IMG/VR virus record: IMGVR_UViG_3300035696_002535
From: a virus
Taxonomy: Duplodnaviria; Heunggongvirae; Uroviricota; Caudoviricetes
Strand: one strand, 5' to 3'
Length of the DNA stretch: 64,000 nt
Shown here: piece by piece, positions 1 through 64,000 of the stretch
Layout of the letters: every line of letters begins with the position of its first letter
Numbering within the stretch: the first letter of the stretch is position 1
Position numbers and translations under genes: made by a program
The notes under the pieces: generated by a model
Seen by the model: the letters and a program-made list of their open reading frames with translations, nothing else
What the model was told of the DNA's origin: nothing
The model's database searches: none

Positions 1-522
1 CTTGATAGACTTAATAAATATACGCTGATTTTAAGAAAATGTCAAGGTTTGTTTTTGTTGTTCGCTTTCATCCCACGGCTAAAGCCGTGGGCTTTCCCGC
101 TCACAGATCGTAAAAAAGGCCATCATAAGTTTAATCGTATGAGACATAATTTTATCTATTCACAACTTCTTATAGCAATTGAACGCAGGGCTATTAAGGA
201 CGGGGTTGAGATCCGTAAGGTTACTCCTGCCTTCACTTCTATAGTAGGAATTTTAAAATACCAAGAACAGTACTCATTAAATCGTCACACAGCAGCGGCC
301 TTTGTTATTGGCCGTCGCGGATTAGGAATAGTAGAAAAGATAAGGGTTAGGTTAGAACCGTTAAAGAACGAGAAGCTGAACCTTGCAGGAAGAGGCTTCA
401 AGATTGCTTTGACGGCGAAGGCTTACTCCTACTTCAAACACTTATATAGAGTAGTTGAAGTTCAAACGCCAGCGGTCACACCGCCGTGCCTTAGTCCTCC
501 ATTGTTGGGGAATACGGCATAA
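1..522 (+). CDS. TnpB-like (IS200/IS605 OrfB family) C-terminal fragment; reading frame is open from nt 1, so the 5' end lies outside the window
   Basis: The frame has no stop back to position 1. '...IERRAIKDGVEIRKVTPAFTS' and 'NRHTAAAFVIGRRGLG' resemble the TnpB RuvC-III/C-terminal signature (dPxyTSq ... DaDvNAAxNIxrRG). The usual CxxC..CxxC zinc finger between them is missing. Confidence 0.4.
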   Translation, partial: LDRLNKYTLILRKCQGLFLLFAFIPRLKPWAFPLTDRKKGHHKFNRMRHNFIYSQLLIAIERRAIKDGVEIRKVTPAFTSIVGILKYQEQYSLNRHTAAAFVIGRRGLGIVEKIRVRLEPLKNEKLNLAGRGFKIALTAKAYSYFKHLYRVVEVQTPAVTPPCLSPPLLGNTA

Positions 523-563
523 GTTAGTTCACAGAATATTAATGTTCTGGGGCTAATGGTAAT

Positions 564-629
564 CGGACTCTATTTCTGGTCGAGTCCGTATGAGGTTTAA
601 AGACCTCATCTAGGAGTTGAAAGGACTCC
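564..629 (+). ncRNA. three consecutive short stem-loops directly 3' of the TnpB-like ORF; candidate IS right-end / guide-RNA (omega-RNA)-like scaffold
   Basis: Inverted repeats cggactc...gagtccg (564-588), gaggt...acctc (592-607) and ggagt...actcc (613-629) lie in an otherwise non-coding 150 nt gap. Confidence 0.3.
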
Positions 630-672
630 TTTGGGAACTCTTGAGTTTCTAAACCAGATTTAGGAATGATTT

Positions 673-2385
673 TTATTTCATATTTACGGAGTAAAGTTTA
701 TTACTACTAATGAACATTACAGACATACCATCAGTAAGGAGTCTTGTTGACGATGAAAACGGGGGTGAATCAAATTCATATATTTTGTTATTGTCTTTAA
801 ATACTTCAGCTTTATAATCTTCTATAGCTAAGACACACACTCCTTTAGCATTTACTGTAAAGTTAATACTATCTAAATTCGTATCTTCAGTTTTTCTACA
901 GCTATAAATAGTGTGCAGTCCGTCGAACTGTATAACAAATCGACTATACTTGCCCTTCTTCTCAGCCATCAGAACACAGAAACAATTTTCGTATTTGGCA
1001 TCAACAATTCGATAGCCATCGAGCTCCGGGACAGGAATGTTAATGCAAGCTCCAGGCCTGAAGGGTATTGCTATCCAGCACTTGCCCAGTATGTCCTGTA
1101 CAGCTACCCCTTTAAACAGTTTGGTAGTTGACTCGAAGACATTGCAGAGCCTTTTAACCATGTGTATGGGTTTGTTGAAGTTCTCAAAAAAGTTCTCATA
1201 AAGAGTGTCTCCTCGGAGAGCGTAGAGTCTACCGTTGAACTCCATGGCATCATCAGCGTTTATGGTGCCATATTCTGTACCTTTTTCATCTTTGAAGTAT
1301 ATAGTATCTCCATTTTTAAAAATCAGTAAAGGGCTACTATTTGGAACATCTACCAGGCCTATTCTAGGAAGTTTTGGGAGACTGGGATCAAAAAACTTCA
1401 TTGGACCTTTAAAAACAGCCCTAGAGGTCACATAATAAGTATATCCGTTAAAAAAGGATACAGATCTAATTAAGTCTTTAAATTCTGCTAGTTCTTTGAC
1501 TTCAAACTTACCTGTGCTGGAAGCTAACGTAGGACGTATTATAGCTACTGTAATAACGCCGTCTGGCATAGGGGGTATACTTCTATCCCCCTGCTCGAAG
1601 ATCGATTTAAACCAATCTAAATGAGGCTTGGGTATGGTGTCAAATTTAGGGCAATTTGGAGGTAATTTAGCATCTTTATTAAAAACTGATATATTTTTTT
1701 CCATTCTCTCAGGCCATTGATTGGGTTGAAATGAAGGATGACCCCCCCTGTATGGATGAACTCCCATGTAGAGCTGAAAGGCTACCACTCCAAAGCTGAA
1801 CCAATCGGATAGTTCAGTCCATTGGTTGTTTTTAACCTTTCGGTCTCGTATGGACTCCATGATGGCTGTAGCATGGTGGGAGGGAGTCTGATAAGAATCA
1901 ACATCAATGAAATAAGGCAGGGTGTAGGTCGCCTTATCCATTAGAAAGTTCATCTCGTTAAAGTCGACTACTAATATTTTATTTGTGTGAATGCTCAGAA
2001 GGGTCTCTTGCATTTTTCGGACGAGCTTGACCACCATATCGGGGGAGATGTTGTTATCGTTCTTAAAATTCTGGTTGAAGAGCCTGCACAGGAACTCCGT
2101 ATCCTTGATATAGAGCATGCTGAAACCGATAGGAACTTTCTGTCTTTTGAAATCAAAGAGGACATCTAAGGGACCAAGAATATTATTGTATTGAGAAAGA
2201 GCCTGCAGCTCTTGAATCTTATCGACCGGTATCATCTTCTTTTCGTCGTGGTATATCTTGTAGGCCTTTCCGCCTTTTTTTAGGATAGTCCCCTCACCAC
2301 CAGCTGCGACATAACAAGTATCCGTAAAGGTTTCGGTGCCTTTACCCTGGACTACAAGCGTGAAAGGATAGGAGATTGTAGGCAT
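673..2385 (-). CDS. hypothetical 570 aa protein; weak protein-kinase-like features only
   Basis: Long ORF with SD-like context. 'AAGGEGTILKKGGKAYKIYH' and 'HTNKILVVDFNE' loosely recall a kinase glycine loop and catalytic/DFG region. No secure motif. Confidence 0.3.
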   Translation of the reverse strand: MPTISYPFTLVVQGKGTETFTDTCYVAAGGEGTILKKGGKAYKIYHDEKKMIPVDKIQELQALSQYNNILGPLDVLFDFKRQKVPIGFSMLYIKDTEFLCRLFNQNFKNDNNISPDMVVKLVRKMQETLLSIHTNKILVVDFNEMNFLMDKATYTLPYFIDVDSYQTPSHHATAIMESIRDRKVKNNQWTELSDWFSFGVVAFQLYMGVHPYRGGHPSFQPNQWPERMEKNISVFNKDAKLPPNCPKFDTIPKPHLDWFKSIFEQGDRSIPPMPDGVITVAIIRPTLASSTGKFEVKELAEFKDLIRSVSFFNGYTYYVTSRAVFKGPMKFFDPSLPKLPRIGLVDVPNSSPLLIFKNGDTIYFKDEKGTEYGTINADDAMEFNGRLYALRGDTLYENFFENFNKPIHMVKRLCNVFESTTKLFKGVAVQDILGKCWIAIPFRPGACINIPVPELDGYRIVDAKYENCFCVLMAEKKGKYSRFVIQFDGLHTIYSCRKTEDTNLDSINFTVNAKGVCVLAIEDYKAEVFKDNNKIYEFDSPPFSSSTRLLTDGMSVMFISSNKLYSVNMK

Positions 2386-2388
2386 TAT

Positions 2389-2580
2389 TTACCTCAATGC
2401 CTCAGCAAGATGTTCTGTCTCAACAAGAGCAATTTGTTTCGTATCTTTTATTAATAACGGAGTCCAGCAAACTCCGGGATCTCCTATGGTCACTTCAGTG
2501 TTATCTGGTATCTCAATTCTTTCGTAATTATGACATTCCTTATTTACCGCATCCCGAAGTTCCCGCGCTTCCATGTTCAC
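2389..2580 (-). CDS. small hypothetical protein (N-terminus MEARE.. shared with next gene)
   Basis: 63 aa ORF. Its start region duplicates the start region of the YopX gene. Confidence 0.3.
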   Translation of the reverse strand: MNMEARELRDAVNKECHNYERIEIPDNTEVTIGDPGVCWTPLLIKDTKQIALVETEHLAEALR

Positions 2581-2987
2581 CCCTTTAGTAGATTTGGATT
2601 TTCGTGGATGTTGCCGAGGATTGTAGGTTGTTCCACTCTTGAAAGCAAATTTAAGAACTTCCCATCCTTATCCGCAATGATGAAATACGCTCCAGTATTG
2701 CTCCATTCTACAGCCCCTTCGTAATCACATGGCTCGCCTCGTTCCAATTTGATGGGGTCATACGAAGAAACAATATCCCCCTCGTAAATGGGATTCCCTT
2801 TCCTGTCGAGAAGGCCGGTGAATTGCTCCAAAATATATTCACCGTTTTCCCATGTTCGATCATAGCGATGCAGGGATGGCATTACCCCCTTGTTGAAATA
2901 GGGATGATAATTGTCCATTATAAAACCCTGAATCCAAGCCTGATGCTTGATTTCCCACGCCCGAAACTTGATTTCCCGCGCTTCCAT
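2577..2987 (-). CDS. YopX-family phage protein
   Basis: N-terminal 'MEAREIKFRAWEIK', central 'EQFTGLLDRKGNPIYEGDIV' and C-terminal 'ILGNIHENPNLL' match the YopX family pattern (FRAW.. / QyTGLkDknGkeIyEGDiv / GNihenpeLL). Confidence 0.75.
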   Translation of the reverse strand: MEAREIKFRAWEIKHQAWIQGFIMDNYHPYFNKGVMPSLHRYDRTWENGEYILEQFTGLLDRKGNPIYEGDIVSSYDPIKLERGEPCDYEGAVEWSNTGAYFIIADKDGKFLNLLSRVEQPTILGNIHENPNLLKG

Positions 2988-3088
2988 GTGAGCCTCCTAT
3001 GTCAATTCTAGATGCCCCGCAATGTAGAGTCGCGTTATCCTGCCGCGAAGCGGCGTGATGAGGCGATGGATACAAGAACCCCGCGACT

Positions 3089-3334
3089 TTAGTCGCGGGA
3101 GTACGTCAGATCTTCCAGTATAGGAAACCATACTTTGACATTCTCAACATTTTTAAACCATTTTCTGACAGGTTTGTTATCAACATAAATGTAGCCGTCA
3201 TTCTCGTACTTTCCTCCAGAAATAAACTTATTGTTGAATAAAAGAGATAAAGCGGTTGTATCGCTAGGGATTTCAGCTTGCATACCAGCTATGGTAAGTA
3301 TTGATCCTTCTCTGCTGAATACTGTTTCTTCCAT
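3089..3334 (-). CDS. hypothetical protein
   Basis: 81 aa ORF in operon orientation; no recognisable motif. Confidence 0.35.
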   Translation of the reverse strand: MEETVFSREGSILTIAGMQAEIPSDTTALSLLFNNKFISGGKYENDGYIYVDNKPVRKWFKNVENVKVWFPILEDLTYSRD

Positions 3335-3478
3335 AAGTTACCACCAGATTCCTTTAATAAAGGTAATTAATACAGCTCCCCCGACTATTATCAGGACGCA
3401 AAGAACGAGGGCTGAGGGGAGATTTATGCTACCCCGACAAACATGCGCTACAAGTGAATCAAGATTCATCGGAATTCC

Positions 3479-4366
3479 TTAATCTAATATGATGGCTGCG
3501 CAGGACACGTCATCATAATGGATGATGTGCTTCGCACGATTTTCTTTTTCCAGGCTCTTCATACGTCTTACGACGAACTCCCCGACCGGACTTTTATAAG
3601 TTGCTATGTTCGGGTAAATGTCTGATAGAGGAAAGACCTTGTCGTTCGTAAGGAATTCCTCGCTTCTAGGATCAAACTGGAAACTTTGCAAGCCGTCAGA
3701 AGAAACAACTATTTGGGATACGCTTGGTTTTCCGATGATCGTCCAGAGTTCACGTGAAAATCCAGTTTGATGCCCCCAATGATGAAAATCGTTTCTCCAG
3801 TCTGTATCCCCTATTCTGGGATCATTCATTGGAAAATTAAACACATTCTCTGTAATATGCATTCCACTGTCTTTTTGCTGGGCAGAATAAGCCAGATCTT
3901 TTTCGTGCGACATTTGATAAGATAGATAATAAGGCATGTTGTTGTCATAGGAAATACTGATGGTTCGTACAACACCATCCGTGTATTTGATAATAAAGTT
4001 TCCATCTCCCCAGCCGAATATGAAAGGGGCAATCCCCCTGTAAACAACAGATGCGAGGAGGGTCGCATCAAAAGCATCCACGGAGAGATTAAGAGAACCT
4101 TTAACTTCTAGGCATTTTTTGATGATCAGTTCTTTCAACGTCGGAACATATTCCTGATAACCTATAGCTTGATTTCTTTGTTGAAGATATAGTATAGCAT
4201 CCCTGGCGATTACTGACACTAACCGAGCACCTATATCGGTGTTCGGGGAAGAAGTGCAGCCGTCTGAAATGATAGCATAGGCAAACTCATCATCTGCGTA
4301 AGCAAGAGCATAGTCCTGACAGACTTGGTGAGTTGAACCTATTTCAAAATAAGAATCTGCTTTCAT
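3479..4366 (-). CDS. PP2C-family Ser/Thr protein phosphatase-like
   Basis: 'AIISDGCTSS...GARLVSVIA', 'VVSSDGLQSF' and C-terminal 'DDVSCAAIILD' resemble PP2C motifs (xADGMGG, lcSDGLw, DNiTvvvv). Confidence 0.55.
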   Translation of the reverse strand: MKADSYFEIGSTHQVCQDYALAYADDEFAYAIISDGCTSSPNTDIGARLVSVIARDAILYLQQRNQAIGYQEYVPTLKELIIKKCLEVKGSLNLSVDAFDATLLASVVYRGIAPFIFGWGDGNFIIKYTDGVVRTISISYDNNMPYYLSYQMSHEKDLAYSAQQKDSGMHITENVFNFPMNDPRIGDTDWRNDFHHWGHQTGFSRELWTIIGKPSVSQIVVSSDGLQSFQFDPRSEEFLTNDKVFPLSDIYPNIATYKSPVGEFVVRRMKSLEKENRAKHIIHYDDVSCAAIILD

Positions 4367-4905
4367 CGAAGTTCTTTCCAGAAAATATTGCTTTTTTTAA
4401 CGAACAAGATAGCGTCCAGTTCTGCCGTAGAAAGATGGTATTTTTTTGCTCTGCGTTGAAAAAGTCTTTCTATGTCCAGATACTGATCAATTGTTGTCGG
4501 CGCTTTTCTTATCTCCATCCACCGAAGGATGTGTACATCTAAAATCGCCAAGTCTTGAAACCCATAAGCATTTCTTAAAAACTGACTGGCTGTTTTGAAA
4601 CTCATTCCGCCAAGACGATTAACAAGCATCAATCTTAAAGCCGTGCTATCCAGACCTCTTTTTATGCACAAATTTATAACTCTGAAAATCTCTTCTTTCT
4701 GGTCCCAGGCTTCCAGGAGATACTGGGCTTTTCTGTTTTTAAATCTCACAAGTTTACAGAGCTCTGTGAGATCTTCCAAAGATGCTCGTTTATGGTAAAA
4801 ATCCATAAAACGAAGATTATTATTCACTATATGGTTGTTTCCTATTTTAGCTTGAGGAGCACAAAGTACAAAGCATAGTTCATAGAAACGATTTTCGTCG
4901 GACAT
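4363..4905 (-). CDS. HhH-GPD DNA glycosylase, Ogg2/AGOG-like
   Basis: 'LGGMSFKTASQFLRNAYGFQDLAILDVHILRWM' fits a helix-hairpin-helix with catalytic Lys followed by an ILDvHi Asp, as in archaeal-type 8-oxoG glycosylases. Confidence 0.5.
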   Translation of the reverse strand: MSDENRFYELCFVLCAPQAKIGNNHIVNNNLRFMDFYHKRASLEDLTELCKLVRFKNRKAQYLLEAWDQKEEIFRVINLCIKRGLDSTALRLMLVNRLGGMSFKTASQFLRNAYGFQDLAILDVHILRWMEIRKAPTTIDQYLDIERLFQRRAKKYHLSTAELDAILFVKKSNIFWKELR

Positions 4906-4979
4906 GCTCCCGTTGAACCTTTTGCAGGCTTCGTGCGCCTTTTTTATGTCTGTTGCTGTAAAATGAAGAGGCTTCGTAT

Positions 4980-5501
4980 TTAATCCCCTCCTCCACCATC
5001 ACCTCCGCCCCCATCCCCTCCCCCACCACCATCGCTGCTTCCACCATTGGTGCTTGTACCTTCGCTGCCGGTGCCCTCGGTGCTGACGCCCTCATTACTC
5101 TCATTGGATCCAGTTTCAGTTTCTGTTTCTGTTTCAGGAGATCCTTCTTGTTCTATTTCATGAGAGACTTCCTCGGGCAACTGCTCTTCTTTGACTTCTG
5201 CTTCCGGAAGTTCTTTTGCTTCTGGTTCTTTTATTTCTTCTTTGATCTCTTCAGGAACTCCTTGTTTTGATTCTGCCCATTTTACAGAAGAAAAATTCGT
5301 GATGGGCGTAGGAGATCTGTAATAAAAGCAGCTATTGTTGTTCATGTACATAATGTAATCATACTCATCGAGAGGGCTGGTTACACTATTAGTCGCCTGT
5401 GCCGCCGCCTTGAGGATTTTGTAGCAATGAATTTTGTGCTCTTTGTTTAAAGAACAACAAATAAACAGGGCCAATGTAATTACAAACAATTTTTTTAGCA
5501 T
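4980..5501 (-). CDS. secreted/lipoprotein-like acidic low-complexity protein (ETETETGS..., C-terminal GGGGD repeats)
   Basis: N-terminal hydrophobic signal 'MLKKLFVITLALFICCS'; Glu-rich middle; Gly/Asp repeat tail. Confidence 0.5.
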   Translation of the reverse strand: MLKKLFVITLALFICCSLNKEHKIHCYKILKAAAQATNSVTSPLDEYDYIMYMNNNSCFYYRSPTPITNFSSVKWAESKQGVPEEIKEEIKEPEAKELPEAEVKEEQLPEEVSHEIEQEGSPETETETETGSNESNEGVSTEGTGSEGTSTNGGSSDGGGGGDGGGGDGGGGD

Positions 5502-5511
5502 TGGTATACTC

Positions 5512-6165
5512 CTATTTCTTTTCCTCTTTGTTGCTTAGGTTTTCTTTCTTTTCTACTTTGAGCTCCACGGTAGGTTCTCCGGTACTCCTCTGACCAAGAG
5601 GATTTTCATCCATGTTAAAAAAATCAAGGAAACGCTTCATGCCAAAAATAGACTCTCCACCGATAAAAACCCAGCCTTCGAGGGCTTTTATATAATACAA
5701 AAAGACTCGATCACGAATATACAGTGTCCCAGTTTGATTGTCCAAACTGAATTGATCTCCAGTAAAAACTGAAGAGACAGCCGCCTGAAGATCGGCCAGA
5801 GCAGTGCCTACTACCCTTGATTTGTATTTTATTACCATGACAACGACGCACCCTTTTATCTCACTCATATTGTCAATGGTATATGAAACAGGAATACGAT
5901 AAGAGTGATTATAAGTCTCAGGGGTAAAAGTAGCTGCTTCGGCTATGTCTCTACTCAATATGACATCCCCTGACTCACAGAAATCTTTGAACGCTAAGGG
6001 AGCAGTCGGATATCCTGTAACAGTTCCATTTAACAAGGGATTGTTAGTCAAAGCCGTATCAAAAGCTGATTTAAACTTTGACCATAGACTAGGAGCAGGA
6101 GCACTCGGTTCTGAAAAAGAGCCACAGACGCACACCAACATAACCACAAGTAGCTTTTTGAACAT
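5512..6165 (-). CDS. putative lipoprotein, unknown function
   Basis: Signal peptide with a lipobox-like 'LVCVCGS'. Confidence 0.5.
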   Translation of the reverse strand: MFKKLLVVMLVCVCGSFSEPSAPAPSLWSKFKSAFDTALTNNPLLNGTVTGYPTAPLAFKDFCESGDVILSRDIAEAATFTPETYNHSYRIPVSYTIDNMSEIKGCVVVMVIKYKSRVVGTALADLQAAVSSVFTGDQFSLDNQTGTLYIRDRVFLYYIKALEGWVFIGGESIFGMKRFLDFFNMDENPLGQRSTGEPTVELKVEKKENLSNKEEKK

Positions 6166-6292
6166 TGGAACCCCAGTTAGTTAAAGTTATAAGTAAAGGT
6201 TGCGTAGGAATTCACAACAATGAACTTCAAAGGGCGCTAACCCTATGTGCTATTACATCTCTTTCTCATGCGATAACAACCCTACGCAACCT

Positions 6293-6688
6293 CTATGCTA
6301 TTGTTTTAAATGACTTCGTTATTTTCGCTATTGTGCCCTGTGAGAGTTCAAACTTTCTAGCCAATTCCCTTGTTGAGAGTCCAGCTTGAAACAGTTTTTT
6401 GATACTGTAATTACGGGATTCTCTGAACCAACGGAGTGATTTGATACCGTACTTCTTTCGCCAGCGAAGAACGGTTTGGCCGGAAACACCGTACTGCAGA
6501 CCGATCATGTCGTCTGTCTTCCATATCTTCTGGAGCCGAAGAAGTTGTTTTTGAGTTGGAATTTTCATAGGTTTTAAACCTCCTGTGCTTGTGTATCTGT
6601 TTGGTTGCTCATACATATTAAAAGTGGGACGAGGATGTTTAAGCCTCAGATAATTTAATATTGGGCTCATGGCATTCGTCCCACTCAT
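6293..6688 (-). CDS. helix-turn-helix DNA-binding protein (start trimmed to the internal Met to avoid overlapping the vWA gene)
   Basis: Two HTH-like segments: 'IGLQYGVSGQTVLRWRKKYGI' and 'LSTRELARKFELSQGTIAKI'. Confidence 0.4.
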   Translation of the reverse strand: MSGTNAMSPILNYLRLKHPRPTFNMYEQPNRYTSTGGLKPMKIPTQKQLLRLQKIWKTDDMIGLQYGVSGQTVLRWRKKYGIKSLRWFRESRNYSIKKLFQAGLSTRELARKFELSQGTIAKITKSFKTIA

Positions 6689-6701
6689 TTTATATCTCCT
6701 G

Positions 6702-7445
6702 TTAAAATGTGATCGGCTTCGAAGTTCCTCCGGTTCCCAACGCTTGGCTGGTTGACGAGACAGAAGCACTCGCAAACTGGGCGAACTTTGCCAAATTGTC
6801 CTTGGTGGCCTCGCCCATCTTTACAAACTGGTTAAGACCTGCTGCCTTGTGAAAATCTTCGCAGTACTTGATCACATCCTGTTCGTCCGAAGCCGCCACC
6901 AGGATGACGTTGATCGAATCAAGCTTCTCATCCTTTTTGATCTTGGTGATGGTCTTCCTGATCATGTCCGGATTCGCAACACGATTAATGTTGTTGGCTC
7001 CGTCCGTGATGATGAACAACACAGCATTGCAGGTGTAATCCATGCCGATGAGCTGTTCGCCGTAGGATTGGGTTGCTTCAAGGGACTCCTGGGTTGCTTC
7101 GTAAAGAGCCGTCAGTCCAGCAGGCTGGATGGATCCGTTGTAGTCGGTTTCATTGATGTTACGGAGCTCTTTGTAACCATGTATCTCTGTAATATCATCG
7201 TTGAAGCCAACTACCCGCATAGTAAGCTCCCCACTATTGGGATGCTTCTTACAGGCTCTCACGACTTCGACGCACATCTTCTCCATGTCGTCCTTGTAAT
7301 CCGTGATTGAAGGTGACATGTCGATAACAAGGGTGACAAGTGTGTACTTCGAGGCACCGAGGGTGGCTACGGTCTGGCCGCTGTACGTGTACTGGTGTAC
7401 AGTCTTGTGGGTTTCCATGGGCGTTAACCCCATCATTTTTGGCAT
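6702..7445 (-). CDS. von Willebrand factor A (vWA) domain protein
   Basis: MIDAS-like 'LVIDMSPSI' (DxSxS) plus 'LFIITDGANN', typical of vWA domains. Confidence 0.6.
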   Translation of the reverse strand: MPKMMGLTPMETHKTVHQYTYSGQTVATLGASKYTLVTLVIDMSPSITDYKDDMEKMCVEVVRACKKHPNSGELTMRVVGFNDDITEIHGYKELRNINETDYNGSIQPAGLTALYEATQESLEATQSYGEQLIGMDYTCNAVLFIITDGANNINRVANPDMIRKTITKIKKDEKLDSINVILVAASDEQDVIKYCEDFHKAAGLNQFVKMGEATKDNLAKFAQFASASVSSTSQALGTGGTSKPITF

Positions 7446-7487
7446 AATGTGCTCCTTAAGTAAAGGTTAATAGTTTAGTTTCAAAGC

Positions 7488-7736
7488 TTAGCTTTTAAGC
7501 TGTGCATCAACTGATACCTTTGAAGTTTTTTCAAAAACTTCTTCTAAGATACGTGATAGTCTGTTGCACTCGTTTTCCTTGTTACGAAGAACTTCGTCTT
7601 GTGAAAAAAGTCTCGCTTGCAAAGTTTCTACTTTTACTCTGTTTTCTTGAATTGCACATTTATAGCTTGTGAATGAAATAATACCAGCCAGAATCAGAAC
7701 TGCGACGCAAACGATGATTGCGATAATGACATCCAT
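7488..7736 (-). CDS. small membrane protein with coiled-coil tail
   Basis: N-terminal TM helix 'IIAIIVCVAVLILAGIISF'. Confidence 0.4.
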   Translation of the reverse strand: MDVIIAIIVCVAVLILAGIISFTSYKCAIQENRVKVETLQARLFSQDEVLRNKENECNRLSRILEEVFEKTSKVSVDAQLKS

Positions 7737-7758
7737 AGTGTACTCCTTAAGTAAAGAT

Positions 7759-8007
7759 TTATTCTGGAAATTTTGCTTCTTTCAAGTACTTTGCGGCAAT
7801 AAAATTTTTTGACAGTATATCTAGTAATTCCGGACTAATTTGTTGTTTCAGTTCTGATCGTGGTATGAAGCAACCTCCAGCTCGAACAATAGCACATTGT
7901 ATACTCTCAACAAAATCGTCACACCCATCACCAGAGTTGTCCATCTTTTCATAGAGTTGAACGAACTCATTTTTCTTAATCTCTTTTGGCAATTCTTTTG
8001 GAGCCAC
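7759..8007 (-). CDS. hypothetical protein
   Basis: ORF with an SD-like upstream context; no motif. Confidence 0.4.
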   Translation of the reverse strand: MAPKELPKEIKKNEFVQLYEKMDNSGDGCDDFVESIQCAIVRAGGCFIPRSELKQQISPELLDILSKNFIAAKYLKEAKFPE

Positions 8008-8023
8008 GATTTTGTTTCTTTCA

Positions 8024-8066
8024 GAAAAATTAGCCCCTAGTTGCCCAGGGGCTAACTAATTTTTAT
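8024..8066 (-). terminator. rho-independent terminator-like hairpin (bidirectional: A-run, 8-bp GC stem, T-run)
   Basis: aaaaat-TAGCCCCtagttgcccaGGGGCTA-actaattttta sits immediately 3' of the nicotinamidase gene. Confidence 0.55.
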
Positions 8067-8893
8067 GACACCTGCAAGAACTTGTCCGTCGTGGTGATCT
8101 TCATCCCCTTGGCTGTCATCTTGTTGATGAAGTCTTCCGCAGCCGCTTTTGCGATAGGGACCGGCGAACTTGCATCCTCAAGGTAGACGAACTTCTTGAC
8201 ATAGTCGTCCCCGAAGTGAGTCGCAATGTCCATCACAGTCGCCCGTACGCAATGGCTGGAAGCCTCCCCAGCGATGTAGATATACTTGGCATCTTTGAGA
8301 TACTGTACCAGTTTCATGTTGGGGCCAGTACCTTCGGCGTCATCGGGATCGAAGACTTCAGCCTTGAATGCGCTGTAATGCTCGGTGAACATATTCGAGC
8401 CCTTGGTCACGAAATCAACTACGGCGAACTGGGCTTCCCATTCCTGGAAAGCTTCGAACAAAACCGGTTCGACTTTGAACCCATTCGATCCGATAAGGCA
8501 GTGCATCGGCCAGATCATGAGAGTATAGTTACCCTGCTTCTTGAGAGTCTGCACGTATTTTTCCGAAATGGCTTGGAATCCCGGATTTGTGGCTCTCCAC
8601 TTGGCATTGGAACCTACGACATCCTCTTCCGGAATAGCAGTATAAGGATCTGGATGTTTTCCGTCCGAATTAATCCACCAGATGGGATGGGCGATGTGGA
8701 GGTATCTGTGCGCATCTTTTGTGCACACGATGCGGTCGATGATGTCTTTGTTCTTCGAGATAGCTTTTGCAAGACGTATCATGTCCTGATCAGCACCTGG
8801 AACAAAGAGACTTCCTGCGGAGTTGCAGAAATCAAACTGAGGGTCGATAGTCAGAAGGATAATCTGATCCTTCGTCTTCGCTGTGTCCGACAT
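8063..8893 (-). CDS. pncA: nicotinamidase / isochorismatase-family cysteine hydrolase (PncA-like)
   Basis: 'LTIDPQFDFCN' (catalytic Asp), 'DAHRYLHIAHP' (D/H metal site) and 'IAGEASSHCVRATV' (catalytic Cys in xxCV context). Confidence 0.6.
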   Translation of the reverse strand: MSDTAKTKDQIILLTIDPQFDFCNSAGSLFVPGADQDMIRLAKAISKNKDIIDRIVCTKDAHRYLHIAHPIWWINSDGKHPDPYTAIPEEDVVGSNAKWRATNPGFQAISEKYVQTLKKQGNYTLMIWPMHCLIGSNGFKVEPVLFEAFQEWEAQFAVVDFVTKGSNMFTEHYSAFKAEVFDPDDAEGTGPNMKLVQYLKDAKYIYIAGEASSHCVRATVMDIATHFGDDYVKKFVYLEDASSPVPIAKAAAEDFINKMTAKGMKITTTDKFLQVS

Positions 8894-8925
8894 AAGTACT
8901 CCTTATGGTTAAAGGTTGAATAAGG

Positions 8926-9192
8926 TCAGTCTGGGAACATTTCATCTAGCTCTTGGTCTACTCTGTCATAATCCTCTTTCGTAAGAACTTTGTCTGGCAA
9001 ACGAGTGAAGGAATCAATCATTTTTCCTTCAACTTCTTTTATTTCGTAAGTAAGAGAATCACCTTCTGCTATACCCAATACAGACAACTTATTTCTATCT
9101 ATCTGAGCAAATGAAATATGCCCTTCTTCATCAACAAGCTTTAGGTAACCAGTACCCTCGTCACACTTGTCGACATGGCCTATCCAAAGCAT
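8926..9192 (-). CDS. hypothetical protein
   Basis: 88 aa ORF preceded by the promoter-like motif at 9212-9226. Confidence 0.4.
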   Translation of the reverse strand: MLWIGHVDKCDEGTGYLKLVDEEGHISFAQIDRNKLSVLGIAEGDSLTYEIKEVEGKMIDSFTRLPDKVLTKEDYDRVDQELDEMFPD

Positions 9193-9211
9193 AGGAGCCC
9201 TCTTACCTTAT

Positions 9212-9226
9212 CAATATACTATCTTG
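9212..9226 (-). promoter_or_regulatory. conserved promoter-like motif caatatactatcttg (identical 15-mer at 23811-23825)
   Basis: Sits about 20 nt upstream of the minus-strand start at 9192. On the transcribed strand it reads CAAGATAGTATATTG and contains a -10-like TATATT. Confidence 0.4.
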
Positions 9227-9497
9227 TAATGGGCTGTCCACAATCTTTTTTACCCACAGGTTGATAAACAAACCACAAGATAACAATGACAGGCACAAAA
9301 ACCGTTTCGGACAGAATACATGCCCATACGATATTTCCAACACAAACTTTGTATTGAACGCAAGGATCTTTCTCGTCTGCGTTAATGAGACCGTACGGAG
9401 TAACCGTCTTTCCATTCACGTAAAGGTCATGGGCGCATCCAGACATCGTACAGGCCAGTAACGAGACGCACAGCAGCAAAGACACGAGCTTTTTCAT
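9219..9497 (-). CDS. small lipoprotein (start moved to 'MKKLVSLLLCVSLLACTMSGC')
   Basis: Signal peptide plus lipobox 'LLAC'. Confidence 0.45.
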   Translation of the reverse strand: MKKLVSLLLCVSLLACTMSGCAHDLYVNGKTVTPYGLINADEKDPCVQYKVCVGNIVWACILSETVFVPVIVILWFVYQPVGKKDCGQPITR

Positions 9498-9530
9498 AAG
9501 ACCCTCTTTTGAGTTAAAGTTATCTGTATT

Positions 9531-9547
9531 CAATATACTTTTTTAAC
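9531..9547 (-). promoter_or_regulatory. conserved promoter-like motif caatatacttttttaac
   Basis: About 35 nt upstream of the lipoprotein ATG; belongs to the same motif family as 15620, 28775 and 40627. Confidence 0.35.
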
Positions 9548-9594
9548 AATGCAGTTAATACATATTTTTATAATTATCTATTAATATCTGTTTC

Positions 9595-10578
9595 ATGTGT
9601 GTTACCCTGTTTAAGTACAAACAAAGGAGATATATGAACACTAAAAACATTCCAAAAAAAGATGTACTTGATCTTTATTCCTCTAGTAAGTCTGTTCTCT
9701 ACATAGCCAGCAAATATGGTGTGTCTACCAAACCAATATACAAGATACTAAAGGATAACAATGTTAAATTGAAAACCTATTCTGAGTCTGCTAGAAGATA
9801 TCCTTTAAATGAAAACTATTTTAACAAAATAGACACCCCTGAAAAAGCGTATTTTGTTGGACTCCTTTATGCAGATGGGTACAACAACAGAGCAAGAAAT
9901 TCTGTAATACTAAGTTTAGAAGAGCATGACAAATATTTGTTGGAGAGACTATCTTCTTTCATTTTTATAGGAAAAAGAGAGCTACTGTATATAAAACCAC
10001 CAAAAAGAAAGAAAAAAATCAACGGTAAATATATTAACACTAATCCGGCATATCGTTTGACCATAACTAGTAAAAATGTAAGTTCTGTTTTAAGGCAACA
10101 CGGAATGGATGAGCATAAAACAAAAAATCTTAAATTTCCTAAATGGCTCTCTCCAAAGCTACTTCGACATTTTATAAGGGGGTATTTTGATGGGGACGGA
10201 TACACAGGTATCAACAAAAAAAGAAAAGATGCAGAAGTTAGTATAATAGGTACCGAAAGTTTTATAAAAAACACAATCAAAGTAATAAAAACTAAACTTA
10301 ATATTACCGTTTTAAAGAAAAAGCACATATCCAAGGGTATTCTTTGTTTAAGAATTTGTGGTAACATACAGGTTTTAAAATTTCTTAATTGGATCTATAA
10401 AGATAGTTCTTTATTTCTAACAAGAAAACATGATAAATATAAAGAATTGCTGCAAATCAGATATAGCATAGAAAATAAGCCAAAAAAACTTTGTTCCTTA
10501 TGTAAAAATGAGCACTACGGTAAAGGACTGTGCTTTAGCCACTGGAGAAAAGCCCGTTATCGTGAACTTAAACTTTAA
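9595..10578 (+). CDS. LAGLIDADG homing endonuclease, free-standing, two-motif (single-chain) type
   Basis: Two LAGLIDADG motifs, 'FVGLLYADGY' and 'GYFDGDGY'. It is the only plus-strand gene inside a 40 kb minus-strand block, with a divergent low-complexity flank. Confidence 0.75.
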   Translation: MCVTLFKYKQRRYMNTKNIPKKDVLDLYSSSKSVLYIASKYGVSTKPIYKILKDNNVKLKTYSESARRYPLNENYFNKIDTPEKAYFVGLLYADGYNNRARNSVILSLEEHDKYLLERLSSFIFIGKRELLYIKPPKRKKKINGKYINTNPAYRLTITSKNVSSVLRQHGMDEHKTKNLKFPKWLSPKLLRHFIRGYFDGDGYTGINKKRKDAEVSIIGTESFIKNTIKVIKTKLNITVLKKKHISKGILCLRICGNIQVLKFLNWIYKDSSLFLTRKHDKYKELLQIRYSIENKPKKLCSLCKNEHYGKGLCFSHWRKARYRELKL

Positions 10579-11162
10579 ATAACACCGTCTTCAGCAAACC
10601 TTAAGAACACAAGATAAGCTTTGGCTCCTATTTTATTGTCAGGATTTTCTATAACAATTTTAACTTGTTTTCTATTTAAAAGAAAAATCTGGATGTCTTC
10701 AGATGATTCATTTTTTTCAAGGTTGATAGTACCTTCTGCTTCTACGAAAAACATGTATGTAGATTCATTTGTTAACCCAGCACTACTGAAAACAGGAGAT
10801 CTAGTTTTTCTTAATATTTTTTTTATCTTTAAACCTGTTTCTTCGAAAAGTTCTCTTTTGGCAGTCTCCTCAGGGGATTCCCCATAATCTATTAGTCCTG
10901 CGGCACACCCGTATTCATAGTCTTGAAGGGGGATACGAAACTCTTTGATAACAACAAGTCGTGGATTTGGATGGGGATTCGTGTTGTCTTCTGTATCAGG
11001 ATCATCCCCAGGGACTATCGCCACGATTACAACAGCGTTTTGATTCCCCGGGCGTTCAGCCGATATCCACTCTTTACGTTGCCCAGTCTTGTCTTCATAA
11101 ACGGTGCGCACCAGATTAAGGAAACGGCTTTCAGCTATGTTGTGTTTTTCTCGGATTTTCAT
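10575..11162 (-). CDS. NUDIX hydrolase
   Basis: A perfect Nudix box, 'GLIDYGESPEETAKRELFEETGL' (GX5EX7REUXEEXGU). Confidence 0.8.
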   Translation of the reverse strand: MKIREKHNIAESRFLNLVRTVYEDKTGQRKEWISAERPGNQNAVVIVAIVPGDDPDTEDNTNPHPNPRLVVIKEFRIPLQDYEYGCAAGLIDYGESPEETAKRELFEETGLKIKKILRKTRSPVFSSAGLTNESTYMFFVEAEGTINLEKNESSEDIQIFLLNRKQVKIVIENPDNKIGAKAYLVFLRFAEDGVI

Positions 11163-11441
11163 CTACATCCCCTTTGCGTAATCATATTTGTCATCTGAAC
11201 TGTCGAAAGCCTCACGGTGACCGTCCGCGTGTCCCTCATTATAACCGATGTTTAAGGCATATCGGATCAAAGCCCCGATGTCAGTCTTTTTGATGATCAG
11301 CAAGACCCCATTTTCTTCAGCTCGAGCTTTAATCCAGCTACCATATATTTTAATCCCATGCTTCTTCTGAGCATCCAATAAGATTCTATTTACTCGTCCT
11401 CTTGGCATAGCAATCTCTCCGCTAGTTAAAAAAACTACCAA
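11163..11441 (-). CDS. hypothetical protein
   Basis: 92 aa ORF packed between the NUDIX and macro genes. Confidence 0.4.
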   Translation of the reverse strand: MVVFLTSGEIAMPRGRVNRILLDAQKKHGIKIYGSWIKARAEENGVLLIIKKTDIGALIRYALNIGYNEGHADGHREAFDSSDDKYDYAKGM

Positions 11442-12051
11442 GATCAGAAGTGTCGACTATTGTCGTATCAGCCGTGGAATCAATGTCAGGAGGAATCACA
11501 ACATCTCCTAGATCACTGGAGATATCGACTTTTGATGTATCAGCTGTATCATTCTCGTACTTGGTCGGCCACCGGTCTTTTTGAGATGGAATGGTATAAA
11601 CATATGTATCAACCGTCATAACTTTTTTGATGATATTCTCAATTGTCAACCAATCACCCCCCGCGAGTACACAGCCTATCCTCGGCATGGCCACCGTCCA
11701 CCCATGTTCTAAAGCATGCTTGTATACATTAGTTAAACATTTTTCCACGGCATCATATCGTATTGGAGGAATTTTGCCTCTCCAACGGATCTCGTGCTGG
11801 GCAATCATATTCGCAACCATCACATCTTCTGCAAAAGGCACAAGTTGTATAGCGCCAAGTTCATATCCTCCTTCTGGCCCTTCAAGGGACCATTTCCGAT
11901 ATGCTTTTTCTGGATCTTTATTTTTCTTAGATAGAGCCATAACGAACCCAGCGCCCCACGCTCCGGGTACACAGTCGTTGCAGACGTGCGAGATTATAGC
12001 AGGCTTAACGATTGGTTCTGTTGCATCCCCGATAAGATAATGTAGTTCCAT
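11422..12051 (-). CDS. macro-domain protein (Poa1p/Macro_2-like ADP-ribose / ADP-ribose-1''-phosphate processing)
   Basis: 'IISHVCNDCVPGAWGAGFVMAL' matches the hhvCNc..mGaGiA signature of Poa1p-like macro domains. Confidence 0.5.
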   Translation of the reverse strand: MELHYLIGDATEPIVKPAIISHVCNDCVPGAWGAGFVMALSKKNKDPEKAYRKWSLEGPEGGYELGAIQLVPFAEDVMVANMIAQHEIRWRGKIPPIRYDAVEKCLTNVYKHALEHGWTVAMPRIGCVLAGGDWLTIENIIKKVMTVDTYVYTIPSQKDRWPTKYENDTADTSKVDISSDLGDVVIPPDIDSTADTTIVDTSDLGSFFN

Positions 12052-12052
12052 A

Positions 12053-12613
12053 TTAGCCTGCTTTCTGACTTGCCTCTAAAAATTCTAGATTCATTTCAAG
12101 ATGTTTTGATAGCCTCATTCTCTCCGGTCTGGTACCTACGTTAAAAATTGAGATACCCTTTTCTGCCGCTATCCGTAACGCCTGAGATGTGCCACCTTTA
12201 GTTACATACTTACTCCAAAACAGTACAGCAGAAACTGGAGTATTTAAATCTCTTCCCAATATCTGCAGACCATTTCTAGCATGTAAACATTTTGCTCCGT
12301 ATGATAAGTCAAACCATACCGGATGAAAATCTTCTGCCAAAGCAAAAGCCTGTTGTTTAATGGCATCGGGGATTTCTTTGCTCTTGAAATAGAGAGTGGA
12401 CTTGTTATCGTTAAATCCCTTCCAAGGAAGAAAGATTTCTTTCTCCCCTTTGCCTAGATCACAACCCTCTTCAAAAGCTTTGTCGGCACCATCTGCTCCG
12501 CCTGATCGGAGTACCCATCCTTTTTCCGCAAGTAGCTGACCGAGCTTTTTCATAATCTCAAGGACTTCAGAAGGCGTTTCCCTGGAGCCTATCCCGGCGT
12601 AATAGAGCTTCAT
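12053..12613 (-). CDS. DprA/Smf-like Rossmann-fold (SLOG superfamily) protein, stand-alone 186 aa
   Basis: 'YAGIGSRETP...VLRSGGADGADKAFEEG', 'CLHARNGLQILGR' and 'TKGGTSQALRIAAEKGISIF' follow the DprA Rossmann domain order (GSRxxS / SGxAxGxD / RNRiI / SGaLiTA). Confidence 0.55.
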   Translation of the reverse strand: MKLYYAGIGSRETPSEVLEIMKKLGQLLAEKGWVLRSGGADGADKAFEEGCDLGKGEKEIFLPWKGFNDNKSTLYFKSKEIPDAIKQQAFALAEDFHPVWFDLSYGAKCLHARNGLQILGRDLNTPVSAVLFWSKYVTKGGTSQALRIAAEKGISIFNVGTRPERMRLSKHLEMNLEFLEASQKAG

Positions 12614-12825
12614 TTATGTTTTTTCCTGCCTTTGGATTTCTTTTTTGTTTTAATTATTTCCCAATTTATAGGAAGACCCACATCATACAAACAGATGCTA
12701 GGAGCACCCCAGGCTTCTTTTGGACGTACAATACACGTTGCGTTACCACAAGCATCGCATTTATAGCGTTCCACTATGTCTCCTCCAGAACATTTGTTTT
12801 TACAAAGGGGGGGCTTGTTTTTCAA
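12610..12825 (-). CDS. small Zn-ribbon protein
   Basis: 'CKNKCSGGD...CDACGNATC' (CxxxC...CxxC). Confidence 0.35.
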   Translation of the reverse strand: MKNKPPLCKNKCSGGDIVERYKCDACGNATCIVRPKEAWGAPSICLYDVGLPINWEIIKTKKKSKGRKKHK

Positions 12826-12844
12826 AGCCCCCTTTGATAAGTGC

Positions 12845-13528
12845 TTATACCTTCGGAGCTGCTCCTGCCTTCAATGAAGCAAAAAGAGCCGAGCCCTTAG
12901 TCTTACCGAGTGCTTCGTCGGCCTGTTGTGCAAGCGATTTGGACGGTTCGGCTTGCTTGACCATTTCCGAGGAAACACGAAGCTGTTCATCGAGTTTCCG
13001 GCGTCTCTCCTTAAACCTCTGGACAGCCGAGCCAGATTTACCTGTATCGACATTGACTAGTGACTTGTTGGCATCTGTCACTGCCTGCTGGGTTTTCATG
13101 ATCTCCAGGTCGTTCTGGCATTCCCGCATATGATCTTCCAATGCGGCTTTAGAATCTTCGAACTGCGTGAGCAGGCCTTCTTGCTGAGTCATGGCACCCT
13201 TCAAGACGTCGAGTTTTGCCTGGAACCCTTCGACTTCCTTGCAAAGCTGTTCGGCCAGTTTATCGGTGGCATCGGTATGCTTGGCAATGAGAGCCTGGGC
13301 CTTATTCGTATCATTGTTGATCTGATCCTGAAGATCTTTCATGTCGTCGGTCAATTGACTCATACGGGCTTTGATATGCCCCAGGTTCTCCATGACCGTT
13401 TGCATATCGTGCTTCATGTCTTCCATGTCGTTTTTTGCGAATTCGACGGGGTCAGAATTTTCGAGACTTTCGGCGGCTTTTCTGTCAGTTACCCGAAAGA
13501 AACCTTTGAGTGCGCCAAGGAGTGCCAT
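12845..13528 (-). CDS. pspA: PspA/IM30 (Vipp1) family protein, bacterial ESCRT-III-like
   Basis: The N-terminus 'ENSDPVEFAKNDMEDMKHDMQTVMENLGHIKA' matches the PspA_IM30 start (EDPekmleqairdmeedl). Long coiled-coil throughout. Confidence 0.7.
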   Translation of the reverse strand: MALLGALKGFFRVTDRKAAESLENSDPVEFAKNDMEDMKHDMQTVMENLGHIKARMSQLTDDMKDLQDQINNDTNKAQALIAKHTDATDKLAEQLCKEVEGFQAKLDVLKGAMTQQEGLLTQFEDSKAALEDHMRECQNDLEIMKTQQAVTDANKSLVNVDTGKSGSAVQRFKERRRKLDEQLRVSSEMVKQAEPSKSLAQQADEALGKTKGSALFASLKAGAAPKV

Positions 13529-13558
13529 AAATAATTCCCCTTTCTAGGGAGTTAAGGT

Positions 13559-14173
13559 TTATTTGTGAAAAAGTTCCACTTCGCTGTTTTTGACCATACA
13601 ACCGTACCACGTTTCGACGTAGCCTTTTACAGTGTCTCCCTTCCAATCCATGAGACAGTAATTGTTACCGCCGTTCTCATCATTGGTGTAGTACTCGCCA
13701 AGGCTGCAGATCCCTTCTCCATCGGTAGTGCTCTCAAAATTGACACCGTAGGAAGAAGTCTGCCTATCCCAGGTAACAGCGTGTTTCCCGGAGGCATCTG
13801 TTACTTGAGCCTCGAATCGGGCTACAAAATCTTTACCGGCTTCATCGAAGAAGGCCAATAGAGGACACTGAGGCTGGCTTGTGGGAGCAGCATAAACAGG
13901 TCCTGATGCTCCAATGTCTTTGAAGAATACATAGGCTTCAAAGGCCTCCTTCATCGTTTTGATGAGAAGCAAATAAAGATCGTGAGCGGCATTGGGGGCT
14001 TCGACCACGTAACCGTAATATTTGAAGACCCCATTAGGTTCCGAATACGTGCGGACTTCCCTGATAGGAAAATCCACCGACAGCTTGTTATACTCTGCCT
14101 GCGTCTGCAGATCAGAGAGGGAGACTAAATCTCCCACCTGGAATCCTGCGAAATCTGCGATTTTTTTTATCAT
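13559..14173 (-). CDS. uncharacterised protein, paralog family A (paralog of 28801..29391)
   Basis: The C-terminus 'NNYCLMDWKGDTVKGYVETWYGCMVKNSEVELF' aligns with 'QNLCLIDWKGDNKTGKLEVWYGQKVKKREVRLF' of ORF 28801..29391. The N-terminal halves also align. The ATGA start overlaps the upstream gene's stop. Confidence 0.5.
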   Translation of the reverse strand: MIKKIADFAGFQVGDLVSLSDLQTQAEYNKLSVDFPIREVRTYSEPNGVFKYYGYVVEAPNAAHDLYLLLIKTMKEAFEAYVFFKDIGASGPVYAAPTSQPQCPLLAFFDEAGKDFVARFEAQVTDASGKHAVTWDRQTSSYGVNFESTTDGEGICSLGEYYTNDENGGNNYCLMDWKGDTVKGYVETWYGCMVKNSEVELFHK

Positions 14174-14778
14174 GCTATCAACACCACAAGAAGAATAATA
14201 CCGCCAACTACCACAGCAGTACCAGCACATACACCAACATAAAAAAGAGTTCCATGATGGTGATATGTAACGGGGATTGGTTGATTATATGGCTGGCTAG
14301 CATTTGCCACTATAGCGTCTGTGGCCGCAAGAGCGATCCACAACCCCAAAGGATTGTAATACCCATAGCATCCGTCATGGAAAACAACAGTGTAAGAAAC
14401 TCCACCGCGCATCACTGTGGAAGGAATGTAAGCTGGTCGTACTGCAGGCTGAGACGTAAACTTGTTATTGAATGCGGCCTGGGCTGAGGCTTGAGAATTA
14501 AAAGCTTTTGTTCCCATGGCATCAGACTTCTGCATGCTGGCATTCAGGGCACTTGGAGCAGTTGCCACAGGCTTTGAGGCCGAGGCAGCTGTAGGTGACG
14601 ACACAGTGGAAGTGCTGGATCTGGAACTCGACATACTTGGTGCCGGACTTGCCTTAGGAGATGAGAAGCTACTGGATCGAGAACTTGAAAAACCACCAGA
14701 TGAACCTCCCCTGGCAAGCAAATCCGACGTACCGAGCAACAGCAAACCGCAGACTAGGACTGAAAGAAAACGTTTCAT
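14170..14778 (-). CDS. secreted Ser/Ala-rich protein with C-terminal membrane anchor
   Basis: Signal peptide 'MKRFLSVLVCGLLLLG'; long Ser-rich low-complexity segment; C-terminal hydrophobic 'GTAVVVGGIILLVVLIA'. Confidence 0.5.
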   Translation of the reverse strand: MKRFLSVLVCGLLLLGTSDLLARGGSSGGFSSSRSSSFSSPKASPAPSMSSSRSSTSTVSSPTAASASKPVATAPSALNASMQKSDAMGTKAFNSQASAQAAFNNKFTSQPAVRPAYIPSTVMRGGVSYTVVFHDGCYGYYNPLGLWIALAATDAIVANASQPYNQPIPVTYHHHGTLFYVGVCAGTAVVVGGIILLVVLIA

Positions 14779-14824
14779 GAGACACTCTCCTTTGAAAATG
14801 TTATATGGATTTGGTTAAGGACAC

Positions 14825-15574
14825 TCATGCTTTTTCGAAAAAGATCTCGTCTCCCTTGAGGATGATGTTGATTGGGTCGACTCCATATCCGACTACTTTT
14901 CTCGGGATACTAACCCTGCCATCGTACCATACCTTCAAATTGGGATTGAGCTTGCCGGAATGAATTTTGATCTTGGTTGGATCAACCGTCTGTCCTGGTT
15001 TCCATCCAATGGCTTTGGTAATATCGCCTGGGATCTGTATCCTGCGAACATAGCGGCTCTTGCGAACGAGCCTCACACCCGTTCCAGAGATGTTAGGATG
15101 TGTGCCGTCGTCAAGAAGATCAGGCAGAGGAAGTTGCGAGTCGTCTTTTCGGTCTGTATCTGTCGAAACGACACTGGCTGATCCGGCTGTTCCAGGCTTG
15201 GATAATACCGCCGTAGCCGTCGAAGAAGATATCGGTGAGGGAGAAGCTGAAGCTGGACTCAGGGCGCTGAGATCACTAGGGCTAAATGCCCTCTGGTCAC
15301 GATCCAGATAATCGCCTGCATCCTTCCAGTGAGGGCGATATAGCATGGCGACTCTGTTTCCTCCATTGACGTCGATGGGCTCGGAAACATAATCCTGAAG
15401 CATGGAATCTTTGCCTATGTTGGAGCGAAGCCAATCTCGTACATCCCGATTGCGGATATCCATTTTTAAAGTTGTTTTCTTGATTGCGTTTCCGATATCC
15501 ACTGAGGTAAAGAGTTTCTCCGCAGTGACGAATTCCTGCACCGCTTCTCTGATCGTATCGTCCTTAGGGCACAT
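14825..15574 (-). CDS. hypothetical protein (start moved to 'MCPKDD', which is preceded by AGAGGAGGT)
   Basis: A strong SD 9 nt upstream of the internal ATG; the promoter-like motif lies further upstream. Confidence 0.45.
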   Translation of the reverse strand: MCPKDDTIREAVQEFVTAEKLFTSVDIGNAIKKTTLKMDIRNRDVRDWLRSNIGKDSMLQDYVSEPIDVNGGNRVAMLYRPHWKDAGDYLDRDQRAFSPSDLSALSPASASPSPISSSTATAVLSKPGTAGSASVVSTDTDRKDDSQLPLPDLLDDGTHPNISGTGVRLVRKSRYVRRIQIPGDITKAIGWKPGQTVDPTKIKIHSGKLNPNLKVWYDGRVSIPRKVVGYGVDPINIILKGDEIFFEKA

Positions 15575-15619
15575 GGTACCTCCTCTGGTTTTAAAGATTG
15601 CCTGATTTCGTTCTAACAG

Positions 15620-15635
15620 TAATATACTTTTTTGG
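15620..15635 (-). promoter_or_regulatory. conserved promoter-like motif taatatacttttttgg (identical 16-mer at 28775-28790)
   Basis: About 50 nt upstream of the ATG at 15574. On the transcribed strand it reads CCAAAAAAGTATATTA. Confidence 0.4.
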
Positions 15636-15674
15636 AAAATCGAATCCAAAAGAAAAATAAAATTATTTTTAATT

Positions 15675-15708
15675 AAAAAGGCACCCTATTTCTAGAGTGC
15701 CTTTTTCC
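15675..15708 (-). terminator. rho-independent terminator hairpin (A-run / GGCAC...GTGCC stem / T-run), bidirectional
   Basis: aaaaaGGCACcctatttctagaGTGCCtttttcc lies 36 nt 3' of the RRM gene stop. Confidence 0.55.
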
Positions 15709-15743
15709 AACGAATCATCAACAATTATTCCTACACTGAATAA

Positions 15744-16121
15744 TCATCTACGTCCGTAGTTGCTTCCGCCGCCACCTGCGCCACCATATGGCTTGTTGCC
15801 ACGAGGTTGCTGAGGATGTGCCTCATTGACCTTAAGAGCACGCGGAGGCGAGCCCATTTCTTTTCCATCGAGCTTGAGAGCCTCATCGAGGTTCTCCAAC
15901 TCGATTTCAACGAAACAGAAGCCTTTTGATCTGCCACTGTCACGGTCTGTGATGATATTCACGGTCTTGACCGTTCCAACGCCTGCAAAAAAGTTCCTGA
16001 GATCATCCTCTGTTGCAGCCCAGGGAATGTTCCCCACATACAGTTTCTTTAACACAAAACCCTCCACAGAAAAGTGAAAAATAAACGGCTTTAACACCGC
16101 CCCGTCCAGTTTGGACGACAC
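15744..16121 (-). CDS. RRM-type RNA-binding protein with Gly-rich tail (cyanobacterial Rbp / CIRP-like)
   Basis: RNP2 'LYVGNI', RNP1 'KGFCFVEI', C-terminal 'GGAGGGGSNYGRR'. Confidence 0.8.
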   Translation of the reverse strand: MSSKLDGAVLKPFIFHFSVEGFVLKKLYVGNIPWAATEDDLRNFFAGVGTVKTVNIITDRDSGRSKGFCFVEIELENLDEALKLDGKEMGSPPRALKVNEAHPQQPRGNKPYGGAGGGGSNYGRR

Positions 16122-16136
16122 TGATATAACAGATTA

Positions 16137-16148
16137 AATATACTATCC
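16137..16148 (-). promoter_or_regulatory. promoter-like motif aatatactatcc
   Basis: Sits 16 nt upstream of the RRM gene start; shares the core AATATACTAT. Confidence 0.35.
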
Positions 16149-16177
16149 TTTTCTTTAAATAACAAGGATAATTAAGC

Positions 16178-16876
16178 TTATAATTTATTAGCCCTAGCCA
16201 AACTCAACAGTTTTTCTGCATGGTCTTCTCTAAGTTGGTTGAATCCACGCCCAAAATAAGCTTGATGTTTAAGTAAACCTTTAGCAGAATCAGGGTCGTT
16301 AAACCAAGAAAAATCGTTTAAGACAACCCTACATTTAATTTCATTAATTCCTGAAATAAGATATTTGAATTTTTCCCTTGGATTTATATCTAATTTTTTA
16401 TTAGAGTTTTTCCACTCTTCTTCAGTCAGTTCTTTTCCATTCAACCACCACTCTTTAAAATTGTCAGGATAGATGACGGCTGGTCCTTCTGTTCTATGTT
16501 TTCTTCCGTGTATGTACCAGACTCTAGTTCCATTTTTAAGTGTGACAGCTGGTCCGTTTGTTCTATGAAGTATACGGTCTATAGTCCAAAATTCTCCACC
16601 TTTGTTTTTAGTCATTTCTGTTTTCTTTTGACGAATTTCATAGCCGGTTATTTTGTCTATTCCACAAAGAGTAAATATAGTTTTATTTCCGTCAAGAGAT
16701 CCTTCGATCACCGCAACCTGTTTTCCTATAGCATTTTTTAAAACCTGCTCAGGTTTACTGCTGAGCCACAATTCTCTAGGTTTTTTGCTTCGTTCTTTAT
16801 AGTAGTCACTTAAATCATTTCCCATTTTTTTGACCTTGTGATAGCCTACAAAAACAGGTTCTTGATCGCTTTTCAT
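16178..16876 (-). CDS. repeat protein with 'NGPAV..W(Y/W)xNG..HR..GPAV' units (MORN-variant/YwqK-like)
   Basis: Tandem units 'HRTNGPAVTLKNGTRVWYIHGRKHRTEGPAVIYPDNFKEWWLNGKE'. Confidence 0.35.
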   Translation of the reverse strand: MKSDQEPVFVGYHKVKKMGNDLSDYYKERSKKPRELWLSSKPEQVLKNAIGKQVAVIEGSLDGNKTIFTLCGIDKITGYEIRQKKTEMTKNKGGEFWTIDRILHRTNGPAVTLKNGTRVWYIHGRKHRTEGPAVIYPDNFKEWWLNGKELTEEEWKNSNKKLDINPREKFKYLISGINEIKCRVVLNDFSWFNDPDSAKGLLKHQAYFGRGFNQLREDHAEKLLSLARANKL

Positions 16877-16941
16877 TTGAAACCCCCCATTGACTAAGAT
16901 TAATCACGCTTCTACTCAAAATTAACTCAGATTAAATTAAG

Positions 16942-17781
16942 TCAGATAGTCTGATAGCATACTGCTTGTTCTGACTTTTTTCCTACCACAAGATAACCAC
17001 AGAAGCCACTACCTCGAGCTTGCTGGACGGTCTTAACTGAATTTTGCTTTTTATTTTCTTCTGGTTGCTCTTTTAAAGTTACGTTTCTCTCGAACAACTC
17101 TCTGGTCATCTCATTCCAAGTAGGTTGTTCTAATTTAACTTTATTATCCGTTATTGATTTAGCAACATCAAGGCATAGCAGGCTATTAATTTGGAGGTTA
17201 TACTCTGTTATTGGCTGTGTTTTCGTGGTTAGTCCCATTTTTGTTAAGCGATGATGTAGTCTCCATTCAGAATCCTTATATAGATCCTTAACTACACTAG
17301 GCCACTTAATAGTTTCAAGATCCTTGTTTGGGCGGGACTTGACTATATTTCTTGCCTTATTTGGGCGAGACTTAACTATATCTTTTGCTTTCGTGGATAT
17401 GTATTCATTAGTAAACAAAGATTCAACTTGTTTTGGAGATGTTATAAACCATTCATTTCCAAGACTGTCAGGGATATTTTGTCTCATTTCCGTTAAACAA
17501 TTGTGTAGCCACTTTTCTAGCTGAGAAGGGTAGTCTGTGTGTATTATTAAACCTATTATAGGCTGTTCATGGTAGCCCATAGCCAAGCTTTTTGCTCGCA
17601 TTTTAACATCCCCAGATAAACCTATCTTACATTCCCAAATGTCCTCCTCAATATAATGAGTTAATTCACGATTCGTAGGATAATAGTAAACATAGACACA
17701 ACCAGATCCCTCGCCAACTTCTTTTTCAATTTGAACACCCTTTATGCACGACACACTTATAGACTCCTTTTTCAGGTACAC
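16942..17781 (-). CDS. T5orf172/GIY-YIG-like domain protein with internal 11-aa tandem repeat
   Basis: 'GCVYVYYYP...CKIGLSGDVKMRAKSL' resembles the T5orf172 (MUG113) GIY-YIG-like fold. There is a 'KSRPNKARNIV/KSRPNKD' direct repeat. Confidence 0.4.
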   Translation of the reverse strand: MYLKKESISVSCIKGVQIEKEVGEGSGCVYVYYYPTNRELTHYIEEDIWECKIGLSGDVKMRAKSLAMGYHEQPIIGLIIHTDYPSQLEKWLHNCLTEMRQNIPDSLGNEWFITSPKQVESLFTNEYISTKAKDIVKSRPNKARNIVKSRPNKDLETIKWPSVVKDLYKDSEWRLHHRLTKMGLTTKTQPITEYNLQINSLLCLDVAKSITDNKVKLEQPTWNEMTRELFERNVTLKEQPEENKKQNSVKTVQQARGSGFCGYLVVGKKSEQAVCYQTI

Positions 17782-17783
17782 AA

Positions 17784-17798
17784 CAATATACTATTTGG
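17784..17798 (-). promoter_or_regulatory. promoter-like motif caatatactatttgg
   Basis: Immediately upstream of the start at 17781. Confidence 0.35.
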
Positions 17799-17895
17799 TA
17801 TAAAGAAGTTTAACAATTATTTCCATTTATAACCCAAGACAGGAGCGAGCTCAGGAGGGCAAGGACCTATGATATCTGTGAGTTTGTCGTATAGG

Positions 17896-18798
17896 CTATG
17901 AAAGGACCTCAGGAAGTATCTTTAATCTCCAGCCTTTATATTCTTCTGATGATTGTTCTTTTACAATACGTCTAATTATTTTTCTGTCCAGATTGTAATC
18001 TCTTGAAAATTCCCTAAAATTTATAATTTCATGCTCTACGTTATCTTTTATAAAAATGTATTTTTTTGAACCCCGAGCCAAAGACATTTTAATTTTTGTT
18101 GCTTCTGATGGTTTCACTCCTTTTTTAATATTTGACATTTTTTGTCTATACTCTGGTGATTTTACTATTATTAACATTTTAGCTTGACATGCTTCTGATC
18201 TTTTTATACCTTTATGAAGTACAGATTGTTTTTCACGAAACTCTTTGCTTTTCAGAACAGAAATGCGTTTGCTGTCATCCCTGTTTCTTGCCGCTATTTT
18301 TAATTTTTCTATCAAATCCGGAGGAAGTTTTGTACCTGTTCGGCATCTCCTTGTGTTTTCTCCTATTTCTTTTGCTCTCAATAAAGAAGCTTTTGACATT
18401 TTTTCTATTGTTTCTTTAGTGTGCTTTCTCCCACGCATAGGTGCAGAAGCATCTAAACTTATATTATAATAACCCGTTGTACCTACAAGAGAATCTAAAA
18501 GAATCTGCTCTTTTCTTTTAATTAAAGAAACCTGTTCAATGATTTCTGTAACTTGAAATACAAAGTTGTCTTTTCCGTATTTATTATAAGAAGCTTGTAA
18601 ATGAGGATTAACATGCTTTTTCCTGTTTAGTCCTTCTATGTGCCCTTTAAATCTAGAAATAAAACTGTCTGCTGTTGAGCCTACATAGAATTTATTGTTA
18701 ACTATATTTACTATCTTATATGTTCCTTTTTTGAGAAGCTCTGAATTTTTGGGCAAACTATTTTGTCTACTTTCAATTTCTTTAAAAGTGTAAACCAT
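17896..18798 (-). CDS. GIY-YIG homing endonuclease with NUMOD3 DNA-binding repeats (I-TevI-like, free-standing)
   Basis: 'KFYVGSTADSFISRFKGH...NKYGKDNF' (GIY-YIG). Four repeats resemble NUMOD3: 'GRKHTKETIEKMSKA', 'GTKLPPDLIEKLKIA', 'HKGIKRSEACQAKM', 'KKGVKPSEATKIKMSLA'. Confidence 0.75.
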   Translation of the reverse strand: MVYTFKEIESRQNSLPKNSELLKKGTYKIVNIVNNKFYVGSTADSFISRFKGHIEGLNRKKHVNPHLQASYNKYGKDNFVFQVTEIIEQVSLIKRKEQILLDSLVGTTGYYNISLDASAPMRGRKHTKETIEKMSKASLLRAKEIGENTRRCRTGTKLPPDLIEKLKIAARNRDDSKRISVLKSKEFREKQSVLHKGIKRSEACQAKMLIIVKSPEYRQKMSNIKKGVKPSEATKIKMSLARGSKKYIFIKDNVEHEIINFREFSRDYNLDRKIIRRIVKEQSSEEYKGWRLKILPEVLS

Positions 18799-18972
18799 AA
18801 AATTATCACCATAATTAAATATCCGAGGCGGGGTAGTTATTCCCTACAAGCTACAAACGCACGGAGGATTGTAGTTTGATTCTCGGATATAATGTTTCTT
18901 AAAAATTATCCGTGCAAAACGCGAGAAGAGAGTAACTAACTCTCCTATAATGGTAGGAATATGAAGAGAGTA

Positions 18973-20397
18973 TTATGGGCGTAATTCAACAATATATTTT
19001 AAAGTTTGATTCTCTAAATATGGAGTAATTAATTCGTCGTTGTACAAGGACTGGCCAGCTTTTGCCCAAATGCTGTCGTATCCTCTCGGAGTTCCACTAG
19101 GAAGAGAGTCATATGTTGTGTAATACTTTCCTAAAGCCACATCCGCTATAAATAAAAAGATATTATCGTATTTACTTCTTTTTCCACCCCATGAACCCAG
19201 GCTATATCGACCGGATTTTGTACTTGACAAACCGTAATACGCACCGGTCCCGAACATCCTCCCGCACACATGTGGTGCATTAACAGGAGGTATAACTAAT
19301 CCTGTTTTTAAAATCGAGAGACAATTACTCGAGCTACTTCCATGGAAGCACTCTTTAATGTTTCCTTTTTGTTTTCCCCTTGTTTCATAACGTTCTCGTT
19401 CTTTAGGTATCCTTATTTTAAAAAATCTGACTGGATTGTAGTTCCACACCTCATCATGTCTATGATTGCTGGCTTTTGTAGATATAATAAAATCTCTTAA
19501 TCTATCTGCTTCTGCTCTATCCTTCAAAATTTCTATGTCCGTTCCAAGAGCATTCATTTGCTGTTTAGTATTACCGGCCATAGCCGACCCCATCTGGACT
19601 CCAGTCGATAGCTGTGTTAACAAATCGTACTCATCCTGAAGTTTTTGGGCAGTATAAATCATATTTTCTGTAGATATCTTACGGCTGAATGGTTTGGGAA
19701 TAAGACTAAAGAAAAGGCTGTTGAGTTGTTGTACTTCTCTGTTTTCTGGGTCTACCTCTCCTTTTGTCCCCATAAGTCTGTTAAGTTCATCCAAAGGTTT
19801 ACGAGCTTTATCCACATGGGCACTTGTAACCGGACCCAAGGGAGTACTGTAACCATTTGTTGTATACTGAATTGAGGACAAACTAGTCACATTATGCACA
19901 TTCTCCCCAATAAGTTGTTGTAAGAGTTTTCCGATAGTAGGATCATACGAAGAAGTGTCTATAGCAGTTTTCACAGAGATCGTTTTTTTTGTTTCAGCCT
20001 TTCCTCGTATATTTTCCGATCCAATAGAAGGAGCAATCACCTCTACATTGACATAGGCTTCTCTTACTTTCTGCCCAGGATTGTCAGGATCTGGAACAGA
20101 TTTTCCGGACAGTTTCTTTTTGTGAATAGTATCAAACTCTTTTTTCGCAGTGTTAAAATCAAAACAAGGAGAACCTTCGTAGATTTCTCTGACTTCGTAT
20201 ATATTAGAAATCCCAAGTCGACCATAATGAGTAAAAATACGATATTGCCCTTGAGGATTTTTTTGGATCTCAATTAAATAGTATTTATTGTGATTCGAAA
20301 CTACATTAGCCTGATGCATTACATGGTATTCTACAGTCTCGTTAAAACCATCGTTCGAATTATCAGACGCTTTTCGTACTTCCCAGCCGTTTGCCAT
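18973..20397 (-). CDS. poly/mono(ADP-ribose) polymerase with N-terminal WGR domain
   Basis: WGR 'WEVRK...KYYLIEIQKNPQGQYRIFTHYGRLG'. PARP catalytic 'HGSSSSNCLSILKTGL', 'GTGAYYGLSSTKSGRYS', 'FLFIADVALG', 'YNDELI', so the H-Y-E triad is present. Confidence 0.8.
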   Translation of the reverse strand: MANGWEVRKASDNSNDGFNETVEYHVMHQANVVSNHNKYYLIEIQKNPQGQYRIFTHYGRLGISNIYEVREIYEGSPCFDFNTAKKEFDTIHKKKLSGKSVPDPDNPGQKVREAYVNVEVIAPSIGSENIRGKAETKKTISVKTAIDTSSYDPTIGKLLQQLIGENVHNVTSLSSIQYTTNGYSTPLGPVTSAHVDKARKPLDELNRLMGTKGEVDPENREVQQLNSLFFSLIPKPFSRKISTENMIYTAQKLQDEYDLLTQLSTGVQMGSAMAGNTKQQMNALGTDIEILKDRAEADRLRDFIISTKASNHRHDEVWNYNPVRFFKIRIPKERERYETRGKQKGNIKECFHGSSSSNCLSILKTGLVIPPVNAPHVCGRMFGTGAYYGLSSTKSGRYSLGSWGGKRSKYDNIFLFIADVALGKYYTTYDSLPSGTPRGYDSIWAKAGQSLYNDELITPYLENQTLKYIVELRP

Positions 20398-20422
20398 AAG
20401 AAATCTCCTCGTTTAACTGAAA

Positions 20423-20629
20423 TTAATTTTGATCAGCACGAGTTCCCGAATAGTTGTGTTCATACAGTTCTGATTCGTCAAAATTTGGACGAACTCTTTT
20501 AGGCTTACCACCCCTTGGGTGATTATTGTCACATTTGCAAAATATCATCCGTTTTTTGCATGCTGTACAAAAAGAAAGATCTATAGCTGCATAGTTAAAG
20601 GATTTTGTTTCCATTATTTGTTGTACCAC
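20423..20629 (-). CDS. small Cys-rich (Zn-ribbon-like) protein
   Basis: 'CTACKKRMIFCKCDNNH'. Confidence 0.3.
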   Translation of the reverse strand: MVQQIMETKSFNYAAIDLSFCTACKKRMIFCKCDNNHPRGGKPKRVRPNFDESELYEHNYSGTRADQN

Positions 20630-21150
20630 TCCCAGCAGTGTCCAAAAAGAAAATCTCCGTTATCCAACTCAATCAAGACATTCACGAAATCTCCAGCACC
20701 ATCATTGGGTAGTGTACCAAAAGTGTATCCGTGCCCAAGAAAAGCCATTTGGATGGTGTTAGCTTCCGGAAGAACTCCCCCGCTCATTTTATTAGTCCAT
20801 TTCGTATCAAAAAGATAGTCATTATAATTTACACTTTCACTTCCGTTGTCTTCTTCAAATTTTTTACGGTACTGATCAACACCGTTTTTCACAACAAGAA
20901 CCACAGGTATAAAATGATAATAGATATTATCCGAAAAAGGGCACTTATACCTAAAAGCCTCTTTAAGCTCTTTGGAGTCTATCCCCAGTCTTTCAATAGC
21001 GTGCCAGGGGTTATTACCGAAGGTACCTATCCACAAGTAATTCTCAAGTTTCTCTTTGTTTCCTACTTGGCGTACAAGGTACTTACCGCCTGAGAGAATT
21101 TCTCCTATTTCAGGCTTATAGGGGGTTTTTTGTTTGATGGGTTTAATCAT
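20614..21150 (-). CDS. hypothetical protein
   Basis: 178 aa ORF, co-directional with 4-nt overlaps. Confidence 0.4.
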   Translation of the reverse strand: MIKPIKQKTPYKPEIGEILSGGKYLVRQVGNKEKLENYLWIGTFGNNPWHAIERLGIDSKELKEAFRYKCPFSDNIYYHFIPVVLVVKNGVDQYRKKFEEDNGSESVNYNDYLFDTKWTNKMSGGVLPEANTIQMAFLGHGYTFGTLPNDGAGDFVNVLIELDNGDFLFGHCWEWYNK

Positions 21151-21530
21151 TTTGGTTCTTCAGTATTTGGAGAATCGGCAGGATAGACCCCATTCTGGAT
21201 TAGGGACATATCTACACCAACCAGTTTTGCTGCGACATTGAAGTCATGCCCTTTAACCTGGACTCGGTTATACCATCCGGAGATGTGAACTAGATGACCC
21301 GATGATGCATCTAACCAATAAATGCCGTCTGATGATGATTCGTTTGTGATACTCGTGTTGTAAAGTTTCCAGGCACACTTTGGCTTCATGTTCATGTCAT
21401 ACTGAACAACAATCCAATCGCTGCCAAAGGATTCAGCCGAAAATACCGAACAACCTCTCTGCACCCCCGCACATCCGAGAGCGAGTGTCAAAGCCCATAC
21501 CGACAGAATAGTTTTAAATCTCATGGTCAA
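21147..21530 (-). CDS. secreted/lipoprotein-like hypothetical
   Basis: Signal 'MTMRFKTILSVWALTLALGCAG'. Confidence 0.45.
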   Translation of the reverse strand: MTMRFKTILSVWALTLALGCAGVQRGCSVFSAESFGSDWIVVQYDMNMKPKCAWKLYNTSITNESSSDGIYWLDASSGHLVHISGWYNRVQVKGHDFNVAAKLVGVDMSLIQNGVYPADSPNTEEPK

Positions 21531-21787
21531 TCCTTTACTATATGGTTTTTTTCTAAGTCCTCGAGAACTTCTTTGAAGGGCTCCCCAACTTCCTCACAGG
21601 GACCCTTAAGTATTACTGTCTCTTCCCCATATTCGCCTTCATAGCGATATATGACCACATCATCAGGACCAAAAGCATCGCTGTCAAGGGCACTTGTCAT
21701 AATAACAGGAAAATCCGTCAGCTTAGGCTTCTTTTTGTTGCCCTTGAAATCGTAAACGAGATCATCCGGTGAAAGTATAACGATCAT
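21527..21787 (-). CDS. hypothetical protein
   Basis: 86 aa ORF. Confidence 0.35.
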   Translation of the reverse strand: MIVILSPDDLVYDFKGNKKKPKLTDFPVIMTSALDSDAFGPDDVVIYRYEGEYGEETVILKGPCEEVGEPFKEVLEDLEKNHIVKD

Positions 21788-21811
21788 TAAAATCCCCCAT
21801 TCAAGATAAAC

Positions 21812-22225
21812 TTAATGTGTCGGATCGTCTTCATCTTCTTTGATAAGCTCACGCAACTGCTCACCGTTAAGATTCCACCAAAGCTCCTCTTTACCTTCTT
21901 CATGTGCTTCGACTAGGGTTACAACCATATCATATATCTCTGCATGTGCGTATATCAGGCTTTTGTTATCTTCCCACCATTTTTCATCTTTTTTTATTGC
22001 ATGTGCATCAACAAGACCTCTAAGCAACTCGATAATGATCTTCATTTCCCAAGTATGAATTGCTCTTTCCAAGATATCTACGCACTCATTCATGGAAGGT
22101 TGCATCTGCATACCAGCCCACTGAGTTGTTTCGCGGAATTTTCTAATGACCGGGACCCAATAGTTTACGAATTCGTCGCTGAATTTTGACTTTTTTTCTT
22201 CTAGGTTCTGAGAAGTTATTTGCAT
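21812..22225 (-). CDS. hypothetical protein
   Basis: 137 aa ORF. Confidence 0.4.
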   Translation of the reverse strand: MQITSQNLEEKKSKFSDEFVNYWVPVIRKFRETTQWAGMQMQPSMNECVDILERAIHTWEMKIIIELLRGLVDAHAIKKDEKWWEDNKSLIYAHAEIYDMVVTLVEAHEEGKEELWWNLNGEQLRELIKEDEDDPTH

Positions 22226-22229
22226 AATT

Positions 22230-22520
22230 CTATCTCCTGATCCAAAGAGTGTCTCCTACTTTGTAAGAGCACTCTTTTTGATAGATTTTTATTCTATTGG
22301 TGTATATAACATATCTAGTTTTATTCTGGACTATTTTATTGACTACCAGATATGAATCGTTTGGTAGAAGTATTACAAGTCCAGAATAAAGTAAAAATAA
22401 TCCAGAAACAATAGTACATACAATTGCTTCTTCTTTGAGACTTCCTGTTAATCTACTAATACATATAATACCAACAACAACAAGAATAACTCCCAAAATA
22501 AAAAATACCCAGAAATCCAT
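22230..22520 (-). CDS. small membrane protein (2 TM)
   Basis: Two hydrophobic helices. Confidence 0.4.
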   Translation of the reverse strand: MDFWVFFILGVILVVVGIICISRLTGSLKEEAIVCTIVSGLFLLYSGLVILLPNDSYLVVNKIVQNKTRYVIYTNRIKIYQKECSYKVGDTLWIRR

Positions 22521-22531
22521 CTTTTCTCCCT

Positions 22532-23587
22532 TTAATCCTTGACTCCAGCTACGTAAATAGGGTCTCTTTGTTTAAGAAACAGCCTTCCAAATCCAATAAC
22601 ATACTGTTCTATTTCAGGTTTAATAACTATCCCTTCTCGTATTTTATTTACCAGCATACTCATCCCATGCGAAGCTTCCTGAAGAGTCCTACCAGCCATC
22701 CACTGTTCCAGGGTGACACCGATGGATATGATAGGGACGCATTTTTCTTTCAGTTCCACATAAGACAGAAGATTGACGAAATCCGAATAGTTGAAGGCTT
22801 TTCGGTTTACCTCTATTTCGAAAATCCTGGTAGTGTGCTTGCTGAAATTGTAATAATTCTTCTGGATCCCTGGTCCCAAGGCTTCCGAGCGTATGGTTAC
22901 CGAGCACCCTTTGAACTTGTCTCTCTGCAATTTCAGTACAGCATCTATGATCCCTTCATCACGAGCTACTTTCCAGAATGTGTGCTCATCGTGGTCGATA
23001 AGATTTTCAATAGCGTATCTATGCTGACACACAGAAAGTTTGTTCTCTGTGTCGACGGAGGTGGCCATGTTAGACCCCTCTAACTTCTCTGAGATAACGA
23101 CAGGCTTATGCAGGAGTTCTTCCACAATGTGGGGGTATCTATCACATCCCTCTATGTCGTGCTCGTAGACAGCCTTAGGGAGGCGAACAAGCTTCCCTGT
23201 TTGGGTCATAATCTCTGGAGGCTCGTATTTAGTGATCCCGAGAGCCGCAGTAAGGTCGGCAGGAAGTGTGTCTACTTTGAGGTATTCCTTGATGCTTTTC
23301 GCAGATGCTACATATCCCTGAGAGACCGCTCCGCGAAGGACGCAAGTTTTAATTCGGTTCTTGGCTTTTCCAGACATGAATGTTGCTATATTCTGCTGGG
23401 CTATAAGTTCCTGAGGCAAGAGGCTATCTTCTGGAAAATACACGACATCATCACCAGCCTGATACATTCCCTTCTGTACCACGAATTGAAAAGTCATCCC
23501 CTCTACCTGACCGAGCTCGAGTCTGTCTGCACTGGAGTGAGGATAAATTTTTGAGATTTTTTTGGCTTCTACAGCAAAAGTGCTCAT
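22532..23587 (-). CDS. ATP-dependent RNA ligase (Rnl2/DRB0094-like) with N-terminal tRNA-binding OB (Myf/EMAP-like) domain
   Basis: The N-terminus 'AKKISKIYPHSSADRLELGQVEG' matches the tRNA-binding-domain signature (hPnADkL..v.vG). 'EKLEGSNMA' resembles Rnl2 motif I 'EKIHGTN' (KxxG[ST]N). Confidence 0.5.
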   Translation of the reverse strand: MSTFAVEAKKISKIYPHSSADRLELGQVEGMTFQFVVQKGMYQAGDDVVYFPEDSLLPQELIAQQNIATFMSGKAKNRIKTCVLRGAVSQGYVASAKSIKEYLKVDTLPADLTAALGITKYEPPEIMTQTGKLVRLPKAVYEHDIEGCDRYPHIVEELLHKPVVISEKLEGSNMATSVDTENKLSVCQHRYAIENLIDHDEHTFWKVARDEGIIDAVLKLQRDKFKGCSVTIRSEALGPGIQKNYYNFSKHTTRIFEIEVNRKAFNYSDFVNLLSYVELKEKCVPIISIGVTLEQWMAGRTLQEASHGMSMLVNKIREGIVIKPEIEQYVIGFGRLFLKQRDPIYVAGVKD

Positions 23588-23592
23588 GACCC

Positions 23593-23793
23593 CTAGCTCT
23601 CCATGTTAAGCTCATCTTCATTGTTATAAGGGAAAGGGACAAAGGTGCAGGTAGCAGTACAACTGTAACCACCCAAAGATGCGTGTTCCCGTTCACGATA
23701 GTACAACCAACCTCCAGGGACTCGAGTTACTGTGTACTTTCCAGCAACACAGGATTCGTGTAACTTCAACAGATAGACCATGTTCGTAGTCAT
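23593..23793 (-). CDS. small Cys-containing hypothetical
   Basis: 66 aa ORF preceded by the promoter-like motif. Confidence 0.3.
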   Translation of the reverse strand: MTTNMVYLLKLHESCVAGKYTVTRVPGGWLYYREREHASLGGYSCTATCTFVPFPYNNEDELNMES

Positions 23794-23810
23794 AGCGTCC
23801 CCCTCTATAT

Positions 23811-23825
23811 CAATATACTATCTTG
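23811..23825 (-). promoter_or_regulatory. promoter-like motif caatatactatcttg (exact copy of 9212-9226)
   Basis: 18 nt upstream of the start at 23793. Confidence 0.4.
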
Positions 23826-23846
23826 AACAACACTTCCAAACAACTT

Positions 23847-24407
23847 TTATAAGAAATTTAAAACTCTTCTGTCGCTCTTCCTGGTTATTATTGAAAGACC
23901 AGCGTTAATGACCGGTAAAGTCACTATATTTAGATCTTTTCTCTCGCTGTAGATATAGTCGATTATCCTGTATGAATCCCCGCATTGCTTTTTATCCAGA
24001 AGGTCAGCACTCCAAGGATCTGTATCGTGCATGAAGATTAAACCATATTTAGCAAGGATATTTAAAGAATTTTCGAGATCTTTTACGGCAGACTCGAAAC
24101 AGTGATCCGCATCTATGAAGATGACCTGAACTTCATCCTTAAAAAATTTGAAAAAACTATCTGTAGAGCACATAAAGAATTCCCCGAACTTTTCTCCTTC
24201 TCTGTCATCTTTAATGTCCACTCCTATCCATCGACGGACAAGAGGTCTTATCGCCCTTGCAGTGTCCCCACGCGCTACACCCAACTCCAAAAAAGTCTCA
24301 CATTCCAATATCCGAACAATGGACATCATTAAATCTGTGTGTCCATATCCTACCTTTGGTTCTACATGTCCGTACATGCTCACATCTCCTTGAAAAAACT
24401 GGCACAA
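23847..24407 (-). CDS. class I SAM-dependent methyltransferase (O-MTase family-3-like)
   Basis: 'LELGVARGDTARAI' (motif I-like) and 'IFIDADHCFESAVKDLE' (compare FIDADK). Confidence 0.55.
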   Translation of the reverse strand: MCQFFQGDVSMYGHVEPKVGYGHTDLMMSIVRILECETFLELGVARGDTARAIRPLVRRWIGVDIKDDREGEKFGEFFMCSTDSFFKFFKDEVQVIFIDADHCFESAVKDLENSLNILAKYGLIFMHDTDPWSADLLDKKQCGDSYRIIDYIYSERKDLNIVTLPVINAGLSIITRKSDRRVLNFL

Positions 24408-25123
24408 AAATCCACAGGTACTTCTTCATTTATAGAATTGAACTCTGCTTTAAAGTCTTCCGAGGGAGCCAAACAATCACTTATCTCTTTAAGAAAAAAA
24501 TTATCGTACCATACAATGAGATTATCGTTCTGTACCATATCCGTAGAAAGAAAAGTTTTCGCTACACATATCCCTCCAAGAATCTCCAGAACGATGCAAC
24601 CTTGGTTAATATTTAAATACCGGAAGTTCGGTTCCATCATCTTAAGTCCTACTTGATGTGTAAGCTGTATAGTAAACATGAGGGTATCAAAATCAGTAGG
24701 ATCCGTATGATAGCGCTTTTTGAAAAATTGGCGGTAATATTTATAATGATCGTGGTTCATACGCTCTTCCCACCGCTCTATACAATGAGATGTAATGAAA
24801 AAATCCTCATATTGAAAAGATCCATACAGCCTCCCTTTATCCGTTTTAAAAATGTTATTAAGGTTGGTCGCCCAAGCCCATTTTTTTAAATTTACTATTT
24901 TTATATTTACAAGGGGGCCATATCGAAGACGAAGTTGCTGAAGGGCTAAATCATGAATATAAAACTGTTTTTTAATTCCGACTTTATTTTTTTTGTAGTC
25001 CTTACCTAACACCTTTTCTGTTGCATCTCGTACCAATAAATGCATAATGGCATTAATGTGCTTTTCCAGGCACACTGCTTTGAAATTTTCGTTCAAAAGT
25101 TTTAATACGACTTCACTGTCCAT
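24380..25123 (-). CDS. hypothetical protein
   Basis: 247 aa ORF. Confidence 0.4.
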   Translation of the reverse strand: MDSEVVLKLLNENFKAVCLEKHINAIMHLLVRDATEKVLGKDYKKNKVGIKKQFYIHDLALQQLRLRYGPLVNIKIVNLKKWAWATNLNNIFKTDKGRLYGSFQYEDFFITSHCIERWEERMNHDHYKYYRQFFKKRYHTDPTDFDTLMFTIQLTHQVGLKMMEPNFRYLNINQGCIVLEILGGICVAKTFLSTDMVQNDNLIVWYDNFFLKEISDCLAPSEDFKAEFNSINEEVPVDFCASFFKEM

Positions 25124-25124
25124 C

Positions 25125-26876
25125 TCAGTCCTTCAAAGTGACTTCTGTATTTAATTTATCTACAATATTAACAGAAAAAGAGTCGCACTCCCTGATGGTC
25201 TTATAGACATAGGGAACGGATATGTCATACTTCTCCTTTATCTTTTTTACTATGTAAATTCTTTTTAGCATCTCCTTTTTTTCATCTTTAAAGAGTCTTT
25301 TGATGGCATTCAAAAGATTTCGTTGAACTCTTTTTCTTACTGGTATAAGAGATTTGTAATTATCCTTGAGCTTATATAAGTACCGTTTACGGTTAGAGTT
25401 TCTGTGTCTTGTAACAATAGGAGATTTACTCAGGACGGCATGACAAGAACTCCTTTTTAGCCCTGTTACTGCGACAAGTTTATTTATCAACTGGTGTGGC
25501 TCCCAAACTTTGTTTTTCATTATTTTTATCAGCGCCTGGTGTACGTTGATTTTGGATCTATTGAATTTATAGGTATTAATTCTATTTTTGTATCGACCTT
25601 TCCAAGATTTCAATATCACGCGATGATCTTTCAAGCGAAAAAACTCTTTACCAATAAAAACTGATATAAGACTGATTACATTTTTTAATTCAACGTCTGG
25701 GTAGACACTCCTTAGGTTGTCATATATTTCTTTCAAACTACACGGCCTCCCAGAGTTTATTAAAAATCTTTTTATTACAACATACATTGGATCGGTATCT
25801 ATATCAGTTTCCCTTGCAGCCCACCTACCTGTTTTTCCTATAGGTTTAAATCGGATGTCCAAAGAAAGAGGCAAAGTCTTTATGTCAGATCCACGAAGTT
25901 TATTGACAGCTTCCAATAACTCTGTATATTCCATGTCTGTCTTGATTCGAGTAAGGATCCTATACGCTACATCTGATCCTGACGAGGCTCTGTCCGCCAG
26001 CTGATAGCGGTCTGAATCTATTCTTTCAATTTCAGGTATAAGTCCCAAGATATCCTGAAGGAGAACCTTAGGAACTTTAAATCTCCTAATTAAGTCATTG
26101 ATATTTACAAATAAGTAGTTTTTTCTGAAGATTCTTTTGACACTATAATAAAGCTTTCTTATTTTAATATGGGATCCTATAGGTCTGGTAAAATAAATAG
26201 GAGTAAGAAAAAAAGGATGGTATTCAATCCCGAAGATTTCAAAAAATAAGGAAAGGTTTTTCTTCTTATCGGCAGTCAATGGTATGTGCTCTTCTTCAAA
26301 AACTTTTTTAATAAAGTCATCGTTGAAAACCATGTGCCTGAAAAACACGTCTCGAAGTGCATGTATCTGTTGTAGAACTATCACATCGCACCTGAGATTG
26401 TTTATGGAATGTCCGCCGAACAATTTTTTTAGCTTATTTAAATGGATGTTTCTTACCTGCCGGACTCGTTCCCGTGACACTGTGTGCTCTTGTCCTATTT
26501 CTCTCAAATTTTTGTCATCGTTCCTTATTCCATAGTATACGAGGATACAATCTCGATTAAGTCCGTCTTCTATGGTGTCACAGTAGTCTTTTATGATCTC
26601 TGCAAAAATAGTAAAAGCATCCCAACTAGGATCAAGCTCTTTCGGTACAACTGTAGATATTTGACCGCACACCTGGAGACTATTGATATCTACAGGATCT
26701 TTTGGAGGATAGTCTATTTTGGCGACCCGTGGGTAGTTTGTTTTGAATACTTTTGAGTTTTTTTTACTATGTAGGAGAGGTCGATAAGTATAAGGAAAAT
26801 ATTCTTCCCGCAAAAAACGGTAAGTTTTTGATCTGGCTCGTTTTCTTATTGTTGAAGATAGCATAGATAAACTCAA
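25125..26876 (-). CDS. large protein with a sigma-70 region-4-like HTH domain (possible phage transcription factor)
   Basis: 'ILVYYGIRNDDKNLREIGQEHTVSRERVRQVRNIHLNKLKKL' closely matches sigma70_r4 (..LeEIG..lgvSrERVRQIe.rAlrKLr). Unusually, it lies in the N-terminal third of a 583 aa protein. Confidence 0.5.
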   Translation of the reverse strand: MSLSMLSSTIRKRARSKTYRFLREEYFPYTYRPLLHSKKNSKVFKTNYPRVAKIDYPPKDPVDINSLQVCGQISTVVPKELDPSWDAFTIFAEIIKDYCDTIEDGLNRDCILVYYGIRNDDKNLREIGQEHTVSRERVRQVRNIHLNKLKKLFGGHSINNLRCDVIVLQQIHALRDVFFRHMVFNDDFIKKVFEEEHIPLTADKKKNLSLFFEIFGIEYHPFFLTPIYFTRPIGSHIKIRKLYYSVKRIFRKNYLFVNINDLIRRFKVPKVLLQDILGLIPEIERIDSDRYQLADRASSGSDVAYRILTRIKTDMEYTELLEAVNKLRGSDIKTLPLSLDIRFKPIGKTGRWAARETDIDTDPMYVVIKRFLINSGRPCSLKEIYDNLRSVYPDVELKNVISLISVFIGKEFFRLKDHRVILKSWKGRYKNRINTYKFNRSKINVHQALIKIMKNKVWEPHQLINKLVAVTGLKRSSCHAVLSKSPIVTRHRNSNRKRYLYKLKDNYKSLIPVRKRVQRNLLNAIKRLFKDEKKEMLKRIYIVKKIKEKYDISVPYVYKTIRECDSFSVNIVDKLNTEVTLKD

Positions 26877-27583
26877 ACAAAAACTTTTAATCCTTTTTCT
26901 TCAAGTATCTTTTTCGCTTTTTTTAAAATTTTGTCTTTTCTCTTAAACGGGACCTGTATTTTGTTCCCTGTCTTTACTTCCACAAAATTGACTATAGCTT
27001 TTCCGGTCATGCCGTTCAGGTTAATTTCCTTGTATCCAAATTCTTTTTGTACTTTAGGTTCTACAGCCGAAGACTCTGTTATCGGAGATTCCATTGCCAG
27101 AGGCTCTAGCATTGAGATCTCCGGCGTTACGGGATCTATCTCAAAGTCAACTTCAAGAGGATCTGATATGTCTTCTGTAAAAGACGATATTAGGAGCGCC
27201 GAAACAGTCTCTTTCACTATCTCTACTTCTTCAGGTAAGACCTCAGTAGATTTTTGAAAGGATTCTTCTTTGACAGGCGTAATGACAGGATTCTGTTCAA
27301 AAACCGGAGGAGGCACACCATTTTCCATATCCTTCCCCATCTTTCCTGATTCAACATATTCTTGCTTTGCGGCACAGTGCGCCGGGACTGCAGGCAACTC
27401 AATTTTCGGCAGTTTCATCTTACAGCATGTTCTACACAGATAAGACCTTTGATGCCCCCACCCTATTTCTATCAAAATGTTGTTGTCTATGTCAGATTGA
27501 GTAAATGGACCTAGACCACACTCCAAGCAATAGTAATTCCGTATGAGATTACCAGAGGCATCTTTTGAAAATAGTGTTCTCAT
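26873..27583 (-). CDS. hypothetical protein with N-terminal Cys cluster and acidic central region
   Basis: 'CLECGLGPF...CRTCCKMK'. Confidence 0.4.
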   Translation of the reverse strand: MRTLFSKDASGNLIRNYYCLECGLGPFTQSDIDNNILIEIGWGHQRSYLCRTCCKMKLPKIELPAVPAHCAAKQEYVESGKMGKDMENGVPPPVFEQNPVITPVKEESFQKSTEVLPEEVEIVKETVSALLISSFTEDISDPLEVDFEIDPVTPEISMLEPLAMESPITESSAVEPKVQKEFGYKEINLNGMTGKAIVNFVEVKTGNKIQVPFKRKDKILKKAKKILEEKGLKVFV

Positions 27584-27609
27584 GTTGATCTCTCCTCTGT
27601 TTGTGGTGT

Positions 27610-27849
27610 TTAGGTTGCAAAATCTTTTGCTGAGTAGTTTTTACATTGTTTCCAAATATCAATGCAATAGGGACAATCAATTTTTGCCCCACGCTTCAAT
27701 TTTGCGGGTTGCTGTCGAACCAATGGACTATCATCATCTCCATCAAGACCACATAAAGTCTCATAATTACCCAGTGAAAAAGCTCCATTCATGTGTACTT
27801 GAACTATGCCATCCACATTTACCGCTACAAATTTAGATGTCTTGGCCAT
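27610..27849 (-). CDS. small hypothetical (Cys-rich)
   Basis: 79 aa ORF with 'CPYCIDIWKQC'. Confidence 0.3.
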   Translation of the reverse strand: MAKTSKFVAVNVDGIVQVHMNGAFSLGNYETLCGLDGDDDSPLVRQQPAKLKRGAKIDCPYCIDIWKQCKNYSAKDFAT

Positions 27850-27870
27850 GATGCTCTTGTCTCCTTTAGG

Positions 27871-28752
27871 CTAGAACAACAGACTCGCCTTCCGATTCCA
27901 TTTTGTGTAAAGATGACAGTCTGGACGAAGAATCAAATATCGAACCGTGTCCCTTGAGGTGGTTGACATACAGTCATCGTCTAACAAGACGGACATCCCT
28001 TTGACACCATATCTGGTAGCTCCAAAAGAAACCGTTTCTAGAGGATATCCATTATTGATAATCCAATTTCTAAGTTCTCCTGCATGTTTGTACTCATGCG
28101 AATTTATCCACTGATTTTGTGGAAGATTCTCGTTTCCAGAAGTATACAGTATCCTGAAGGTTATCTGCTGTGGAAAAAGACTTCCGGCTCTATTGAAAAT
28201 TTGTTCAAAACTCCAGCGATCATACTCACTCCACATATTCAGAGAAAGTCTAAGATTTAATCCGTGATCCCTTATACTTTTGCACAGGCAGTCGATGCCA
28301 AATCTGAGACCTTCGGGCGTATGATTTACTTTATGGTTAGAGTCATCATCAAACATGTTAGAAAGGCTAAGACTAATCCCTGTCACTCCAAGGATATTCC
28401 TGAGGAATTTTAACTTTTCGTTGTCGAGGGTGACACCAGAAGTTTGAACTTCTATCCAACGAAAAGGCCTGATTGTTCTAGTGTTCCAGTGGGCCAGCTT
28501 CTCTAGGAAAGTCATGTTTAAAAGAGGCTCTCCTGTGCCGGTGATTATGAGGGACTCAAAGTTTCTCTCAAGGCAGAAATCAATCCTATTTAAATAGTCC
28601 CGCTCGTAGAGATAGTCGCCGCTTTCTATGAGGTTCGGATAAGTAGTGTCATCCATAGATGACACGCAAAACTCGCAAGCATTTGGACAGCCTTTACCGT
28701 TTTGCCCGTGACCCTTAGTAGGGACAGCAATAGAAAGTGATCTTAGATCCAT
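27871..28752 (-). CDS. radical SAM enzyme
   Basis: 'GCPNACEFCVS' gives CxxxCxxC. Confidence 0.55.
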   Translation of the reverse strand: MDLRSLSIAVPTKGHGQNGKGCPNACEFCVSSMDDTTYPNLIESGDYLYERDYLNRIDFCLERNFESLIITGTGEPLLNMTFLEKLAHWNTRTIRPFRWIEVQTSGVTLDNEKLKFLRNILGVTGISLSLSNMFDDDSNHKVNHTPEGLRFGIDCLCKSIRDHGLNLRLSLNMWSEYDRWSFEQIFNRAGSLFPQQITFRILYTSGNENLPQNQWINSHEYKHAGELRNWIINNGYPLETVSFGATRYGVKGMSVLLDDDCMSTTSRDTVRYLILRPDCHLYTKWNRKASLLF

Positions 28753-28774
28753 GTGAACTCCTTTCGTTCATATA

Positions 28775-28790
28775 TAATATACTTTTTTGG
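28775..28790 (-). promoter_or_regulatory. promoter-like motif taatatacttttttgg (exact copy of 15620-15635)
   Basis: 23 nt upstream of the radical-SAM gene start. Confidence 0.4.
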
Positions 28791-28800
28791 AATACGGAGT

Positions 28801-29391
28801 TCAACATGTTTTTGCATAATTTATCGGGAATCTGAACAACCTGACTTCTCTTTTTTTGACTTTCTGCCCATACCAGACCTCCAATTTACCGGTTTTATTG
28901 TCACCCTTCCAGTCTATAAGGCAAAGGTTCTGCCCAGTCTTATCGTCCTTGGTGGTATACTCGGCTATGATATGGCTCTTGTTTAGAGAAAAAGAGTGTC
29001 CTTTTTTATGCCAGTGTATGGCGCGGGTAATCCGTTCGTGGCCATCCTGTACAATGGCTTCTATATGATCAGCTAGATCATTACCACACTCATTTAATAA
29101 TGTAGAAAACTCTCTCTTCTCATCAAGGCTACCCGCTGAGTCTAGATAATATATCCTAGGTTGGAATACAAAAGATTGTGGTTTAAACACAGCCATATAA
29201 ATAAGTCCTTCATATTCGTCGGATACATACGCTAGTACCTTTTTATAATCCCTGATCTCATAGACATCAAAAGCTATCTTTGGCTCGTGGAATTGTCTTT
29301 GCGTAGTTGGGTCCGATAAGACAAAACCATATCCCGTTTCTGTCCCCATGTTGTTTCTCCTAAAAACGAGGTCAGTGCAGACAGCTTCCAC
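28801..29391 (-). CDS. uncharacterised protein, paralog family A (paralog of 13559..14173)
   Basis: See 13559..14173; the shared C-terminal 'C-L-[MI]-DWKGD..K.G..E.WYG..VK..EV.LF' block. Confidence 0.5.
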   Translation of the reverse strand: MEAVCTDLVFRRNNMGTETGYGFVLSDPTTQRQFHEPKIAFDVYEIRDYKKVLAYVSDEYEGLIYMAVFKPQSFVFQPRIYYLDSAGSLDEKREFSTLLNECGNDLADHIEAIVQDGHERITRAIHWHKKGHSFSLNKSHIIAEYTTKDDKTGQNLCLIDWKGDNKTGKLEVWYGQKVKKREVRLFRFPINYAKTC

Positions 29392-29416
29392 ACTGACCTT
29401 CGTTTATGTTGTTGAG

Positions 29417-30931
29417 TTAAGCTTTCTTCGCACTAATAGGAGTAAGTTCTTCTTTCTTTGATGTTCCGAGCATCTCCGGAAGACTCATTCCAGCCTGCTG
29501 AAACAGGTCATTAAGAGCGGGTACGGATTTCAATATTCCACTGAGAAAATCTGCAGTGGAAGTTTTACCGTTTTCACCCGAACCTTTGTCCCAGACTGTG
29601 ACCTTATCGATTTTGATGTTTTTGATGGCATCAACCTGGATACGGGTAAGCTCGACCAGCTTATCCACGATAAGGAGTTTGGCGGCAGCAGTAGGATCGT
29701 TGTTGGCTGCTTTCACGATAGCCTCGAGACCGTTCGCAGTATTCTTGAGGATGGAGTATGCACCGCGTCCCTCAGCGTCCATGTTGAAGAACCTTCCGTC
29801 TGCTTCTCCTTTGGCCTCACGTCGCTTCTTCTCTGCTTCTGCCTCTGCCTCAATTACTTTCTTGTCTTTGGCGATTTCCGCAGCTACCACAACATCTGCA
29901 TTCTGTTTTGCTTTTTCCTTCAAAGCACGGGCGTCTTCAGCGGTTTTTTCTGCTGCATAAGCCAGGGTAAGAGCTTCGGCTGCTTGCACTTTTTCTGAAG
30001 ATACAGCTAATTTTGCGGCTTCAGCTTCTTTTTGTCGCCTGTTAGCCTCGGAATTCGCAACATCAATATGAGCGAGGTTTTCGCTTTTAACAGCCTCTGC
30101 ATTTTTTTCCGCCACCGCTACACGCTGTCTCTTATCAGCCTCTTTTTCACCCGCTACGGCTTCAGCATTTCTTTCGGCTACTGCTACACGCTGTCTCTTA
30201 TCGGCTTCTTTTTCACCCGCTACAGCGTCTGCTCCTGCAGAAGCTACACGGATACGCTGATCTTGCTCCGCTAGGGCTTTTCCGACTGCTCCATCTCTGT
30301 TCTTTTCAGCGACTGCTACCATGGCTTTGTTGACAGCCTCGGCAGAAGCATTTTGTCCGAGGGCTTTGATGTATCCGGACTCATCGTTGATATCCTGGAT
30401 GTTCACGTTAATAAGACGCAGGCCGATCTTTGCAAGTTCTGTTTCGACACTATTGGCCACGTGCCCCATAAATTTTTCACGATCTGAATTGATTTCTTCG
30501 ATAGTCATTGTAGCTATGACACTGCGAAGACATCCATAGATAATTTCATCAGCTATGCTTTTAATCTCGTCAGATTTACGCCCCAAAAGACTTTTAGCAG
30601 CATTCTCCATTATGCCTTCTTCAGTGGAAATGCTGACCGTAAAAGTAGATGGGATATCTACACGGATGTTTTGTTTGCTAAGGGCTTTTGTAAGCTGGAT
30701 ATCAATGGGCATAGGGGTGAGATCCAGATAACTATACCCTTGGAAAACAGGAAGAACAAAAGCCGCCCCACCATGGATACATTTTGAAGCGGAGATTTTT
30801 TTATCTTTCTTACCCACGCTTCCATAAACGACCATAATCTTATCGGGAGGACACTTTTTGTAACGAGAAAGTACAGCCCAGATCATAAGAAAAAATACAA
30901 CCCCAGCGACGCAAATAAGTATTGGTAACAT
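29417..30931 (-). CDS. SPFH/Band-7 flotillin-like membrane protein with repeat-containing coiled coil
   Basis: N-terminal TM helix, an SPFH-like domain, then a long Ala/Glu/Lys coiled coil including a 22-aa tandem repeat. Confidence 0.7.
   Translation of the reverse strand: MLPILICVAGVVFFLMIWAVLSRYKKCPPDKIMVVYGSVGKKDKKISASKCIHGGAAFVLPVFQGYSYLDLTPMPIDIQLTKALSKQNIRVDIPSTFTVSISTEEGIMENAAKSLLGRKSDEIKSIADEIIYGCLRSVIATMTIEEINSDREKFMGHVANSVETELAKIGLRLINVNIQDINDESGYIKALGQNASAEAVNKAMVAVAEKNRDGAVGKALAEQDQRIRVASAGADAVAGEKEADKRQRVAVAERNAEAVAGEKEADKRQRVAVAEKNAEAVKSENLAHIDVANSEANRRQKEAEAAKLAVSSEKVQAAEALTLAYAAEKTAEDARALKEKAKQNADVVVAAEIAKDKKVIEAEAEAEKKRREAKGEADGRFFNMDAEGRGAYSILKNTANGLEAIVKAANNDPTAAAKLLIVDKLVELTRIQVDAIKNIKIDKVTVWDKGSGENGKTSTADFLSGILKSVPALNDLFQQAGMSLPEMLGTSKKEELTPISAKKA
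30100..30250. repeat. 66-nt tandem repeat (2+ copies) inside the flotillin gene
   Basis: gctacacgctgtctcttatc[a/g]gc[c/t]tctttttcacccgctac recurs with a 66 nt period and encodes AVAGEKEADKRQRVAVAE[RK]NAE twice. Confidence 0.6.
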
Positions 30932-30967
30932 GATAGTTACCTCCTTTTGTTTAAAAGTGGTGTTTTA

Positions 30968-31603
30968 TTAGTTTGTGGTAGCAGCCACAGTAAATGTATT
31001 ATTTGAATACGACAAAACTCTAACAGTAGTTCCTACAGACAATGAAGGACCGGTTGATATTGCTATTCTTTCTTCGAGTTTTCCTCCCATGTTGAAATTG
31101 ATTTTTCCAAATCCTTTTCCTTTTTCAGGGATAGGGATGTATACTGTTGCCTGCTCCCCTACGAAATCTTCTTCTGAGATATTTCCGGATGCGTGTATCC
31201 CGTATAAAGCTTTCATTAAAAGAGCCATTATTATCATTGAGAAGCATCCAACGGCGAGGGCCATGATACAGGTTAAAAGCTTTGAAGCCTCGTATTCGAT
31301 CATAACGAGACCAGTCCACCCGAACATGCAAACGAAAGCGACCAAGTTCCTTAAGGTAAAAAGCTTAAGTCCTGCGGTAAATACGCTATGGTCATTGTCG
31401 CTATCGTGATCCTGTCCCATGTCGTGGGCATCCACGGAGCCGTCTGTATCGTGGCCTCCGATATTCTCTAACCCGAGAAACATGGACGCAAGCTGCATAA
31501 TAAGGACAACTGTCCCGAATAAAGCTACAGCCCAAAAAATCTGTGAAAATATGGACAAGTGTGTCCACCAAAAAGTTAACGATCCCATACTAACTCCTTT
31601 CAT
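30968..31603 (-). CDS. NfeD-like membrane protein (short NfeD/YuaF-type partner of flotillin)
   Basis: Multi-pass hydrophobic N-terminal part plus a C-terminal beta-rich tail 'GEQATVYIPIPEKGKGFGKINF...TVRVLSY', directly upstream of the flotillin gene. Confidence 0.45.
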   Translation of the reverse strand: MKGVSMGSLTFWWTHLSIFSQIFWAVALFGTVVLIMQLASMFLGLENIGGHDTDGSVDAHDMGQDHDSDNDHSVFTAGLKLFTLRNLVAFVCMFGWTGLVMIEYEASKLLTCIMALAVGCFSMIIMALLMKALYGIHASGNISEEDFVGEQATVYIPIPEKGKGFGKINFNMGGKLEERIAISTGPSLSVGTTVRVLSYSNNTFTVAATTN

Positions 31604-31609
31604 GTGAGT

Positions 31610-31870
31610 TTACAAATCCTTCTCCGCTAAAACAGCTTTTACAGCTTCCATAGCTTTTATTTCATCCGGCCCATCAGCTTCCACATTAAGAATTGTTCCC
31701 ACAGGAGCCGCAAGAAGCATCCCTTGCATTACACTAGATAGATTAGCTTCTTTATTTCCATTACTGGCAATAACTTTTGCATTTAAATCCTTTAAAGAAT
31801 TTATGATTTTCATAACGGGTCTTGCATGTAGTCCAAGTGTGATATCCACTCTAACTGCTTCTTTTACCAT
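31610..31870 (-). CDS. ptsH: HPr-like phosphocarrier protein
   Basis: 'ITLGLHARPVMKII' (active-site His in GLHARP) and 'LSSVMQGML' (regulatory Ser region). Confidence 0.7.
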   Translation of the reverse strand: MVKEAVRVDITLGLHARPVMKIINSLKDLNAKVIASNGNKEANLSSVMQGMLLAAPVGTILNVEADGPDEIKAMEAVKAVLAEKDL

Positions 31871-32387
31871 TAATATTCTTCTTTCTGGGATCCTCTACAT
31901 TGTCAGGGGTGTCATAATAGTAAGTAGTTCCCGGATAGACCAACTCATTAATCTCGTGCATGGTTAGTTTTCGATATTTCCTGCGATAGTAGTTAAAATA
32001 CTCGTTGGGCTGTGTATCTTGAAATCTTTTAAACTCCGTACCGTTGAGTCCACCATAAAACAAAGCTTTTTTACCTTTCAGCTGGAATAACAGAAAAGAA
32101 GCTCCCTCATCGACCAGAAGAAGTTTTATTTCCTCTTTTTGGCTACTATACTCAATCCCGCCTATGACTCTCATTATCCCGTGAAGATCCACGTTTATCT
32201 GTACAAAAGGCTCACCTTTATCAGTGATGGTAAACTCTAATGGGCCTGTTTTCGGAAAAATATCCAAATCATCTACTTTCAAAAAAGTAGACATATGCTG
32301 TTTAGCATAGTGAAGCACGGTTAGGGAATTTTTAGCAGCTTCTTCTATGAAACTGGCAGGGATAGGTACTGTTATGTTAAACTCCAA
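31851..32387 (-). CDS. hypothetical protein
   Basis: 178 aa ORF. Confidence 0.4.
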   Translation of the reverse strand: MEFNITVPIPASFIEEAAKNSLTVLHYAKQHMSTFLKVDDLDIFPKTGPLEFTITDKGEPFVQINVDLHGIMRVIGGIEYSSQKEEIKLLLVDEGASFLLFQLKGKKALFYGGLNGTEFKRFQDTQPNEYFNYYRRKYRKLTMHEINELVYPGTTYYYDTPDNVEDPRKKNINGKRSS

Positions 32388-32401
32388 AACAAACTCCTAC
32401 T

Positions 32402-33103
32402 CTATCTGCAGCACATAAAGGTTACGAAATCTTCTATGTATGGCGTATCCATAAAAAGAGGATATTCTTCTTTTTTGAGATACTTAGAAATCCTGAAATT
32501 TTTTAGGCTGATCCTTTTAAATTCGTGGCTATACCCTACTTCTCTTGGGTAAAATTTTATTTTCTGAATATCTTCTACTGAATAATCATGTAGATAACTT
32601 TCAAGAATGAGCTTCCGACCTTTTTTGATGATTTCCTTATCTTCATCATCGGTTGGGGATATATTTGTCAAATCTACAAACAAGTTTATTTCGTGATCAT
32701 TATTTTCCATATACGGATAAAAAGAGACATGTGTCCGCAAGCAATCCTTGCCAGTGGAACTCTTTTTTAGAAGGATCTCACTCTCTATTGAAGCACCGTC
32801 ATGGTCTTTACAAGGAAGATTGTTTTTAAAAACAAAAAAAGGTAATGATGCCGTCATTTCTAAAAATGTTTCCAATTCCTCTATCGAAAAAGGCGCTTTA
32901 AGACCATTAACCAATTTGATGTGTCTGCTTTCTATATCTGGGGCAACAGTTTCCTGTATCAATCTGTATAGATGTGCAGGATGATAATTATACCTGAAAT
33001 ATGTCCTGGATAATTCTTCAGTCTCGTCCATTGTAGACCATTTCTCGATGCAAACTTTTTTCCAGGCAGGATATTTCATTTTCAACATCAATAACATTAA
33101 CAT
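32402..33103 (-). CDS. hypothetical protein (true start probably internal)
   Basis: 233 aa ORF overlapping the upstream gene. Confidence 0.35.
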   Translation of the reverse strand: MLMLLMLKMKYPAWKKVCIEKWSTMDETEELSRTYFRYNYHPAHLYRLIQETVAPDIESRHIKLVNGLKAPFSIEELETFLEMTASLPFFVFKNNLPCKDHDGASIESEILLKKSSTGKDCLRTHVSFYPYMENNDHEINLFVDLTNISPTDDEDKEIIKKGRKLILESYLHDYSVEDIQKIKFYPREVGYSHEFKRISLKNFRISKYLKKEEYPLFMDTPYIEDFVTFMCCR

Positions 33104-33428
33104 TTCGTTCCCGAAGCCAATCTAAAACCATATTGTGCACAGATTCCTTTTCACTGAACCCGCCCTTGGGAACAACTATAGAACCATAGCCAAACTCGTT
33201 GTTCTCTACTCGCTGCAGGATTTTAACAAGGCTGTAGTTACCATCTTCAATCAAGGTCTGCCAGAGATTCTCCGTAGATATTATTTTTTTCTCTTGCTCT
33301 TGTTCTACAGCAGTCGCTTTGAAAAATAGGCCACTCTCTCGAAGATAATTCATGAAGCTGGTGAAATGCAATTTAAAAGCATTAGGACGTATGTCAGAGC
33401 TTGTACGGATTATGATCTGTTTTTTCAT
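33018..33428 (-). CDS. hypothetical protein, translationally coupled to nadE
   Basis: Its ATG overlaps the nadE stop (ATGA-type overlap). Confidence 0.4.
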   Translation of the reverse strand: MKKQIIIRTSSDIRPNAFKLHFTSFMNYLRESGLFFKATAVEQEQEKKIISTENLWQTLIEDGNYSLVKILQRVENNEFGYGSIVVPKGGFSEKESVHNMVLDWLRERNVNVIDVENEISCLEKSLHREMVYNGRD

Positions 33429-35314
33429 TTAGCCTCCGAATTAAGAGCCTTATTCTTCAGCTCATGATATTTTTTAGTGAAATAGGCTTCTCCTATGTAA
33501 TCACGAAAATCCCACCCGAAGACTCGACGGGTTAAACCCAGAATAGGAGGAGCCTGGACTCTTTTAACGACACTCATCCCTTTGAACAGTTTATACCATC
33601 GTTCCAGATCATCCGTGAATGTTTTTACAGTAGGAAATAGTTTGTATACATCTTCAGATGTCCCAAGTTTTTCATTGATGGTTTTATCCAAATACCACTG
33701 AAGGTTCTCTTCTGGAGTTACTCTGTACCACCACTGTTGCCAGGATTCAAAAAGTTTATCATGGTACCAGTAAATGAGGGGATCACCTTTACCTTCATCT
33801 ACGTTTTGTTCCGAAGAAAGTTCGGCAGAGGGGGTAACTGTGAAAGCTTCTTCCGGTATATAGTTTTTGATTTCATTTAACTCTCGCCCTATCTCATATA
33901 CTTGGTGTTTCCACAAATCACCAAGGGGAGCAAAAAAGCCACTGTTGTCGCCCCCTAGGGTACAGTATCCCACGCAACTTTCAGTTTTATTCGAATTACA
34001 AGTAAAAACTCCACCCCAGGCCGAGGCCAATGCAGCAAGGATCCTAGAGGATCTGTCACGAGCTTGGACGTTCTCCAAGTCAAACGAGGTTAGAGCCAGT
34101 GCCTTATAAGAACCTGTAGAAGAGTTCAGTCTAACTTTAACACCTTTTTCCTGCTGATAGACAGTAAGTCCATCAATATACTGTTTAGTTAGGTCAACCG
34201 AACTCTCTATAGGTATAATAGTATAATAGCATCCAATGTTTTTAGCTAGTTCCTCAGCAATGTTTCTAGTTGTTTTTGAGTTCCACCTAGTTGGCATATT
34301 CACCAACAGGAGATTCTCAGGTCCTACAACCTGGGCAGCAAGCGAGGCAACCACCGAAGAGTCTATTCCACCGGACACCCCAACAACCACCTTATTCGTT
34401 TTGCAAAGCTCTAGGAATTTTCTGAAACCATATTTCATAGCTGCTACGGTTTCTTTACTGCCTGTTGGAATAGAATAGCTTTTAGAGACAGGAAAAAGGT
34501 TGTTATTTTTGTATTCTACATAATAAAGGCCTTCTTCAAACATAGGAGCTTGAAAAACGGGCTCGCCATAGGAGTTATAGGCTACAGAAGAGCCATCAAA
34601 GGTATACACGCTTTTTCCTACGTTTTGTAAACCTGTAGCATTTAAATATATAAGAGGAGTTTTTTTGGCTTTAGCATGGCCCTGTCCGAATACTCTATCT
34701 CTGGCTTTGTTTTTTTCATAAGTATAGGGAGAGCAAGAACAATTAATTATAAGTTGGGCTCCTCTTTTAACAAACTCTTCAACTGGGCAAACAGGGTAGT
34801 CTTTACCTTTAGTCTCACACCAAAGATCCTCGCACACTGTAAAAGCAATCTCAGTCCCTTGAATAGTGTGAGGAGTAAAATAATCAGCACTATACAATTC
34901 CATGGAAGACGTAAAATGTCTTGGTTCATCAAATTCTCTATAGTTGGGAAGAAGGGCTTTGATGTAATAAGGATGCATTACTGTATGGTGTAGGTTGGGT
35001 CCTACCCAATTAATAACATTAAAAAGTTTAGGTCTTCCGTCTTTGTGTATCCCTTTACCTTTTTTTATATTACCATAAACAACTATGATTTCCTTGGAGG
35101 CCTCTTCAATATCCCTGTTATAACCTTCGCAATCTTCAATAAAAGAGAGTTCCTCCCACTGATCCCCAATAAGATATCCAGGTATGAATAGCTCTGGGGC
35201 AATGATCATATCGGCTTTAGCTTCTATAGCTTTGGGTATATATTCCAATAGCTTGGCACAATTTAAGTCAGGTCTTCCGGGGACACTCTCAAGTTGAGCA
35301 AGAGCAATTTTCAT
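33425..35314 (-). CDS. nadE: glutamine-dependent NAD+ synthetase (N-terminal nitrilase/CN-hydrolase domain + NAD synthetase domain)
   Basis: 'MKIALAQL' CN-hydrolase start and a PP-loop 'VVGVSGGIDSSVVASLA'. At 629 aa it is typical of two-domain NadE. Confidence 0.85.
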   Translation of the reverse strand: MKIALAQLESVPGRPDLNCAKLLEYIPKAIEAKADMIIAPELFIPGYLIGDQWEELSFIEDCEGYNRDIEEASKEIIVVYGNIKKGKGIHKDGRPKLFNVINWVGPNLHHTVMHPYYIKALLPNYREFDEPRHFTSSMELYSADYFTPHTIQGTEIAFTVCEDLWCETKGKDYPVCPVEEFVKRGAQLIINCSCSPYTYEKNKARDRVFGQGHAKAKKTPLIYLNATGLQNVGKSVYTFDGSSVAYNSYGEPVFQAPMFEEGLYYVEYKNNNLFPVSKSYSIPTGSKETVAAMKYGFRKFLELCKTNKVVVGVSGGIDSSVVASLAAQVVGPENLLLVNMPTRWNSKTTRNIAEELAKNIGCYYTIIPIESSVDLTKQYIDGLTVYQQEKGVKVRLNSSTGSYKALALTSFDLENVQARDRSSRILAALASAWGGVFTCNSNKTESCVGYCTLGGDNSGFFAPLGDLWKHQVYEIGRELNEIKNYIPEEAFTVTPSAELSSEQNVDEGKGDPLIYWYHDKLFESWQQWWYRVTPEENLQWYLDKTINEKLGTSEDVYKLFPTVKTFTDDLERWYKLFKGMSVVKRVQAPPILGLTRRVFGWDFRDYIGEAYFTKKYHELKNKALNSEAK

Positions 35315-35330
35315 AAAACGCCTTTACTTT

Positions 35331-36620
35331 TTAAGTACATCTGTGTGCTTTTAATATCTCGTATACCCTTCCAGGAGAACATTTTAAAAGTTTTGATATC
35401 TCAAATCTGTCTAGACGTTGTTTATGAAGACTTAGAATCCTATTTACGTCTATTTTGTTCTTACTCACCAAAGTGATACTCTTTTCTAAAATTTCTTTCT
35501 CATTGTCTTTTATGAAACCCACATCCGTATGCTCTATTTGATGGCAATTTCGGCACAGTACTGTGCACTTGTTTAACTCCTCTTTCACTTCCTCAGGGAT
35601 ATCATCTACGGTTTTCCAAACTTCGTCTATAATGTTATTACTTATCTTGAATGTTTTAGTTGTGTCATCTGTATGGTGAAACTCAAGAGAATCCAGACAT
35701 TTATTATATCCACAATAAGCACATCCACGGATATTTTTATACTCTAGACAAAGCTTTTTATTTAATATACTGCTATCTCTCTTCCTGTCTAAATGAAGCT
35801 CTCGGTGGCAATTTTGGCATAGTAAATCACATTTTTTGGCTTCTTCAAGTAGTTGCTCATATCTGACTTTACTCAATCTGGTGATATTGTCTTTTTTATC
35901 TTTCGGATTTCTGTGATGAAAGCATAGTACCCAAAATCTATCCTCAGAGCAAACCTGACATTTCCCTCCAGTATCCCTCACAAGTTTTAATTTTTTGGCC
36001 CAAATAAGAATTCTTCTGTTCTTGTTGTCCCTCCCCGTATCCCTACTTACTTTATTTCTTTTGTACACAGGAGTTGTTCTAACATAAGGTACTTTTTGTT
36101 TGCGACTTTTTTCTATAGCACAAAGTCTGCAACCTTTCCTCTTAGAAACATGGTTATTTGGTGTTTGAAAAAAGCTACCATGTATTTTACAAATAATTTC
36201 TACTTTGGTTAAAGCCGTTTTGTAGTGTACTCTACTATAGTCATATTTATTCCCGTGGACAGACACGGCATTTTCAAAGAACTTATCAGCAAAAGGTTTT
36301 ATATCAATTTTTTTACGGCAAAAAGGGCACCCCTGCCCTTTGTAGTGATTTCCTGGAGTAACTTCAAATTCCCCGTGTGTTTTACATAAAATTTTTAATT
36401 TCTTATGCCTTCCAGTGTAAACGGATTCGCTATAATCATATTTGTTTCCGTGTATCTCTCGTGCTTTAGCAGTAAAAAAATCAATGTCTTTCTTCTTCAT
36501 TTTTTGTTTGAACGGTTGGGTTAAGGATTGTTTTAACATCATATCCTCGTTTTTCGCACCATTCCCGTATAGCCTGCTCTGTAATTGCGAAGATCTTGAG
36601 TCCCTCTTTTTCAGACACAT
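35331..36620 (-). CDS. HNH homing endonuclease-like protein with two HNH motifs and duplicated N-terminal 'GNKYDYS...C..HG.F...P..H..G.GC..C' modules (true start likely near 36500)
   Basis: 'CQVCSEDRFWVLCFHHRNP...CQNCHRELH' and 'CAYCGY...LEFHHTDD...CRNCHQIEH'. Confidence 0.6.
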   Translation of the reverse strand: MCLKKRDSRSSQLQSRLYGNGAKNEDMMLKQSLTQPFKQKMKKKDIDFFTAKAREIHGNKYDYSESVYTGRHKKLKILCKTHGEFEVTPGNHYKGQGCPFCRKKIDIKPFADKFFENAVSVHGNKYDYSRVHYKTALTKVEIICKIHGSFFQTPNNHVSKRKGCRLCAIEKSRKQKVPYVRTTPVYKRNKVSRDTGRDNKNRRILIWAKKLKLVRDTGGKCQVCSEDRFWVLCFHHRNPKDKKDNITRLSKVRYEQLLEEAKKCDLLCQNCHRELHLDRKRDSSILNKKLCLEYKNIRGCAYCGYNKCLDSLEFHHTDDTTKTFKISNNIIDEVWKTVDDIPEEVKEELNKCTVLCRNCHQIEHTDVGFIKDNEKEILEKSITLVSKNKIDVNRILSLHKQRLDRFEISKLLKCSPGRVYEILKAHRCT

Positions 36621-36837
36621 ATTGACAGAATTTTAAGGTCTCCTGACTGCAGGCTAGTCTACAGTTTTTAGCAACCGTCTTCATAACCGTCCCTTTCTAT
36701 ACTTAATATACGCTTATGTAGTTCAAATATTTACATAAAAATGAATTATTTTGCATTATTCCCTTGGATAACTTCGATCTGAGCCATCGCAATTTTCATT
36801 GAGATATCCTTAATAAGTAAGAGGGATAGCCTTTCTA

Positions 36838-36852
36838 CAATATACTTTTTAG
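36838..36852 (-). promoter_or_regulatory. promoter-like motif caatatactttttag
   Basis: In the 36685-36874 gap upstream of the minus-strand HNH region. Confidence 0.3.
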
Positions 36853-36874
36853 CTAATGTCTATCCAACATATTT

Positions 36875-37261
36875 TTATTCCTCGGACGAAGCCTCAAGGT
36901 CTGCTTCATCTGGCTTAAAAGTCTTTGGGATACTCATAACTAAATCACCAAAATCATAGGTAACTTTAATCCCCTCTATTCTTTTGAGGTAGGTGGCTAT
37001 CTCTGTGTCCGTGGCTCCCTGTTCTTTTGCTTTTTTCACGACTTCTTTTGGCGAAGAATAGTACCCCTCTGGATGAGCGTACTGTCTTCCTGATTCCGGT
37101 TTTCTTTTTGAGAAAAGAACTATGTTGTAGTTATCCCGGGTGACACGCAGAGTGTCGTTTAGGTGAATGAAAAAGCCTTGAAGCTCCTTCTTATTCTCTG
37201 CGCGTTTCTGTAATCTCTTCTCAACTGTTTCGGCCTTAGCTAAATGAGAGCCTCTAGGCAT
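36875..37261 (-). CDS. hypothetical protein
   Basis: 128 aa ORF. Confidence 0.4.
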   Translation of the reverse strand: MPRGSHLAKAETVEKRLQKRAENKKELQGFFIHLNDTLRVTRDNYNIVLFSKRKPESGRQYAHPEGYYSSPKEVVKKAKEQGATDTEIATYLKRIEGIKVTYDFGDLVMSIPKTFKPDEADLEASSEE

Positions 37262-37889
37262 TTTTTCTCCTTAGGTTGAAGGATCTCCACTCTTTGATAT
37301 CCAGGAATCCCATTTCTTCCAGCCACTCGAGATAGATATCGTTTATCTCCTGCATCTTTCCTAAACTCTCGTTCGGTATCTCAGGTAGTTTCATGCCCTT
37401 CCTTTTAAAAAGTTCATCTAATATAACAAACCAACAACAAATTTCCAAGGGCTCCTTTAGCATCTCCTCCATAATAAAAGGCAACACAGTGTTGATGCCA
37501 AGAGCGACTAATTTTTCACCAGAGGGGGTGAGAGGATTAGAAGGACAGACAGCACAATATCTAGACTCATTCCACCAGGCCTGCTTCAGTTCTTCAAAGG
37601 TAGGTCTGAAAGCCTCAAGTCTTTCCTCCGCTTCTTTATATCGCTTCTCAAGACCTACAGCATCCACCCCGTCCATATAATCCCCTATCTGAACAACTTC
37701 AGGTGTGGCTCTTATACAGGCGTCACATATCCCTATCTGGTAGACGCCTCCATCGTACATGCTACCATAAGGGGCGTGCAATCTTTCTACGACCCCACCG
37801 TCGACCTCTTCATAGTCCTCACCATCCAAAGACTTCAACTCTTTACCGCACTTGATGCACTTGACTGGGGGAATAAAAGGGAATTTCAT
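37254..37889 (-). CDS. hypothetical protein with CxxC..CxxC
   Basis: 'CIKCGKEL...CDACIRA'. Confidence 0.4.
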   Translation of the reverse strand: MKFPFIPPVKCIKCGKELKSLDGEDYEEVDGGVVERLHAPYGSMYDGGVYQIGICDACIRATPEVVQIGDYMDGVDAVGLEKRYKEAEERLEAFRPTFEELKQAWWNESRYCAVCPSNPLTPSGEKLVALGINTVLPFIMEEMLKEPLEICCWFVILDELFKRKGMKLPEIPNESLGKMQEINDIYLEWLEEMGFLDIKEWRSFNLRRKNA

Positions 37890-37891
37890 AT

Positions 37892-38551
37892 CTACTCCTT
37901 TATTTTTATTCCAGTGAGTTTAAAGACACTGTCTACCGAGACCCTGTGCCCACCAATCCCAATTGGCTCAGACTCATCGTTGTCGAAAACGAACGCTTCG
38001 TATTTTCCCGTATTTTTTGTGAAGAGTACTTTCCAGCACCTTGTCGGAACTGTCACGATCCCGATCTTTTTAAGGGAACCAATCGAGCCACTCCACACAC
38101 AAACACTGTCGTTAGCCAGAACATCCTTACGTGTATACTCCTCAAGGCTTTTCCAATCTCCTCTGTTCAATCTAGGAGCCTGTGGAGTTATGTTCGAGAA
38201 ATAAAAGCATTGCACAAGACCATTTACAAAGCATTCATTATCAAAGGCGTCCATGTTATGACCACGATCATATCCGCTTCCCACATAATATCTATCTAGA
38301 TTCGTATAGTTCGGGAGAAGAGGATCCGGAGTAAACTTGTTTCCCCGTTTTAATCTGATCGGGCATGTCAGCATGCTTTTCGTATCCCACCACTGGACCA
38401 GAATAGGATAGAACTTGACGGTGTCGAAAACGGCAGTATAGAAATCATGCTTTAAAATAACAACACCTTGGGGCGTTTGTTCCTGGGCTTTAACCTGACC
38501 GCAGGAAATAACGGACAATGCAAGAGACAGTGATAGAATAAAGAGTTTCAT
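37892..38551 (-). CDS. secreted DNA/RNA non-specific endonuclease (NucA/EndA His-Me finger family)
   Basis: Signal peptide 'MKLFILSLSLALSVISC' and the catalytic motif 'GSGYDRGHNMD' (DRGH). Confidence 0.65.
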   Translation of the reverse strand: MKLFILSLSLALSVISCGQVKAQEQTPQGVVILKHDFYTAVFDTVKFYPILVQWWDTKSMLTCPIRLKRGNKFTPDPLLPNYTNLDRYYVGSGYDRGHNMDAFDNECFVNGLVQCFYFSNITPQAPRLNRGDWKSLEEYTRKDVLANDSVCVWSGSIGSLKKIGIVTVPTRCWKVLFTKNTGKYEAFVFDNDESEPIGIGGHRVSVDSVFKLTGIKIKE

Positions 38552-39180
38552 TTTGGTTTCTCCACTTTCTTCCAGATAATAGTAACAGGTTGTTTAGGTT
38601 CTATCATCCATTCCTCACCATAAAATCTTTTTCTAGTCTCGTTCCCGTCTCGAAGGACAGACTGATCAGAAGCAGTAGGTATCTTTCTTAGCGCGATGGT
38701 AAGCATTGCAATAGCGTGTAATTTTAGCTCATAATCGTGGATGGCCTCGGATAGGTTATCACATTTATTCCAGCAAATTGGTTCATATCTGAATACTAAA
38801 AACAGTTCATTATCTGAACTACTTTCATTTGCATGTATGCTCCATAGAGTATTCTTTATAGCATCCTCAAGTAGTTTATAAACTTCGGGATTTGTATTAT
38901 AAAAGGCAACTTGAGTCCATTTTGAGTGGGACTTGGGCTCCTCTTCACCCACATAACTATAGCCACAGCAGCTAAAAGAGGTCCGTAGACCTATACGATT
39001 AAGCTCCATCACAAGAGGCCGTATGGGTCTATCTATAGAATCTAGGACCGATCTTTTGTCCGCGTCTTTATTTAATTTTTTGTTTCGATCCTCAATATCT
39101 TTAAACTCAGGAAGCTTGTCTGCAGGCCTTGTGTCAATTTTTTCTTTTTCAAGTTTTTCATAGGAAATCTCGTTGTTCAT
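38548..39180 (-). CDS. hypothetical protein
   Basis: 210 aa ORF. Confidence 0.4.
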   Translation of the reverse strand: MNNEISYEKLEKEKIDTRPADKLPEFKDIEDRNKKLNKDADKRSVLDSIDRPIRPLVMELNRIGLRTSFSCCGYSYVGEEEPKSHSKWTQVAFYNTNPEVYKLLEDAIKNTLWSIHANESSSDNELFLVFRYEPICWNKCDNLSEAIHDYELKLHAIAMLTIALRKIPTASDQSVLRDGNETRKRFYGEEWMIEPKQPVTIIWKKVEKPK

Positions 39181-39191
39181 TTATTGCCTTT

Positions 39192-40619
39192 CTAGTATAT
39201 CCTCGATGACCAGCTGTCTACACCGAAGCCCTCCCGTGATACCCAACGTTTAATTATAGACATTTCTTTTTCCGTAGGCCCCCTGTTGTTGAGCCCTCTT
39301 ATCTGATTAAGACGTTTTCCGGAGATCTCTATAGTAAGATGTTTGAATAATCCTGTGTGATCTTGTCTGGTCAAAGACCATATAGAGCTTCTTCCTGAAG
39401 CACAAGACCCAGCATAACTGGCTACGCAATGGTGCATAGCTCTTCCTTCGGAGGACAGCTCCCTACTACTGAGGAGCTCTGTAATCCTCCAAAATTTAAC
39501 GTTCCTGCTTTCATTAGAGCCTTCTTGGAATTCGAAATCTTTAGAAGAAGAATGCTCCCAGTGTTGGTCTCCTCCCTTTTTTTCTTTGCCGAGCTGCCTG
39601 TGCCATCTTTCAACCTGAGCCATAAGGGATTCAACAGTACGGCCAGTCATAGAGAAATTAGGTTGAGGAGGACCACGGTGCTCGATCTGTCCACGGCCAA
39701 CAAAAATTGTTTGATTCTCATATTTTTGATTCCAGATATAATCTACTATAGGTCCCACTTGTGCAAGATCCAACATGGGGTTGGCTATAAAGAACCTGAT
39801 TATCGATAGGCAAAAATCGTCAAGGGTTGTACCACTGTAAAGTTTGGATCCAATAACAGCTTCCGTGAGCCGTGGAGTTCCACCCATAGCCATAACCTGC
39901 CCGAATCTCCAAGCCTTTTTGAAATCATAATTACTTGGTGCCTGCATAAAAAAATGAGCCATTTTCTTTGTACAGGGATAGCGTTCGAGGAATCCTGGGG
40001 CTGTCATGATATTTTTACCTTGAGCTACATGAATGTACCAATCATGCTCTACCCCATTGTCTCTTGTCCACACCTGATCGAAAAAATCTGGTACTTCGTA
40101 TTTTGCCAAGACATGATGCACAAAAGAAAGAAATTGTCTCTCAGCATTATAAGTATTTGGCTTCCAGGTCTCCCATGGACGTATCCAAGAATCCTTCTTC
40201 ACTATTAACCTTGCCAAAGGAAATATAAATATACCTCTCTCGAGTATCTTTGTCTTTTTATCGAAAAAGGCCAGGATGTCCAAGAAAGCTTCTTTATCGA
40301 TGTACAAAAATTCAGGATGTTCTTTTTCATGATATATCTTGGCCACGCAATTGAATTTGGAATGTCTGAATTCTGAGGTTCCGGATCGGATAAGTTCTAT
40401 GGCTTTTTTTGTCGTCAGTTTTGAGTTGTCTCTTAGTATTTCACGGACAGCAACATCCCTATTTATAAATTCTATCTCTTTGTTAAGTTGCGCTTTGCTC
40501 TTATTTATAGCCGTACTGAATCCGTGTTTTTCACACCACGACAGGTAGGAGGAAATGTCGGAGGCACCGACCAAGTCGAGGTGTCGCTTGTATTCAGCTA
40601 CATTTATCTTTGTTCCCAT
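39192..40619 (-). CDS. hypothetical 475 aa protein, possibly PcfJ-like
   Basis: The C-terminal 'EGRAMHHCVASYAGSC...IWSL...ERLTIEI' is reminiscent of PcfJ-like proteins; weak. Confidence 0.3.
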   Translation of the reverse strand: MGTKINVAEYKRHLDLVGASDISSYLSWCEKHGFSTAINKSKAQLNKEIEFINRDVAVREILRDNSKLTTKKAIELIRSGTSEFRHSKFNCVAKIYHEKEHPEFLYIDKEAFLDILAFFDKKTKILERGIFIFPLARLIVKKDSWIRPWETWKPNTYNAERQFLSFVHHVLAKYEVPDFFDQVWTRDNGVEHDWYIHVAQGKNIMTAPGFLERYPCTKKMAHFFMQAPSNYDFKKAWRFGQVMAMGGTPRLTEAVIGSKLYSGTTLDDFCLSIIRFFIANPMLDLAQVGPIVDYIWNQKYENQTIFVGRGQIEHRGPPQPNFSMTGRTVESLMAQVERWHRQLGKEKKGGDQHWEHSSSKDFEFQEGSNESRNVKFWRITELLSSRELSSEGRAMHHCVASYAGSCASGRSSIWSLTRQDHTGLFKHLTIEISGKRLNQIRGLNNRGPTEKEMSIIKRWVSREGFGVDSWSSRIY

Positions 40620-40626
40620 ATATAGT

Positions 40627-40641
40627 AATATACTTTTTCGA
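40627..40641 (-). promoter_or_regulatory. promoter-like motif taatatactttttcg in a divergent promoter region (40620-40784)
   Basis: 8 nt upstream of the start at 40619. A forward 'GGTATATTATT' lies 12 nt before the plus-strand gene at 40785. Confidence 0.4.
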
Positions 40642-40784
40642 GAATACAGCTAAAACAACTTTTTTCAGGATTTTAATAATTAAAACATGTCCAGGCCTCT
40701 TATCTCATATTTAAGCGTTAAAGTAAGAAAGACATAGAATAAATACGACTTTAAAAAAACCTCGACGGTTAGGTATATTATTCT

Positions 40785-41045
40785 ATGGCTATCGATAACT
40801 CATACCGTTTCTTCAATAATGCTCCCTTCTGTGAGTACTGGCCGTGTCATACCGGTATCCCCACAGAAGACTTTAACTGCAAGTTCTGCCTATGCCCATG
40901 TTACGCCTATGAAAACTGTGGAGGAAACTATACTGTTGAAAAAGATATAAAAGACTGCAGTGAATGTATACTGCCGCATAGAGCTGAAAACTATGAGGTC
41001 ATCATAGACTTTTTAAAAAAGAATGGAGCTCCGATACAAAAATGA
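40785..41045 (+). CDS. cysteine-rich small domain protein
   Basis: 'CEYWPCHTG...CKFCLCPCYAYENCGG...CSEC' matches the Cys-rich small domain pattern. Confidence 0.5.
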   Translation: MAIDNSYRFFNNAPFCEYWPCHTGIPTEDFNCKFCLCPCYAYENCGGNYTVEKDIKDCSECILPHRAENYEVIIDFLKKNGAPIQK

Positions 41046-41440
41046 GTACGTCTTTTATTAAACCTAAAAAAATTAAAAGATATAAGACCTTAGATAAACT
41101 GATGGCTTTTTTCTTTGGCTGTAAGGAATCTCAAGTGTCAGAATTCAGCTTAGGTGGAACAAACGAGGAGTCCAATAAAAACTACGTTTTGACTTATAAG
41201 AAATTCAAGGAAAATGCAGAGATCCAAGGAATATGGGGCTTTATAAAGGAAGATAAAGTTATGCATGTGTGGTTCAAAGAAAATATTCCAATAGAAGACT
41301 TAGTCATATTCATAGCCCATGAAGCTGGGCATTTAAACGGACGTCAATACAAAGATATTATGAAAGAAGAAAAGAAAGCCAAGCTTTTTGAAGAGGTAGC
41401 CATCTACGCTTATAAAAACGCTCTAAAAATCTTAGTATAA
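41042..41440 (+). CDS. small HExxH zinc metallopeptidase-like protein
   Basis: 'FIAHEAGHLNG'. Confidence 0.35.
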   Translation: MSTSFIKPKKIKRYKTLDKLMAFFFGCKESQVSEFSLGGTNEESNKNYVLTYKKFKENAEIQGIWGFIKEDKVMHVWFKENIPIEDLVIFIAHEAGHLNGRQYKDIMKEEKKAKLFEEVAIYAYKNALKILV

Positions 41441-41447
41441 GGGGTTC

Positions 41448-42101
41448 GTGACAATGGAAAAAAGATTCCTCGTAAAAAACAAAAACTGGAAATCTTATCT
41501 CGCAGCAGGGGAGGATATCAGAGAAGGGACCATACCAACAGAAGTAAACGTCTTTATAACAGAGCACACTACTCTCGGCAGCGATTATAAAAGATATCTG
41601 CTAAACATAGACGGAGTTTTTAACCAAGGGATACCAAATGAAGAGTGGGAGGAGCTCCAAAAGGCTCTTAACAATAAAGCAAGAGTTAAGGTAAAGGTTA
41701 TAAGTATATCTGGAAATCTGGTTAAAGCAGAGTTAAATGTAATAAAGGGTACCAGTTCTTTCTCCTATCTGATTCTGGAAGAAGATGCAGAGAAACTTCT
41801 TAAGATATGCACTGAGCCTGTATTGACGTATTCTAAATACGAATTTGGAGTGAAAAAGCAGTATTGGACTGATGACTACCAAATCTGGTGGATCAAGGAG
41901 TACTCAGGTCCTTATACTGGTTTGGTTCTAACCGGAGTTGAGATTAAAAATCCTTCGGAGGAGTTGACTATCCCGGATTGGGCTGGATCAGAGATAGCCC
42001 AGGATCAGAATGATATAGAAACAGATATGCTTTTGATTAAGCCTTCTAAAATACAACAAGTTCTGGCTAACTCAAAAGCTCCAGCTTATAAGGTGGATTA
42101 G
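41448..42101 (+). CDS. hypothetical protein
   Basis: 217 aa ORF. Confidence 0.4.
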   Translation: MTMEKRFLVKNKNWKSYLAAGEDIREGTIPTEVNVFITEHTTLGSDYKRYLLNIDGVFNQGIPNEEWEELQKALNNKARVKVKVISISGNLVKAELNVIKGTSSFSYLILEEDAEKLLKICTEPVLTYSKYEFGVKKQYWTDDYQIWWIKEYSGPYTGLVLTGVEIKNPSEELTIPDWAGSEIAQDQNDIETDMLLIKPSKIQQVLANSKAPAYKVD

Positions 42102-42102
42102 T

Positions 42103-42642
42103 ATGTTTCCAATGCTGGTAATAATACTCTCTATTTTATCTGTACTAGTTATTTGTATAATAGCTTTTTCCAATATCGCGGACAGGATAGAAAAACACAA
42201 ACATACAACGAACAAACTGGATTTATCTGACATAATCAAAAACGAAAGAAAGACAATTAGGCAAGCCTTAGTAAGCACTATCGAATCTCATTTGCCTAAG
42301 AGTTCTAAGTCCAGAAACATTAACAATGATACACGCCTGAGCGGAACTACTGGTGTAGTTGGACAGAAAGGATATCACGGGAGCACAGGTATAGTTGGAA
42401 CAAACTGCCTCTCAGGGATTACTGGAACAATTATTATCCCAAGAGCGACTACCAGCAGTCTTACTCTTTCTGGTGTCGGTAAGGATAGGAGAGTAGTGGG
42501 AACCAAATATGACCCACGAGGAGCTACTAGAACTGAATCGGATCCGCGAGGAGCTACTGGAACTGAGGTGGTTATAAAAACTATTTCAGAGGCTCAACGA
42601 AGCGCAGATATATTCAACATTATAGATAGCATGTGGAAATAA
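42103..42642 (+). CDS. membrane-anchored protein with collagen-like Gly-X-Y triplets
   Basis: N-terminal TM 'MFPMLVIILSILSVLVICIIAF'; 'GTTGVVGQKGYHGSTGIVGTN..GITGTI'. Confidence 0.45.
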   Translation: MFPMLVIILSILSVLVICIIAFSNIADRIEKHKHTTNKLDLSDIIKNERKTIRQALVSTIESHLPKSSKSRNINNDTRLSGTTGVVGQKGYHGSTGIVGTNCLSGITGTIIIPRATTSSLTLSGVGKDRRVVGTKYDPRGATRTESDPRGATGTEVVIKTISEAQRSADIFNIIDSMWK

Positions 42643-42851
42643 CCCTATAGCTATTTTTCCCCCTTAGAAAGAATTTTGTAATAATCTATGCATATACGCA
42701 CTTGTATGTATGCGTAGATACAATTTCTTTTTTCCAGAAGATCTAATAGAAGAACTTAAGGAGCTATCCAAAAAGACGGGTGCTCCTATGTCCGAGTTAT
42801 TACGCCGTTCTTTAAAAGAGTATCTGGATAATATAAAAAAGGACAATACTA

Positions 42852-43913
42852 ATGATAAGAGATGAGTATAGTCCTTATAAAATAGTACATCATCTAGAGA
42901 AGATAGCCCAATTTAAAAGGGGAGAACAACCTATACCTCTTCAGGTACAGATAGTCCCCACCAATAAATGCAACCATAGATGTGTTGCCTGCGCCTATAG
43001 AATGAAGGACTATCCCTCTAATGAGTGCTTTGAAGAACGAGATGAGTTAAGCTATGATAAGATAATAGAAACATTAGACTGTATGGTAGATATGGGCATA
43101 GAGGCTGTTCATTTTACTGGGGGAGGGTCACCCCTAGTACACCCAAAAGCTTTTGATATTATTAAAGGGGCATTTGATAGAAAAATAGAGGTAGCCCTTG
43201 TTTCTAATGGTTCTGCGCTCACAGAAAGCTTATGTGAAATGCTTGGAGATGCTGCCTGGGTCAGAATATCGGTAGATGCAGGATCCCCGGAAATCCACAG
43301 TTTGCTTAGAAATATCTCACAGAGTAATTTTGGAAAGATATGCAACAATATAAAGAACCTTGTTAAATACAAAAAGGGATCTATTATAGGTATAGGTTAT
43401 GTCGTTCAAAGCGAAAATTACAAAGAGATATATGAGGCTGCTAAACTTTTCAAGGACTTAGGAGTAGATAATTTTAGGATTTCTGCCGCTTTTACTCCAT
43501 TGGGATACGAGTATTTTAACAGTTTTAAAGATGAAGCTACAGGTCTTGCAAAAAAAGCAGAAAGCCTAACAGATAATAGATTCACTGTTTTTAACCTATT
43601 CAATGATCGAGTTAGGGATACTTTTGAAGGAGTTCAAGATTACAATCTTTGTCCTATAAAGGATCTCTTAACCTATATAGGGGCAGATGGGAATGTCTAT
43701 ACATGTTGCACACTAGCCTACAACCATAAGGGATTAATAGGATCCATAAAGAATCAGTCATTCAAAGATGTATGGAACAGCCTTGAAAAGCAAATGAAGT
43801 TCTCTTCGCATGACCCTTCTATTCACTGTAAACACCCTTGTATGTATAAAAATAAGAATGATTTTATTAATTACTGTATTAAACAGAATCCTAAGCACAT
43901 AAATTATATATGA
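42852..43913 (+). CDS. radical SAM enzyme with Cys-rich C-terminal (SPASM/twitch-like) extension
   Basis: 'NKCNHRCVACAY' (CxxxCxxC), 'FTGGGSPLVHP', C-terminal 'CCTLAY...CKHPC'. Confidence 0.65.
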   Translation: MIRDEYSPYKIVHHLEKIAQFKRGEQPIPLQVQIVPTNKCNHRCVACAYRMKDYPSNECFEERDELSYDKIIETLDCMVDMGIEAVHFTGGGSPLVHPKAFDIIKGAFDRKIEVALVSNGSALTESLCEMLGDAAWVRISVDAGSPEIHSLLRNISQSNFGKICNNIKNLVKYKKGSIIGIGYVVQSENYKEIYEAAKLFKDLGVDNFRISAAFTPLGYEYFNSFKDEATGLAKKAESLTDNRFTVFNLFNDRVRDTFEGVQDYNLCPIKDLLTYIGADGNVYTCCTLAYNHKGLIGSIKNQSFKDVWNSLEKQMKFSSHDPSIHCKHPCMYKNKNDFINYCIKQNPKHINYI

Positions 43914-44701
43914 AAACCTTCGATTGCTTTTTATTTTTTAATGAATTTGAATTGCTCCATCTACGTTTTATGGAATATTATGACTTTGTCGACTACTTTG
44001 TTTTGGTAGAAGCAACGAAAAGCCTGACAGGTAAACCAAAACCTTTGTACTACCAGGAATCCAAAGAACGTTTCAAAGAATTTGGAGATAAGATTATTAG
44101 TGTTGTGGTAGATGATATGCCGGAATATCGCTATCCTGATTTTATCTGGCCCGCCGAATATCACCAACGTAACTGTATTATGCGAGGACTCGAGGGGAGA
44201 GCTAAGCCAGAAGATAAGATATTCGTATCAGATTGTGATGAGCTTTGGGATACAAAAGTAGCCAAAGACCACGAAGCCGACAAAATAGTAACATACCAGC
44301 AGGATCTCTATTATTACTATGTAAATTGTAAACAAAACTCTATCTGGAACGGATCAATAGCGCTGCCGTACGGTCTATTACAAACTAATGGCCCTCAAGC
44401 TATTCGTAATGCAGCACGGTGGGGTGTGTACAATGTGGTATCTCCCGGTGGATGGCACTATTCTTATATGGGTGGAGCATCTAAAATAAAAGAGAAGGTT
44501 GAAAATCTGGCTGATGGCCATGATAACATTGATAGATTTGGCACAATAGAAAACATACAAAGTAAAATGGATACGGCTGGGGATCTTTTGGATCAAGCAG
44601 GGGTTGGCGTAAAGAAGGAATTTATTGAACTCAAATATACACCAAAAAAATTACCGGAATTTTTAAAACTGTATCCCAATTTCTATAGAAAGCCACAATA
44701 A
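43910..44701 (+). CDS. glycosyltransferase family 17-like (beta-1,4-GlcNAc-transferase-like)
   Basis: 'FDCFLFFNEFELLHLRFMEYYDFVDYFVLVEATKSLTGKPKPLYY' matches the GT17 N-terminal signature. Confidence 0.6.
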   Translation: MKTFDCFLFFNEFELLHLRFMEYYDFVDYFVLVEATKSLTGKPKPLYYQESKERFKEFGDKIISVVVDDMPEYRYPDFIWPAEYHQRNCIMRGLEGRAKPEDKIFVSDCDELWDTKVAKDHEADKIVTYQQDLYYYYVNCKQNSIWNGSIALPYGLLQTNGPQAIRNAARWGVYNVVSPGGWHYSYMGGASKIKEKVENLADGHDNIDRFGTIENIQSKMDTAGDLLDQAGVGVKKEFIELKYTPKKLPEFLKLYPNFYRKPQ

Positions 44702-45483
44702 TGGAACAGTCAGCTACAGAAAACAAAATAAAATACAGTTTTTTGATGCCATATTATGATCGTGAGTATCATTTGACATCTACTTTAAGATCTTTTTTGA
44801 TTAAATACTCAGAGCGAAAAGATTTTGAAATTATAGTAGTCGAAGATTACAAAAACATTCTCAATGAGGACCATCACAAAAAGTTATTAAATGTGATTAA
44901 CGACAAAAATTTCATACCCTTAAAAATAAAACATTTACAGAATTTTGGAAAGATTGTCTTTAGTCCCACCATCCTGTTTAATCAGGGGGCCAAAGAGAGT
45001 TCCGGAGAAATTTTAGTTATAACAAATCCGGAATGCTACCATGAGACCAATATATTAAAAGGTTTTGATGAGGAGTTTGCAATCAATAAAAATATATATG
45101 TAATATGTGCATGTCAGTCAGTTAATATGCAATACAATACTTCTGTTAATGAAGACGGATCAACCCACAAAGAACCTACAGGTTTCTATCATTTTGAACA
45201 GTGGTATCAACATTCTGTATATAATAACCGCAGACTTAATTTTTGCTCGGCAATTACTAAAGAGAATTATTTCAAAATAGGTGGTTTTGATGAAAAGTAT
45301 GCCGATGGCATAGCTTTTGACGATGATGACTTCAGAGATACTATTCTTTATAAAAGTGATATAAAGGTGATTACAAGGGATGATCTATTTGTCAGCCATT
45401 TTAACCATGACGTTTCCTATCAAACGAACACAAGTTTGATTAATGTTAATTTAAATTATTACAAAAAGAAATGGAATAAGTAG
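44701..45483 (+). CDS. GT-A glycosyltransferase (GT2/GT7 beta-1,4-galactosyltransferase-like)
   Basis: 'YSFLMPYYDRE' and 'GGFDEKYADGIAFDDDDFRD' (compare WGWGGEDDD). Confidence 0.45.
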   Translation: MEQSATENKIKYSFLMPYYDREYHLTSTLRSFLIKYSERKDFEIIVVEDYKNILNEDHHKKLLNVINDKNFIPLKIKHLQNFGKIVFSPTILFNQGAKESSGEILVITNPECYHETNILKGFDEEFAINKNIYVICACQSVNMQYNTSVNEDGSTHKEPTGFYHFEQWYQHSVYNNRRLNFCSAITKENYFKIGGFDEKYADGIAFDDDDFRDTILYKSDIKVITRDDLFVSHFNHDVSYQTNTSLINVNLNYYKKKWNK

Positions 45484-45501
45484 TGAAAGAAGATAACCTA
45501 T

Positions 45502-46311
45502 ATGCAAACATCTAAAACTATATCTTTCTTTTGGGCGAACAAAACAATGTCTTGGTTGCGTTATATGACATTGTTTTCTTTTAGGAAATATAATCCGGAA
45601 TGGGTAATAAACCTATATTTATCAGAACAAAAAATAAATAAAAATGTATGGGATACTCCTGAAAGCCAGGATTTTATTAGCAAAGACTATTTTAACCTTT
45701 TAAGTGGACTAAACATTGACATAAAAGATTATGAGATAAAATCAAAAAACGAGGAAGATTTGTCTCCACCACAAAGAAGCGATCTTTTTGAATGGGATAT
45801 TTTAGCAACCAGTGGTGGGTTTTATTCAGATATGGATGTACTTTTTTTAAAAAGTATAAACGATCTTTATGAAAAAACAAAAGACTATGACACAGGGATA
45901 TGCTACACCGAATACTATTCTATAGGATTCATGTTTTCAAATGGAAATAATAAGTTTTTCAAAGATGTTTATGATGGATTTTATAATAAGTTTGACAAGA
46001 GTGATAGTCAGGGGGCAGGATCAACAGGAATAGGTAGAAGATGGCCAAGTGTTAAAGATATAGAGTCAAATTACGGAAAGGTCTATAACATTCCTTTTAA
46101 TTTTTTCTATAAATATGACTCCAACAATGTTGAAAAAATATATGAAATAAATGATTTATACTCAATGGATGAAAACTGTGTAGGGCTTCACTGGTATGCT
46201 GGTCACTCGCTTTCACAGCAGATTAACTCTATTCTCAATGAATCAAACTACAAGGAACAAAATACTTTGCTTTCTAGAATACTTAAGAAAGTATTGGAAC
46301 AGAAAGATTAA
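45502..46311 (+). CDS. GT32-like glycosyltransferase (Gly_transf_sug, DXD)
   Basis: 'SDLFEWDILATSGGFYSDMDV' matches 'SDilRy.iLykyGGiYiDtDv'. Confidence 0.6.
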   Translation: MQTSKTISFFWANKTMSWLRYMTLFSFRKYNPEWVINLYLSEQKINKNVWDTPESQDFISKDYFNLLSGLNIDIKDYEIKSKNEEDLSPPQRSDLFEWDILATSGGFYSDMDVLFLKSINDLYEKTKDYDTGICYTEYYSIGFMFSNGNNKFFKDVYDGFYNKFDKSDSQGAGSTGIGRRWPSVKDIESNYGKVYNIPFNFFYKYDSNNVEKIYEINDLYSMDENCVGLHWYAGHSLSQQINSILNESNYKEQNTLLSRILKKVLEQKD

Positions 46312-46313
46312 CA

Positions 46314-47057
46314 ATGTTTGTTTTAAAGGTAATGGTTGTTGGAGGCTATGCAGAGAGATACATAGAAAGATGTATAGAATCTGTATATAGCCAAAAGTAT
46401 GAGAACTGGGAATGTCAAGTCATCCTCGATCCGGTAGGGGATAATTCTTATGACAAAGCAGTAAAATATCAAAATAAAAAATTGAAAGTTAAGCTTAATG
46501 AAATCAGACAGTATGGTCTTGCAAACTTTTTAGAAGCTAGTAAACTTCTAAACCCATTAGATAACGACATAATGGTAATGCTTGATGCTGATGATTGGCT
46601 GGCATCACCGGATACATTTTCTATATTAATTTCGAAATATATTAAAAATCCTAAGCTACTTTTAACCCACGGTACTTGGGAAAGCTACCCTCCCATAGGT
46701 ATATCCAGTAGATGGAATTATCCATATACTCAGGAAGATTTCAAAACTGGAGTTAGAAAAATAGCTTGGAGGGCAAGTCATTTGAGAACGTGCAAGTACA
46801 AGCTATGGAAGCGCGTTAAAGATGAGGATCTTCGGGACCCTTCAGGTAAATACTTTACTGTAACATGGGATTTAGCTTTTATGTTCCCCATGCTAGAGAT
46901 GGCTGGATTTAATAGAGTTGAATTTATTCCGGAGATACTTTATATATACAACATGGAGACGCCATTTAACGATTACAAGATAAACTCTAATACCCAGGTA
47001 AATACAGAAACATACATTAGAAATAGGCCACCATATGAGATTCTTGGAGAAATATGA
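46314..47057 (+). CDS. glycosyltransferase family 2
   Basis: 'VVGGYAERYIERCIESVYSQ' and 'MVMLDADDWL'. Confidence 0.7.
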   Translation: MFVLKVMVVGGYAERYIERCIESVYSQKYENWECQVILDPVGDNSYDKAVKYQNKKLKVKLNEIRQYGLANFLEASKLLNPLDNDIMVMLDADDWLASPDTFSILISKYIKNPKLLLTHGTWESYPPIGISSRWNYPYTQEDFKTGVRKIAWRASHLRTCKYKLWKRVKDEDLRDPSGKYFTVTWDLAFMFPMLEMAGFNRVEFIPEILYIYNMETPFNDYKINSNTQVNTETYIRNRPPYEILGEI

Positions 47058-47866
47058 CCGAATTAAACTGCATAGTATTTTCTCGTAATCGAGCCTGCCA
47101 GTTAGATGCATTTCTAAGAAGTCTTAAGTTGTTCTGGGTAGATTGGAAGGATTATACAAAAATCTCAGTAATATGGTGCTATGATGGGGCCAAATTCCTT
47201 GACGGATATAACAGGTTATTCAATGATCACCCGGACATAACTTTCATAGATCAAACCAACAAGGATTTCAAAGAAACCGTAATTAATAGTGTGGATCCAA
47301 GTATTCCATTCACAGTGCAGTTCGTAGATGATATCATTTTCATCAACCCTTTTACCATAAAATGCCCTGAATTCGAGGCTTTCAAAACTGAGCCTGAAAC
47401 AACCTGTATCTCTCTAAGGTTGCATCCTTTAATAACCTATTGTTATATGTTGAATATAAGTATGTTTCCTCCTCAATGGGTAGCAGAAGGAAAATGGGCT
47501 TGGTTGAATCTTCCAGGAGATTTTGGCTATGCCGATTCCGTGGATGGACATATTTTTAGGACAGAAGACATACTGCCATGCATTCGAGAACAATCTTATA
47601 CCTATCCCAATGCTTTGGAAGGTGCGATGACACAATTCATTCCAAAACGACCATATATGCGATGCTTCCAAAAAGCTAAAATAGTTAACATTCCAGCCAA
47701 CAAAGTTGGACAACTTATTACTAATAGGTCTGGGAATGTATCTGTGGATGTCTTAAATGATCAATATTTGAAAGGATTGAGGATTGATTTAAGGCCTTTT
47801 TGTGGGATACAGACTAGTTCTGTACACTGTGAATTGGAGTATAAGTGGGAACCAAATATCATATAA
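47054..47866 (+). CDS. hypothetical protein (possible GT-A fold)
   Basis: 'FVDDIIFINPF'; weak. Confidence 0.3.
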   Translation: MTELNCIVFSRNRACQLDAFLRSLKLFWVDWKDYTKISVIWCYDGAKFLDGYNRLFNDHPDITFIDQTNKDFKETVINSVDPSIPFTVQFVDDIIFINPFTIKCPEFEAFKTEPETTCISLRLHPLITYCYMLNISMFPPQWVAEGKWAWLNLPGDFGYADSVDGHIFRTEDILPCIREQSYTYPNALEGAMTQFIPKRPYMRCFQKAKIVNIPANKVGQLITNRSGNVSVDVLNDQYLKGLRIDLRPFCGIQTSSVHCELEYKWEPNII

Positions 47867-48693
47867 GGGGTTATTAAATATGAAAAGTTTTTTCAAAAAC
47901 ACACATCCTTCTATGCAGCTCAATAGCTCAGGATTCGGCGCAGTCATTAACAATGCAATTAATATTTGTAGGTATCATTACTACAAATTTGGAAATCTTG
48001 ATATTTACATAGATGCTCCAGAAATTAATAACATTTTTGACACCCCAGTCGTCAAAAATATATTTGAATATAATTATGACATAGAAAAAGATTTCAATTC
48101 GGCAAATTTTGAAAATAGCAGTAATGCCCATATTTTGTGTGACAAAGAAAAAATCATTATTAAAAATAAAATCTACAACGATATTTTTAAACTAAAAGAT
48201 ATCGAACTCTATAGGGCGGAAAAAGAAAAATTCATCACCGATAAAACCTTATCAGTACATGTCAGAGGAACTGACAAAAAAATAGAAATTAAACCCCCCG
48301 AACCGAACGATATAATTAATCATATTACTAAGATATATGCTGGAAAAACACGATATTAACAACATATTTCTGGCAACAGATGATATATACTACCAAGATC
48401 TTGTAATTAAAAATTTCAAAGATTTGGTGCGATACAGAGAAAGAACAGTGAGCCTTGACGGTAAACCTGTTCATTTTTTGTGTAGCAAAGATGAAAGATA
48501 TCGTTTTGATAGGGAGGTAATGTTTGATACCTATTTACTTGCTATGTCCAACTATTTTCTGTATTCATTTTCAAATACTAGTTATCTTGCATTAACCATT
48601 GGTATCAACAATTTCAAAAAAATTGATTGTATAAATATCCCTTTGCAGAAACAAACCCAGACTTCATATGGTTTTGGCGTGGAGATAAAATGA
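47802..48693 (+). pseudogene. fucosyltransferase-like gene (GT11/GT23/POFUT-type HxRxxD motif) split by a +1/-1 frameshift near 48340-48360
   Basis: ORF 47802..48359 carries 'LSVHVRGTDKK'. The overlapping ORF 48337..48693 carries 'NNIFLATDD' (compare fVaSDD). The two are in different frames and together form one roughly 300 aa protein. Confidence 0.45.
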
Positions 48694-49472
48694 TTCAAGT
48701 TTGCAAGGACATTCGAAAAGAAATATTGAGAATTTCAAAACTCTCAGGTCACGGCCATATCCCTACTTGTTTTTCTGTGGTTGAGATTTTGTATTCATTT
48801 TATAAGACAATGCCTAATGATCCAAGAAATCCGAACTGGAAAGATCGGGATGTCTTCATTTTAAGCAAAGGCCATGCTTCGCTTGCCCACTATGTAATTC
48901 TCGCAGAGTTTGGATATTTTTCTTTGAAAGAGGTTGAAACATTCGGCAGTTATAATTCCAATTTTGGGGGTCACGCGGATAGGTTGAAGATTCCTGGGAT
49001 TGAAGCATCAACAGGGTCATTAGGTCATGGAATAGGGTTGGCAGTAGGGATTGCCCTCGCAAATAAGATCCTAAAAATTACTAATAAGGTATATGTGCTA
49101 ATCGGAGATGGAGAATCCAATGAAGGATCAGTATGGGAAGCCATTATGGTTGCTGTAAATCTTAATCTGAACAACCTTACAATAATATATGACAATAACA
49201 TGTCTCATTCTCGTGGACTTCAGATTCCCAATCCGGCAGAACGTTTTAGATCTTTTGGTTGTGAGACAACTGAGTTAAATGGACACGACGTTGAAATATT
49301 GAGCAGTGAACTATCAAGAAAGCACGATAAAGTCAAATCAATAGTTGCTCATACAAAAAAAGGCTATGGATGTAGGACGCTTGTTGAAAACATGTATGCG
49401 TGGCACAGGCGTTCCCCTAGTGATCTTGAATATGCCCAGCTTATTGGAGAGCTTGATGAGACAACAGTTTAA
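48627..49472 (+). CDS. transketolase, N-terminal (TPP-binding) subunit
   Basis: 'GHGHIPTCFSVVEIL', 'SKGHASLAHYVILAEFGY', 'GSLGHGIGLAVGIALA', 'GDGESNEGSVWEA'. Confidence 0.85.
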   Translation: MYKYPFAETNPDFIWFWRGDKMIQVCKDIRKEILRISKLSGHGHIPTCFSVVEILYSFYKTMPNDPRNPNWKDRDVFILSKGHASLAHYVILAEFGYFSLKEVETFGSYNSNFGGHADRLKIPGIEASTGSLGHGIGLAVGIALANKILKITNKVYVLIGDGESNEGSVWEAIMVAVNLNLNNLTIIYDNNMSHSRGLQIPNPAERFRSFGCETTELNGHDVEILSSELSRKHDKVKSIVAHTKKGYGCRTLVENMYAWHRRSPSDLEYAQLIGELDETTV

Positions 49473-50334
49473 ACAAACCGTTATGGATCTGGCCTCAAAA
49501 GACGACAAAATAGTACTTATTTTTGGCGATGTTAGTGTATACTTATTCAATGATTTTGTAAAAAAATATCATGATAGGTTTTATAACTTGGGCATTTGTG
49601 AAAACACTTTAGTCAGCGTTGGAGCAGGCATGAGTTCACGAGGGTTTTTCCCATTTATTCACACAATAGCGCCGTTTATTACAGAAAGAAGTTTTGAACA
49701 AATAAAAATTGATATGTGCTACAACCAATTTGGCGGTAATATAGTGTCTTGCGGTGCTTCTTTTGACTATGCAAGTGATGGTGCAACCCATCACAGCTAT
49801 TATGATCTTGCTCTTTTGCGATTGCTTCCAAATATTGAGGTAATACAGCCGGGGTCAAAAAAAGAGCTTGACATTCTTTTAAGATCCCAATACAGTAATG
49901 GAAGAACTACTTATTTTAGGCTATCAGATTACCCCCACTCTGTCAATATCCCTGTTGAATTCGGCAAGGGGGTAATAATTAAGGATTTATCAGCTTCTGT
50001 AACGATTATGAGCGCAGGCCCTATTCTAGGAAATGTACTGGAGGCCTGCAAAGATCTCGAAATAAATCTCGTATACTTTCACACTATAAAGCCGATTGAT
50101 AGAGATTTAATTCAGAAGTTCAGAAACACTGATATTATTGTAATCCACGATGCTTTTGGACTTTATGAGGCTATATGCGAAGTTGGAGGACTATCAGTTT
50201 CTTACTATGGTTTAAAAGATGAATATTGCAATTCATATGGAAAGATTAATGATGTTCACCGCTGTTTAGGGCTCGATTCGGAATCAATCAAATCGTTTCT
50301 TAGAACAAAGATTAAAAACAGGAGATTTTCGTGA
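49456..50334 (+). CDS. transketolase, C-terminal (pyrimidine-binding/C-terminal domain) subunit; start set at the internal ATG 'MRQQFKQ', overlapping the previous stop
   Basis: 'LIFGDVSVY..F...YHDRFYNLGICENTLVSVGAGMSSRG' and a C-terminal transketolase_C-like region. Confidence 0.75.
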   Translation: MRQQFKQTVMDLASKDDKIVLIFGDVSVYLFNDFVKKYHDRFYNLGICENTLVSVGAGMSSRGFFPFIHTIAPFITERSFEQIKIDMCYNQFGGNIVSCGASFDYASDGATHHSYYDLALLRLLPNIEVIQPGSKKELDILLRSQYSNGRTTYFRLSDYPHSVNIPVEFGKGVIIKDLSASVTIMSAGPILGNVLEACKDLEINLVYFHTIKPIDRDLIQKFRNTDIIVIHDAFGLYEAICEVGGLSVSYYGLKDEYCNSYGKINDVHRCLGLDSESIKSFLRTKIKNRRFS

Positions 50335-51368
50335 AAGAGAATAGTGTTTTTTTTAGGAATGCACAACGGATTTGTAACAAGGTTGATTGTACGCCATTAG
50401 ATGGCGCAGATGTTTTTATCACAGGTGCTTCTGGGCTAATTGGTACTTCTTTGCTTGCCTGTCTCTGTTTTCTACGTCAACAGGGCATGAAGATAAAGAT
50501 AACTGCACAATATCTTTCCAAAATTCCGTTTCATATCAAAGATATTATTTCTGAAAATGAGATACAAATGTTAAATCTGAACTTGGGAAATTTCGACGTT
50601 CATAAAACCCCCCTTCCATACTCAGATGTTATAATACATAGTGCTGGATACGCTCAACCAGCTGTTTTCATTTTAAACCAGTTAGCAACTATTCAGGTTA
50701 ATACAGCTGCAACCTCAGCATTGCTCTCTAGTCTGTCGCCAAATGGAAAATTTCTTTTTATAAGCTCAAGCGAGGTCTACAGTGGGCTCAAAAAAGATAG
50801 ATTTAATGAGGCTGACATTGGTACCACTAATCCTCTTCATCCAAGAGCGTGCTATATAGAAGGTAAAAGATGTGGAGAAGCTATTTCTAACGCCTATAGG
50901 CAACAGGGAGTTCATTCTTGTTCCGCACGAGTTTCGATGGCATACGGTCCAGGGACCAAAAAAAACGACAAACGAGCCCTAAATATGTTTATTCAAAAAG
51001 CACTTTGTAACGGAAAAATTGAAATGATGGACACAGGTGCTTCTGTCCGAACTTATTGCTATATCTCCGATATTGTAGAAATGCTGTGGCACATTCTTCT
51101 GTACGGAAAAGAGCCGGTTTATAATATTGGAGGGAATTCAACAGCCACTTTTGCAGAACTCGCCAATTATATTGGGCGTATACTACATGTCCCGGTTGTC
51201 TTCCCTGATATTGAGCATCAGGTTTCTGGGGCACCTGCGGAAGTACACCTTGATATTTCAAAGTATGAGAATGAATTTAAAAAAAAAGATTTTATAGACT
51301 TTCAAGATGGTCTAAAGGAAACCATTGAGTGGCAAAAGGAACTCTATAGGGGTAATTTAAATGAATAA
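50331..51368 (+). CDS. NAD-dependent epimerase/dehydratase (SDR) family protein
   Basis: 'VFITGASGLIGTSLL' (Rossmann GxxGxxG) and 'SSSEVYSG'. Confidence 0.7.
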   Translation: MKENSVFFRNAQRICNKVDCTPLDGADVFITGASGLIGTSLLACLCFLRQQGMKIKITAQYLSKIPFHIKDIISENEIQMLNLNLGNFDVHKTPLPYSDVIIHSAGYAQPAVFILNQLATIQVNTAATSALLSSLSPNGKFLFISSSEVYSGLKKDRFNEADIGTTNPLHPRACYIEGKRCGEAISNAYRQQGVHSCSARVSMAYGPGTKKNDKRALNMFIQKALCNGKIEMMDTGASVRTYCYISDIVEMLWHILLYGKEPVYNIGGNSTATFAELANYIGRILHVPVVFPDIEHQVSGAPAEVHLDISKYENEFKKKDFIDFQDGLKETIEWQKELYRGNLNE

Positions 51369-52302
51369 AACTGACAAAATTTTTGTTGCAGGTCATAAGG
51401 GGATGGTAGGTTCTGCTCTGGTCCGAACCCTAAAAAACCAAGGATATTCCAATCTTATTTTACGATCTTCAAAAGAATTAGATTTAACTAGACAAAACGA
51501 TGTGGAAGCTTTTTTTGAAAAAGAAAAACCTGAGTTTGTTTTTGATGCAGCAGCACGAGTTGGCGGAATATGGGCTAACAAAACGTATCGTGCAGAGTTT
51601 ATTTATAATAATCTTCAAATTCAGAACAATGTTATTAATTCGGCTTTTAAATATGACGTTAAAAAGCTAATGTTTTTTTCCAGCTCTTGTGTATATCCAA
51701 GGCTAAGCCAACAGCCCATGCGTGAAGAATACCTTATGACTGGGGTTCCAGAGCCCACTAATGAACCCTATGCCGTGGCAAAACTTGCCGGTATGTCTAT
51801 GTGCCGGGCCTACAACGAACAATACGGAACTCGTTATATCTCTGTAATTCCTACTAATCTTTATGGACCTAATGACAACTACGATCCACTGAATTCACAT
51901 GTCGTAGCTGCCATGATCTTAAATTTTCATATTGCAAAAATAAAGAGAAGCTCCGCAGTATTGCTATGGGGATCTGGAAAACCCCGTCGAGAACTTATGT
52001 ATGTTGATGATGCTGCTGAGGCGGCTATACATCTAATGCAATGCTGGGAAGAAAATGAACCGGTGAATATTGGTGTGGGTACTGATCTTTCTGTTCGTGA
52101 ATTGGCCGAGATAGTCAAACAGACGGTTGGATATAACGGTGCTATTGAGTACGATATGTCAAAGCCAGACGGCGCACCACAAAAGCTGCTCGATATTCGT
52201 CGGCTATGTTCAACTAACTGGAAAGCGAAAGTGACACTTTCTGAAGGAGTTGTAAAAGCATATACATGGTTTGTCCAATCGCTATGTTATAAAAACGACT
52301 AA
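51361..52302 (+). CDS. fcl: GDP-L-fucose synthase (GDP-4-keto-6-deoxy-D-mannose 3,5-epimerase/4-reductase)
   Basis: Near full-length collinear match to Fcl: 'IFVAGHKGMVGSAL', 'AAARVGGIWANKTYRAEFIYNNL', 'SSSCVYPRLSQQPMREE', 'EPTNEPYAVAKLAG', 'IPTNLYGPNDNYDPLNSHVV', 'WGSGKPRRELMYVDD', 'KPDGAPQKLLD'. Confidence 0.92.
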   Translation: MNKTDKIFVAGHKGMVGSALVRTLKNQGYSNLILRSSKELDLTRQNDVEAFFEKEKPEFVFDAAARVGGIWANKTYRAEFIYNNLQIQNNVINSAFKYDVKKLMFFSSSCVYPRLSQQPMREEYLMTGVPEPTNEPYAVAKLAGMSMCRAYNEQYGTRYISVIPTNLYGPNDNYDPLNSHVVAAMILNFHIAKIKRSSAVLLWGSGKPRRELMYVDDAAEAAIHLMQCWEENEPVNIGVGTDLSVRELAEIVKQTVGYNGAIEYDMSKPDGAPQKLLDIRRLCSTNWKAKVTLSEGVVKAYTWFVQSLCYKND

Positions 52303-52318
52303 AACCAGAAATTAAACA

Positions 52319-53485
52319 ATGGAAATATTCTGGAAATTGCAGGAAAATGTGGTTACTGATGATGAGCTTAACTCTTTAGGCTTATTCATTAAGCAAACAA
52401 AACGTTTTACACAATTCGCTAAAGCTTCAGAATTTGAAGAAGCATTTGCTGTCTGGCAAGGATGTAAACACTGTGTGCTGGTAAATTCAGGAAGTTCAGC
52501 TAATCTGATTCTGATAAGTTCACTCAAACAGGTTAAAAATTGGAACAGTGAAGATGAAATAATAGTCCCGGCTGTTACTTGGCCCACAACCGTTACACCA
52601 GTAATTCAACTGGGGTTAAAGCCAGTGTTCGTGGATATTAATTTAGAGGATTTTTCCTTTGATTACGACAAACTTGAAAAAAAAATTTCTACAAAAACCC
52701 GTGGTATATTTGTTGCACATTTGCTTGGTTTTCCGGCGGATGTTACAAAACTGCAAAAATTGATAAAAGGCCGAAATATTGATCTTCTAGAGGATTGCTG
52801 TGAATCGCAAGGTGCAACGGTGGGTGGTATAAAAGTTGGCAATTTTGGACATGCTGGAACTTTTAGTTTTTATTGGGGGCACCATATGACTACCGTGGAA
52901 GGTGGCATGGTTTGCACCAACGATACTAATCTTTATAAAATTCTTCTTTTAAAAAGATCACACGGTCTTGCAAGGGAACTTCCAGAGCAATACCATGAAG
53001 AAATAAAATCAGAGTATCCTGACATTGATTTTAAATTTCTGTTTTTAACGGATGGGTTTAATTTTAGAAATATGGAATTTAATGCTGTTCTTGGTTTATC
53101 CCAATTAAAAAATGTGGACAAGATAATTAAAATTAGGAATAATAATTATTGCAGATTTTATGATATGTGCAAACTTCATGAAAATGAATTAATTGTATTT
53201 AGTAATCCAGGGATTTCTTCGTTTGTTTTACCATTTGTTTTTAGGAAAAAAGAAAGAAAGCTCGCATTTCAACAACTCATCGTTGATGCAGGTATTGAAT
53301 GCCGCCCGTTGGTTGGTGGCAATCTTCTGCGTCAGCCATTTCTAAATAAATATTACAATCAAAAAGAATTTTCAACTGCTGACTTTATTCATGATAATGC
53401 TTTTTACATTGGAAACAATCAATTTGTGAACGACAAACGACTGGACATGCTCGAGGGGCTGATTAATAAGTTTTTCAAAAAATAA
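52319..53485 (+). CDS. DegT/DnrJ/EryC1/StrS-family PLP-dependent sugar aminotransferase/dehydratase
   Basis: 'HCVLVNSGSSANLILISSL', 'LLEDCCESQGATV'; size and order are typical. Confidence 0.65.
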   Translation: MEIFWKLQENVVTDDELNSLGLFIKQTKRFTQFAKASEFEEAFAVWQGCKHCVLVNSGSSANLILISSLKQVKNWNSEDEIIVPAVTWPTTVTPVIQLGLKPVFVDINLEDFSFDYDKLEKKISTKTRGIFVAHLLGFPADVTKLQKLIKGRNIDLLEDCCESQGATVGGIKVGNFGHAGTFSFYWGHHMTTVEGGMVCTNDTNLYKILLLKRSHGLARELPEQYHEEIKSEYPDIDFKFLFLTDGFNFRNMEFNAVLGLSQLKNVDKIIKIRNNNYCRFYDMCKLHENELIVFSNPGISSFVLPFVFRKKERKLAFQQLIVDAGIECRPLVGGNLLRQPFLNKYYNQKEFSTADFIHDNAFYIGNNQFVNDKRLDMLEGLINKFFKK

Positions 53486-53494
53486 AAAGATTAA

Positions 53495-54151
53495 TTGAGA
53501 ATTGGAGTGTCAATGGGTATAAAATATCATTTAGGATGTGGATTAAACTACTTCCCAGGATATACCAATATTGATTACCCTCAATCTGAGCACACAATTA
53601 TTGCTGTTAAAGCTGACATTTATTCAGACCTGATGACCGTTAAACTGGAGCCCTGTGAGTTAATCGAGTCACATCATGTGTTTGAGCATTTTAGTTATAT
53701 AGAATCATTAGCTCTGCTAGTCAAATGGACACGGGTTTTGGTAATTGGTGGAGTTTTAAGGATTGATATTCCAGACATCGAGGTCCTCTGTCAAGAGTTG
53801 GGTACATCCATAACTGCTAAGGACCATCGAAGAGTCTTTAAAATAGTCCGGCTCTTATACGGATCTCATGAGGCAGAATGGGCATTCCACATAAATGGTT
53901 GGTCGATGGGCACCCTTTCTTATACTATGGACAGATTTGGGTTTAGTATAGTTTCATCAGAGCGTTACGGGTCTCGGAATGCTGCTTTTCCAAATTGTGG
54001 ACTTAATATGGTTTTTAACAAAACCAGAGAAGATGTAGATTTGGAAGCTGTGGCCAGAGATCTCTTAAGTTTTTATACGGATATTCCAGATCAGCAGAAC
54101 CTTTTAAATGAATTTCAGAAGCAATTTACAATTTTGATGGGGAAAATATGA
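53495..54151 (+). CDS. putative class I SAM-dependent methyltransferase
   Basis: 'YHLGCGLNYFPGYTNID' and 'VLVIGGVLRIDIP'. Confidence 0.35.
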   Translation: MRIGVSMGIKYHLGCGLNYFPGYTNIDYPQSEHTIIAVKADIYSDLMTVKLEPCELIESHHVFEHFSYIESLALLVKWTRVLVIGGVLRIDIPDIEVLCQELGTSITAKDHRRVFKIVRLLYGSHEAEWAFHINGWSMGTLSYTMDRFGFSIVSSERYGSRNAAFPNCGLNMVFNKTREDVDLEAVARDLLSFYTDIPDQQNLLNEFQKQFTILMGKI

Positions 54152-54942
54152 TTAAGATAGGACTAATTGGAGGAGGATTCCAGTATGCCTATTCTTCGAC
54201 ATGGTGGAAACATCCTTCATATTTTGAATGGGACAAAGGCCATACTCAAGACATAACATTTTGTATTGATGGGGACATTTTTCGTAACATAGATCTCAAA
54301 TGCAAACGAAAATTTGGTTGGATTGTTGAAGTTAGGGCTATTATTCCAAGTGTTATTAAAGAAATAAAACTTCACCACAAAGAAATCTCTGAATCATATG
54401 AACGAATTTTTACTTGCTGTAAAGAAATATATGAGCTGGCTCCTAATTTTTCTTTTCTCCCATCAGACGGATTTTGGATTGAAAAACCACAGATTTATCC
54501 AAAAACTAAACTAATATCGATGGTAAGCTCAGCAAAAGCGTATACACCGGGGCATGTTTTCAGGCTACAGTGGGTTAATAAATTAACGGGTAAAATTGAT
54601 ATTTTTGGACGGGGTATAAATCCAATAGAAAAAAAAGAAGAAGGTCTTTGTGATTATATGTTTTCAATTGCCATTGAAAATGACCAGTATGAAAGCTGTT
54701 GGACTGAAAAGATTCTTGATTGCTTTGCTACAGGAACAGTTCCAATCTATCATGGTACTCCAGACATAGGAAATTTTTTTAATATAGATGGGATAATTAT
54801 TTTAAAAGATGACTTTGATATATCAAAACTATCTAAAGAATTATATGAATCTATGATGCCAGCTATTAAGGACAACTTCCAGAGAGTTCTAAAATATAAT
54901 ACCATAGAAGATATAATTTTTACCGAGTATTTAAAACTATGA
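54148..54942 (+). CDS. alpha-1,3-fucosyltransferase-like (GT10)
   Basis: 'YMFSIAIENDQYESCWTEKILDCFATGTVPIYHG' matches the GT10 motif (yKFxLaFENS...YvTEKlw.al.aGtVPVv.G). Confidence 0.6.
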   Translation: MIKIGLIGGGFQYAYSSTWWKHPSYFEWDKGHTQDITFCIDGDIFRNIDLKCKRKFGWIVEVRAIIPSVIKEIKLHHKEISESYERIFTCCKEIYELAPNFSFLPSDGFWIEKPQIYPKTKLISMVSSAKAYTPGHVFRLQWVNKLTGKIDIFGRGINPIEKKEEGLCDYMFSIAIENDQYESCWTEKILDCFATGTVPIYHGTPDIGNFFNIDGIIILKDDFDISKLSKELYESMMPAIKDNFQRVLKYNTIEDIIFTEYLKL

Positions 54943-55604
54943 AAAATATAATAAGTTTTAGTCTTTACGGGGATAAAAAACTTTATCCAGTAGGAGCACT
55001 TAAAAACGCTCTACTACAAAAAACTGTTTATCCGGAATGGACATGTAGATTCTATGTAGATGATAAAGTCCCTAAAGAAGTTATTGAGCAACTAAAAGAT
55101 TATGGCTCGGAAATTATCGAAAAAGGGCCGTCCAGAAATTTTATAGGATCTTTTTGGAGATATGAAGTGGCCTTTGATCCCTCTGTGGATCGATATGCCG
55201 TAAGGGATTGTGATTCAAGATTAAATGATCGAGAATATCTGGCTGTAAAAGAGTGGATCTCTGAAGGAACTTCTTTCCACATAATGCGAGACCATCCCAA
55301 CCACCTTCATGTAATTATGGCTGGGATGTGGGGGGGAATTTCTGGAAAAGTTCCTGAATTTGAGCAAATTTATACTAATTATATAAAACAATCTAATGGG
55401 GAATTTTGGTCTGATATGTATTTTCTTGAAACCCTCTTATGGGATGGATATATCAAGAAAAACCATACAGCTCATGATGAATATTTTAAACCCCTCGGCA
55501 TAGAAAAGCCGTTTCCAATTAAACTTGTAGACGAATATTCTTTTGTTGGCAACAAATATGATGAGAACGATAAGCCTGTATATAGCGTAAATAGGAGGGA
55601 CTAA
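54939..55604 (+). CDS. hypothetical protein (possible glycosyltransferase)
   Basis: 'ISFSLYGDKKLYPVGALKN'; weak. Confidence 0.3.
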   Translation: MKNIISFSLYGDKKLYPVGALKNALLQKTVYPEWTCRFYVDDKVPKEVIEQLKDYGSEIIEKGPSRNFIGSFWRYEVAFDPSVDRYAVRDCDSRLNDREYLAVKEWISEGTSFHIMRDHPNHLHVIMAGMWGGISGKVPEFEQIYTNYIKQSNGEFWSDMYFLETLLWDGYIKKNHTAHDEYFKPLGIEKPFPIKLVDEYSFVGNKYDENDKPVYSVNRRD

Positions 55605-55606
55605 AA

Positions 55607-56314
55607 ATGTTAAGTATTGTGACAGGGACTTTAGAAAGAAGACACTTACTTCCGGGGCTTATTGCAAACACAGTCGATGCTAATGAACAGCTGGAGCTCG
55701 TATTGGTTGATGGGGGTTCTACGGACGGAACCATTGACTATATCAAGGGATTAAATCATCCTAGAATAAAACTAATTGAGGTTGGCCATCGCAGTCCATA
55801 TCCACACTATATGAATCTTGGAATAAGAAACGCCTCATACGACTATATCTGCCAATGGAATGATGATGTATTATTATTAAATTCCTGGAACGAAGTCATA
55901 ATTTTAATGCAAACTTGTGATGCCTGTCTTTTTTCTTGGCAGCATGGAGAGTTAAATAGTCTCCCTAATTCTTGGAATTTAATGTATGATAAGACCGCAG
56001 ATCCTAAATGTGGAAATGAAGTTGTGATGAATTATGGAACATATAAAAAAGAGATATTCAAAAAAATTGGAATGTATGATAATTCATATCTGTATCGATA
56101 TGTCGATGGAGACATGAGCTTCAGAGCGTGGTCTTTTGGATTTAAGGTCTACCCCGCCTATGAGATTAAAGTCCTTTCGTTACTATCGGAACTAAATACC
56201 AAGAGAATGACAGAATATCCAATGACATTAAATCCAGAAGACCTTCAAAACTATGCAAACCATCTAGCAATGTATAGAAGAAAAGAACTGTCGACAACTG
56301 CAGAATTCCTATGA
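55607..56314 (+). CDS. glycosyltransferase family 2
   Basis: 'LELVLVDGGSTDGT' (classic GT2 DxGSTDxT). Confidence 0.7.
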   Translation: MLSIVTGTLERRHLLPGLIANTVDANEQLELVLVDGGSTDGTIDYIKGLNHPRIKLIEVGHRSPYPHYMNLGIRNASYDYICQWNDDVLLLNSWNEVIILMQTCDACLFSWQHGELNSLPNSWNLMYDKTADPKCGNEVVMNYGTYKKEIFKKIGMYDNSYLYRYVDGDMSFRAWSFGFKVYPAYEIKVLSLLSELNTKRMTEYPMTLNPEDLQNYANHLAMYRRKELSTTAEFL

Positions 56315-56997
56315 AATATATATACCACCATCTAGGGTTAGGGGACCATATCATATGCAATGGAATAGTACGAACACTTGCAGAAGAAGAGCCTATATCT
56401 TTATTTTGTAAAAACATATATGCTGAATCTGTAAAAGCAATGTATGCAGACTCGGATAAGATAACAGTAATACCTGTACAGGATGATGGAGAAGCTAGAA
56501 AATTTCTTGAGGGCATCCCTTCCGAATCAGTCGAACGGATCGGATACTCTAGAGACGACTTTCAGTCGTTATCAAAAAATTTTGTCTTTGATGAAGTCTT
56601 CTATAAGCAGGCATCACTTCCTTTCAGTTATAGGTGGTCAAAATTCTACTGCAATCGTAATCTTAGTGCGGAAAGTTCTCTAAAAGAAAAAGTTGTATCA
56701 TTTGATCGGTATCAATTTATTCATTCTGACCCTGAAAGAAAGATGGTGATTAATCCAGACTATCTTAATAAAAGTCTTCCTTCTGTCTGCGCCATTTTAG
56801 GATTAACTTTGAATATTCTTGACTATATATCTATAATAGAAAGCGCAGAAGAGATTCATGTAATACCAAGTAGCTTTATGCTCTTAATAGACTCAATAGA
56901 AACTAATGGAAAGTTATTTGTTCATAAGTATACAAGACCTGTTATTTTTTTAGATGATCCACATCTTAAGAAAAATTGGACTATTTACAAAAAATAA
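56311..56997 (+). CDS. hypothetical protein, possibly GT9 heptosyltransferase-like
   Basis: 'IYHHLGLGDHIICNGIVRTL' resembles the GT9 N-terminal 'GaiGDvi..tP'; weak. Confidence 0.3.
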   Translation: MKYIYHHLGLGDHIICNGIVRTLAEEEPISLFCKNIYAESVKAMYADSDKITVIPVQDDGEARKFLEGIPSESVERIGYSRDDFQSLSKNFVFDEVFYKQASLPFSYRWSKFYCNRNLSAESSLKEKVVSFDRYQFIHSDPERKMVINPDYLNKSLPSVCAILGLTLNILDYISIIESAEEIHVIPSSFMLLIDSIETNGKLFVHKYTRPVIFLDDPHLKKNWTIYKK

Positions 56998-57012
56998 ATG
57001 TATAGGTAAAAA

Positions 57013-57654
57013 ATGAAAACTGCCGTTTTTGTCACAGCAATTCCCGACATGAAGTGGATAAGGACTCATGGCCCCATGTGTCTTGAAATTATTCGTGCCT
57101 ACTTTAGTCACTATGGCCATGAGGTACTGGTTCTCGACAAGAATCCTGGTATATCGGTAAAGCATAATTCATGGCTGTGGTTGCTTGCACATCAGATATT
57201 CCCAGGATATGACTATCTTCTTTATTGGAATCTTGATATATTGCCTAACAAATTTGATGAGGATATATTTAATAGCTTAGACTTAACCAAAATAGCAGTA
57301 TGCCGGGAAGCTGACGGTAGTAGTACAAAATTTCCATACTATTATTACAATTGTGGAATGGCAGGCATACCTAAACAATATAGTCAGTTCTGCATTGATA
57401 CATTTAATCGTTGGAAAGATGATCCAAATAACTGGCCGTCGTACGAGCAATATTATGTGAACATGGAATTAGGAGAGCATAAAATTGATGTACATGAAAT
57501 ACCAAAAAAATTCAATATGTTCTATGGATCGGATCCGTCCGTTGCGGTATGTCTACACTATTCATATACGGTTTACAAGGAAACAGAGCCATTAGCCACT
57601 CCGGTTATGGAAGAGCACTATAAAAGACTAAAAGAGCAAGGTATACTAAAATGA
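57013..57654 (+). CDS. hypothetical protein (possible nucleotide-diphospho-sugar transferase)
   Basis: No firm motif. Confidence 0.3.
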   Translation: MKTAVFVTAIPDMKWIRTHGPMCLEIIRAYFSHYGHEVLVLDKNPGISVKHNSWLWLLAHQIFPGYDYLLYWNLDILPNKFDEDIFNSLDLTKIAVCREADGSSTKFPYYYYNCGMAGIPKQYSQFCIDTFNRWKDDPNNWPSYEQYYVNMELGEHKIDVHEIPKKFNMFYGSDPSVAVCLHYSYTVYKETEPLATPVMEEHYKRLKEQGILK

Positions 57655-58670
57655 CTTTTTTTAATATTGACCAACATGTCTCCGTTAATAGTAATATTGA
57701 GTATATTCTTAAAAAATTGGGCCACAGCCTGGAAATAATTTCTCTTTCACAGCACCACTGGGTTATGAATAGAGAGCGCTTTCATGTTCCGTTTATTGAA
57801 GAAAACATTCACTGCCTTATTGAAAAAGAAAAATGGCAGGAATTTTACACTGTTTTTAAACACCCTCTTGCTTCGTTTGATGGATTTATTGTCTGTCATC
57901 CTCCAATATTTGCTGTTCTATATAAAAATTTTGTTAACAAGCCAATCATTGTACAGATATCAATAAGATATGATTTTCCATATACAGACAACCTCAAACA
58001 GCTAAAAATCTTTAATGATTTTTTACTAAGTGACTCAGTGATTATTACGGCAAATAATAAGTTAGATAAAGCATATTTTGAAGATCGGACAGACGGTAAA
58101 AAGGAATGCAAGTATATTCCGTCATTGTGTGAATACACCAATATGACATACAAACCACAACGTAATGAATTCTTATTATATGATAACCAACGACAATATC
58201 AAATAAAAGACACAGTAAACCGTCACGATCTTCCAGATGGACATAAATGGGTTGATATTGGGGCATTCAAAGGAATAATTCATATACCGTATAATATTTC
58301 GACTATGAGCTTTTTTGAGCAATATACGGCTTGTATCCCACTATTTTTCCCCAGTAAAAAGTTTCTGTTGGAACTGTATTATCAAGGAGCAAGAGTATTA
58401 GACCAGTGCTTTTGGTCACAGGAACAACACGGTAAATATGGATCTCAAACCATGGATAAAGTATTAGATCTAGCAGATTTCTATAGTGAAACTTTCCCAC
58501 ATGTGATTATGTTCGATTCTATCCAACAACTTGAAGATAAGCTTCACGACAATAGTCTTTTAGAGCAAACAACCGGGAAGATGGAAGAGGATAACAAAAG
58601 GAACAAAGAAAAAGTATATACGGCGTGGAAAGATATAATGAGTAACGTTGACTATAAGGTAAAGTCTTAA
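57651..58670 (+). CDS. hypothetical protein (339 aa)
   Basis: Translationally coupled within the glycan operon. Confidence 0.35.
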   Translation: MTFFNIDQHVSVNSNIEYILKKLGHSLEIISLSQHHWVMNRERFHVPFIEENIHCLIEKEKWQEFYTVFKHPLASFDGFIVCHPPIFAVLYKNFVNKPIIVQISIRYDFPYTDNLKQLKIFNDFLLSDSVIITANNKLDKAYFEDRTDGKKECKYIPSLCEYTNMTYKPQRNEFLLYDNQRQYQIKDTVNRHDLPDGHKWVDIGAFKGIIHIPYNISTMSFFEQYTACIPLFFPSKKFLLELYYQGARVLDQCFWSQEQHGKYGSQTMDKVLDLADFYSETFPHVIMFDSIQQLEDKLHDNSLLEQTTGKMEEDNKRNKEKVYTAWKDIMSNVDYKVKS

Positions 58671-58685
58671 CACAGGAATTGAAAT

Positions 58686-59600
58686 ATGGTTTTTGCACCA
58701 CAATTAAAACTTGCATCACACGAAAGATTCGTAAAATATCTCAAAGGTGAGGTTATACCAGTCATTAACACCGAAATATCAGTATCAAGCATATGCAACG
58801 CACAGTGCCCCGTATGCTTTTATCGAGATGACAATAATATAAAAGAAACGTTTATTCTTCGAAATAAATTGTTGACTTTTCTTTTCGATGCTGATACTAA
58901 TGGACTTGAAGCAGTAACATGGAGTGGTGGGGGTGAGCCAACGTTACATCCAGATTTTTCAGATATCGTGCAACAGGTCTCTCAACAAACAAATTTGGAA
59001 CAAGGGTTATTCACAAATGCCCTACTACAACCCACGTACCCAGCATGCTTATTAAAATGGATCCGAGTAACAAAAACCAATGAACCTTTCCCCGAAGAGC
59101 ACGTTTTATTACTTCGACAGCAATGCGTTAATACAGGTTTATGCATTAATTATAGAGGTAAAGAAGACGACCGAAACATTTGTAAAGCATTAGAGATTGC
59201 TCATAAAATGGATCTTCGCTATGTTCAGGTACGACCAGCACTAAATATCATGGGTGCAACAACTAATATCGAGAAACCTGATATTCAAGATGAAAAACTG
59301 ATATTAAATAAATACAAATGGGCTGAATGTGGAATCAAAGATCGTGGGTATGCACAGTGTGAGGCTTTTCATTTTAGCCCTATGATATGGGAAAATGGCA
59401 TCATGTCTGTTTGTATGTACATGAGACATCACGAAGAATATAATATCGGTAGCATCTATGAAAATAATTTTCTGGATCTTTGCCGAAAAATGCCCTCCAG
59501 TCTTCCAGTTTCTAATGACTGTCAAATCTGTTGCAAAAATAATGAGGACAATAAACTGATAAATGATTGCAAAAAATTAGAGGATAAAAAATTCATATGA
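58686..59600 (+). CDS. radical SAM enzyme
   Basis: 'SSICNAQCPVCFY' (CxxxCxxC), 'WSGGGEPTLHPDF'. Confidence 0.6.
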   Translation: MVFAPQLKLASHERFVKYLKGEVIPVINTEISVSSICNAQCPVCFYRDDNNIKETFILRNKLLTFLFDADTNGLEAVTWSGGGEPTLHPDFSDIVQQVSQQTNLEQGLFTNALLQPTYPACLLKWIRVTKTNEPFPEEHVLLLRQQCVNTGLCINYRGKEDDRNICKALEIAHKMDLRYVQVRPALNIMGATTNIEKPDIQDEKLILNKYKWAECGIKDRGYAQCEAFHFSPMIWENGIMSVCMYMRHHEEYNIGSIYENNFLDLCRKMPSSLPVSNDCQICCKNNEDNKLINDCKKLEDKKFI

Positions 59601-60334
59601 TAGGAATGGAAACGAATATTGTAGAGTTGGCTATATCTTATCGCTGTCAGAATAGATGTAACAACTGTGGCACACTATCAACGCAGGCCCCTGTAGATGG
59701 TGCCCTGACAACTGATGATATAAAAAACTTTGTTGATGAAACCGTTTCTTGTAATCATAAATGGTCTTGCATAACGATCACCGGAGGAGAGCCAACCCTA
59801 CATCCTGGTTTTTTGGATATTTGTGAAATACTGACAGCATATAGAAAAAAATTCAATCAAGATACAATTCTTAAGTTTGAAACTAACGGTAACGGGATTA
59901 TAACAGAAAAAATGATATTAGAGGCTCATAAAATCGGATTTACTGTTGGTCTATCTTTTAAAAAAGATAATGCAATAAACATACACGGAGAATGTATCCC
60001 CTATGTCCCTGTTAATAATTCACCTACAGACAATAGTGCTCAATACGTCCTTGGGTGCAACATATCAAAAGACTGTGGAGTATGTCGTAACTATCTTGGA
60101 TGGTTTGAGTGCACTCCGGCGGGGGCACAGGCACGGGTTTTTAACTATAAACCACTTGCAAAAACTTTAGCCGATTTTCTTAACCTGAAAGATGATGAAA
60201 TATATAAGGCATTTTTTCTTCACTGTAGGCACTGTGGTCATTCTTGGGAGCAGCCAAGAAGCTGTGAACAGATTACAAGTAAAACTTGGCAAGAAGCACT
60301 TGATAGCTATGCTATTAGGCATAAATCCTTATGA
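59597..60334 (+). CDS. radical SAM enzyme (second, adjacent)
   Basis: 'SYRCQNRCNNCGT' (CxxxCxxC), 'ITITGGEPTLHPGF'. Confidence 0.6.
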   Translation: MIGMETNIVELAISYRCQNRCNNCGTLSTQAPVDGALTTDDIKNFVDETVSCNHKWSCITITGGEPTLHPGFLDICEILTAYRKKFNQDTILKFETNGNGIITEKMILEAHKIGFTVGLSFKKDNAINIHGECIPYVPVNNSPTDNSAQYVLGCNISKDCGVCRNYLGWFECTPAGAQARVFNYKPLAKTLADFLNLKDDEIYKAFFLHCRHCGHSWEQPRSCEQITSKTWQEALDSYAIRHKSL

Positions 60335-60840
60335 GTTCTATAGAAACAATAACATTCAAAGGCATCAAATATCCATTATTTCAGGCTGAGGGATTTGCGG
60401 CCCAGTTTGCTTTTCCCTTTGCACTAAAGATCTGCAAAGGAGTTGGATATGATATTGGATGCATGAGGCGAGAATGGGCTTTTCCAGGATCCATACCAGT
60501 CGATAAGAATTTCAACGATGGCTGGAATGCCAATAAGCTGCCTCATAAGAATGTTGATTATATTTTTTCTTCTCATTGCCTTGAACATGTTGAGAACTGG
60601 GTTGGCACTTTTGACTATTGGACCGAAATTTTAAAACCTCATGGAGTTATTTTTTTGTATCTTCCTCATCCAGATCAGATTTATTGGCGTCCATGGCATG
60701 ATCGTAAACACCATCATAGTTTTTCAGTTGATATCATAAAAAATTATATGATAGATAACAATTACATAAACATTTTTAATTCAGAAAGGGATTTGAATCA
60801 TTCTTTTATGATCTTTGGGGAAAAGGATGCGATACAATGA
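60331..60840 (+). CDS. putative class I SAM-dependent methyltransferase
   Basis: 'YDIGCMRREW...SIPVD' and 'DYIFSSHCLEHVENW...LKPHGVIFLYLP'. Confidence 0.45.
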   Translation: MSSIETITFKGIKYPLFQAEGFAAQFAFPFALKICKGVGYDIGCMRREWAFPGSIPVDKNFNDGWNANKLPHKNVDYIFSSHCLEHVENWVGTFDYWTEILKPHGVIFLYLPHPDQIYWRPWHDRKHHHSFSVDIIKNYMIDNNYINIFNSERDLNHSFMIFGEKDAIQ

Positions 60841-61328
60841 AACTCATAAATGGGAGAGGGCAGCTGGGTGAAATGTTCCAAAAAAATATAAAATTATTTT
60901 ATCACGTGGATGCAACACTCTACCATACTTGGAATTACATTGATAAATCTAAAACTGTCCAATTGTGGTGCTTCAATAGATTTAGAGATTATATTTATAC
61001 CCACGAAGAAAGTATAATTTTCATATCAACAAAATCTGAGGAATATAATTTTTACACAGAGTACAAAAGAAAATCTGAAGAACTTCTCAAAGAAAAGTGT
61101 GCTCATTATTCCGTTATACGCCTACCCAATATAATAGGAAAAGGAATCTGTACCAGATTTATTCAAAATCCGTCTTTGGAAGCTTATGGAAATTTAGAGC
61201 TCATCACACTTGAAGAGGCTTATGAAAATATACGTACTAACTTATTTACTAATAATTCTATTATCAATATTAATGGGGAAAAAATTAGTGCCAAACTCGC
61301 AAAAATTTTGTTGCTTTTTAAAAGATAA
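60837..61328 (+). CDS. hypothetical protein (possible degenerate RmlD-like reductase N-terminus)
   Basis: 'MKLINGRGQLGEMF'; weak. Confidence 0.25.
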   Translation: MKLINGRGQLGEMFQKNIKLFYHVDATLYHTWNYIDKSKTVQLWCFNRFRDYIYTHEESIIFISTKSEEYNFYTEYKRKSEELLKEKCAHYSVIRLPNIIGKGICTRFIQNPSLEAYGNLELITLEEAYENIRTNLFTNNSIININGEKISAKLAKILLLFKR

Positions 61329-61373
61329 AATAAAATGAAATCTTTATACTTTAACAAATAAAAAGGAGATTTT

Positions 61374-62381
61374 ATGAAAACGGCACTTGTTTGTGGGGGT
61401 CACGGGTTCATAGGTCATCACATGGCTCGTAGGCTTAAAAAAGAAGGATATTGGGTAAGGACGGTTGATGTTAAAGATTATCCATATGGGAATCTCCGTA
61501 AAGATGTTGATGATTATGTTGTTGCAGATCTAAGAGATTTTGAGATCTGTAAAAAGGTATTTTTAACTCCAGAGGGCAAAGGATTTGGTGAAATATACCA
61601 ATTTGCAGCATTCATGGGAGGAGCCGGGATCGTCTTTACTGGTAACCATGATGCCAAGATAATACATGATTCAATGCTTATTAACATCAACAGCGCAGAG
61701 ATGGCAAAAAGAACTCATGTTGGGAAGATATTCTGGAGCAGTTCAGCTTGTATCTATAATCAGAAAAACATGGAATCCATAGACAACCCCATTACAGCAG
61801 AAGACTCTGCCTATCCTGCCTTTCCAGACAGCAATTATGGTTTCGAAAAACTCATGTCAGAAAGACTTTATCAATCATATGCTAAGAACTATGGTTTAAA
61901 TGTGAGAATTGCCCGTTTTCATAATATCTGTGGCATAGAGGGGGCCTGGGGTAATGGCCGCGAAAAGTTTCCAGCAGCAGTATCCAGAAAAGTAGCTACA
62001 GCCAAAAATGGAGATACTATTGAGATATGGGGTGATGGCCTTCAAACACGTAGCTTCCTGTATGTCGATGAGTGCCTTGAAGGGATCCGTCGACTGATGG
62101 CCTCAGATTTCCAAGGACCGGTCAATATCGGCTCTGATGAGATGGTATCTATAAATGATTTAGTAGAGATGACTAAAGATATAGCAGGTAAACCAGACAT
62201 AAAAATCAGTCATGTCCCAGGGCCTGTTGGTATTCGTGGAAGAAACTCAGACAACAAACTTATAAAAGAAAAGCTTAACTGGGTTCCCAACTATCCTCTT
62301 CGAAAAGCTATGGAAAATATTTATCCGTGGGTAGAAAAACAGATAAAGGAAAACAAGCAGGATTATTCTTGGACAAGTTAA
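61374..62381 (+). CDS. NAD-dependent epimerase/dehydratase (SDR) family protein
   Basis: 'ALVCGGHGFIGHHMARRLKKEGYWV' and the Y..K region 'SNYGFEKLMSE'. Confidence 0.7.
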   Translation: MKTALVCGGHGFIGHHMARRLKKEGYWVRTVDVKDYPYGNLRKDVDDYVVADLRDFEICKKVFLTPEGKGFGEIYQFAAFMGGAGIVFTGNHDAKIIHDSMLININSAEMAKRTHVGKIFWSSSACIYNQKNMESIDNPITAEDSAYPAFPDSNYGFEKLMSERLYQSYAKNYGLNVRIARFHNICGIEGAWGNGREKFPAAVSRKVATAKNGDTIEIWGDGLQTRSFLYVDECLEGIRRLMASDFQGPVNIGSDEMVSINDLVEMTKDIAGKPDIKISHVPGPVGIRGRNSDNKLIKEKLNWVPNYPLRKAMENIYPWVEKQIKENKQDYSWTS

Positions 62382-62670
62382 TCCTTTTTAATCCCTAGTA
62401 TTGAAGATTCGATTTCCTTGCCTTCAAGTTTCTTTTCTACGAGTAGCCATACCGTATAGAAATGGGTTGTATTGATGCAGGGAATCGAGTACAAGACTCG
62501 TTCCCCCTGGACTACATCTATAGTCAGTTTCTCCTCGTTTGGCACGATTGACAGCAGCATTTTATCCATCGAATGGCCCCTTATTAAAATCGCGGAGGAT
62601 TGGCCGAATTAGTTAAGACAGTCGACTACGTGTTTGGCTCCTCTGCCCGTTTTAATCCCCTCTCCTCCGC

Positions 62671-62940
62671 TTATATGTTTATATCGTCGCTTTCTTCGTC
62701 TAAATCATAACCATCAGGTTCTCGATAGATGGAACCGTCTTCGTTAAGGATATCTCCCTCGTGGAGAGTAGCCAGTTTAGCGGCTTCGTTTTCATCAAAA
62801 TCCTCCGGATCTTCTTTAACTGGGAAACTCTCGATATCGTTGTCATCAAAGATGTTCGTCATAACCCAACCCTCCTTAAAAAATTTATAAAGATAACATG
62901 ATAGTTCTAATGGTTCTAATAAAATGAACAAAGTATTCAA
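62671..62940 (-). CDS. small highly acidic protein
   Basis: 89 aa, rich in D/E: 'DDNDIESFPVKEDPEDFDENE...DLDEESDDINI'. Confidence 0.4.
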   Translation of the reverse strand: MNTLFILLEPLELSCYLYKFFKEGWVMTNIFDDNDIESFPVKEDPEDFDENEAAKLATLHEGDILNEDGSIYREPDGYDLDEESDDINI

Positions 62941-63599
62941 CTCATCTGAGTAGCTAAGATCCTTGGGTATTCCTCATCTATTTCCTTTTTGATTTCGGTC
63001 ACCAGATCCCCAACCTCTTTAACTTCCATTTTAAAAAAATTCTCTGGTATAATTTCTTTCCTTTTAAGGATATCATACATTTTGGTTTGTATGATACCTG
63101 CAGCTATTGAACTTTTTACGGCACCTGAGCTGCTGAGTGGACCGGAAGGAAAACTGGGTTCATCAAGCATTATCACAACCTTTCCTTCCTTTTTATACGG
63201 AAGGATTATCGCCCTCTCTTTTTCATGATCCTTGAAGTCCAAAAGATAGATTAGAATAGCTTCAAGTCTCATGCCTTCGGGATATACACTAGGTCTCTCC
63301 GTGCTGATGTTTTGAAGAGCATACTCATAATCCTCTTGTTTATCAAATTTTCTGAAAGTAGTATCCGATACAAACACTATTTGATGTGCTTTTTTCTCGC
63401 AAGTTAGTTTTCCTACTTCTTGTAGCATCTCTATCTTTTCTTCATCGTTCTTAAACGGCGTGAATACCACATAGATATTATCTTCTCCAAAAATGTGGGC
63501 TCTTGGTATGAATGTATCACCTTCGCTCACATATCTTTTAAGAGAGTCTATGTTGATAGACTTTATGTCATTAATTACTTTGTCATCCACTTCTTGCAT
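62937..63599 (-). CDS. hypothetical protein
   Basis: 220 aa ORF. Confidence 0.4.
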   Translation of the reverse strand: MQEVDDKVINDIKSINIDSLKRYVSEGDTFIPRAHIFGEDNIYVVFTPFKNDEEKIEMLQEVGKLTCEKKAHQIVFVSDTTFRKFDKQEDYEYALQNISTERPSVYPEGMRLEAILIYLLDFKDHEKERAIILPYKKEGKVVIMLDEPSFPSGPLSSSGAVKSSIAAGIIQTKMYDILKRKEIIPENFFKMEVKEVGDLVTEIKKEIDEEYPRILATQMS

Positions 63600-63607
63600 G
63601 TTTTTTC

Positions 63608-63826
63608 CTATTTGTCTCTGAAGACGATACGACCTTTTGTTAAATCATATGGCGACAGTTCCAACCGTACTTTATCTCCCACAAGGATTCGAATGAAGTT
63701 CATACGAATCTTCCCTGATACATGAGCATGGACCATGTGTCCATCTGAAAGCTCTACCTTGAAGTGAGCGTTGGGAAGAGTCTCTTTTACGATGCCCTCG
63801 ACCTGGATTGATTCTTGTTTGGACAT
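63608..63826 (-). CDS. infA: translation initiation factor IF-1 (start at 'MSKQES', preceded by GGAGGT)
   Basis: '[64 protein letters not shown]' is nearly collinear with bacterial IF-1. Confidence 0.85.
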
Positions 63827-64000
63827 GATACCTCCGTTTTCACTTTTTGTTGTAACTTTCAATATATCTTTTTGCAACGCCCTCTGCATATTCGTAAGTG
63901 TTAAACTTTTCCATGTCTCCGTCTTTAATGGTTATTCCTTCTTTAGTTGTAATGTACCAATGCTTACCTTCTGGCCACTGTGCAATATTAATGTCCTTCA

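Follow-up and report, generated by a model that had tools for sequence, protein, structure and literature searches.

PspA/Vipp1 proteins and flotillins are central membrane-repair and membrane-organizing scaffolds. To our knowledge, little is understood of their targeting and activation except in a small number of model bacteria.

In bacteria, PspA is encoded in operons with the CesT/Tir protein YjfI, and some of these operons are joined to genes for band-7/flotillin and YqiJ/YuaF proteins (Ravi et al. 2024, PMC11237479). The E. coli operon yjfIJKLMC is an example of the CesT/Tir-PspA type (PMC11237479), and all plasmid PspA operons that we examined were of the yjfIJKLMC type. The Shewanella operon SO_3765 contains a lipoprotein (Ctha_1186 plus a low-complexity region), YjfL, spermine synthase, CesT/Tir, PspA, and DUF4178 (PMC11237479), the last being a beta-rich cytoplasmic partner of PspA (Ravi et al., PMC11237479). 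A link between PspA modules and flotillin/NfeD modules is already known from bacteria (PMC11237479, PMC8581546), so they are halves of one known super-module rather than two independent systems. In B. subtilis, the membrane proteins and the SPFH protein encoded by pspA-ydjGHI (samGHI) localize PspA to the membrane (PMC8581546; bioRxiv 10.64898/2026.02.06.704340), and the bac cluster of P. aeruginosa (PA3732-PA3729) encodes the CesT-like BacA and the PspA-like BacB (PMC10948618). The only mention that we found in the literature concerns Jug phages, for which a pspA-like gene is noted briefly.

Here we analyzed a 64,000-nt stretch of viral DNA (IMG/VR record IMGVR_UViG_3300035696_002535; hereafter the window), a probable fragment of a huge phage, which encodes two members of an unnamed protein family, copy A and copy B, beside PspA and flotillin genes, respectively (Table 1). 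Because the genes of the window are all tightly arranged on a single strand, its sequence alone does not show where operons begin and end. A megablast search of the region against GenBank phages gave no match, none of the deposited phage genomes carried this family or this PspA, and no tRNAs were found.

Table 1 Features of the two loci in the window.
Feature	Coordinates	Strand	Properties
PspA/IM30 (ESCRT-III superfamily)	12845..13528	-	227 aa; PF04012
Family copy A	13559..14173	-	204 aa; pI 4.6; soluble; almost all-beta; AF2 pLDDT 90.6
SerTM, bitopic envelope protein	14170..14778	-	202 aa; pI 9.7; in no named family
Family copy B	28801..29349 (start most likely)	-	182 aa; pI 7.0; separate deep subfamily; AF2 pLDDT 92.5
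Terminator-like hairpin	29369..29399	-	13-bp stem with 6 GC pairs, then CGTTTTT
FloT-like SPFH/flotillin	29417..30931	-	504 aa; N-terminal membrane anchor
NfeD-like membrane protein (weakly assigned)	30968..31603	-	211 aa; directly upstream of flotillin

The two family members and their neighbors in the window

A preliminary description of the window, made from the sequence alone, regarded copy A and copy B as paralogs, and both pairwise alignment and structure prediction bear this out. The two proteins share 28% identity over 195 aligned residues (BLASTP, E=6e-23); the alignment is full-length, covering both halves, and is not confined to a short low-complexity stretch. The order of strands and helices matches between their confident AF2 models, and one HMM family takes in both copies. 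Copy A and copy B are identical to database proteins P0001 and P0020, respectively. The preliminary description had also proposed that the family was duplicated next to two distinct membrane systems. However, the copies fall in separate old subfamilies in a neighbor-joining tree and did not arise by a local duplication, and the two systems are those already linked in bacteria.

The family is single-domain, with 61 representatives in 1.84 billion proteins; a second profile iteration with alignment A2 yielded no further members and additional IMG/VR queries no further contexts. No internal duplication was detected between the two halves of the protein. The only domain fusion seen, among those that could point to a partner, was a likely chimeric SDR fusion (P0072). 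The family includes bacterial members such as P0067 (GCA_046757225.1). Members are proteins of ~200 aa that are acidic, soluble, all-beta, cytoplasmic, and unnamed, and copy A has no TM segment. As the preliminary description had supposed, the family has no recognizable domain: the two paralogs and 46 diverse members showed no consistent match in Pfam, PHROGs, NCBIfam, or PADLOC. Its fold is confidently predicted by modeling and is without a solved relative; copy A had no match in the PDB. The conserved positions are mostly aromatic residues or Gly, along with a few Ser, Asp, Glu, and Arg, and no conserved His, Cys, or Lys and no catalytic-looking residues were seen among them, a pattern more in keeping with a binding protein than with an enzyme. 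A W-x-G...G-x2-E-x-W-Y-G hairpin is conserved in the family.

Three known families were considered as its identity, and CesT/Tir and YjfK/DUF2491 were rejected. A CesT/Tir chaperone (YjfI, DUF2170, PF22550) had no Pfam match in the 46 members, hhalign against E. coli YjfI gave a probability of 0.05%, and a true CesT_Tir_1 gene coexists beside the family gene in deeper lineages. DUF4178 (PF13785) was matched by none of the 46 members at E<=1, at HMMER-level sensitivity only. For YjfK/DUF2491, the hhalign probability was 0.1% when the E. coli sequence was used alone and 0.75% with a three-sequence YjfK alignment.

Copy A lies immediately upstream of a PspA gene, as first described. This PspA matched PF04012 with 36.8 bits (gathering threshold 33.9) over residues 26-221 (model positions 23-216 of 220). 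A profile of PspA and its cassette homologs, which also contained E. coli YjfJ and the second PspA of lineage L018, matched solved PspA/Vipp1 over the full length (1-220, E=2.5e-30), whereas the window PspA as a single sequence matched no solved structure. The pspA gene starts 30 nt downstream of copy A and has its own ribosome-binding site. In close relatives, copy A and PspA are about equally conserved (52-56% vs. 54-57%), and in distant relatives copy A is better conserved (35-42% vs. 28-29%).

The tightest partner of the family is SerTM, a Ser-rich membrane protein; in nearly all loci, the gene for a SerTM homolog immediately precedes the family gene. Its description as secreted, membrane-anchored, and translationally coupled to copy A agrees with a signal-peptide-like N-terminus (hydrophobic segment 3-23), a C-terminal TM segment (176-202), and a stop codon overlapping the copy A start as ATGA. 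SerTM carries a Ser/Arg-rich low-complexity stretch and, in an alignment of 15 lineages, a conserved region RPxYIP...GG..Y.V.Y..G(G/C)YGYY...DA(M/I)L.N.GYG. The bulk of the protein is probably extracytoplasmic. Its cytoplasmic tail has only 0-5 residues, which counts against direct contact with the soluble cytoplasmic family protein. No Pfam or NCBIfam match was found for SerTM, the Pfam search including 15 SerTM homologs. A u-spanin-like lipoprotein was rejected for SerTM, which has no lipobox; its Cys is positioned too close to the beginning of the hydrophobic segment, and deeper clades lack this residue. DUF1190 (the YjfM lipoprotein) was also rejected (hhalign probability 1.1%, with only a 14-column Ser/Gly-rich stretch aligned).

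The second locus is less clear-cut than first described. Copy B was placed downstream of a flotillin and NfeD pair; the flotillin stands, the other protein is only weakly NfeD-like, and a hairpin lies between flotillin and copy B. The flotillin matched Band_7 (PF01145) above threshold with 95.1 bits and has an N-terminal hydrophobic segment (1-25). It scored 168.6 bits against NCBIfam FloT (NF058507) over positions 3-472 of 477, where the equivalog cutoff is 700, and the flotillin C-terminal domain PF15975 was not reported at E<=0.1. Its coiled coil contains a 66-bp tandem duplication (repeat at 30099..30240). The NfeD-like protein matched PF01957 weakly (15.5 bits, threshold 29.1), and its best PDB match, YuaF (2k14), was weak and in register (E=0.028); it has three to four hydrophobic segments (15-46, 84-102, 106-138), a His/Asp-rich loop, and a C-terminal beta domain. 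The start of copy B, originally set at GTG 29391, is most likely ATG 29349, because an AGGAG ribosome-binding site lies 8 nt upstream of the latter and homologs start there; GTG 29391 is disfavored because it falls inside the hairpin, which comes after the flotillin stop codon and ahead of the ribosome-binding site of copy B. No SerTM partner accompanies copy B.

Gene order across lineages

Co-occurrence with PspA or SPFH genes in other contigs, which the preliminary description had proposed as a check, was found. PspA was located 0-1.8 kb downstream of the family gene in ~20 of the 22 assessable contig lineages, and the order SerTM, family gene, PspA on the same strand persists down to ~20% identity (the window, L001-3, L009-11, L013-20, L022-28, L030, L035-38, L041/42, and the P0009 contig). 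The linkage holds in members that are ~20-30% identical and have otherwise unrelated flanks, and members P0081 and P0082 (E about 1e-4 to the profile) still adjoin PspA. It also survives rearrangement: L011, L018, L024, and L026 have insertions of one to three unrelated genes, L039 has SerTM at a different place, and in L042 the cassette lies in a DUF350 context. PspA is absent from the short stretch available downstream in L004 and L012. In deeper lineages, a true CesT_Tir_1 gene (47-60 bits) is found between the family gene and PspA, and in deeper clades a GluR-type channel gene lies 3' of PspA. Linkage to membrane genes is the most constant feature of the family, which is not a known structural protein.

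Flotillin/NfeD genes adjoin family members in three arrangements: NfeD-flotillin-copy B (the window, L007, L029), NfeD-flotillin-SerTM-copy A (L012), and the cassette followed by PspA2-YqiJ-flotillin (L018, the sole such case). In L007, L029, and L012, a hairpin of different sequence occupies the equivalent position 3' of flotillin, and a terminator-like hairpin separates flotillin from copy B or from SerTM-copy A wherever they adjoin. The copy B subfamily follows NfeD-flotillin in three of four lineages, and copy B is kept without nearby NfeD-flotillin in L005/L006. All copy B contexts belong to one syntenic phage group, in which a radical-SAM neighbor is conserved better than flotillin. The link between copy B and flotillin is therefore weaker than apparent, given the single syntenic group, the intervening hairpin, and L005/L006.

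Possible roles of the family

An accessory role, as suggested by gene neighborhood and association, is well supported and agrees with the shared role first proposed; the family is probably an accessory component of known membrane-repair systems and might conceivably act as an adaptor. The reading that we favor, and consider more likely than not, is that the family is a dedicated accessory of PspA-centered, and partly flotillin-centered, membrane-maintenance cassettes. The core unit would be a translationally coupled pair, the bitopic SerTM and the cytoplasmic family protein, followed by PspA. In older lineages, CesT/Tir precedes PspA and a GluR-type channel follows it, sometimes with PspA2-YqiJ/NfeD-flotillin thereafter. 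The cassette of the window phage would have been reduced to SerTM, copy A, and PspA, with the anciently diverged copy B after NfeD-flotillin. SerTM may report on or mark the state of the envelope, and the family protein on the cytoplasmic side may be the partner that sets the place or time at which a scaffold forms its polymer on the inner membrane, this scaffold being PspA in the case of copy A and flotillin in that of copy B, so that the membrane of the infected cell would be kept tight and energized. PspB/C-PspA in E. coli and SamG/H-SamI-PspA in B. subtilis would be parallels. Physical interaction, the direction of regulation, and the benefit to the phage are parts of this mechanism that we infer.

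SerTM and the family protein could instead form a self-contained envelope module, acting on neither PspA nor flotillin and serving, for example, superinfection exclusion, injection or lysis timing, or envelope sensing, with PspA a mere fellow traveler since both are membrane-related. The two genes are indeed the tightest pair, always adjacent and overlapping in the window; unrelated genes can intervene before PspA, L004 and L012 have the pair without adjacent PspA, and hairpins set the pair apart from flotillin. However, PspA has stayed within 1.8 kb in ~20 of 22 lineages across deep divergence and rearrangement, copy B adjoins a membrane scaffold though it has no SerTM, and the missing lipobox makes SerTM unlike a spanin. 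We regard this explanation as unlikely. It is doubtful, too, that the family protein serves as a chaperone or blocks assembly, so that PspA (in the case of copy A) or flotillin (in that of copy B) stays unpolymerized until needed, and that it replaces the lost CesT/Tir in the clade of the window. We give little credence to a phage-evolved control module with a new fold, in which SerTM and the family, with one paralog per scaffold, would let huge phages deploy their own PspA and flotillin to remodel the host membrane and not merely patch it, for example by forming or maintaining infection-specific membrane vesicles or domains. Finally, that related huge phages simply inherited this gene order, which would then have no functional meaning and leave the family free to have any function, is very improbable and largely refuted by deep conservation: many loci do lie on related phage-like contigs, which have NAD synthase, kinase/PP2C, and radical-SAM genes in common, and the copy B contexts are all one syntenic block, but the triad persists between clades whose flanks are wholly different, members as distant as P0081 and P0082 are still beside PspA, and the order is kept in a DUF350/CesT context resembling bacterial operons.

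SerTM and the family are small, concrete candidates for regulators of PspA and flotillin. Neither of these partner families has a name; they are inherited together, SerTM being exported and the other protein cytoplasmic, and they are linked to PspA about as strictly as the CesT/Tir chaperone is. The data also indicate that the PSP/flotillin toolkit of some huge phages is nearly complete.

Comparison with known systems

None of copy A, copy B, SerTM, flotillin, or NfeD matched the PADLOC models of known anti-phage defense, and PspA gave only coiled-coil noise. The E. coli PspB/PspC-PspA system, in which small membrane proteins sense envelope stress and recruit or release PspA, is a functional analogy only: it shares no sequence or architectural similarity with the cassette, which has no PspF or sigma-54 regulator. 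The bac cluster of P. aeruginosa resembles the deeper lineages (e.g., L018) in that a CesT/Tir-PspA dyad adjoins the family gene there; however, this cluster is chromosomal and contains no homolog of SerTM or the family. As in yuaF-floT of B. subtilis and yqiJK of E. coli, the NfeD-like gene of the window is directly upstream of a FloT-like flotillin gene. However, the NfeD assignment is weak, and a hairpin and then copy B follow, the latter having no counterpart in the bacterial operons.

The samGHI system of B. subtilis provides an experimental precedent for cooperation of PspA and SPFH modules through small dedicated partners. However, YdjG/H (zinc ribbon/NTF2-like, TPM domain) are unrelated to SerTM and the family, and YdjI is a cytosolic SPFH protein, whereas the window flotillin is membrane-anchored and paired with an NfeD-like protein.

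The closest likeness is to the operons of Ravi et al., which follow the same logic: one component acts outside, another inside, and an ESCRT-III-like scaffold completes the set. As in those operons, PspA is preceded by CesT_Tir_1 in the deeper lineages, an exported low-complexity envelope protein, a beta-rich cytoplasmic protein, and an ion channel are present, and DUF350 (L042) or YqiJ and flotillin (L018) can be associated. Unlike in those operons, SerTM and the family have no Pfam match to DUF4178, DUF2491, DUF1190, or DUF2170, polyamine genes are absent, gene order differs in that the family gene precedes PspA, a GluR0-type SBP_bac_3 plus Ion_trans_2 protein serves as the channel, and most carriers look like huge phages. 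The cassette thus looks like a variant of the bacterial CesT/Tir-PspA/flotillin operons described by Ravi et al. (2024) in which two of the partner families are new.

Two members of the family in the window

The proteins at 13559..14173 (copy A) and 28801..29391 (copy B) had been taken for paralogs in the preliminary description. They share 28% identity over 195 residues (E=6e-23) with both protein halves aligned, and are the only two members of this small unnamed family in the 64-kb window. The start of copy B is most likely ATG 29349, which is preceded by AGGAG and agrees with homologue N-termini; the alternative GTG (29391) falls within a hairpin. The gene earlier read as PspA covered the whole Pfam model (36.8 bits, gathering score 33.9), and a profile of it and its cassette homologues matched solved PspA/Vipp1 chains end to end (E=2.5e-30). 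In the described flotillin/NfeD pair, flotillin has a strong Band_7 domain (95 bits) and a full-length FloT-like alignment. NfeD is a weak assignment (PF01957, 15.5 bits; best PDB match YuaF, E=0.028) with which membrane segments and position agree. For SerTM, a Ser-rich membrane protein proposed to be translationally coupled to copy A, stop and copy A start overlap as ATGA; PspA begins 30 nt downstream of copy A and has a separate ribosome-binding site. These genes are tightly packed on the minus strand, the flotillin/copy B group lying ~15 kb from the SerTM/copy A/PspA group. The flotillin coiled coil carries a 66-bp tandem duplication (1.9-2.1 copies, 76-89% match) encoding the repeated peptide EKEADKRQRVAVAE(R/K)NAEAV.

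Neither copy matched a named family in Pfam, PHROGs, NCBIfam or PADLOC, and 46 diverse members gave no recurrent Pfam match. An exhaustive HMMER search of 1.84 billion representatives yielded only 61 family proteins, nearly all single-domain and 170-250 aa long. The family is acidic (median pI 4.3) and without hydrophobic segments. Confident AF2 models of copy A (pLDDT 90.6, pTM 0.85) and copy B (pLDDT 92.5) had an identical succession of ~12 strands and two short helices. Conserved motifs were GD-x3-LSD-x-QT, E-x-R-x-Y, W, EY-x-T and (D/E)W-x-G-x4-G-x2-E-x-WYG; no His, Cys or Lys was conserved. Such a pattern would suit a binding module better than an enzyme. SerTM is a conserved unnamed family in its own right. 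Its N-terminus is signal-like; it has a Ser/Arg low-complexity stretch, a segment rich in Lys and a conserved region rich in Gly and Tyr, and its C-terminal transmembrane segment is followed by a basic tail of 0-5 residues.

Coordinates of features in the window and in related loci on other contigs (L labels)
Feature	Contig	Position	Strand	Remark
SerTM	window	14170..14778	-	
Copy A	window	13559..14173	-	
PspA	window	12845..13528	-	
HPr (PTS HPr homologue)	window	31610..31870	-	directly upstream of NfeD-like gene
NfeD-like	window	30968..31603	-	
Flotillin	window	29417..30931	-	duplication at 30099..30240
Copy B	window	28801..29349	-	start codon revised
Copy B	L029	3741-4307		
Radical-SAM	window	27871..28752	-	
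HPr, copy B, radical-SAM block	L005; L006	4958-6709; 4861-6612		
Terminator-like hairpin	window	29369..29399	-	
Terminator-like hairpin	L007	~3485-3525		
Terminator-like hairpin	L029	~3305-3345; ~3745-3790		
Terminator-like hairpin	L012	~3115-3150		
GluR0-like channel (SBP_bac_3 + Ion_trans_2)	L009; L011; L018	10308-11345; 12937-14151; 11241-12278		after PspA
GluR0-like channel (SBP_bac_3 + Ion_trans_2)	L024; L027; L039	9085-10128; 6621-7772; 9506-10564		after PspA
TnpB/IS605-type gene (phrog_506)	L011; L014	7725-8882; 7369-8622	-	
Kinase-like/PP2C	window	673..2385; 3479..4366	-	
Kinase-like/PP2C	L018; L027; L039	5436-7124; 999-2696; 13911-16494		
P0067 family gene	L032	8001-8636		also L033, L034
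LAGLIDADG homing endonuclease	window	9595..10578	+	
GIY-YIG/NUMOD3 homing endonuclease	window	17896..18798	-	
HNH homing endonuclease	window	35331..36620	-	
PARP	window	18973..20397	-	
Nudix hydrolase	window	10575..11162	-	
SLOG/DprA-like protein	window	12053..12613	-	
NAD synthase, large	window	33425..35314	-	
RRM-domain protein	window	15744..16121	-	
ORF series	window	42852..62381	+	

Gene neighbourhoods in related loci

We compared 40 related loci, drawn from metagenomes, from IMG/VR and from a single MAG, with ORFs labelled by phmmer. The window's clade (52-78% identity) has the order SerTM, family gene, PspA. In L009-11 and L018-27, which form a deeper clade at 33-42% identity, the order is SerTM, family gene, zero to three unrelated small genes, CesT_Tir_1 (PF22550, 47-60 bits) and PspA, and after zero to two further genes a GluR0-like ligand-gated channel, which is absent from the window. 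The pattern is kept by the most distant members: SerTM, family, PspA in L036 and L037/38, with a 142-aa gene before PspA in L035; family, PspA, channel, SerTM in L039; and DUF350 (YjfL), SerTM, family, CesT_Tir_1, PspA in L041/42. The family protein and PspA are equally conserved in close relatives, and the family protein is the better conserved in distant ones. In about 20 of the 22 lineages with enough downstream sequence, PspA is no more than 1.8 kb away and in the same orientation, the exceptions being L004 and L012; a module of SerTM and the family independent of PspA and flotillin is the less likely reading.

Several lineages have, 1-11 kb from the cassette, a PP2C phosphatase and a kinase-like protein (~560-580 aa, with a weak Pkinase match). 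In L011 and L014, which are different cassette lineages, the gene directly upstream of SerTM is TnpB/IS605-type and transposase-like, and runs in the opposite orientation.

By its sequence, copy B is placed in a separate deep clade. L007/8 and L029 retain the series NfeD, flotillin, copy B, radical-SAM, although in L029 one extra ORF of ~130 aa separates copy B from flotillin. Between L029 and the window copy B shows only 40% identity, whereas its syntenic neighbours reach 76% (flotillin), 67% (radical-SAM) and 57% (NfeD), so that copy B is diverging much the fastest. The same block in L005/6 lacks both NfeD and flotillin, with copy B 15 nt after HPr and then radical-SAM, an indel of the entire NfeD-flotillin unit relative to the window. 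Independent juxtapositions occur in L012 (NfeD, flotillin, SerTM, A-type copy) and L018, where the cassette's cluster goes on with a second PspA, YqiJ (YqiJ_N + YqiJ_OB) and flotillin (Band_7 + Flot). The link of copy B to flotillin is real, but looser than that of copy A to PspA. Wherever a family or SerTM gene follows flotillin (the window, L007, L029 and L012), the two are separated by a hairpin that is strong, terminator-like and followed by a U-run. It stands just before the ribosome-binding site of copy B or SerTM, constant in position and variable in sequence across lineages. The hairpin points to a conserved attenuator or transcript end, and NfeD-flotillin is thus probably transcribed as a separate unit, or with strong attenuation where it ends.

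The carrier genome

No hallmark structural genes were found in the window, which encodes three homing endonucleases, an RNA ligase, a PARP-like protein, a kinase/PP2C pair, an NAD synthase and a sigma-like protein. Together with three relatives on IMG/VR viral contigs of 40-211 kb and a Hoc/Ig-like protein encoded by L014, this gene content makes a huge phage the likely carrier. Neither the family nor this PspA occurred in any GenBank phage, and flotillins did in a few. At least one distant member lies on a bacterial-looking MAG contig and L041/42 looks operon-like, so the family is probably common to bacteria and phages. P0067, a distant member, adjoins a 1993-aa multihaem cytochrome (NCBI MAG contig GCA_046757225.1); all three of its contigs end within ~100 bp past the gene, leaving the downstream context systematically unassembled.

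The three homing endonucleases, all different, fall inside 27 kb; several close together are typical of large phage genomes. NAD/ADP-ribose metabolism is a theme around the cassette, with a eukaryote-like PARP (WGR, PARP_reg and catalytic domain), Nudix, SLOG/DprA-like protein and NAD synthase; related contigs again have NAD synthase, and NAPRTase as well. At 1 kb upstream of the cassette there is an RRM-domain protein whose tail is rich in Gly; HPr and RRM-domain proteins are unusual phage cargo. Near ~40.7 kb transcription turns divergent and both GC skew and AT skew reverse sign, and a long plus-strand series of ~250-350-aa ORFs follows that, from N-terminal sequences alone, look like glycosyltransferases or sugar-modifying enzymes.

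Proposed role and comparison with known systems

The best-supported reading makes the family, together with SerTM, a dedicated accessory component of membrane-maintenance cassettes centred on PspA and, more loosely, on flotillin; the shared role proposed in the preliminary description was essentially right, and its underlying observation real. In the favoured mechanism the family protein would regulate scaffold assembly in the cytoplasm, or serve as an adaptor for it, and would be coupled to an envelope-exposed partner, direct contact with SerTM being uncertain because the SerTM tail is short. A chaperone-like role for the family protein is a further, less likely alternative.

An accessory component of this kind has parallels. 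Ravi et al. 2024 (PMC11237479) placed CesT/Tir-PspA dyads inside larger operons, one type joining band-7/flotillin with YqiJ/YuaF, another containing an exported low-complexity lipoprotein (Ctha_1186), YjfL/DUF350 and a beta-rich cytoplasmic protein (DUF4178), and a third DUF2491, DUF1190, an ion channel and polyamine enzymes; we confirmed the third on plasmids. The cassette shares this architecture, yet neither its exported nor its cytoplasmic partner matches the families named there at any sensitivity applied. As a candidate DUF4178, the family gave no match by Pfam HMM, the only comparison used. Bacterial yjf-type PspA operons carry an ion channel, as the deeper cassette lineages carry the GluR0-like one, and the P. 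aeruginosa bac cluster (PMC10948618) is the counterpart of the CesT-PspA part. Experimental precedent comes from B. subtilis SamG/H-SamI-PspA, in which small membrane partners and an SPFH protein localise PspA (PMC8581546; bioRxiv 10.64898/2026.02.06.704340). What is new relative to these PspA/flotillin-type systems, and extends them, is two unnamed families and one fold without a solved relative.

Follow-up and report, generated by a model that had tools for sequence, protein, structure and literature searches.

Can a bacteriophage carry a working DNA-damage PARP, and if so which of the genes around it act with it? The question is raised by a gene on the minus strand of the 64,000-nucleotide stretch of viral DNA analysed here (the window). 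Eukaryotic DNA repair has PARP signalling at DNA breaks as one of its hallmarks; the prokaryotic and viral relatives of these enzymes are, to our knowledge, almost unstudied. The probable answer is that the gene encodes a catalytically competent, minimal PARP of huge phages, consisting of WGR, helical (HD) and catalytic (ART) domains, which would be activated by DNA breaks and partnered by the product of 14825..15574. The features of the gene are as follows.

18973..20397, minus strand: PARP gene, WGR-HD-ART, 474 aa (ORF, three Pfam domains, PHROG 23333, AF2 model)
20405..20410, minus strand: Shine-Dalgarno sequence GAGGAG, 7 nt 5' of the PARP ATG, as read from the sequence
20059..20385, minus strand: WGR domain, about aa 5-113 (Pfam, alignment with the PARP2/PARP3 WGR, beta-rich fold in the model)
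20011..20022, minus strand: G126-S127-E128-N129 motif of the WGR-HD linker, family-invariant by conservation counts
19480..19941, minus strand: helical (PARP regulatory) domain, about aa 153-306 (Pfam PARP_reg, model helices)
18976..19470, minus strand: ART catalytic domain, about aa 310-474 (Pfam PARP, residue alignment with PARP1, conservation counts)

The reading frame lies exactly where it had been placed from the sequence alone, and public gene callers return the identical 474-aa product (P0001). Three domains exceed the gathering cut-offs of Pfam-A: WGR (PF05406, 28.2 bits against 22, aa 26-64), PARP_reg (PF02877, 39.6 bits against 26.8, aa 153-278) and PARP catalytic (PF00644, 67.7 bits against 26.7). 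The WGR-plus-PARP architecture proposed in the sequence-only reading is thus borne out by profile search, with the PARP_reg domain as an addition. The frame matches PHROG 23333 at 1e-34, and no NCBIfam family was found for it. Human PARP1 is matched at 4e-19 by the single sequence and at 1.9e-36 by the family profile, which also matches PARP2 over its full length (2.8e-33), PARP3 (1.4e-21), PARP4 (5e-19) and tankyrase (6e-11).

The AF2 model of the protein is confident (pLDDT 87.3, pTM 0.83). In Foldseek it resembles DNA-bound PARP1 and PARP2 from end to end, the WGR domain included (E = 2e-27, TM 0.58-0.66), and it matches PARP1 catalytic domains at E ~1e-20. The helical domain is modelled as six helices (residues 153-173, 192-209, 220-232, 250-274, 277-284 and 294-306). 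The WGR signature reads Y58-G59-R60, with a Tyr where a Trp is expected, and this Y/G/R combination is found in 119 of 120 homologues. The WGR region by itself gives a modest sequence match to PARP3 (E = 1e-3); the assignment nevertheless holds on the Pfam score, the PARP2/PARP3 alignment and the structural match. The linker motif directly precedes a low-confidence segment of the model (residues 136-148), its G, S and N being present in 120 of 120 homologues and its E in 102.

The H-Y-E triad that had been picked out by eye is present. The HGS motif is formed by H352, G353 and S354, Y387 is the first Tyr of 'GAYYG', and E455 is the Glu of 'YNDELI'. Pairwise alignment with human PARP1 places H352 on 'HGS' and Y387 on 'GIYFA', and the family profile 'sLyndelivy' aligns gaplessly with ten letters of PARP1, so placing E455 on the Glu of 'YNEYIVY'. 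Among 120 homologues of 46-100% identity, H352 occurs in all and Y387 and E455 in 119, the sole exception being a gap. K394 and Y398, which flank S395 and align to the 'SKSANY' segment of PARP1, are conserved in 119-120 of the 120. The profile alignment therefore gives no sign of a replaced catalytic Glu. Residue 454 was considered as the acid of an 'H-Y-D' enzyme and rejected, being D, H, N, S, E or P in different homologues; E455 is taken as the catalytic residue because it is invariant and aligned without gaps to the Glu of PARP1. Taken together, the alignments and the model confirm that 18973..20397 encodes a predicted PARP1/2/3-type ADP-ribosyl transferase whose catalytic residues are intact. 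The H-Y-E triad is needed for chain synthesis but is insufficient for it, and PARP3 and PARP4 possess it yet are mono-transferases. About 28-30 PARP1 residues preceding the catalytic-Glu strand have no counterpart in the profile alignment of the phage protein, a shortening that could alter acceptor binding.

The order WGR, helical, ART is also that of human PARP2, PARP3 and the PARP1 core, the clade-1 DNA-damage PARPs, and the triad is common to all of them, together with the Lys and second Tyr of 'SKSANY'. The phage-encoded protein is, however, only ~20-24% identical to human PARP1/2/3. It lacks an N-terminal extension, zinc fingers and a BRCT domain as well as the residues before the catalytic-Glu strand, has Tyr in place of the WGR Trp and carries the clade-specific GS(E/V)N in its WGR-HD linker. 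The architecture had been called eukaryote-like, which is apt as a description; proteins of this type had, however, been described before from bacteria and phages (PMC4245714, PMC8120803, PMC7824862). The PARPs of Herpetosiphon aurantiacus and Clostridioides difficile CD160 likewise have a WGR(-PARP_reg)-PARP organization and a conserved catalytic Glu (PMC8120803, PMC5966428). Both are active in vitro, the Herpetosiphon enzyme requiring DNA (PMC8120803). They were reported with PAR glycohydrolases of their own (PMC8120803), whereas no PARG was found among the ~66 ORFs of the phage window that were scanned.

The PARP belongs to a large clade of huge (jumbo-scale) bacteriophages. At least 225 metagenomic homologues were found, and relatives are present on IMG/VR viral contigs, nine in number and 52-543 kb long. 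That the gene is phage-encoded, as had been supposed, is supported by these contigs and by the PHROG matches, a sigma-like protein and several homing endonucleases of the window. No tRNA was detected in the window by ARAGORN, and a megablast search of 17000..23000 against 50,697 phage records returned no match. Among cellular genomes a close relative occurs on one short MAG contig only; the other matches are Myxococcaceae PARPs of 24-25% identity. Two homologues carry the NCBI labels of Altiarchaeales and Nanoarchaeia MAG proteins. An archaeal origin was considered for them, but mis-binning is more likely, because one such MAG contig and a PARP-bearing IMG/VR viral genome are both 424,144 bp long.

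Phage PARPs were reported in earlier surveys between 2005 and 2022 (PMC4245714, PMC7824862, PMC9503650), and no biochemical study of any of them was found in the literature. Among cultured phages their occurrence is patchy. Annotated examples are those of Xanthomonas phage XacN1 (BBA65562.1), Xoo-sp13, Stenotrophomonas CM1/RAS14, Klebsiella 05F01/FBKp34 and Cellulophaga phi4:1/phi17:2. They resemble the window PARP in being phage-encoded, in several cases on jumbo genomes, and in belonging to PHROG 23333, but are only 24-28% identical to it. The genes downstream of them also differ, encoding a vWA protein, a radical SAM protein, or a hypothetical protein and a DNA ligase.

Several genes on the same strand as the PARP had been proposed to act with it; the nearest of these, the GIY-YIG gene, belongs to the following group.

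16178..18798, minus strand: insertion block of three genes, with no homologue in related loci
17896..18798, minus strand: GIY-YIG/NUMOD3 homing endonuclease (Pfam GIY-YIG 34.3 bits, NUMOD3 28.8 bits)
16942..17781, minus strand: T5orf172/MUG113 gene (Pfam)
16178..16876, minus strand: ORF, third gene of the block

The GIY-YIG gene is real, but the functional tie that had been drawn between it and the PARP does not hold. All three genes occur only in the 100%-identical contigs L001 and L002 and are otherwise absent from related loci, including the closest relatives L018 and L019, whose PARPs are 81% and 73% identical. This sporadic occurrence shows that the block consists of window-specific insertions and not of PARP partners. 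The product of 17896..18798, with a catalytic domain, a NUMOD module and sporadic presence, fits a free-standing GIY-YIG homing endonuclease. The GIY-YIG and T5orf172 genes, lying between the PARP and its conserved neighbour, are selfish insertions, which corrects the tempting over-reading of the adjacent nuclease as a member of a PARP circuit.

A further set of genes is related to the metabolism of NAD+ and ADP-ribose.

11422..12051, minus strand: ALC1-like (SCO6735/BT1257-class) macrodomain protein, by PDB homology
10575..11162, minus strand: NUDIX hydrolase (Pfam NUDIX 48 bits)
8063..8893, minus strand: nicotinamidase-like (isochorismatase-fold) protein (NCBIfam nicotinamidase/pyrazinamidase 8e-13, under cut-off)
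33425..35314, minus strand: glutamine-dependent NAD+ synthetase, NadE (Pfam NAD_synthase 123 bits, and CN_hydrolase)

The macro and NUDIX genes were correctly recognized from the sequence. The macrodomain protein matches the BT1257 macrodomain (PDB 2afc/2fg1) at 2e-37 and 5e3b at 8e-32 (phmmer, residues 1-150). Pfam Macro scores 16.1 bits, under the cut-off of 22, and no NCBIfam family was found. The homology to SCO6735 and BT1257 is strong over the whole macrodomain, with ~60 extra C-terminal residues in the window protein. Macrodomains of this class remove Glu-linked mono-ADP-ribose (PMC5087735) and reverse the thymidine-ADP-ribosylation of DNA by DarT (PMC9411070), a modification known as an anti-phage defence (cited in PMC9503650); their published activities do not include the cleavage of poly(ADP-ribose) chains (PMC5087735, PMC9411070). 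The product of 11422..12051 is thus a candidate hydrolase of mono-ADP-ribose or DNA-ADP-ribose, and its linkage to the PARP is only loose. The NUDIX protein is nearest to NCBIfam NudE (1e-10) and ADP-ribose diphosphatase (2e-8), both under cut-off. In the window 7-9 kb separate the macro and NUDIX genes from the PARP; of 12 related loci, only three have the macro gene and two the NUDIX gene at a distance of up to 10 kb.

In four of the 12 loci a gene for the nicotinamidase-like protein is found no more than 10 kb from the PARP. The protein aligns to yeast nicotinamidase 2h0r, CV.AT stretch included, at 2.5e-6, and could recycle nicotinamide, the by-product of the PARP reaction. The predicted NadE (PHROG 36784 at 1.6e-59; NCBIfam NAD+ synthase 300 bits, under the 479-bit equivalog cut-off) would supply NAD+, the PARP substrate. 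No PARG or ARH family was matched among the ~66 window ORFs scanned with Pfam, and none is listed among the called genes of related loci. These four genes are best regarded as a looser set for NAD+/ADP-ribose housekeeping or counter-defence, and not as a module devoted to erasure; the macro and NUDIX genes suit general counter-defence no less well than a role as dedicated erasers. The window further contains genes for a non-specific DNA/RNA endonuclease, an Ogg glycosylase and an RNA ligase.

The one gene that follows the PARP throughout the clade lies on the far side of the insertion block.

14825..15574, minus strand: partner gene, 249 aa if started at the ATG of M26 within a longer ORF, 14825..15649
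15744..16121, minus strand: RRM-domain protein (Pfam RRM_1 8e-16), just upstream of the partner

In each of the 11 testable loci the gene 14825..15574 has stayed near the PARP, on the same strand and downstream of it, even where PARP identity falls to 35%, and in about four of them the two genes directly abut. It is the only one of ~95 window ORFs to be retained in this way. The RRM gene, by comparison, precedes the partner only in L018 and L019. Neither the conserved neighbour nor the helical domain was mentioned in the sequence-only reading. The partner is absent beside the PARPs of XacN1, Klebsiella 05F01, Cellulophaga phi4:1 and Myxococcaceae, and shared phage ancestry rather than function could explain part of the linkage.

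The partner has an N-terminal winged helix, a disordered Ser/Ala/Pro-rich linker at residues 110-163 and, at the C-terminus, what is probably a tandem SpoVT/AbrB-like domain; in two loci it is truncated so that only the N-terminal domain is left. In the model the N-terminal domain folds as a three-helix bundle with a beta-hairpin wing. No Pfam domain or NCBIfam family was found for the protein. PF04014 (MazE_antitoxin, SpoVT/AbrB) gives weak matches in three of 21 members, the best at E 0.0014, and hhalign returns AbrB at E 0.0017 with only 16% probability and MazE at E 0.017. RIxIP...G..PG and GRvSIPR motifs are carried by the C-terminal halves. Searching PDB sequences with the partner profile gave only spurious cysteine desulfurase matches (E ~0.06). 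A bacterial-type PARG or a second macrodomain was also considered and dropped, since the model combines a winged helix with a small beta domain and neither macro nor PARG profiles gave a match. The protein appears to be an undescribed one of DNA-binding type, and possibly forms a new two-gene module with the PARP.

By analogy with PARP2, PARP3 and the Herpetosiphon enzyme, the WGR domain would bind DNA breaks, and binding would relieve autoinhibition by the helical domain. The H-Y-E site would then use NAD+ to place ADP-ribose, probably in chains, on the PARP itself and on nearby DNA-bound proteins. The product of 14825..15574 would be its functional partner, most likely in the role of substrate or of DNA-targeting or regulatory subunit. 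A more far-reaching proposal, put forward tentatively and with considerable doubt, is that the PARP and the winged-helix/AbrB-like protein constitute an undescribed two-gene, DNA-break-responsive switch of huge phages that reprograms transcription or DNA metabolism. Breaks in phage or host DNA arising from restriction, CRISPR cleavage or host-chromosome degradation would be sensed by the PARP; ADP-ribosylation of the disordered linker would alter DNA binding by the partner, and phage transcription or DNA metabolism would be re-programmed. If true, this would make the switch the counterpart, in a virus of prokaryotes, of PARP-chromatin signalling. The compact 474-aa enzyme, with its intact site, large clade and single obligate neighbour, offers a tractable minimal system in which to study the role of a PARP in phage infection and the regulation of WGR-HD-ART proteins that have no eukaryotic accessory domains.

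It is rather unlikely that the enzyme is instead a mono-ADP-ribosyl transferase like PARP3 or PARP4, marking one target or a few with single units that could be fully removed by the ALC1-like macrodomain protein. The loop before the catalytic Glu, ~28-30 residues shorter than in PARP1, would suit such an activity, although tankyrases make chains despite a similarly short loop. PARP4, labelled a mono-ADP-ribosyltransferase in the matched PDB entries, aligns through to the C-terminus, yet the profile is far closer to PARP1 and PARP2 than to PARP3 and PARP4, and K394 and Y398 are conserved. The sole hydrolase candidate of the window is of a class that removes mono-ADP-ribose (PMC5087735), and PARG and ARH are unmatched among the scanned ORFs, but a PARG could be encoded elsewhere than in the 64-kb window. 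Still less probable is DNA as the physiological substrate, with ADP-ribosylation of terminal phosphates at breaks either capping phage ends as protection from host nucleases or preventing the degraded host chromosome from being repaired. PARP1-3 are reported to carry out this reaction in vitro, and the minimal architecture is PARP2/PARP3-like. The endonuclease, glycosylase and RNA ligase of the window are in keeping with it, whereas the long disordered linker of the conserved neighbour suits a protein substrate. The co-resident macrodomain class does remove ADP-ribose from DNA, although from thymidine and not from phosphate (PMC9411070).

The break-activated PARP with a single partner must also be weighed against the complete write/erase circuit suggested earlier, in which breaks made by the GIY-YIG nuclease would trigger the PARP, and the macro and NUDIX proteins would act as erasers. 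All four genes lie on one strand within 10 kb; the two closest relatives share the synteny of PARP, macro and NUDIX, and one distant relative likewise has a macro gene close to its PARP. The distribution of the GIY-YIG gene largely refutes its part in such a circuit, and the region within 10 kb of the PARP is without macro in nine of the 12 loci and without NUDIX in ten. Moreover, published work gives the macro class no activity in cleaving PAR chains (PMC5087735) and provides good support for a separate role of that class, the reversal of DarT modification (PMC9411070), so that a dedicated circuit of the four genes is very improbable. That the PARP is a decaying or functionless gene acquired horizontally is scarcely credible. 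Beyond the patchy occurrence among cultured phages nothing favours it, and the pattern of conservation refutes decay: the reading frame is intact behind a good ribosome-binding site, and the homologues are conserved over their full length, with near-invariant catalytic residues down to 46% identity.

The gene at 18973..20397 (- strand) occurs at exactly these coordinates in the ORF listing of the window, has a GAGGAG 7 nt 5' of its ATG and encodes a 474-residue protein, hereafter PARP, identical to the product predicted by public gene callers. A WGR domain and a PARP catalytic domain had been recognized from the sequence alone, and a Pfam-A search places both above their curated cut-offs. The regulatory helical domain (HD) lying between them had been overlooked. 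Its presence makes the architecture WGR-HD-ART, where ART is the catalytic domain.

Pfam-A domains of PARP
aa 26-64: WGR, 28.2 bits (cut-off 22)
aa 153-278: PARP_reg (HD), 39.6 bits (cut-off 26.8)
aa 310-446: PARP catalytic (ART), 67.7 bits (cut-off 26.7)

PHROG 23333 ("polymerase") matches the protein end to end (1e-34). The WGR portion by itself matches the WGR domains of PARP3 and PARP2 with E = 1e-3 to 8e-3, and the signature of the family, in 119/120 homologues, is Tyr-Gly-Arg in place of Trp-Gly-Arg. The WGR-HD linker carries a G-S-(E/V)-N motif (aa 126-129; window 20011-20022), of which the G, S and N are present in 120/120 homologues and for which no counterpart was seen in the PARP1/2 alignments. 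It adjoins the sole low-confidence segment of the AlphaFold2 model, residues 136-148, which alone have pLDDT below 50. The model, computed on the PARP family alignment, has a mean pLDDT of 87.3 and a pTM of 0.83.

In a Foldseek search of the PDB, the best matches to the model are the WGR-HD-ART chains of human PARP1 on a DNA double-strand break (E = 2e-27, TM 0.58-0.66), followed by PARP2 on a bridged break (E = 6e-26). The alignments span about 490-510 columns and cover the entire protein. The family profile ranks PARP1 (1.9e-36) ahead of PARP2 (2.8e-33), PARP3 (1.4e-21), PARP4 (5e-19) and tankyrase (6e-11), an order that identifies the protein, as judged by profile similarity, as clade-1-like.

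Pairwise alignment to PARP1 (phmmer, PDB sequences) superimposes "cfHGSsssn" on "lwHGSrttn" and "GtGaYYglsstKSgrY" on "GkGiYFadmvsKSanY". In the standard numbering, the matched PARP1 residues are H862, Y896, K903, S904 and Y907. This alignment ended short of the third residue of the catalytic triad, and a profile was therefore built from the 36-sequence family alignment and searched against the PDB. The C-terminal "kgrsLyndelivykleqatlkylvelk" then aligns without gaps to PARP1, and the family-invariant E455 falls on the PARP1 catalytic Glu. H352 is found in 120/120 homologues, and Y387, K394, Y398 and E455 each in 119/120, the lone exception being a gap, while the neighboring D454 varies (D/H/N/S/E/P). 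The H-Y-E triad is thus intact, as had been proposed, and replacement of the catalytic Glu, which would have undermined that proposal, does not apply. Taken together, the domains and residues show PARP to be a conserved enzyme of predicted complete WGR-HD-ART structure that retains every NAD+-binding and catalytic residue.

In the profile alignment, nothing corresponds to a stretch of about 28-30 residues that PARP1 has between "GKHSVK" and the Glu strand. The C-terminus of PARP (window 18976-19100) is shortened in this way throughout the clade. The shortening may affect the choice between chain and single-unit products, and it keeps alive the reading that PARP may be a mono-transferase, whose product is a single unit rather than a polymer.

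The gene neighborhood was analyzed by comparing all ORFs of the window (about 95) with 12 distinct PARP-centered loci (+/-10 kb) from related contigs. Only one gene, that of the "partner", is retained near PARP in all testable loci (11/11), and in each case it lies downstream of PARP in the same orientation. Locus L014 was left out of this count, its contig stopping about 630 bp past PARP. The two genes abut directly in L006, L007/8 and L010, and are separated by about 0.1 kb in L013, by 0.6-2.3 kb in L009, L011, L004, L019, L018 and L012, by 3.4 kb in the window and by 6.3 kb in L003. Furthermore, many partner homologues come from contigs equal in length, in bp, to the PARP-bearing contigs. 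PARP is thus genetically coupled to a protein of DNA-binding type. The partner was not found beside the PARPs of XacN1, Klebsiella 05F01, Cellulophaga phi4:1 or Myxococcaceae, and is specific to the clade of the window PARP.

The partner ORF extends over 14825..15649 (- strand), the start being most probably the ATG that gives 14825..15574. None of 43 homologues has a Pfam domain. The partner family alignment shows a conserved N-terminal domain ("FTSVD..N.IK...RN..V..WLR"), which is the winged helix, a variable linker rich in Ser/Ala/Pro/Asp and a conserved C-terminal domain whose two halves resemble each other ("R[IL].IPg.i.kalGw.PGq" and "DgRvSIPR..."). The latter is probably a tandem SpoVT/AbrB-like unit, as suggested by weak matches to PF04014 (3/21 members, best E 0.0014), of the second half to AbrB (hhalign, E 0.0017) and of the first half to MazE (E 0.017). 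In two distant loci the partner ORFs are short and have the winged-helix domain only (L011 12152-12484, 110 aa; L012 13619-14074, 151 aa). Hence it may be the N-terminal domain that is essential, unless these two ORFs are split or truncated copies.

By analogy with PARP1-3 and the Herpetosiphon enzyme (PMC8120803), DNA breaks would be recognized and bound through the WGR domain, the autoinhibition by the helical domain would be released, and PARP would modify itself and nearby proteins. The partner would be the best candidate for a substrate, targeting subunit or regulator.

The window contains four homing-endonuclease-type genes, of four families, within 27 kb. They are listed here with the RRM gene that precedes the partner.

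9595-10578 (+): LAGLIDADG, homing-endonuclease-type
15744-16121 (-): RRM (RNA-recognition motif) protein, directly upstream of the partner, with synteny limited to the two closest relatives
16942-17781 (-): T5orf172/MUG113, homing-endonuclease-type
17896-18798 (-): GIY-YIG+NUMOD3, homing-endonuclease-type
35331-36620 (-): HNH, homing-endonuclease-type

A functional tie between PARP and the GIY-YIG nuclease had been suggested. However, none of the 12 loci holds a counterpart of the GIY-YIG gene, the T5orf172 gene or ORF 16178..16876, not even the nearest relatives, L018 (PARP 81% identical) and L019 (73%), where the order is PARP, two to three unrelated small ORFs, RRM and partner. On this comparative evidence the three are window-specific insertions at a variable spot, in keeping with homing endonucleases, and not PARP partners. 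The cargo between PARP and the RRM/partner genes differs even between close relatives, being an MgtC-like gene in L019 and three small ORFs in L018.

The sequence-only reading had further assembled PARP with macro and NUDIX erasers into a complete write/erase circuit. The PARP strand carries the macro and NUDIX genes together with further NAD+/ADP-ribose genes.

8063-8893 (-): nicotinamidase-like (NCBIfam 8e-13; yeast Pnc1 2.5e-6)
10575-11162 (-): NUDIX, nearest NudE / ADP-ribose diphosphatases
11422-12051 (-): ALC1-like macro
12053-12613 (-): SLOG-fold protein
33425-35314 (-): glutamine-dependent NAD+ synthetase

A complete circuit is not borne out: no PARG or ARH family match occurs in the about 66 window ORFs scanned, and within 10 kb of PARP a macro ORF is found in 3/12 loci and a NUDIX in 2/12. 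A nicotinamidase-like ORF is found in 4/12. The macro ORF scores 16.1 bits against Pfam Macro, below the cut-off of 22, but its homology to BT1257 (2afc/2fg1; E = 2e-37) and to 5e3b (E = 8e-32) is unambiguous. The latter, "Macrodomain protein" in the PDB table, we take to be SCO6735. The ALC1-like class strips Glu-linked mono-ADP-ribose from proteins (PMC5087735). It also reverses thymidine-ADP-ribosylation of DNA by DarT (PMC9411070), and DarTG defends against phages (cited in PMC9503650), so that a PARP-independent counter-defense role has no less probability than one as eraser. The gene set as a whole resembles the NAD+/ADP-ribose network of jumbo phages (PMC7824862). It may serve NAD+ salvage or counter-defense, and would supply and recycle the substrate and by-products of PARP incidentally.

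The evidence for phage origin of the window is indirect and consistent. The window has no nucleotide match among 50,697 phage records and no structural genes were seen in it; among its genes are several with PHROG matches, one for a sigma-region-4 protein and the GIY-YIG, T5orf172, LAGLIDADG and HNH endonuclease genes. IMG/VR viral contigs of 52-543 kb harbor nine PARP relatives with 35-55% identity, and JGI contigs with homologues reach 470 kb. Among 185,579 cellular species, a close relative was found on one short MAG contig only, the remaining matches being Myxococcaceae PARPs of 24-25% identity. PARP is thus encoded by huge phages. Two homologues are labeled archaeal by NCBI: P0109 (L006), a "Candidatus Nanoarchaeia" MAG protein, and P0076 (L014), "Candidatus Altiarchaeales". 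The source contig of P0109 is 424,144 bp long, as is the contig of locus L006 (IMGVR_UViG_3300029288_006769), which is viral according to IMG/VR and whose PARP is 49% identical to that of the window. Such homologues are probably from mis-binned huge-phage contigs, which could wrongly suggest archaeal PARPs.

PARP homologues have been reported in Aeromonas phage Aeh1 and Cellulophaga phi4:1 (PMC4245714) and, in a jumbo-phage survey, in XacN1 (BBA65562.1), with the suggested role of modifying host proteins with ADP-ribose polymers (PMC7824862). "PART (PARP)" is listed as one of the commonest ART families of viruses (PMC9503650), the gene is already annotated in several GenBank phages, and JGI names the window protein itself "poly [ADP-ribose] polymerase". 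The window PARP is therefore a divergent addition to known phage PARPs, at most 28% identical to those annotated: a solid, well-conserved and expected kind of gene. Searched for as terms, "WGR" and "AbrB" were both absent from the 2022 survey, and the literature searched yielded no biochemistry on phage PARPs. What is added is the clade-wide PARP-partner gene pair, a modestly new and testable lead, and the corrected reading of the nuclease and erasers.

In Xanthomonas phage XacN1 a von Willebrand factor A protein directly follows PARP (L020 7279-7929); in the window, the ORF at 6702-7445, which close relatives share, matches VWA_2 weakly (E = 0.004). Other genes of the window are as follows.

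673-2385 (-): protein-kinase-like ORF (weak)
3479-4366 (-): PP2C phosphatase
4363-4905 (-): Ogg-type 8-oxoguanine DNA glycosylase
12845-13528 (-): PspA/IM30 homologue
22532-23587 (-): RNA ligase with PHA02142 OB domain
25125-26876 (-): 583-aa protein with sigma-70 region 4
29417-30931 (-): SPFH/Band-7 protein
37892-38551 (-): non-specific DNA/RNA endonuclease

A PP2C gene also lies near PARP in L004 and L019. On the strand opposite to PARP, 40785-62381 (+) holds about 20 glycan/nucleotide-sugar biosynthesis genes, including GT17, several GT2, GT10 and DXD glycosyltransferases, three NAD-dependent epimerase/dehydratases, radical SAM proteins and an aminotransferase (PHROG 3139, 1.6e-104).

Follow-up and report, generated by a model that had tools for sequence, protein, structure and literature searches.

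The 64,000-nt stretch analysed here (the window) contains a single block of 29 open reading frames (ORFs) on the plus strand at 40785-62381, flanked on both sides by minus-strand blocks. The ORFs overlap by 1-8 nt at 13 junctions within the block. ORF calls and Pfam searches confirmed both the single-strand block and the overall family-level gene content described in a previous sequence-only reading. The block is headed by a gene for a Cys-rich "zf-like" protein of 86 aa (40785..41045; PF04071, 60 bits) and not, as that reading had it, by the collagen-like membrane protein, which is encoded by the fourth ORF (42103..42642; 179 aa). The latter protein has seven consecutive GXY triplets and, in a hydropathy scan, a single N-terminal transmembrane segment; its match to Pfam Collagen was below threshold (E 0.027). 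Between them lie a 132 aa protein in which a metallopeptidase-like HEAGH (HExxH) motif was read and which has no significant Pfam match (41042..41440), and a 217 aa ORF with no Pfam or PHROG match (41448..42101). Since a 210 bp gap lies between the first four ORFs (40785-42642) and the glycan genes, and since the homologous glycan modules of other loci have no counterparts of these ORFs, the glycan locus proper was placed at about 42852-62381, comprising ~25 co-directional genes in ~20 kb.

The flanks of the block are rich in ORFans and contain PHROG families and three homing endonucleases. Among the flank proteins are some whose closest database relatives belong to jumbo and huge phages. Homologues of the kinase-like, PP2C-like, and 8063-8893 ORFs are clustered in three uncultured phages (485, 595, and 462 kb in size), the 595 kb phage also encodes homologues of the PcfJ-like and NadE proteins, and homologues of the PARP protein are found in Xanthomonas and Stenotrophomonas jumbo phages. 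Searches of the 64 kb window for housekeeping genes of cells, tRNAs, and Rfam RNAs gave nothing. The sequence thus resembles the genome of a very large bacteriophage, in agreement with the claim that the island is phage-borne and not a bacterial O-antigen island. Genes for capsid, portal, terminase, or tail proteins were not found within the window; accordingly, the phage assignment and the virion acceptor considered below rest on homology and analogy. A megablast search against a phage collection matched no record, a result that, covering phage records, is silent on origin.

The three radical-SAM (rSAM) proteins predicted earlier (42852, 58686, and 59597, two of them in tandem) were all supported by Pfam, and each contains a CX3CX2C motif. 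The first (rSAM #1; 42852..43913; 353 aa) is of the SPASM/twitch type (Radical_SAM 72.6 bits, SPASM 38 bits) and is a member of a strongly conserved family that occurs in bacterial, archaeal, and phage glycan loci. Its relatives number 388, the best 120 of which show 48-71% identity; C40, C44, and C47 are invariant in the family, plus five C-terminal Cys. An AF2 model (pLDDT 93.7) had DesII, BlsE, and SkfB as the nearest solved folds, and sugar-acting and peptide-acting rSAMs were not separated by the fold comparison. The second (rSAM #2; 58686..59600; Radical_SAM 23.5 bits) is a distant paralogue of the first (22% identity over 346 aa, E 3e-10), and the third (rSAM #3; 59597..60334; 245 aa; Radical_SAM 37.5 bits and Fer4_12) is a small protein of a very rare family with only four relatives among 5.8 billion proteins. 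Homologues of rSAM #2 and rSAM #3 (35 and 50% identical, respectively) are encoded in loci L014/L015, that of rSAM #3 lying two genes upstream of a portal gene. Between both rSAM genes in these loci is a 49% identical homologue of a conserved 213 aa protein (57013..57654), which was assigned to the same module. Pfam revealed no B12-binding or HemN-type (methylase) architecture in any of the three rSAMs, leaving the proposed C-methylation by these enzymes without support. As for the two methyltransferases noted earlier, a class I SAM methyltransferase at 60331..60840 was upheld by Pfam (Methyltransf_23, 37.7 bits), while the 218 aa protein at 53495..54151 is a putative SAM methyltransferase with a weak match to phrog_6636 "methyltransferase" (E 2e-5) and no Pfam match.

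At least nine glycosyltransferase genes of the GT2, GT10, GT17, GT32, GT47-like, and NodZ-like types were found, one of them frameshifted. The GT10, GT17, and GT32 assignments made from the sequence alone scored above the Pfam gathering cut-offs: the GT17-like protein (43910..44701) matched PF04724 with 65 bits (cut-off 26), the GT32-like protein with its DxD sugar-binding region (45502..46311) matched PF04488 (Gly_transf_sug) with 32 bits (cut-off 23), and the GT10-like protein of the alpha-1,3/4-fucosyltransferase family (54148..54942) matched the C-terminal domain PF00852 with 29.8 bits (cut-off 23.9). In the last of these, an FxxxxEN...TEK motif, FSIAIENDQYESCWTEK, was recognised by direct reading, and relatives of 35-48% identity occur in many T4-like cyanophages, one being annotated "GT family 10". 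Both expected GT2 enzymes matched PF00535 (46314..47057, 41.7 bits; 55607..56314, 39.7 bits), the latter sharing 53% identity with S-SRM01 gp305 and 49% with a 735 kb phage. A third, weak GT2-type protein is the GT-A glycosyltransferase (GT2/GT7C-like) at 44701..45483 (GT2 22 bits, just under the cut-off). Its earlier description as beta4GalT-like found no Pfam support on the window protein; its homologues bear PF00535, and only some bear PF02709 (Glyco_transf_7C). A conserved 221 aa protein (54939..55604) gave no profile match and is probably a glycosyltransferase, with homologues in S-SRM01 (gp306, 38%), the 735 kb phage (35%), and L014 (36%). The GT47/exostosin-like (GT-B) enzyme at 57651..58670, 54% identical to a homologue in L014, belongs to a family of 776 representatives in which RXYLT1_C was detected in 8 of 71 members and Exostosin_GT47 in 7. 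The family profile matched the PDB entries 8avq (AO75L) and 8q8i/8asa (exostosin) with an E value of 6e-21. The closest solved relative, 8avq (molecule name AO75L), corresponds to chlorovirus PBCV-1 A075L, a capsid-glycan xylosyltransferase.

The remaining glycosyltransferase gene, a NodZ/O-FucT-like fucosyltransferase gene at 47880..48693, is interrupted by a +1 frameshift near an A5 run (48343-48347). The ORFs at 47802 and 48337 match two contiguous halves of S-SRM01 gp303, which is annotated "fucosyltransferase NodZ", and the fused protein is 35% identical to gp303 over 260 aa (E 4e-41); the O-FucT Pfam match was weak (E 0.029). The frameshifted sequence was identical in an independent assembly. 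Judged from its sequence, the gene is either a pseudogene or one whose expression needs recoding. Three further ORFs of the locus are a 270 aa ORF without Pfam, PHROG, or PDB match (47054..47866), a conserved 228 aa protein without profile match (56311..56997; 38% identity to S-SRM01 gp304, 37% to the 735 kb phage), and a 163 aa ORF without significant match (60837..61328).

The centre of the locus encodes a nucleotide-sugar cassette. The DegT-fold protein at 52319..53485, previously taken to be an aminotransferase, is instead a ColD-type PMP-dependent GDP-4-keto-6-deoxy-D-mannose 3-dehydratase (PDB 2gms ColD, E 3e-69). The HH of "FYWGHHMTTVEGG" aligned with His188 of ColD, so that the catalytic Lys at the Schiff-base position is replaced by His; among genomic relatives, the 14 closest all have His at this position, whereas 49 others, more distant, have Lys. 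The closest relatives are in bacterial metagenome-assembled genomes (MAGs), the best being in a Terriglobia MAG (64% identity). The split transketolase was supported as a transketolase-like ThDP enzyme with an N-terminal, PP-binding subunit (48690..49472; Transketolase_N 118 bits, NCBIfam transketolase 200 bits; start codon adopted from the gene call in locus L001) and a C-terminal, pyrimidine-binding subunit (49456..50334; Transket_pyr 81 bits). It is followed by an extended SDR (50331..51368) resembling UXS (UDP-glucuronate decarboxylase) and 4,6-dehydratases (PDB UXS1, 95 bits), which scored 85 bits against the dTDP-glucose dehydratase model (cut-off 365). Within 10 kb of a His-type ColD gene, the transketolase pair was present in 5 of 14 loci, as was the UXS-like SDR; for Lys-type DegT genes, this was so in none of 60 loci. 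These five loci belong to Patescibacteria, Lachnospiraceae, Sedimenticolaceae, Pelagibacteraceae, and Terriglobia, and the 49456-type subunit is kept together with ColD in L018-L022. By this gene neighbourhood, ColD and the Fcl-like enzyme make up a cassette together with the transketolase pair and the UXS-like SDR, one that recurs across bacteria of several phyla, and the split transketolase and the first SDR are part of it, not a separate function.

The Fcl-like protein (51361..52302; E. coli Fcl, 342 bits) belongs to the Fcl/ColC family of GDP-4-keto-6-deoxyhexose epimerase/reductases. It is 45-48% identical to ACG-2014f gp210 and S-SRM01 gp299, and retains the SSC...YxxxK...NSH catalytic positions when compared with the E. 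coli GMER residues. Its score against NCBIfam Fcl was 439.5 bits, under the equivalog cut-off of 500. Because the neighbouring 52319 protein is a ColD-type 3-dehydratase, the Fcl-like enzyme most likely finishes a colitose-type 3,6-dideoxy sugar. Thus, the family assigned earlier stands, whereas GDP-fucose synthesis is probably not its only role, and the product is probably a colitose-type 3,6-dideoxy sugar, possibly further elaborated, rather than simply fucose.

Two SDRs besides Fcl are present as claimed, and the last one (61374..62381) is a GDP-mannose 3,5-epimerase (GME; Arabidopsis GME 2c59, E 1e-84, 287 bits), which by its family implies GDP-L-galactose or GDP-L-gulose. The noted lack of Gmd extends to the whole 64 kb, since tblastn with a phage Gmd query found none in the locus or the rest of the window; hence phage genes by themselves do not suffice for the deoxy-sugar branch. 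The 50331 SDR is not a canonical Gmd; it is a UXS-like member of the ColD cassette.

Comparison with other loci indicated that the island is, by its shared gene sets, a mosaic of modules present in other phages. The cultured cyanophage ACG-2014f has Gmd-Fcl-ColD, of which the window shares Fcl and ColD but not Gmd. Cultured cyanophage S-SRM01 and the 735 kb phage share with the window Fcl, the NodZ-like fucosyltransferase, the GT10-like and GT2 enzymes, and the 54939-like and 56311-like proteins. Shared with the 314 kb contig L006 are rSAM #1, the GT17 enzyme (56% identical, adjoining the rSAM #1 homologue), the 44701-type glycosyltransferase, and GME (65% identical, ~2 kb from the rSAM #1 homologue). 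The 44701-type enzyme is the constant partner of rSAM #1 (together in L006, L007, and L009-L013), and a 31% identical GT32-like homologue occurs in L007 and L010-L013. An abundant 80 kb phage lineage carries rSAM #1, a methyltransferase, GT32, and the 44701-type enzyme between head genes (protease, capsid, head-closure protein) and a gene for a 1651 aa protein. In L015, a P22-type portal gene is closely preceded by the genes for rSAM #3, the 57013-like protein, and rSAM #2, followed by a GT2 gene, and GT47-like and 54939-like genes are found ~4 kb further upstream in L014/L015. As a point against a virion role, the rSAM #1/glycosyltransferase pair does not always lie beside capsid genes: in L009 it is surrounded by replication-type genes, and it is found in polysaccharide loci of cells as well. 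Glycan islands are already known in large phages; this one has an unusual sugar cassette, along with the three rSAMs.

The claim of a glycan-biosynthesis island was sustained at the level of gene families. The locus encodes no polytopic membrane protein according to a hydropathy scan, and no flippase (Wzx), polymerase (Wzy), initiating phosphoglycosyltransferase, ligase, or transporter was found in it. Our tentative reading, which we put a little short of an even chance, is that modules circulating among large phages accreted into a phage-borne, all-soluble (cytoplasmic) assembly line for a glycan rich in deoxy sugars, whose acceptor is most likely a virion protein. At the family level, GME could make GDP-L-galactose or GDP-L-gulose, and the ColD-type and Fcl/ColC-type enzymes could convert GDP-4-keto-6-deoxymannose to a colitose-type 3,6-dideoxy-L-hexose, with L-fucose as the product wherever ColD does not act. 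The 4-keto-6-deoxy intermediate would be made by host Gmd or possibly by the UXS-like SDR. This SDR and the transketolase pair may elaborate the dideoxy sugar by ThDP-dependent two-carbon transfer and then reduction; alternatively, they may supply a precursor to the ColD pathway. rSAM #1 would modify a sugar or nucleotide sugar, which would then be transferred by the 44701-type enzyme. Because flippase, polymerase, initiating phosphoglycosyltransferase, and ligase are lacking, the glycan would be built on a cytoplasmic acceptor, most likely a virion protein by analogy with mycobacteriophages and chloroviruses. A slight lean toward this acceptor comes from other phages in which rSAM/glycosyltransferase modules adjoin capsid or portal genes, and from the kinship of the GT47-like enzyme with the chlorovirus capsid-glycan enzyme. 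Counted against the assembly line are the frameshifted fucosyltransferase and the absence of Gmd.

Alternatively, the enzymes might remodel the host envelope, acting during infection on undecaprenyl-linked O-antigen, LPS-core, or capsule intermediates. The host would then supply initiation, flipping, and ligation, and the altered surface might, for example, block superinfection or progeny adsorption to lysing cells. We regard this as a possible, rather doubtful, explanation. To our knowledge, nine or so glycosyltransferases, or more, are far above the number in known seroconversion systems; the locus also lacks a membrane-associated component, and two modules adjoin capsid or portal genes in other phages. 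Nevertheless, equivalent T4-like cyanophage clusters have been interpreted as modifying the host cell wall or LPS (PMC9602691), and the genes shared with S-SRM01 and ACG-2014f sit there among auxiliary metabolic genes, outside the head module. Cellular polysaccharide loci, too, contain the ColD cassette and the rSAM #1 family, which adjoin GT4, RgpF, and LPG_synthase_TM genes there, and reliance on host Gmd suits a host already making GDP-deoxyhexose glycans.

The chemistry as originally proposed, in which Fcl yields GDP-L-fucose, the DegT protein an amino sugar, and the whole a fucosylated glycan, is unlikely. The Fcl match, the retained catalytic positions of the Fcl-like protein, and the GT10-like and NodZ-like transferases agree with it. 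Moreover, three fucosyltransferases accompany a Gmd-Fcl-GME set in cyanophage S-SCSM1 (PMC9602691). However, the DegT-fold protein is closest to ColD, with His in place of the Schiff-base Lys, its gene is next to that of the Fcl-like enzyme, an arrangement shared with colitose clusters and ACG-2014f, and the NCBIfam Fcl score is under the equivalog cut-off. Fucose may be made in parallel with the dideoxy sugar.

A cellular origin for the window, or one in some other mobile element, with the locus being a common bacterial O-antigen or capsule island, is very improbable: the lack of virion structural genes and the bacterial ColD relatives would fit, but Wzx, Wzy, phosphoglycosyltransferase, and transporter genes are missing from the locus, as are tRNA, Rfam RNA, and housekeeping genes from the window, and the flanks point to huge phages. 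We know of no DNA-glycosylation system approaching the transferase number and deoxy-sugar pathways seen here. Glycan attachment to phage DNA (hypermodification) as an anti-restriction measure is accordingly the faintest prospect: neither the locus nor the window showed a hydroxymethylase-type or base-modifying gene, and the homologous modules adjoin capsid or portal genes, even though viruses are documented to encode glycosyltransferases that place a variety of glycans on DNA (Pyle et al. 2024, cited in PMC12619734).

Twenty-nine ORFs on the plus strand lay within 40785-62381, with overlaps of 1-8 nt at 13 junctions, and this block was flanked on each side by a minus-strand block. Its G+C content (0.34-0.38) was slightly below that of the upstream sequence. 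The first four ORFs, encoding a zf-like Cys-rich protein, an HExxH protein, an unknown product, and a protein with a single transmembrane (TM) segment and seven GXY triplets, had counterparts in none of the homologous modules, and a 210 bp gap preceded the remaining genes; accordingly, we place the functional locus at approximately 42852-62381. The fourth of these ORFs had been read as a collagen-like membrane protein with which the locus begins. Its product has the single TM segment and the seven triplets, with a Pfam Collagen match (E 0.027, 14.7 bits) below the cut-off of 27.2, and the ORF lies outside the functional locus instead of opening it. The second ORF (41042-41440, +; 132 aa), located between those of the zf-like and collagen-like proteins, contained a HEAGH zinc-peptidase motif. 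Scans for promoters and terminators at both locus ends yielded sites no more numerous than in shuffled sequence.

Nearly all of the gene families named in the sequence-only reading, which had proposed a fucosylated-glycan locus, were confirmed by Pfam. The Pfam-backed genes, designated by start coordinate, comprised a radical-SAM (rSAM) protein with a SPASM domain (rSAM #1, 42852-43913), the N- and C-terminal transketolase (TK) subunits (48690-50334), three extended SDRs (50331, 51361, and 61374), a DegT-fold protein (52319), two further rSAM proteins (rSAM #2, 58686-59600; rSAM #3, 59597-60334), and a methyltransferase (60331). The glycosyltransferases (GTs) with Pfam matches belonged to GT17 (43910), GT2 (46314 and 55607, and weakly 44701), GT32-type Gly_transf_sug (45502), and GT10 (C-terminal domain, 54148). 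The putative second methyltransferase at 53495 had a weak PHROG match only. No match in Pfam (relaxed E-value) or PHROGs was obtained for ORFs 41448, 47054, 54939, 56311, 57013, and 60837, and none in a PDB sequence search for 47054, 54939, and 57013.

The protein 52319 had been annotated as a DegT aminotransferase. However, its nearest relative was ColD, the GDP-4-keto-6-deoxy-D-mannose 3-dehydratase (PDB 2gms, E 3e-69), followed by CDP-hexulose 3-dehydrase E1 entries, and true aminotransferases scored far lower. In the segment FYWGHHMTTVEGG, the first His was aligned with His188 of ColD, the residue replacing the Schiff-base lysine. When 63 genomic relatives were aligned over this position, His was found in all of the 14 closest and Lys in all of the 49 more distant ones. 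The match to 2gms and the His at the Schiff-base position indicate a ColD-type dehydratase.

The SDR 51361 scored 342 bits against E. coli Fcl and 439.5 against the NCBIfam Fcl model, below the equivalog cut-off of 500, a comparison that by itself cannot part ColC from Fcl; the score would be compatible with ColC, which is the Fcl homologue encoded in colitose clusters. The SDR 61374 matched plant (Arabidopsis) GDP-mannose 3,5-epimerase (GME) with E 1e-84 and 287 bits, every other SDR structure reaching at most 85 bits, and by this match it is a predicted GME; the SSACIY and GREK motifs, which we take to be those of the plant enzyme, appear conserved. The remaining SDR, 50331, was most like UDP-glucuronate decarboxylase (UXS) and 4,6-dehydratases (approximately 95 bits) and was not a canonical Gmd. 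A tblastn search of the whole 64 kb with a genuine phage Gmd (itself E 7e-147 to PDB Gmd) matched only other SDRs at 21-24% identity, in agreement with the sequence-only reading, in which no Gmd had been recognised. The de novo pathway to GDP-L-fucose (Gmd + Fcl) is incomplete, with an Fcl-like gene present and Gmd absent; therefore, it could run solely on a host-made intermediate.

GDP-L-colitose is formed by Gmd/ColB, ColD, and ColC in E. coli O55/O111, Salmonella O35, and Yersinia pseudotuberculosis O:6. As in that pathway, the ColD homologue with the catalytic His has an Fcl-family reductase/epimerase immediately adjacent, in the position of ColC. However, Gmd, ManB, and ManC are missing from the window, and the pair lies within a cassette with a split TK and an extra SDR, which are needless in the classical pathway; the product may therefore not be plain colitose.

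Occurrence of the cassette, consisting of the UXS-like SDR, TK-N, TK-C, ColD, and the Fcl-like gene, was surveyed in one genome per prokaryotic species with a ColD alignment as the query. The same gene set was found in a Patescibacteria MAG, an unclassified MAG, and a Lachnospiraceae MAG. Variants were a Sedimenticolaceae MAG without the SDR, a Pelagibacteraceae SAG with ColD and TK only, and a Terriglobia MAG with Gmd and without TK. Of 14 loci with His-type ColD genes, 5 had the TK pair within 10 kb, against none of 60 loci with Lys-type DegT genes, and the same counts were obtained for a UXS-like SDR near these genes (5/14 and 0/60), giving a hypergeometric p of approximately 1e-4 (hand arithmetic) over loci that are not independent. 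These results suggest that the transketolase and the first SDR (50331) belong functionally with ColD. Bacterial ColD cassettes, including those on contigs L018 (5222-12087), L019, and L021 (5107-11155), also carried extra partners: a PDH-type E1 alpha/beta pair in the Patescibacteria and DBS2 loci, and a B12-rSAM, a NUDIX protein, a GHMP kinase, and a Gmd-like dehydratase in the Lachnospiraceae locus. These partners suggest a family of related yet distinct dideoxy-sugar pathways.

In yersiniose synthesis, an E1 3-dehydrase, the ThDP enzyme YerE, and the reductase YerF act in this order to form a branched-chain dideoxy sugar, and E1 pairs of the AviB1/AviB2 type belong to the same branched-chain deoxysugar logic. 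The cassette holds the same functions, namely a 3-dehydratase, a ThDP-dependent C2-transferring enzyme, and an SDR reductase, and two of the bacterial ColD cassettes likewise carry an E1 alpha/beta pair. In contrast to yersiniose synthesis, the ThDP enzyme here is transketolase-like and not acetolactate-synthase-like, and the nucleotide is presumably GDP instead of CDP. We infer from this resemblance a functional analogy and not a homology. Alternatively, the transketolase may supply sedoheptulose for a 3,6-dideoxyheptose of the C. jejuni HS:5 type, for which a sedoheptulose-derived dideoxyheptose is a precedent (PMC10440746); however, GmhA, HddA, and HddC genes are absent from the window. No relevant description of a phage colitose pathway or of a ColD/transketolase cassette emerged from literature searches.

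All three rSAM proteins of the locus contained the CX3CX2C motif. C-methylation of the glycan had been considered, but the architectures of class B and class C rSAM methylases were absent from all three: Pfam detected only Radical_SAM, SPASM, and Fer4_12, and no B12-binding or HemN-type domain, and proteins of 245-353 aa are too short to include a B12 domain. A SPASM match of 38 bits and five invariant C-terminal Cys placed rSAM #1 in the SPASM/twitch subgroup, with which its fold neighbours agreed. Its family comprised 388 relatives, and the best 120 of the 388 formed a tight clade with 48-71% identity and a length of about 353 aa. Every NCBIfam model scored far below its cut-off for rSAM #1, and the family was just 13-20% identical to the sugar-acting enzymes DesII and BlsE, to the SPASM/twitch RiPP maturases SkfB and SuiB, and to anSME. 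Unlike the SPASM/twitch RiPP maturases, it occupies glycan loci and not RiPP loci. Its contexts were consistently glycan-related, including a cellular polysaccharide locus, a 314 kb contig, and IMG/VR phage contigs, and the GT-A enzyme of the 44701 type was its constant neighbour. In the 314 kb contig, the rSAM #1 homologue was accompanied by a GT17, a 44701-type GT, a GME with 65% identity, and a methyltransferase. The second enzyme, rSAM #2, was a distant paralogue of rSAM #1, and rSAM #3 had four relatives among 5.8 billion proteins; its model from a four-sequence alignment (pLDDT 55.7) was excluded from the fold search. A fourth rSAM protein of 293 aa (27871-28752, -; Radical_SAM, 36.8 bits), with no close NCBIfam assignment, was encoded outside the glycan locus.

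The GT10, GT17, and GT32 assignments each held above the Pfam gathering score. The protein 54148 scored 29.8 bits against Glyco_transf_10 (cut-off 23.9) and contained the alpha-1,3-FucT motif FSIAIENDQYESCWTEK, and its cyanophage homologues are annotated as GT10 or fucosyltransferase. The GT17 match of 43910 (65.3 bits against 26) covered profile positions 74-229 of 348, and its homologue in the 314 kb contig had the same precomputed Pfam match. The DxD region of Gly_transf_sug was matched by 45502 with 32.4 bits (cut-off 23). For 44701, no GT7 match was obtained at E <= 0.01, and approximately 8 of 43 homologues carried PF02709 alongside or in place of GT2. The protein 57651 (339 aa) belonged to a large family (776 representatives) with members matching the Exostosin_GT47 and RXYLT1_C domains. 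Its profile matched solved exostosin-type structures with E 6e-21, including the nearest solved relative, 8avq, which is named AO75L and which we take to be PBCV-1 A075L. Although 54939, 56311, and 57013 had no profile matches, they were conserved in the glycan clusters of other phages.

The ORFs 47802 and 48337 were two halves of one NodZ/O-FucT-like gene (47880-48693, +), mapping contiguously onto gp303 of cyanophage S-SRM01, which is annotated as 'fucosyltransferase NodZ'. When the halves were fused across an A5 run at approximately 48343-48347 by a +1 frameshift, the product aligned end to end with gp303 (35% identity, E 4e-41). The same sequence, with the frameshift, recurred in an independent metagenome assembly, and thus the frameshift is probably real; the gene would be either a genuine pseudogene or a recoding site. 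No protein of the locus had more than one predicted TM segment, and no Pfam family of flippases/transporters, polymerases, initiating phosphoglycosyltransferases, or ligases was matched in it; the locus therefore lacks these functions.

Comparison with other phages indicates that the island is a mosaic of phage-borne modules. The ColD and Fcl-like pair (45-46% identity) also occurred in cyanophage ACG-2014f, where a true Gmd gene precedes it. Cyanophage S-SRM01 shared the Fcl (48%), the NodZ-like FucT, the GT10-like protein (44%), a GT2 (53%), and the two unknown proteins related to 54939 and 56311; a 735 kb uncultured phage had this set without the Fcl and the FucT but with a relative of rSAM #1. 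In a phage lineage of about 80 kb, rSAM #1, the 44701-type GT, and GT32 homologues were located between the prohead protease/major capsid/head-closure genes and a gene for a 1651 aa protein. On contigs L014 and L015, rSAM #3-like, 57013-like, and rSAM #2-like genes followed by a small GT2 lay just upstream of a P22-type portal gene (annotated in L015), with GT47-like and 54939-like genes approximately 4 kb further upstream. The structural context is not universal, as the rSAM #1/GT pair of one further viral contig was found among replication-type genes.

The 80 kb lineage (L007, 1-21062, from ENA ERZ28563735 scaffold_154, and L010-L013) was abundant, with members of 80-113 kb listed in 55 collection blocks. 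Within its head-tail gene block, the glycan module immediately followed the genes for the capsid and for head closure, and a methyltransferase and three faint Anp1-like ORFs accompanied the rSAM #1 homologue, the GT32-like protein, and the 44701-type GT. The phage represented by L014 (5378-12781) and L015 (4528-14330) also carried genes for SSB, endonuclease VII, and Cpn10.

Phage glycan loci are already known as a kind, and this locus is a variant with a TK/ColD cassette and rSAM proteins. The clusters of the large T4-like cyanophages (S-SRM01, ACG-2014f, S-SCSM1, S-SSM7, and P-SSM2), which have been labelled as serving LPS/cell-wall modification, are likewise co-directional, extend over 10-15 kb, and have in common with it SDR sugar-nucleotide enzymes, methyltransferases, and many small soluble glycosyltransferases. 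The isolated cyanophage S-SCSM1 encodes Gmd, Fcl, GME, and three fucosyltransferases, and P-SSM2 and S-SSM7 have LPS-type clusters (PMC9602691). In contrast, the present locus exceeds these in size (about 20 kb, about 25 genes), lacks Gmd, and adds the TK/UXS-like SDR cassette, GT17, a GT47-like protein, and three rSAM proteins. None of the three rSAM proteins was matched in cyanophage records by tblastn of the phage collection. The genomic background of the window resembled uncultured phages of 460-600 kb and not Kyanoviridae.

With regard to the product, the host would supply GDP-mannose and probably the 4-keto-6-deoxy intermediate, from which the cassette would make a colitose-type or further elaborated dideoxy sugar, and the GME would make GDP-L-galactose or GDP-L-gulose. 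Approximately ten soluble transferases would then assemble the glycan in the cytoplasm, and the methyltransferases and rSAM proteins would tailor it. As the acceptor, we slightly and tentatively favour a virion protein, because homologous modules adjoin capsid and portal genes elsewhere, the GT47-like protein has a chlorovirus-like relative, and export genes are lacking. Transfer to host envelope intermediates is a somewhat less probable alternative, which the same lack of export genes would not favour. The virion reading is in line with the capsid and tail-tube glycosylation reported in mycobacteriophages (Freeman et al. 2023, PMC10527164). There and in synthesis of the capsid glycan of chlorovirus PBCV-1, soluble viral GTs act in the cytoplasm without host export machinery, and related rSAM/GT modules adjoin capsid or portal genes in other phages; however, no structural gene adjoins the locus in this window. 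Furthermore, the mycobacteriophage systems have about two glycosyltransferases against about ten here, and rSAM proteins are absent from both the mycobacteriophage and the chlorovirus systems.

A more specific proposal, which we consider unlikely to hold in both of its parts together, is that the five-gene cassette forms an undescribed GDP-linked 3,6-dideoxy sugar with a ThDP-installed two-carbon branch or extension, and that the rSAM #1 + 44701-type GT and rSAM #2/#3 modules perform rSAM-dependent glycan tailoring for the phages' own virions. Such tailoring, if true, would account for the position of the modules next to capsid and portal genes. Glycan gene clusters are a known feature of large phages. 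Here, one operon-like block unites colitose-type deoxygenation, a co-occurring ThDP pair, a GME, and three non-methylase rSAM proteins with GT10, GT17, GT32, and GT47-like families, which are better known from eukaryotes and their viruses, and the ThDP pair co-occurs specifically with the ColD step across bacterial phyla. The ColD/transketolase cassette and the rSAM-GT modules are the parts that merit experiments, the testable units being the cassette, the conserved rSAM + GT pair found in bacteria, archaea, and phages, and the rare double-rSAM module by the portal gene. If the glycans are on virions, phage virion glycosylation would extend well beyond actinobacteriophages, with radical chemistry added.

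The window is very probably of phage origin, judging from its gene content. The flanks carried PHROG families, a PcfJ-like protein, an NS endonuclease, HNH, GIY-YIG, and other homing endonucleases, and an RNA ligase, together with a glutamine-dependent NAD synthetase (NadE), PARP-like, sigma-70 region 4, Band7, and PspA proteins, a kinase-like/PP2C pair, and an IF1-like ORF. For the concatenated flank proteins, homologues at 31-36% identity lay clustered in three uncultured phages (485, 595, and 462 kb), and homologues of the PARP, RNA ligase, and NadE were found in other jumbo phages. A scan of the 30 larger flank ORFs detected no terminase, portal, or major capsid gene. No tRNA, Rfam family, or cellular gene was found in the window; the locus is bounded by phage-like flanks instead of host chromosomal genes. 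We considered an origin from a giant eukaryotic virus, to which the PARP with WGR and regulatory domains, the kinase-like/PP2C-like ORFs, and the eukaryote-type GT families had pointed, but rejected it: genes overlap in an operon-like manner, a sigma-70 region 4 protein is encoded, PHROG matches were obtained, and the best matches were to huge phages. Neither the locus nor the upstream 22 kb had a Megablast match among known phages, and IMG/VR scans with the ColD and PARP proteins found no relatives. Exact-match searches, by protein and with a single DNA scan of JGI metagenomes, recovered the same sequence in other metagenome assemblies in pieces no longer than 8.7 kb, each 100% identical to the window.

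Within the flanks, the clustered homologues (31-36% identity) corresponded to a kinase-like ORF (673-2385, -), a PP2C-like phosphatase (3479-4366, -), and an isochorismatase-like ORF (8063-8893, -); all three were matched in LR745208 (485 kb) and LR756500 (462 kb), and the match in LR756511 (595 kb) was limited to the kinase-like and PP2C-like ORFs. The PARP-like protein (18973-20397, -; WGR, regulatory, and catalytic domains) and the NAD synthetase (33425-35314, -; CN_hydrolase + NAD_synthase), encoded 13 kb apart, form an NAD-consuming and NAD-making pair in a phage background, and PARP homologues are present in jumbo Xanthomonas and Stenotrophomonas phages. Three genes of the homing-endonuclease type, namely a phrog_4645 endonuclease, a GIY-YIG type, and an HNH type, were scattered upstream at 9595-10578 (+), 17896-18798 (-), and 35331-36620 (-). 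The region 12001-16000 had a G+C content of 0.46-0.47 against 0.35-0.43 elsewhere, and contained ORFs that matched neither Pfam nor PHROGs. Just downstream of the locus, a 93 aa ORF (63608-63889, -) was assigned to IF1/eIF-1a (PF01176) from the precomputed annotation of an identical gene in other assemblies, a translation-factor-like gene of a type reported in huge phages. Finally, a Band7/SPFH flotillin-like protein with a long Ala/Glu/Lys-rich repeat (29417-30931, -) and a PspA/IM30-like protein (12845-13528, -) were encoded, which are membrane-stress or scaffold-type proteins unusual for phage genomes.
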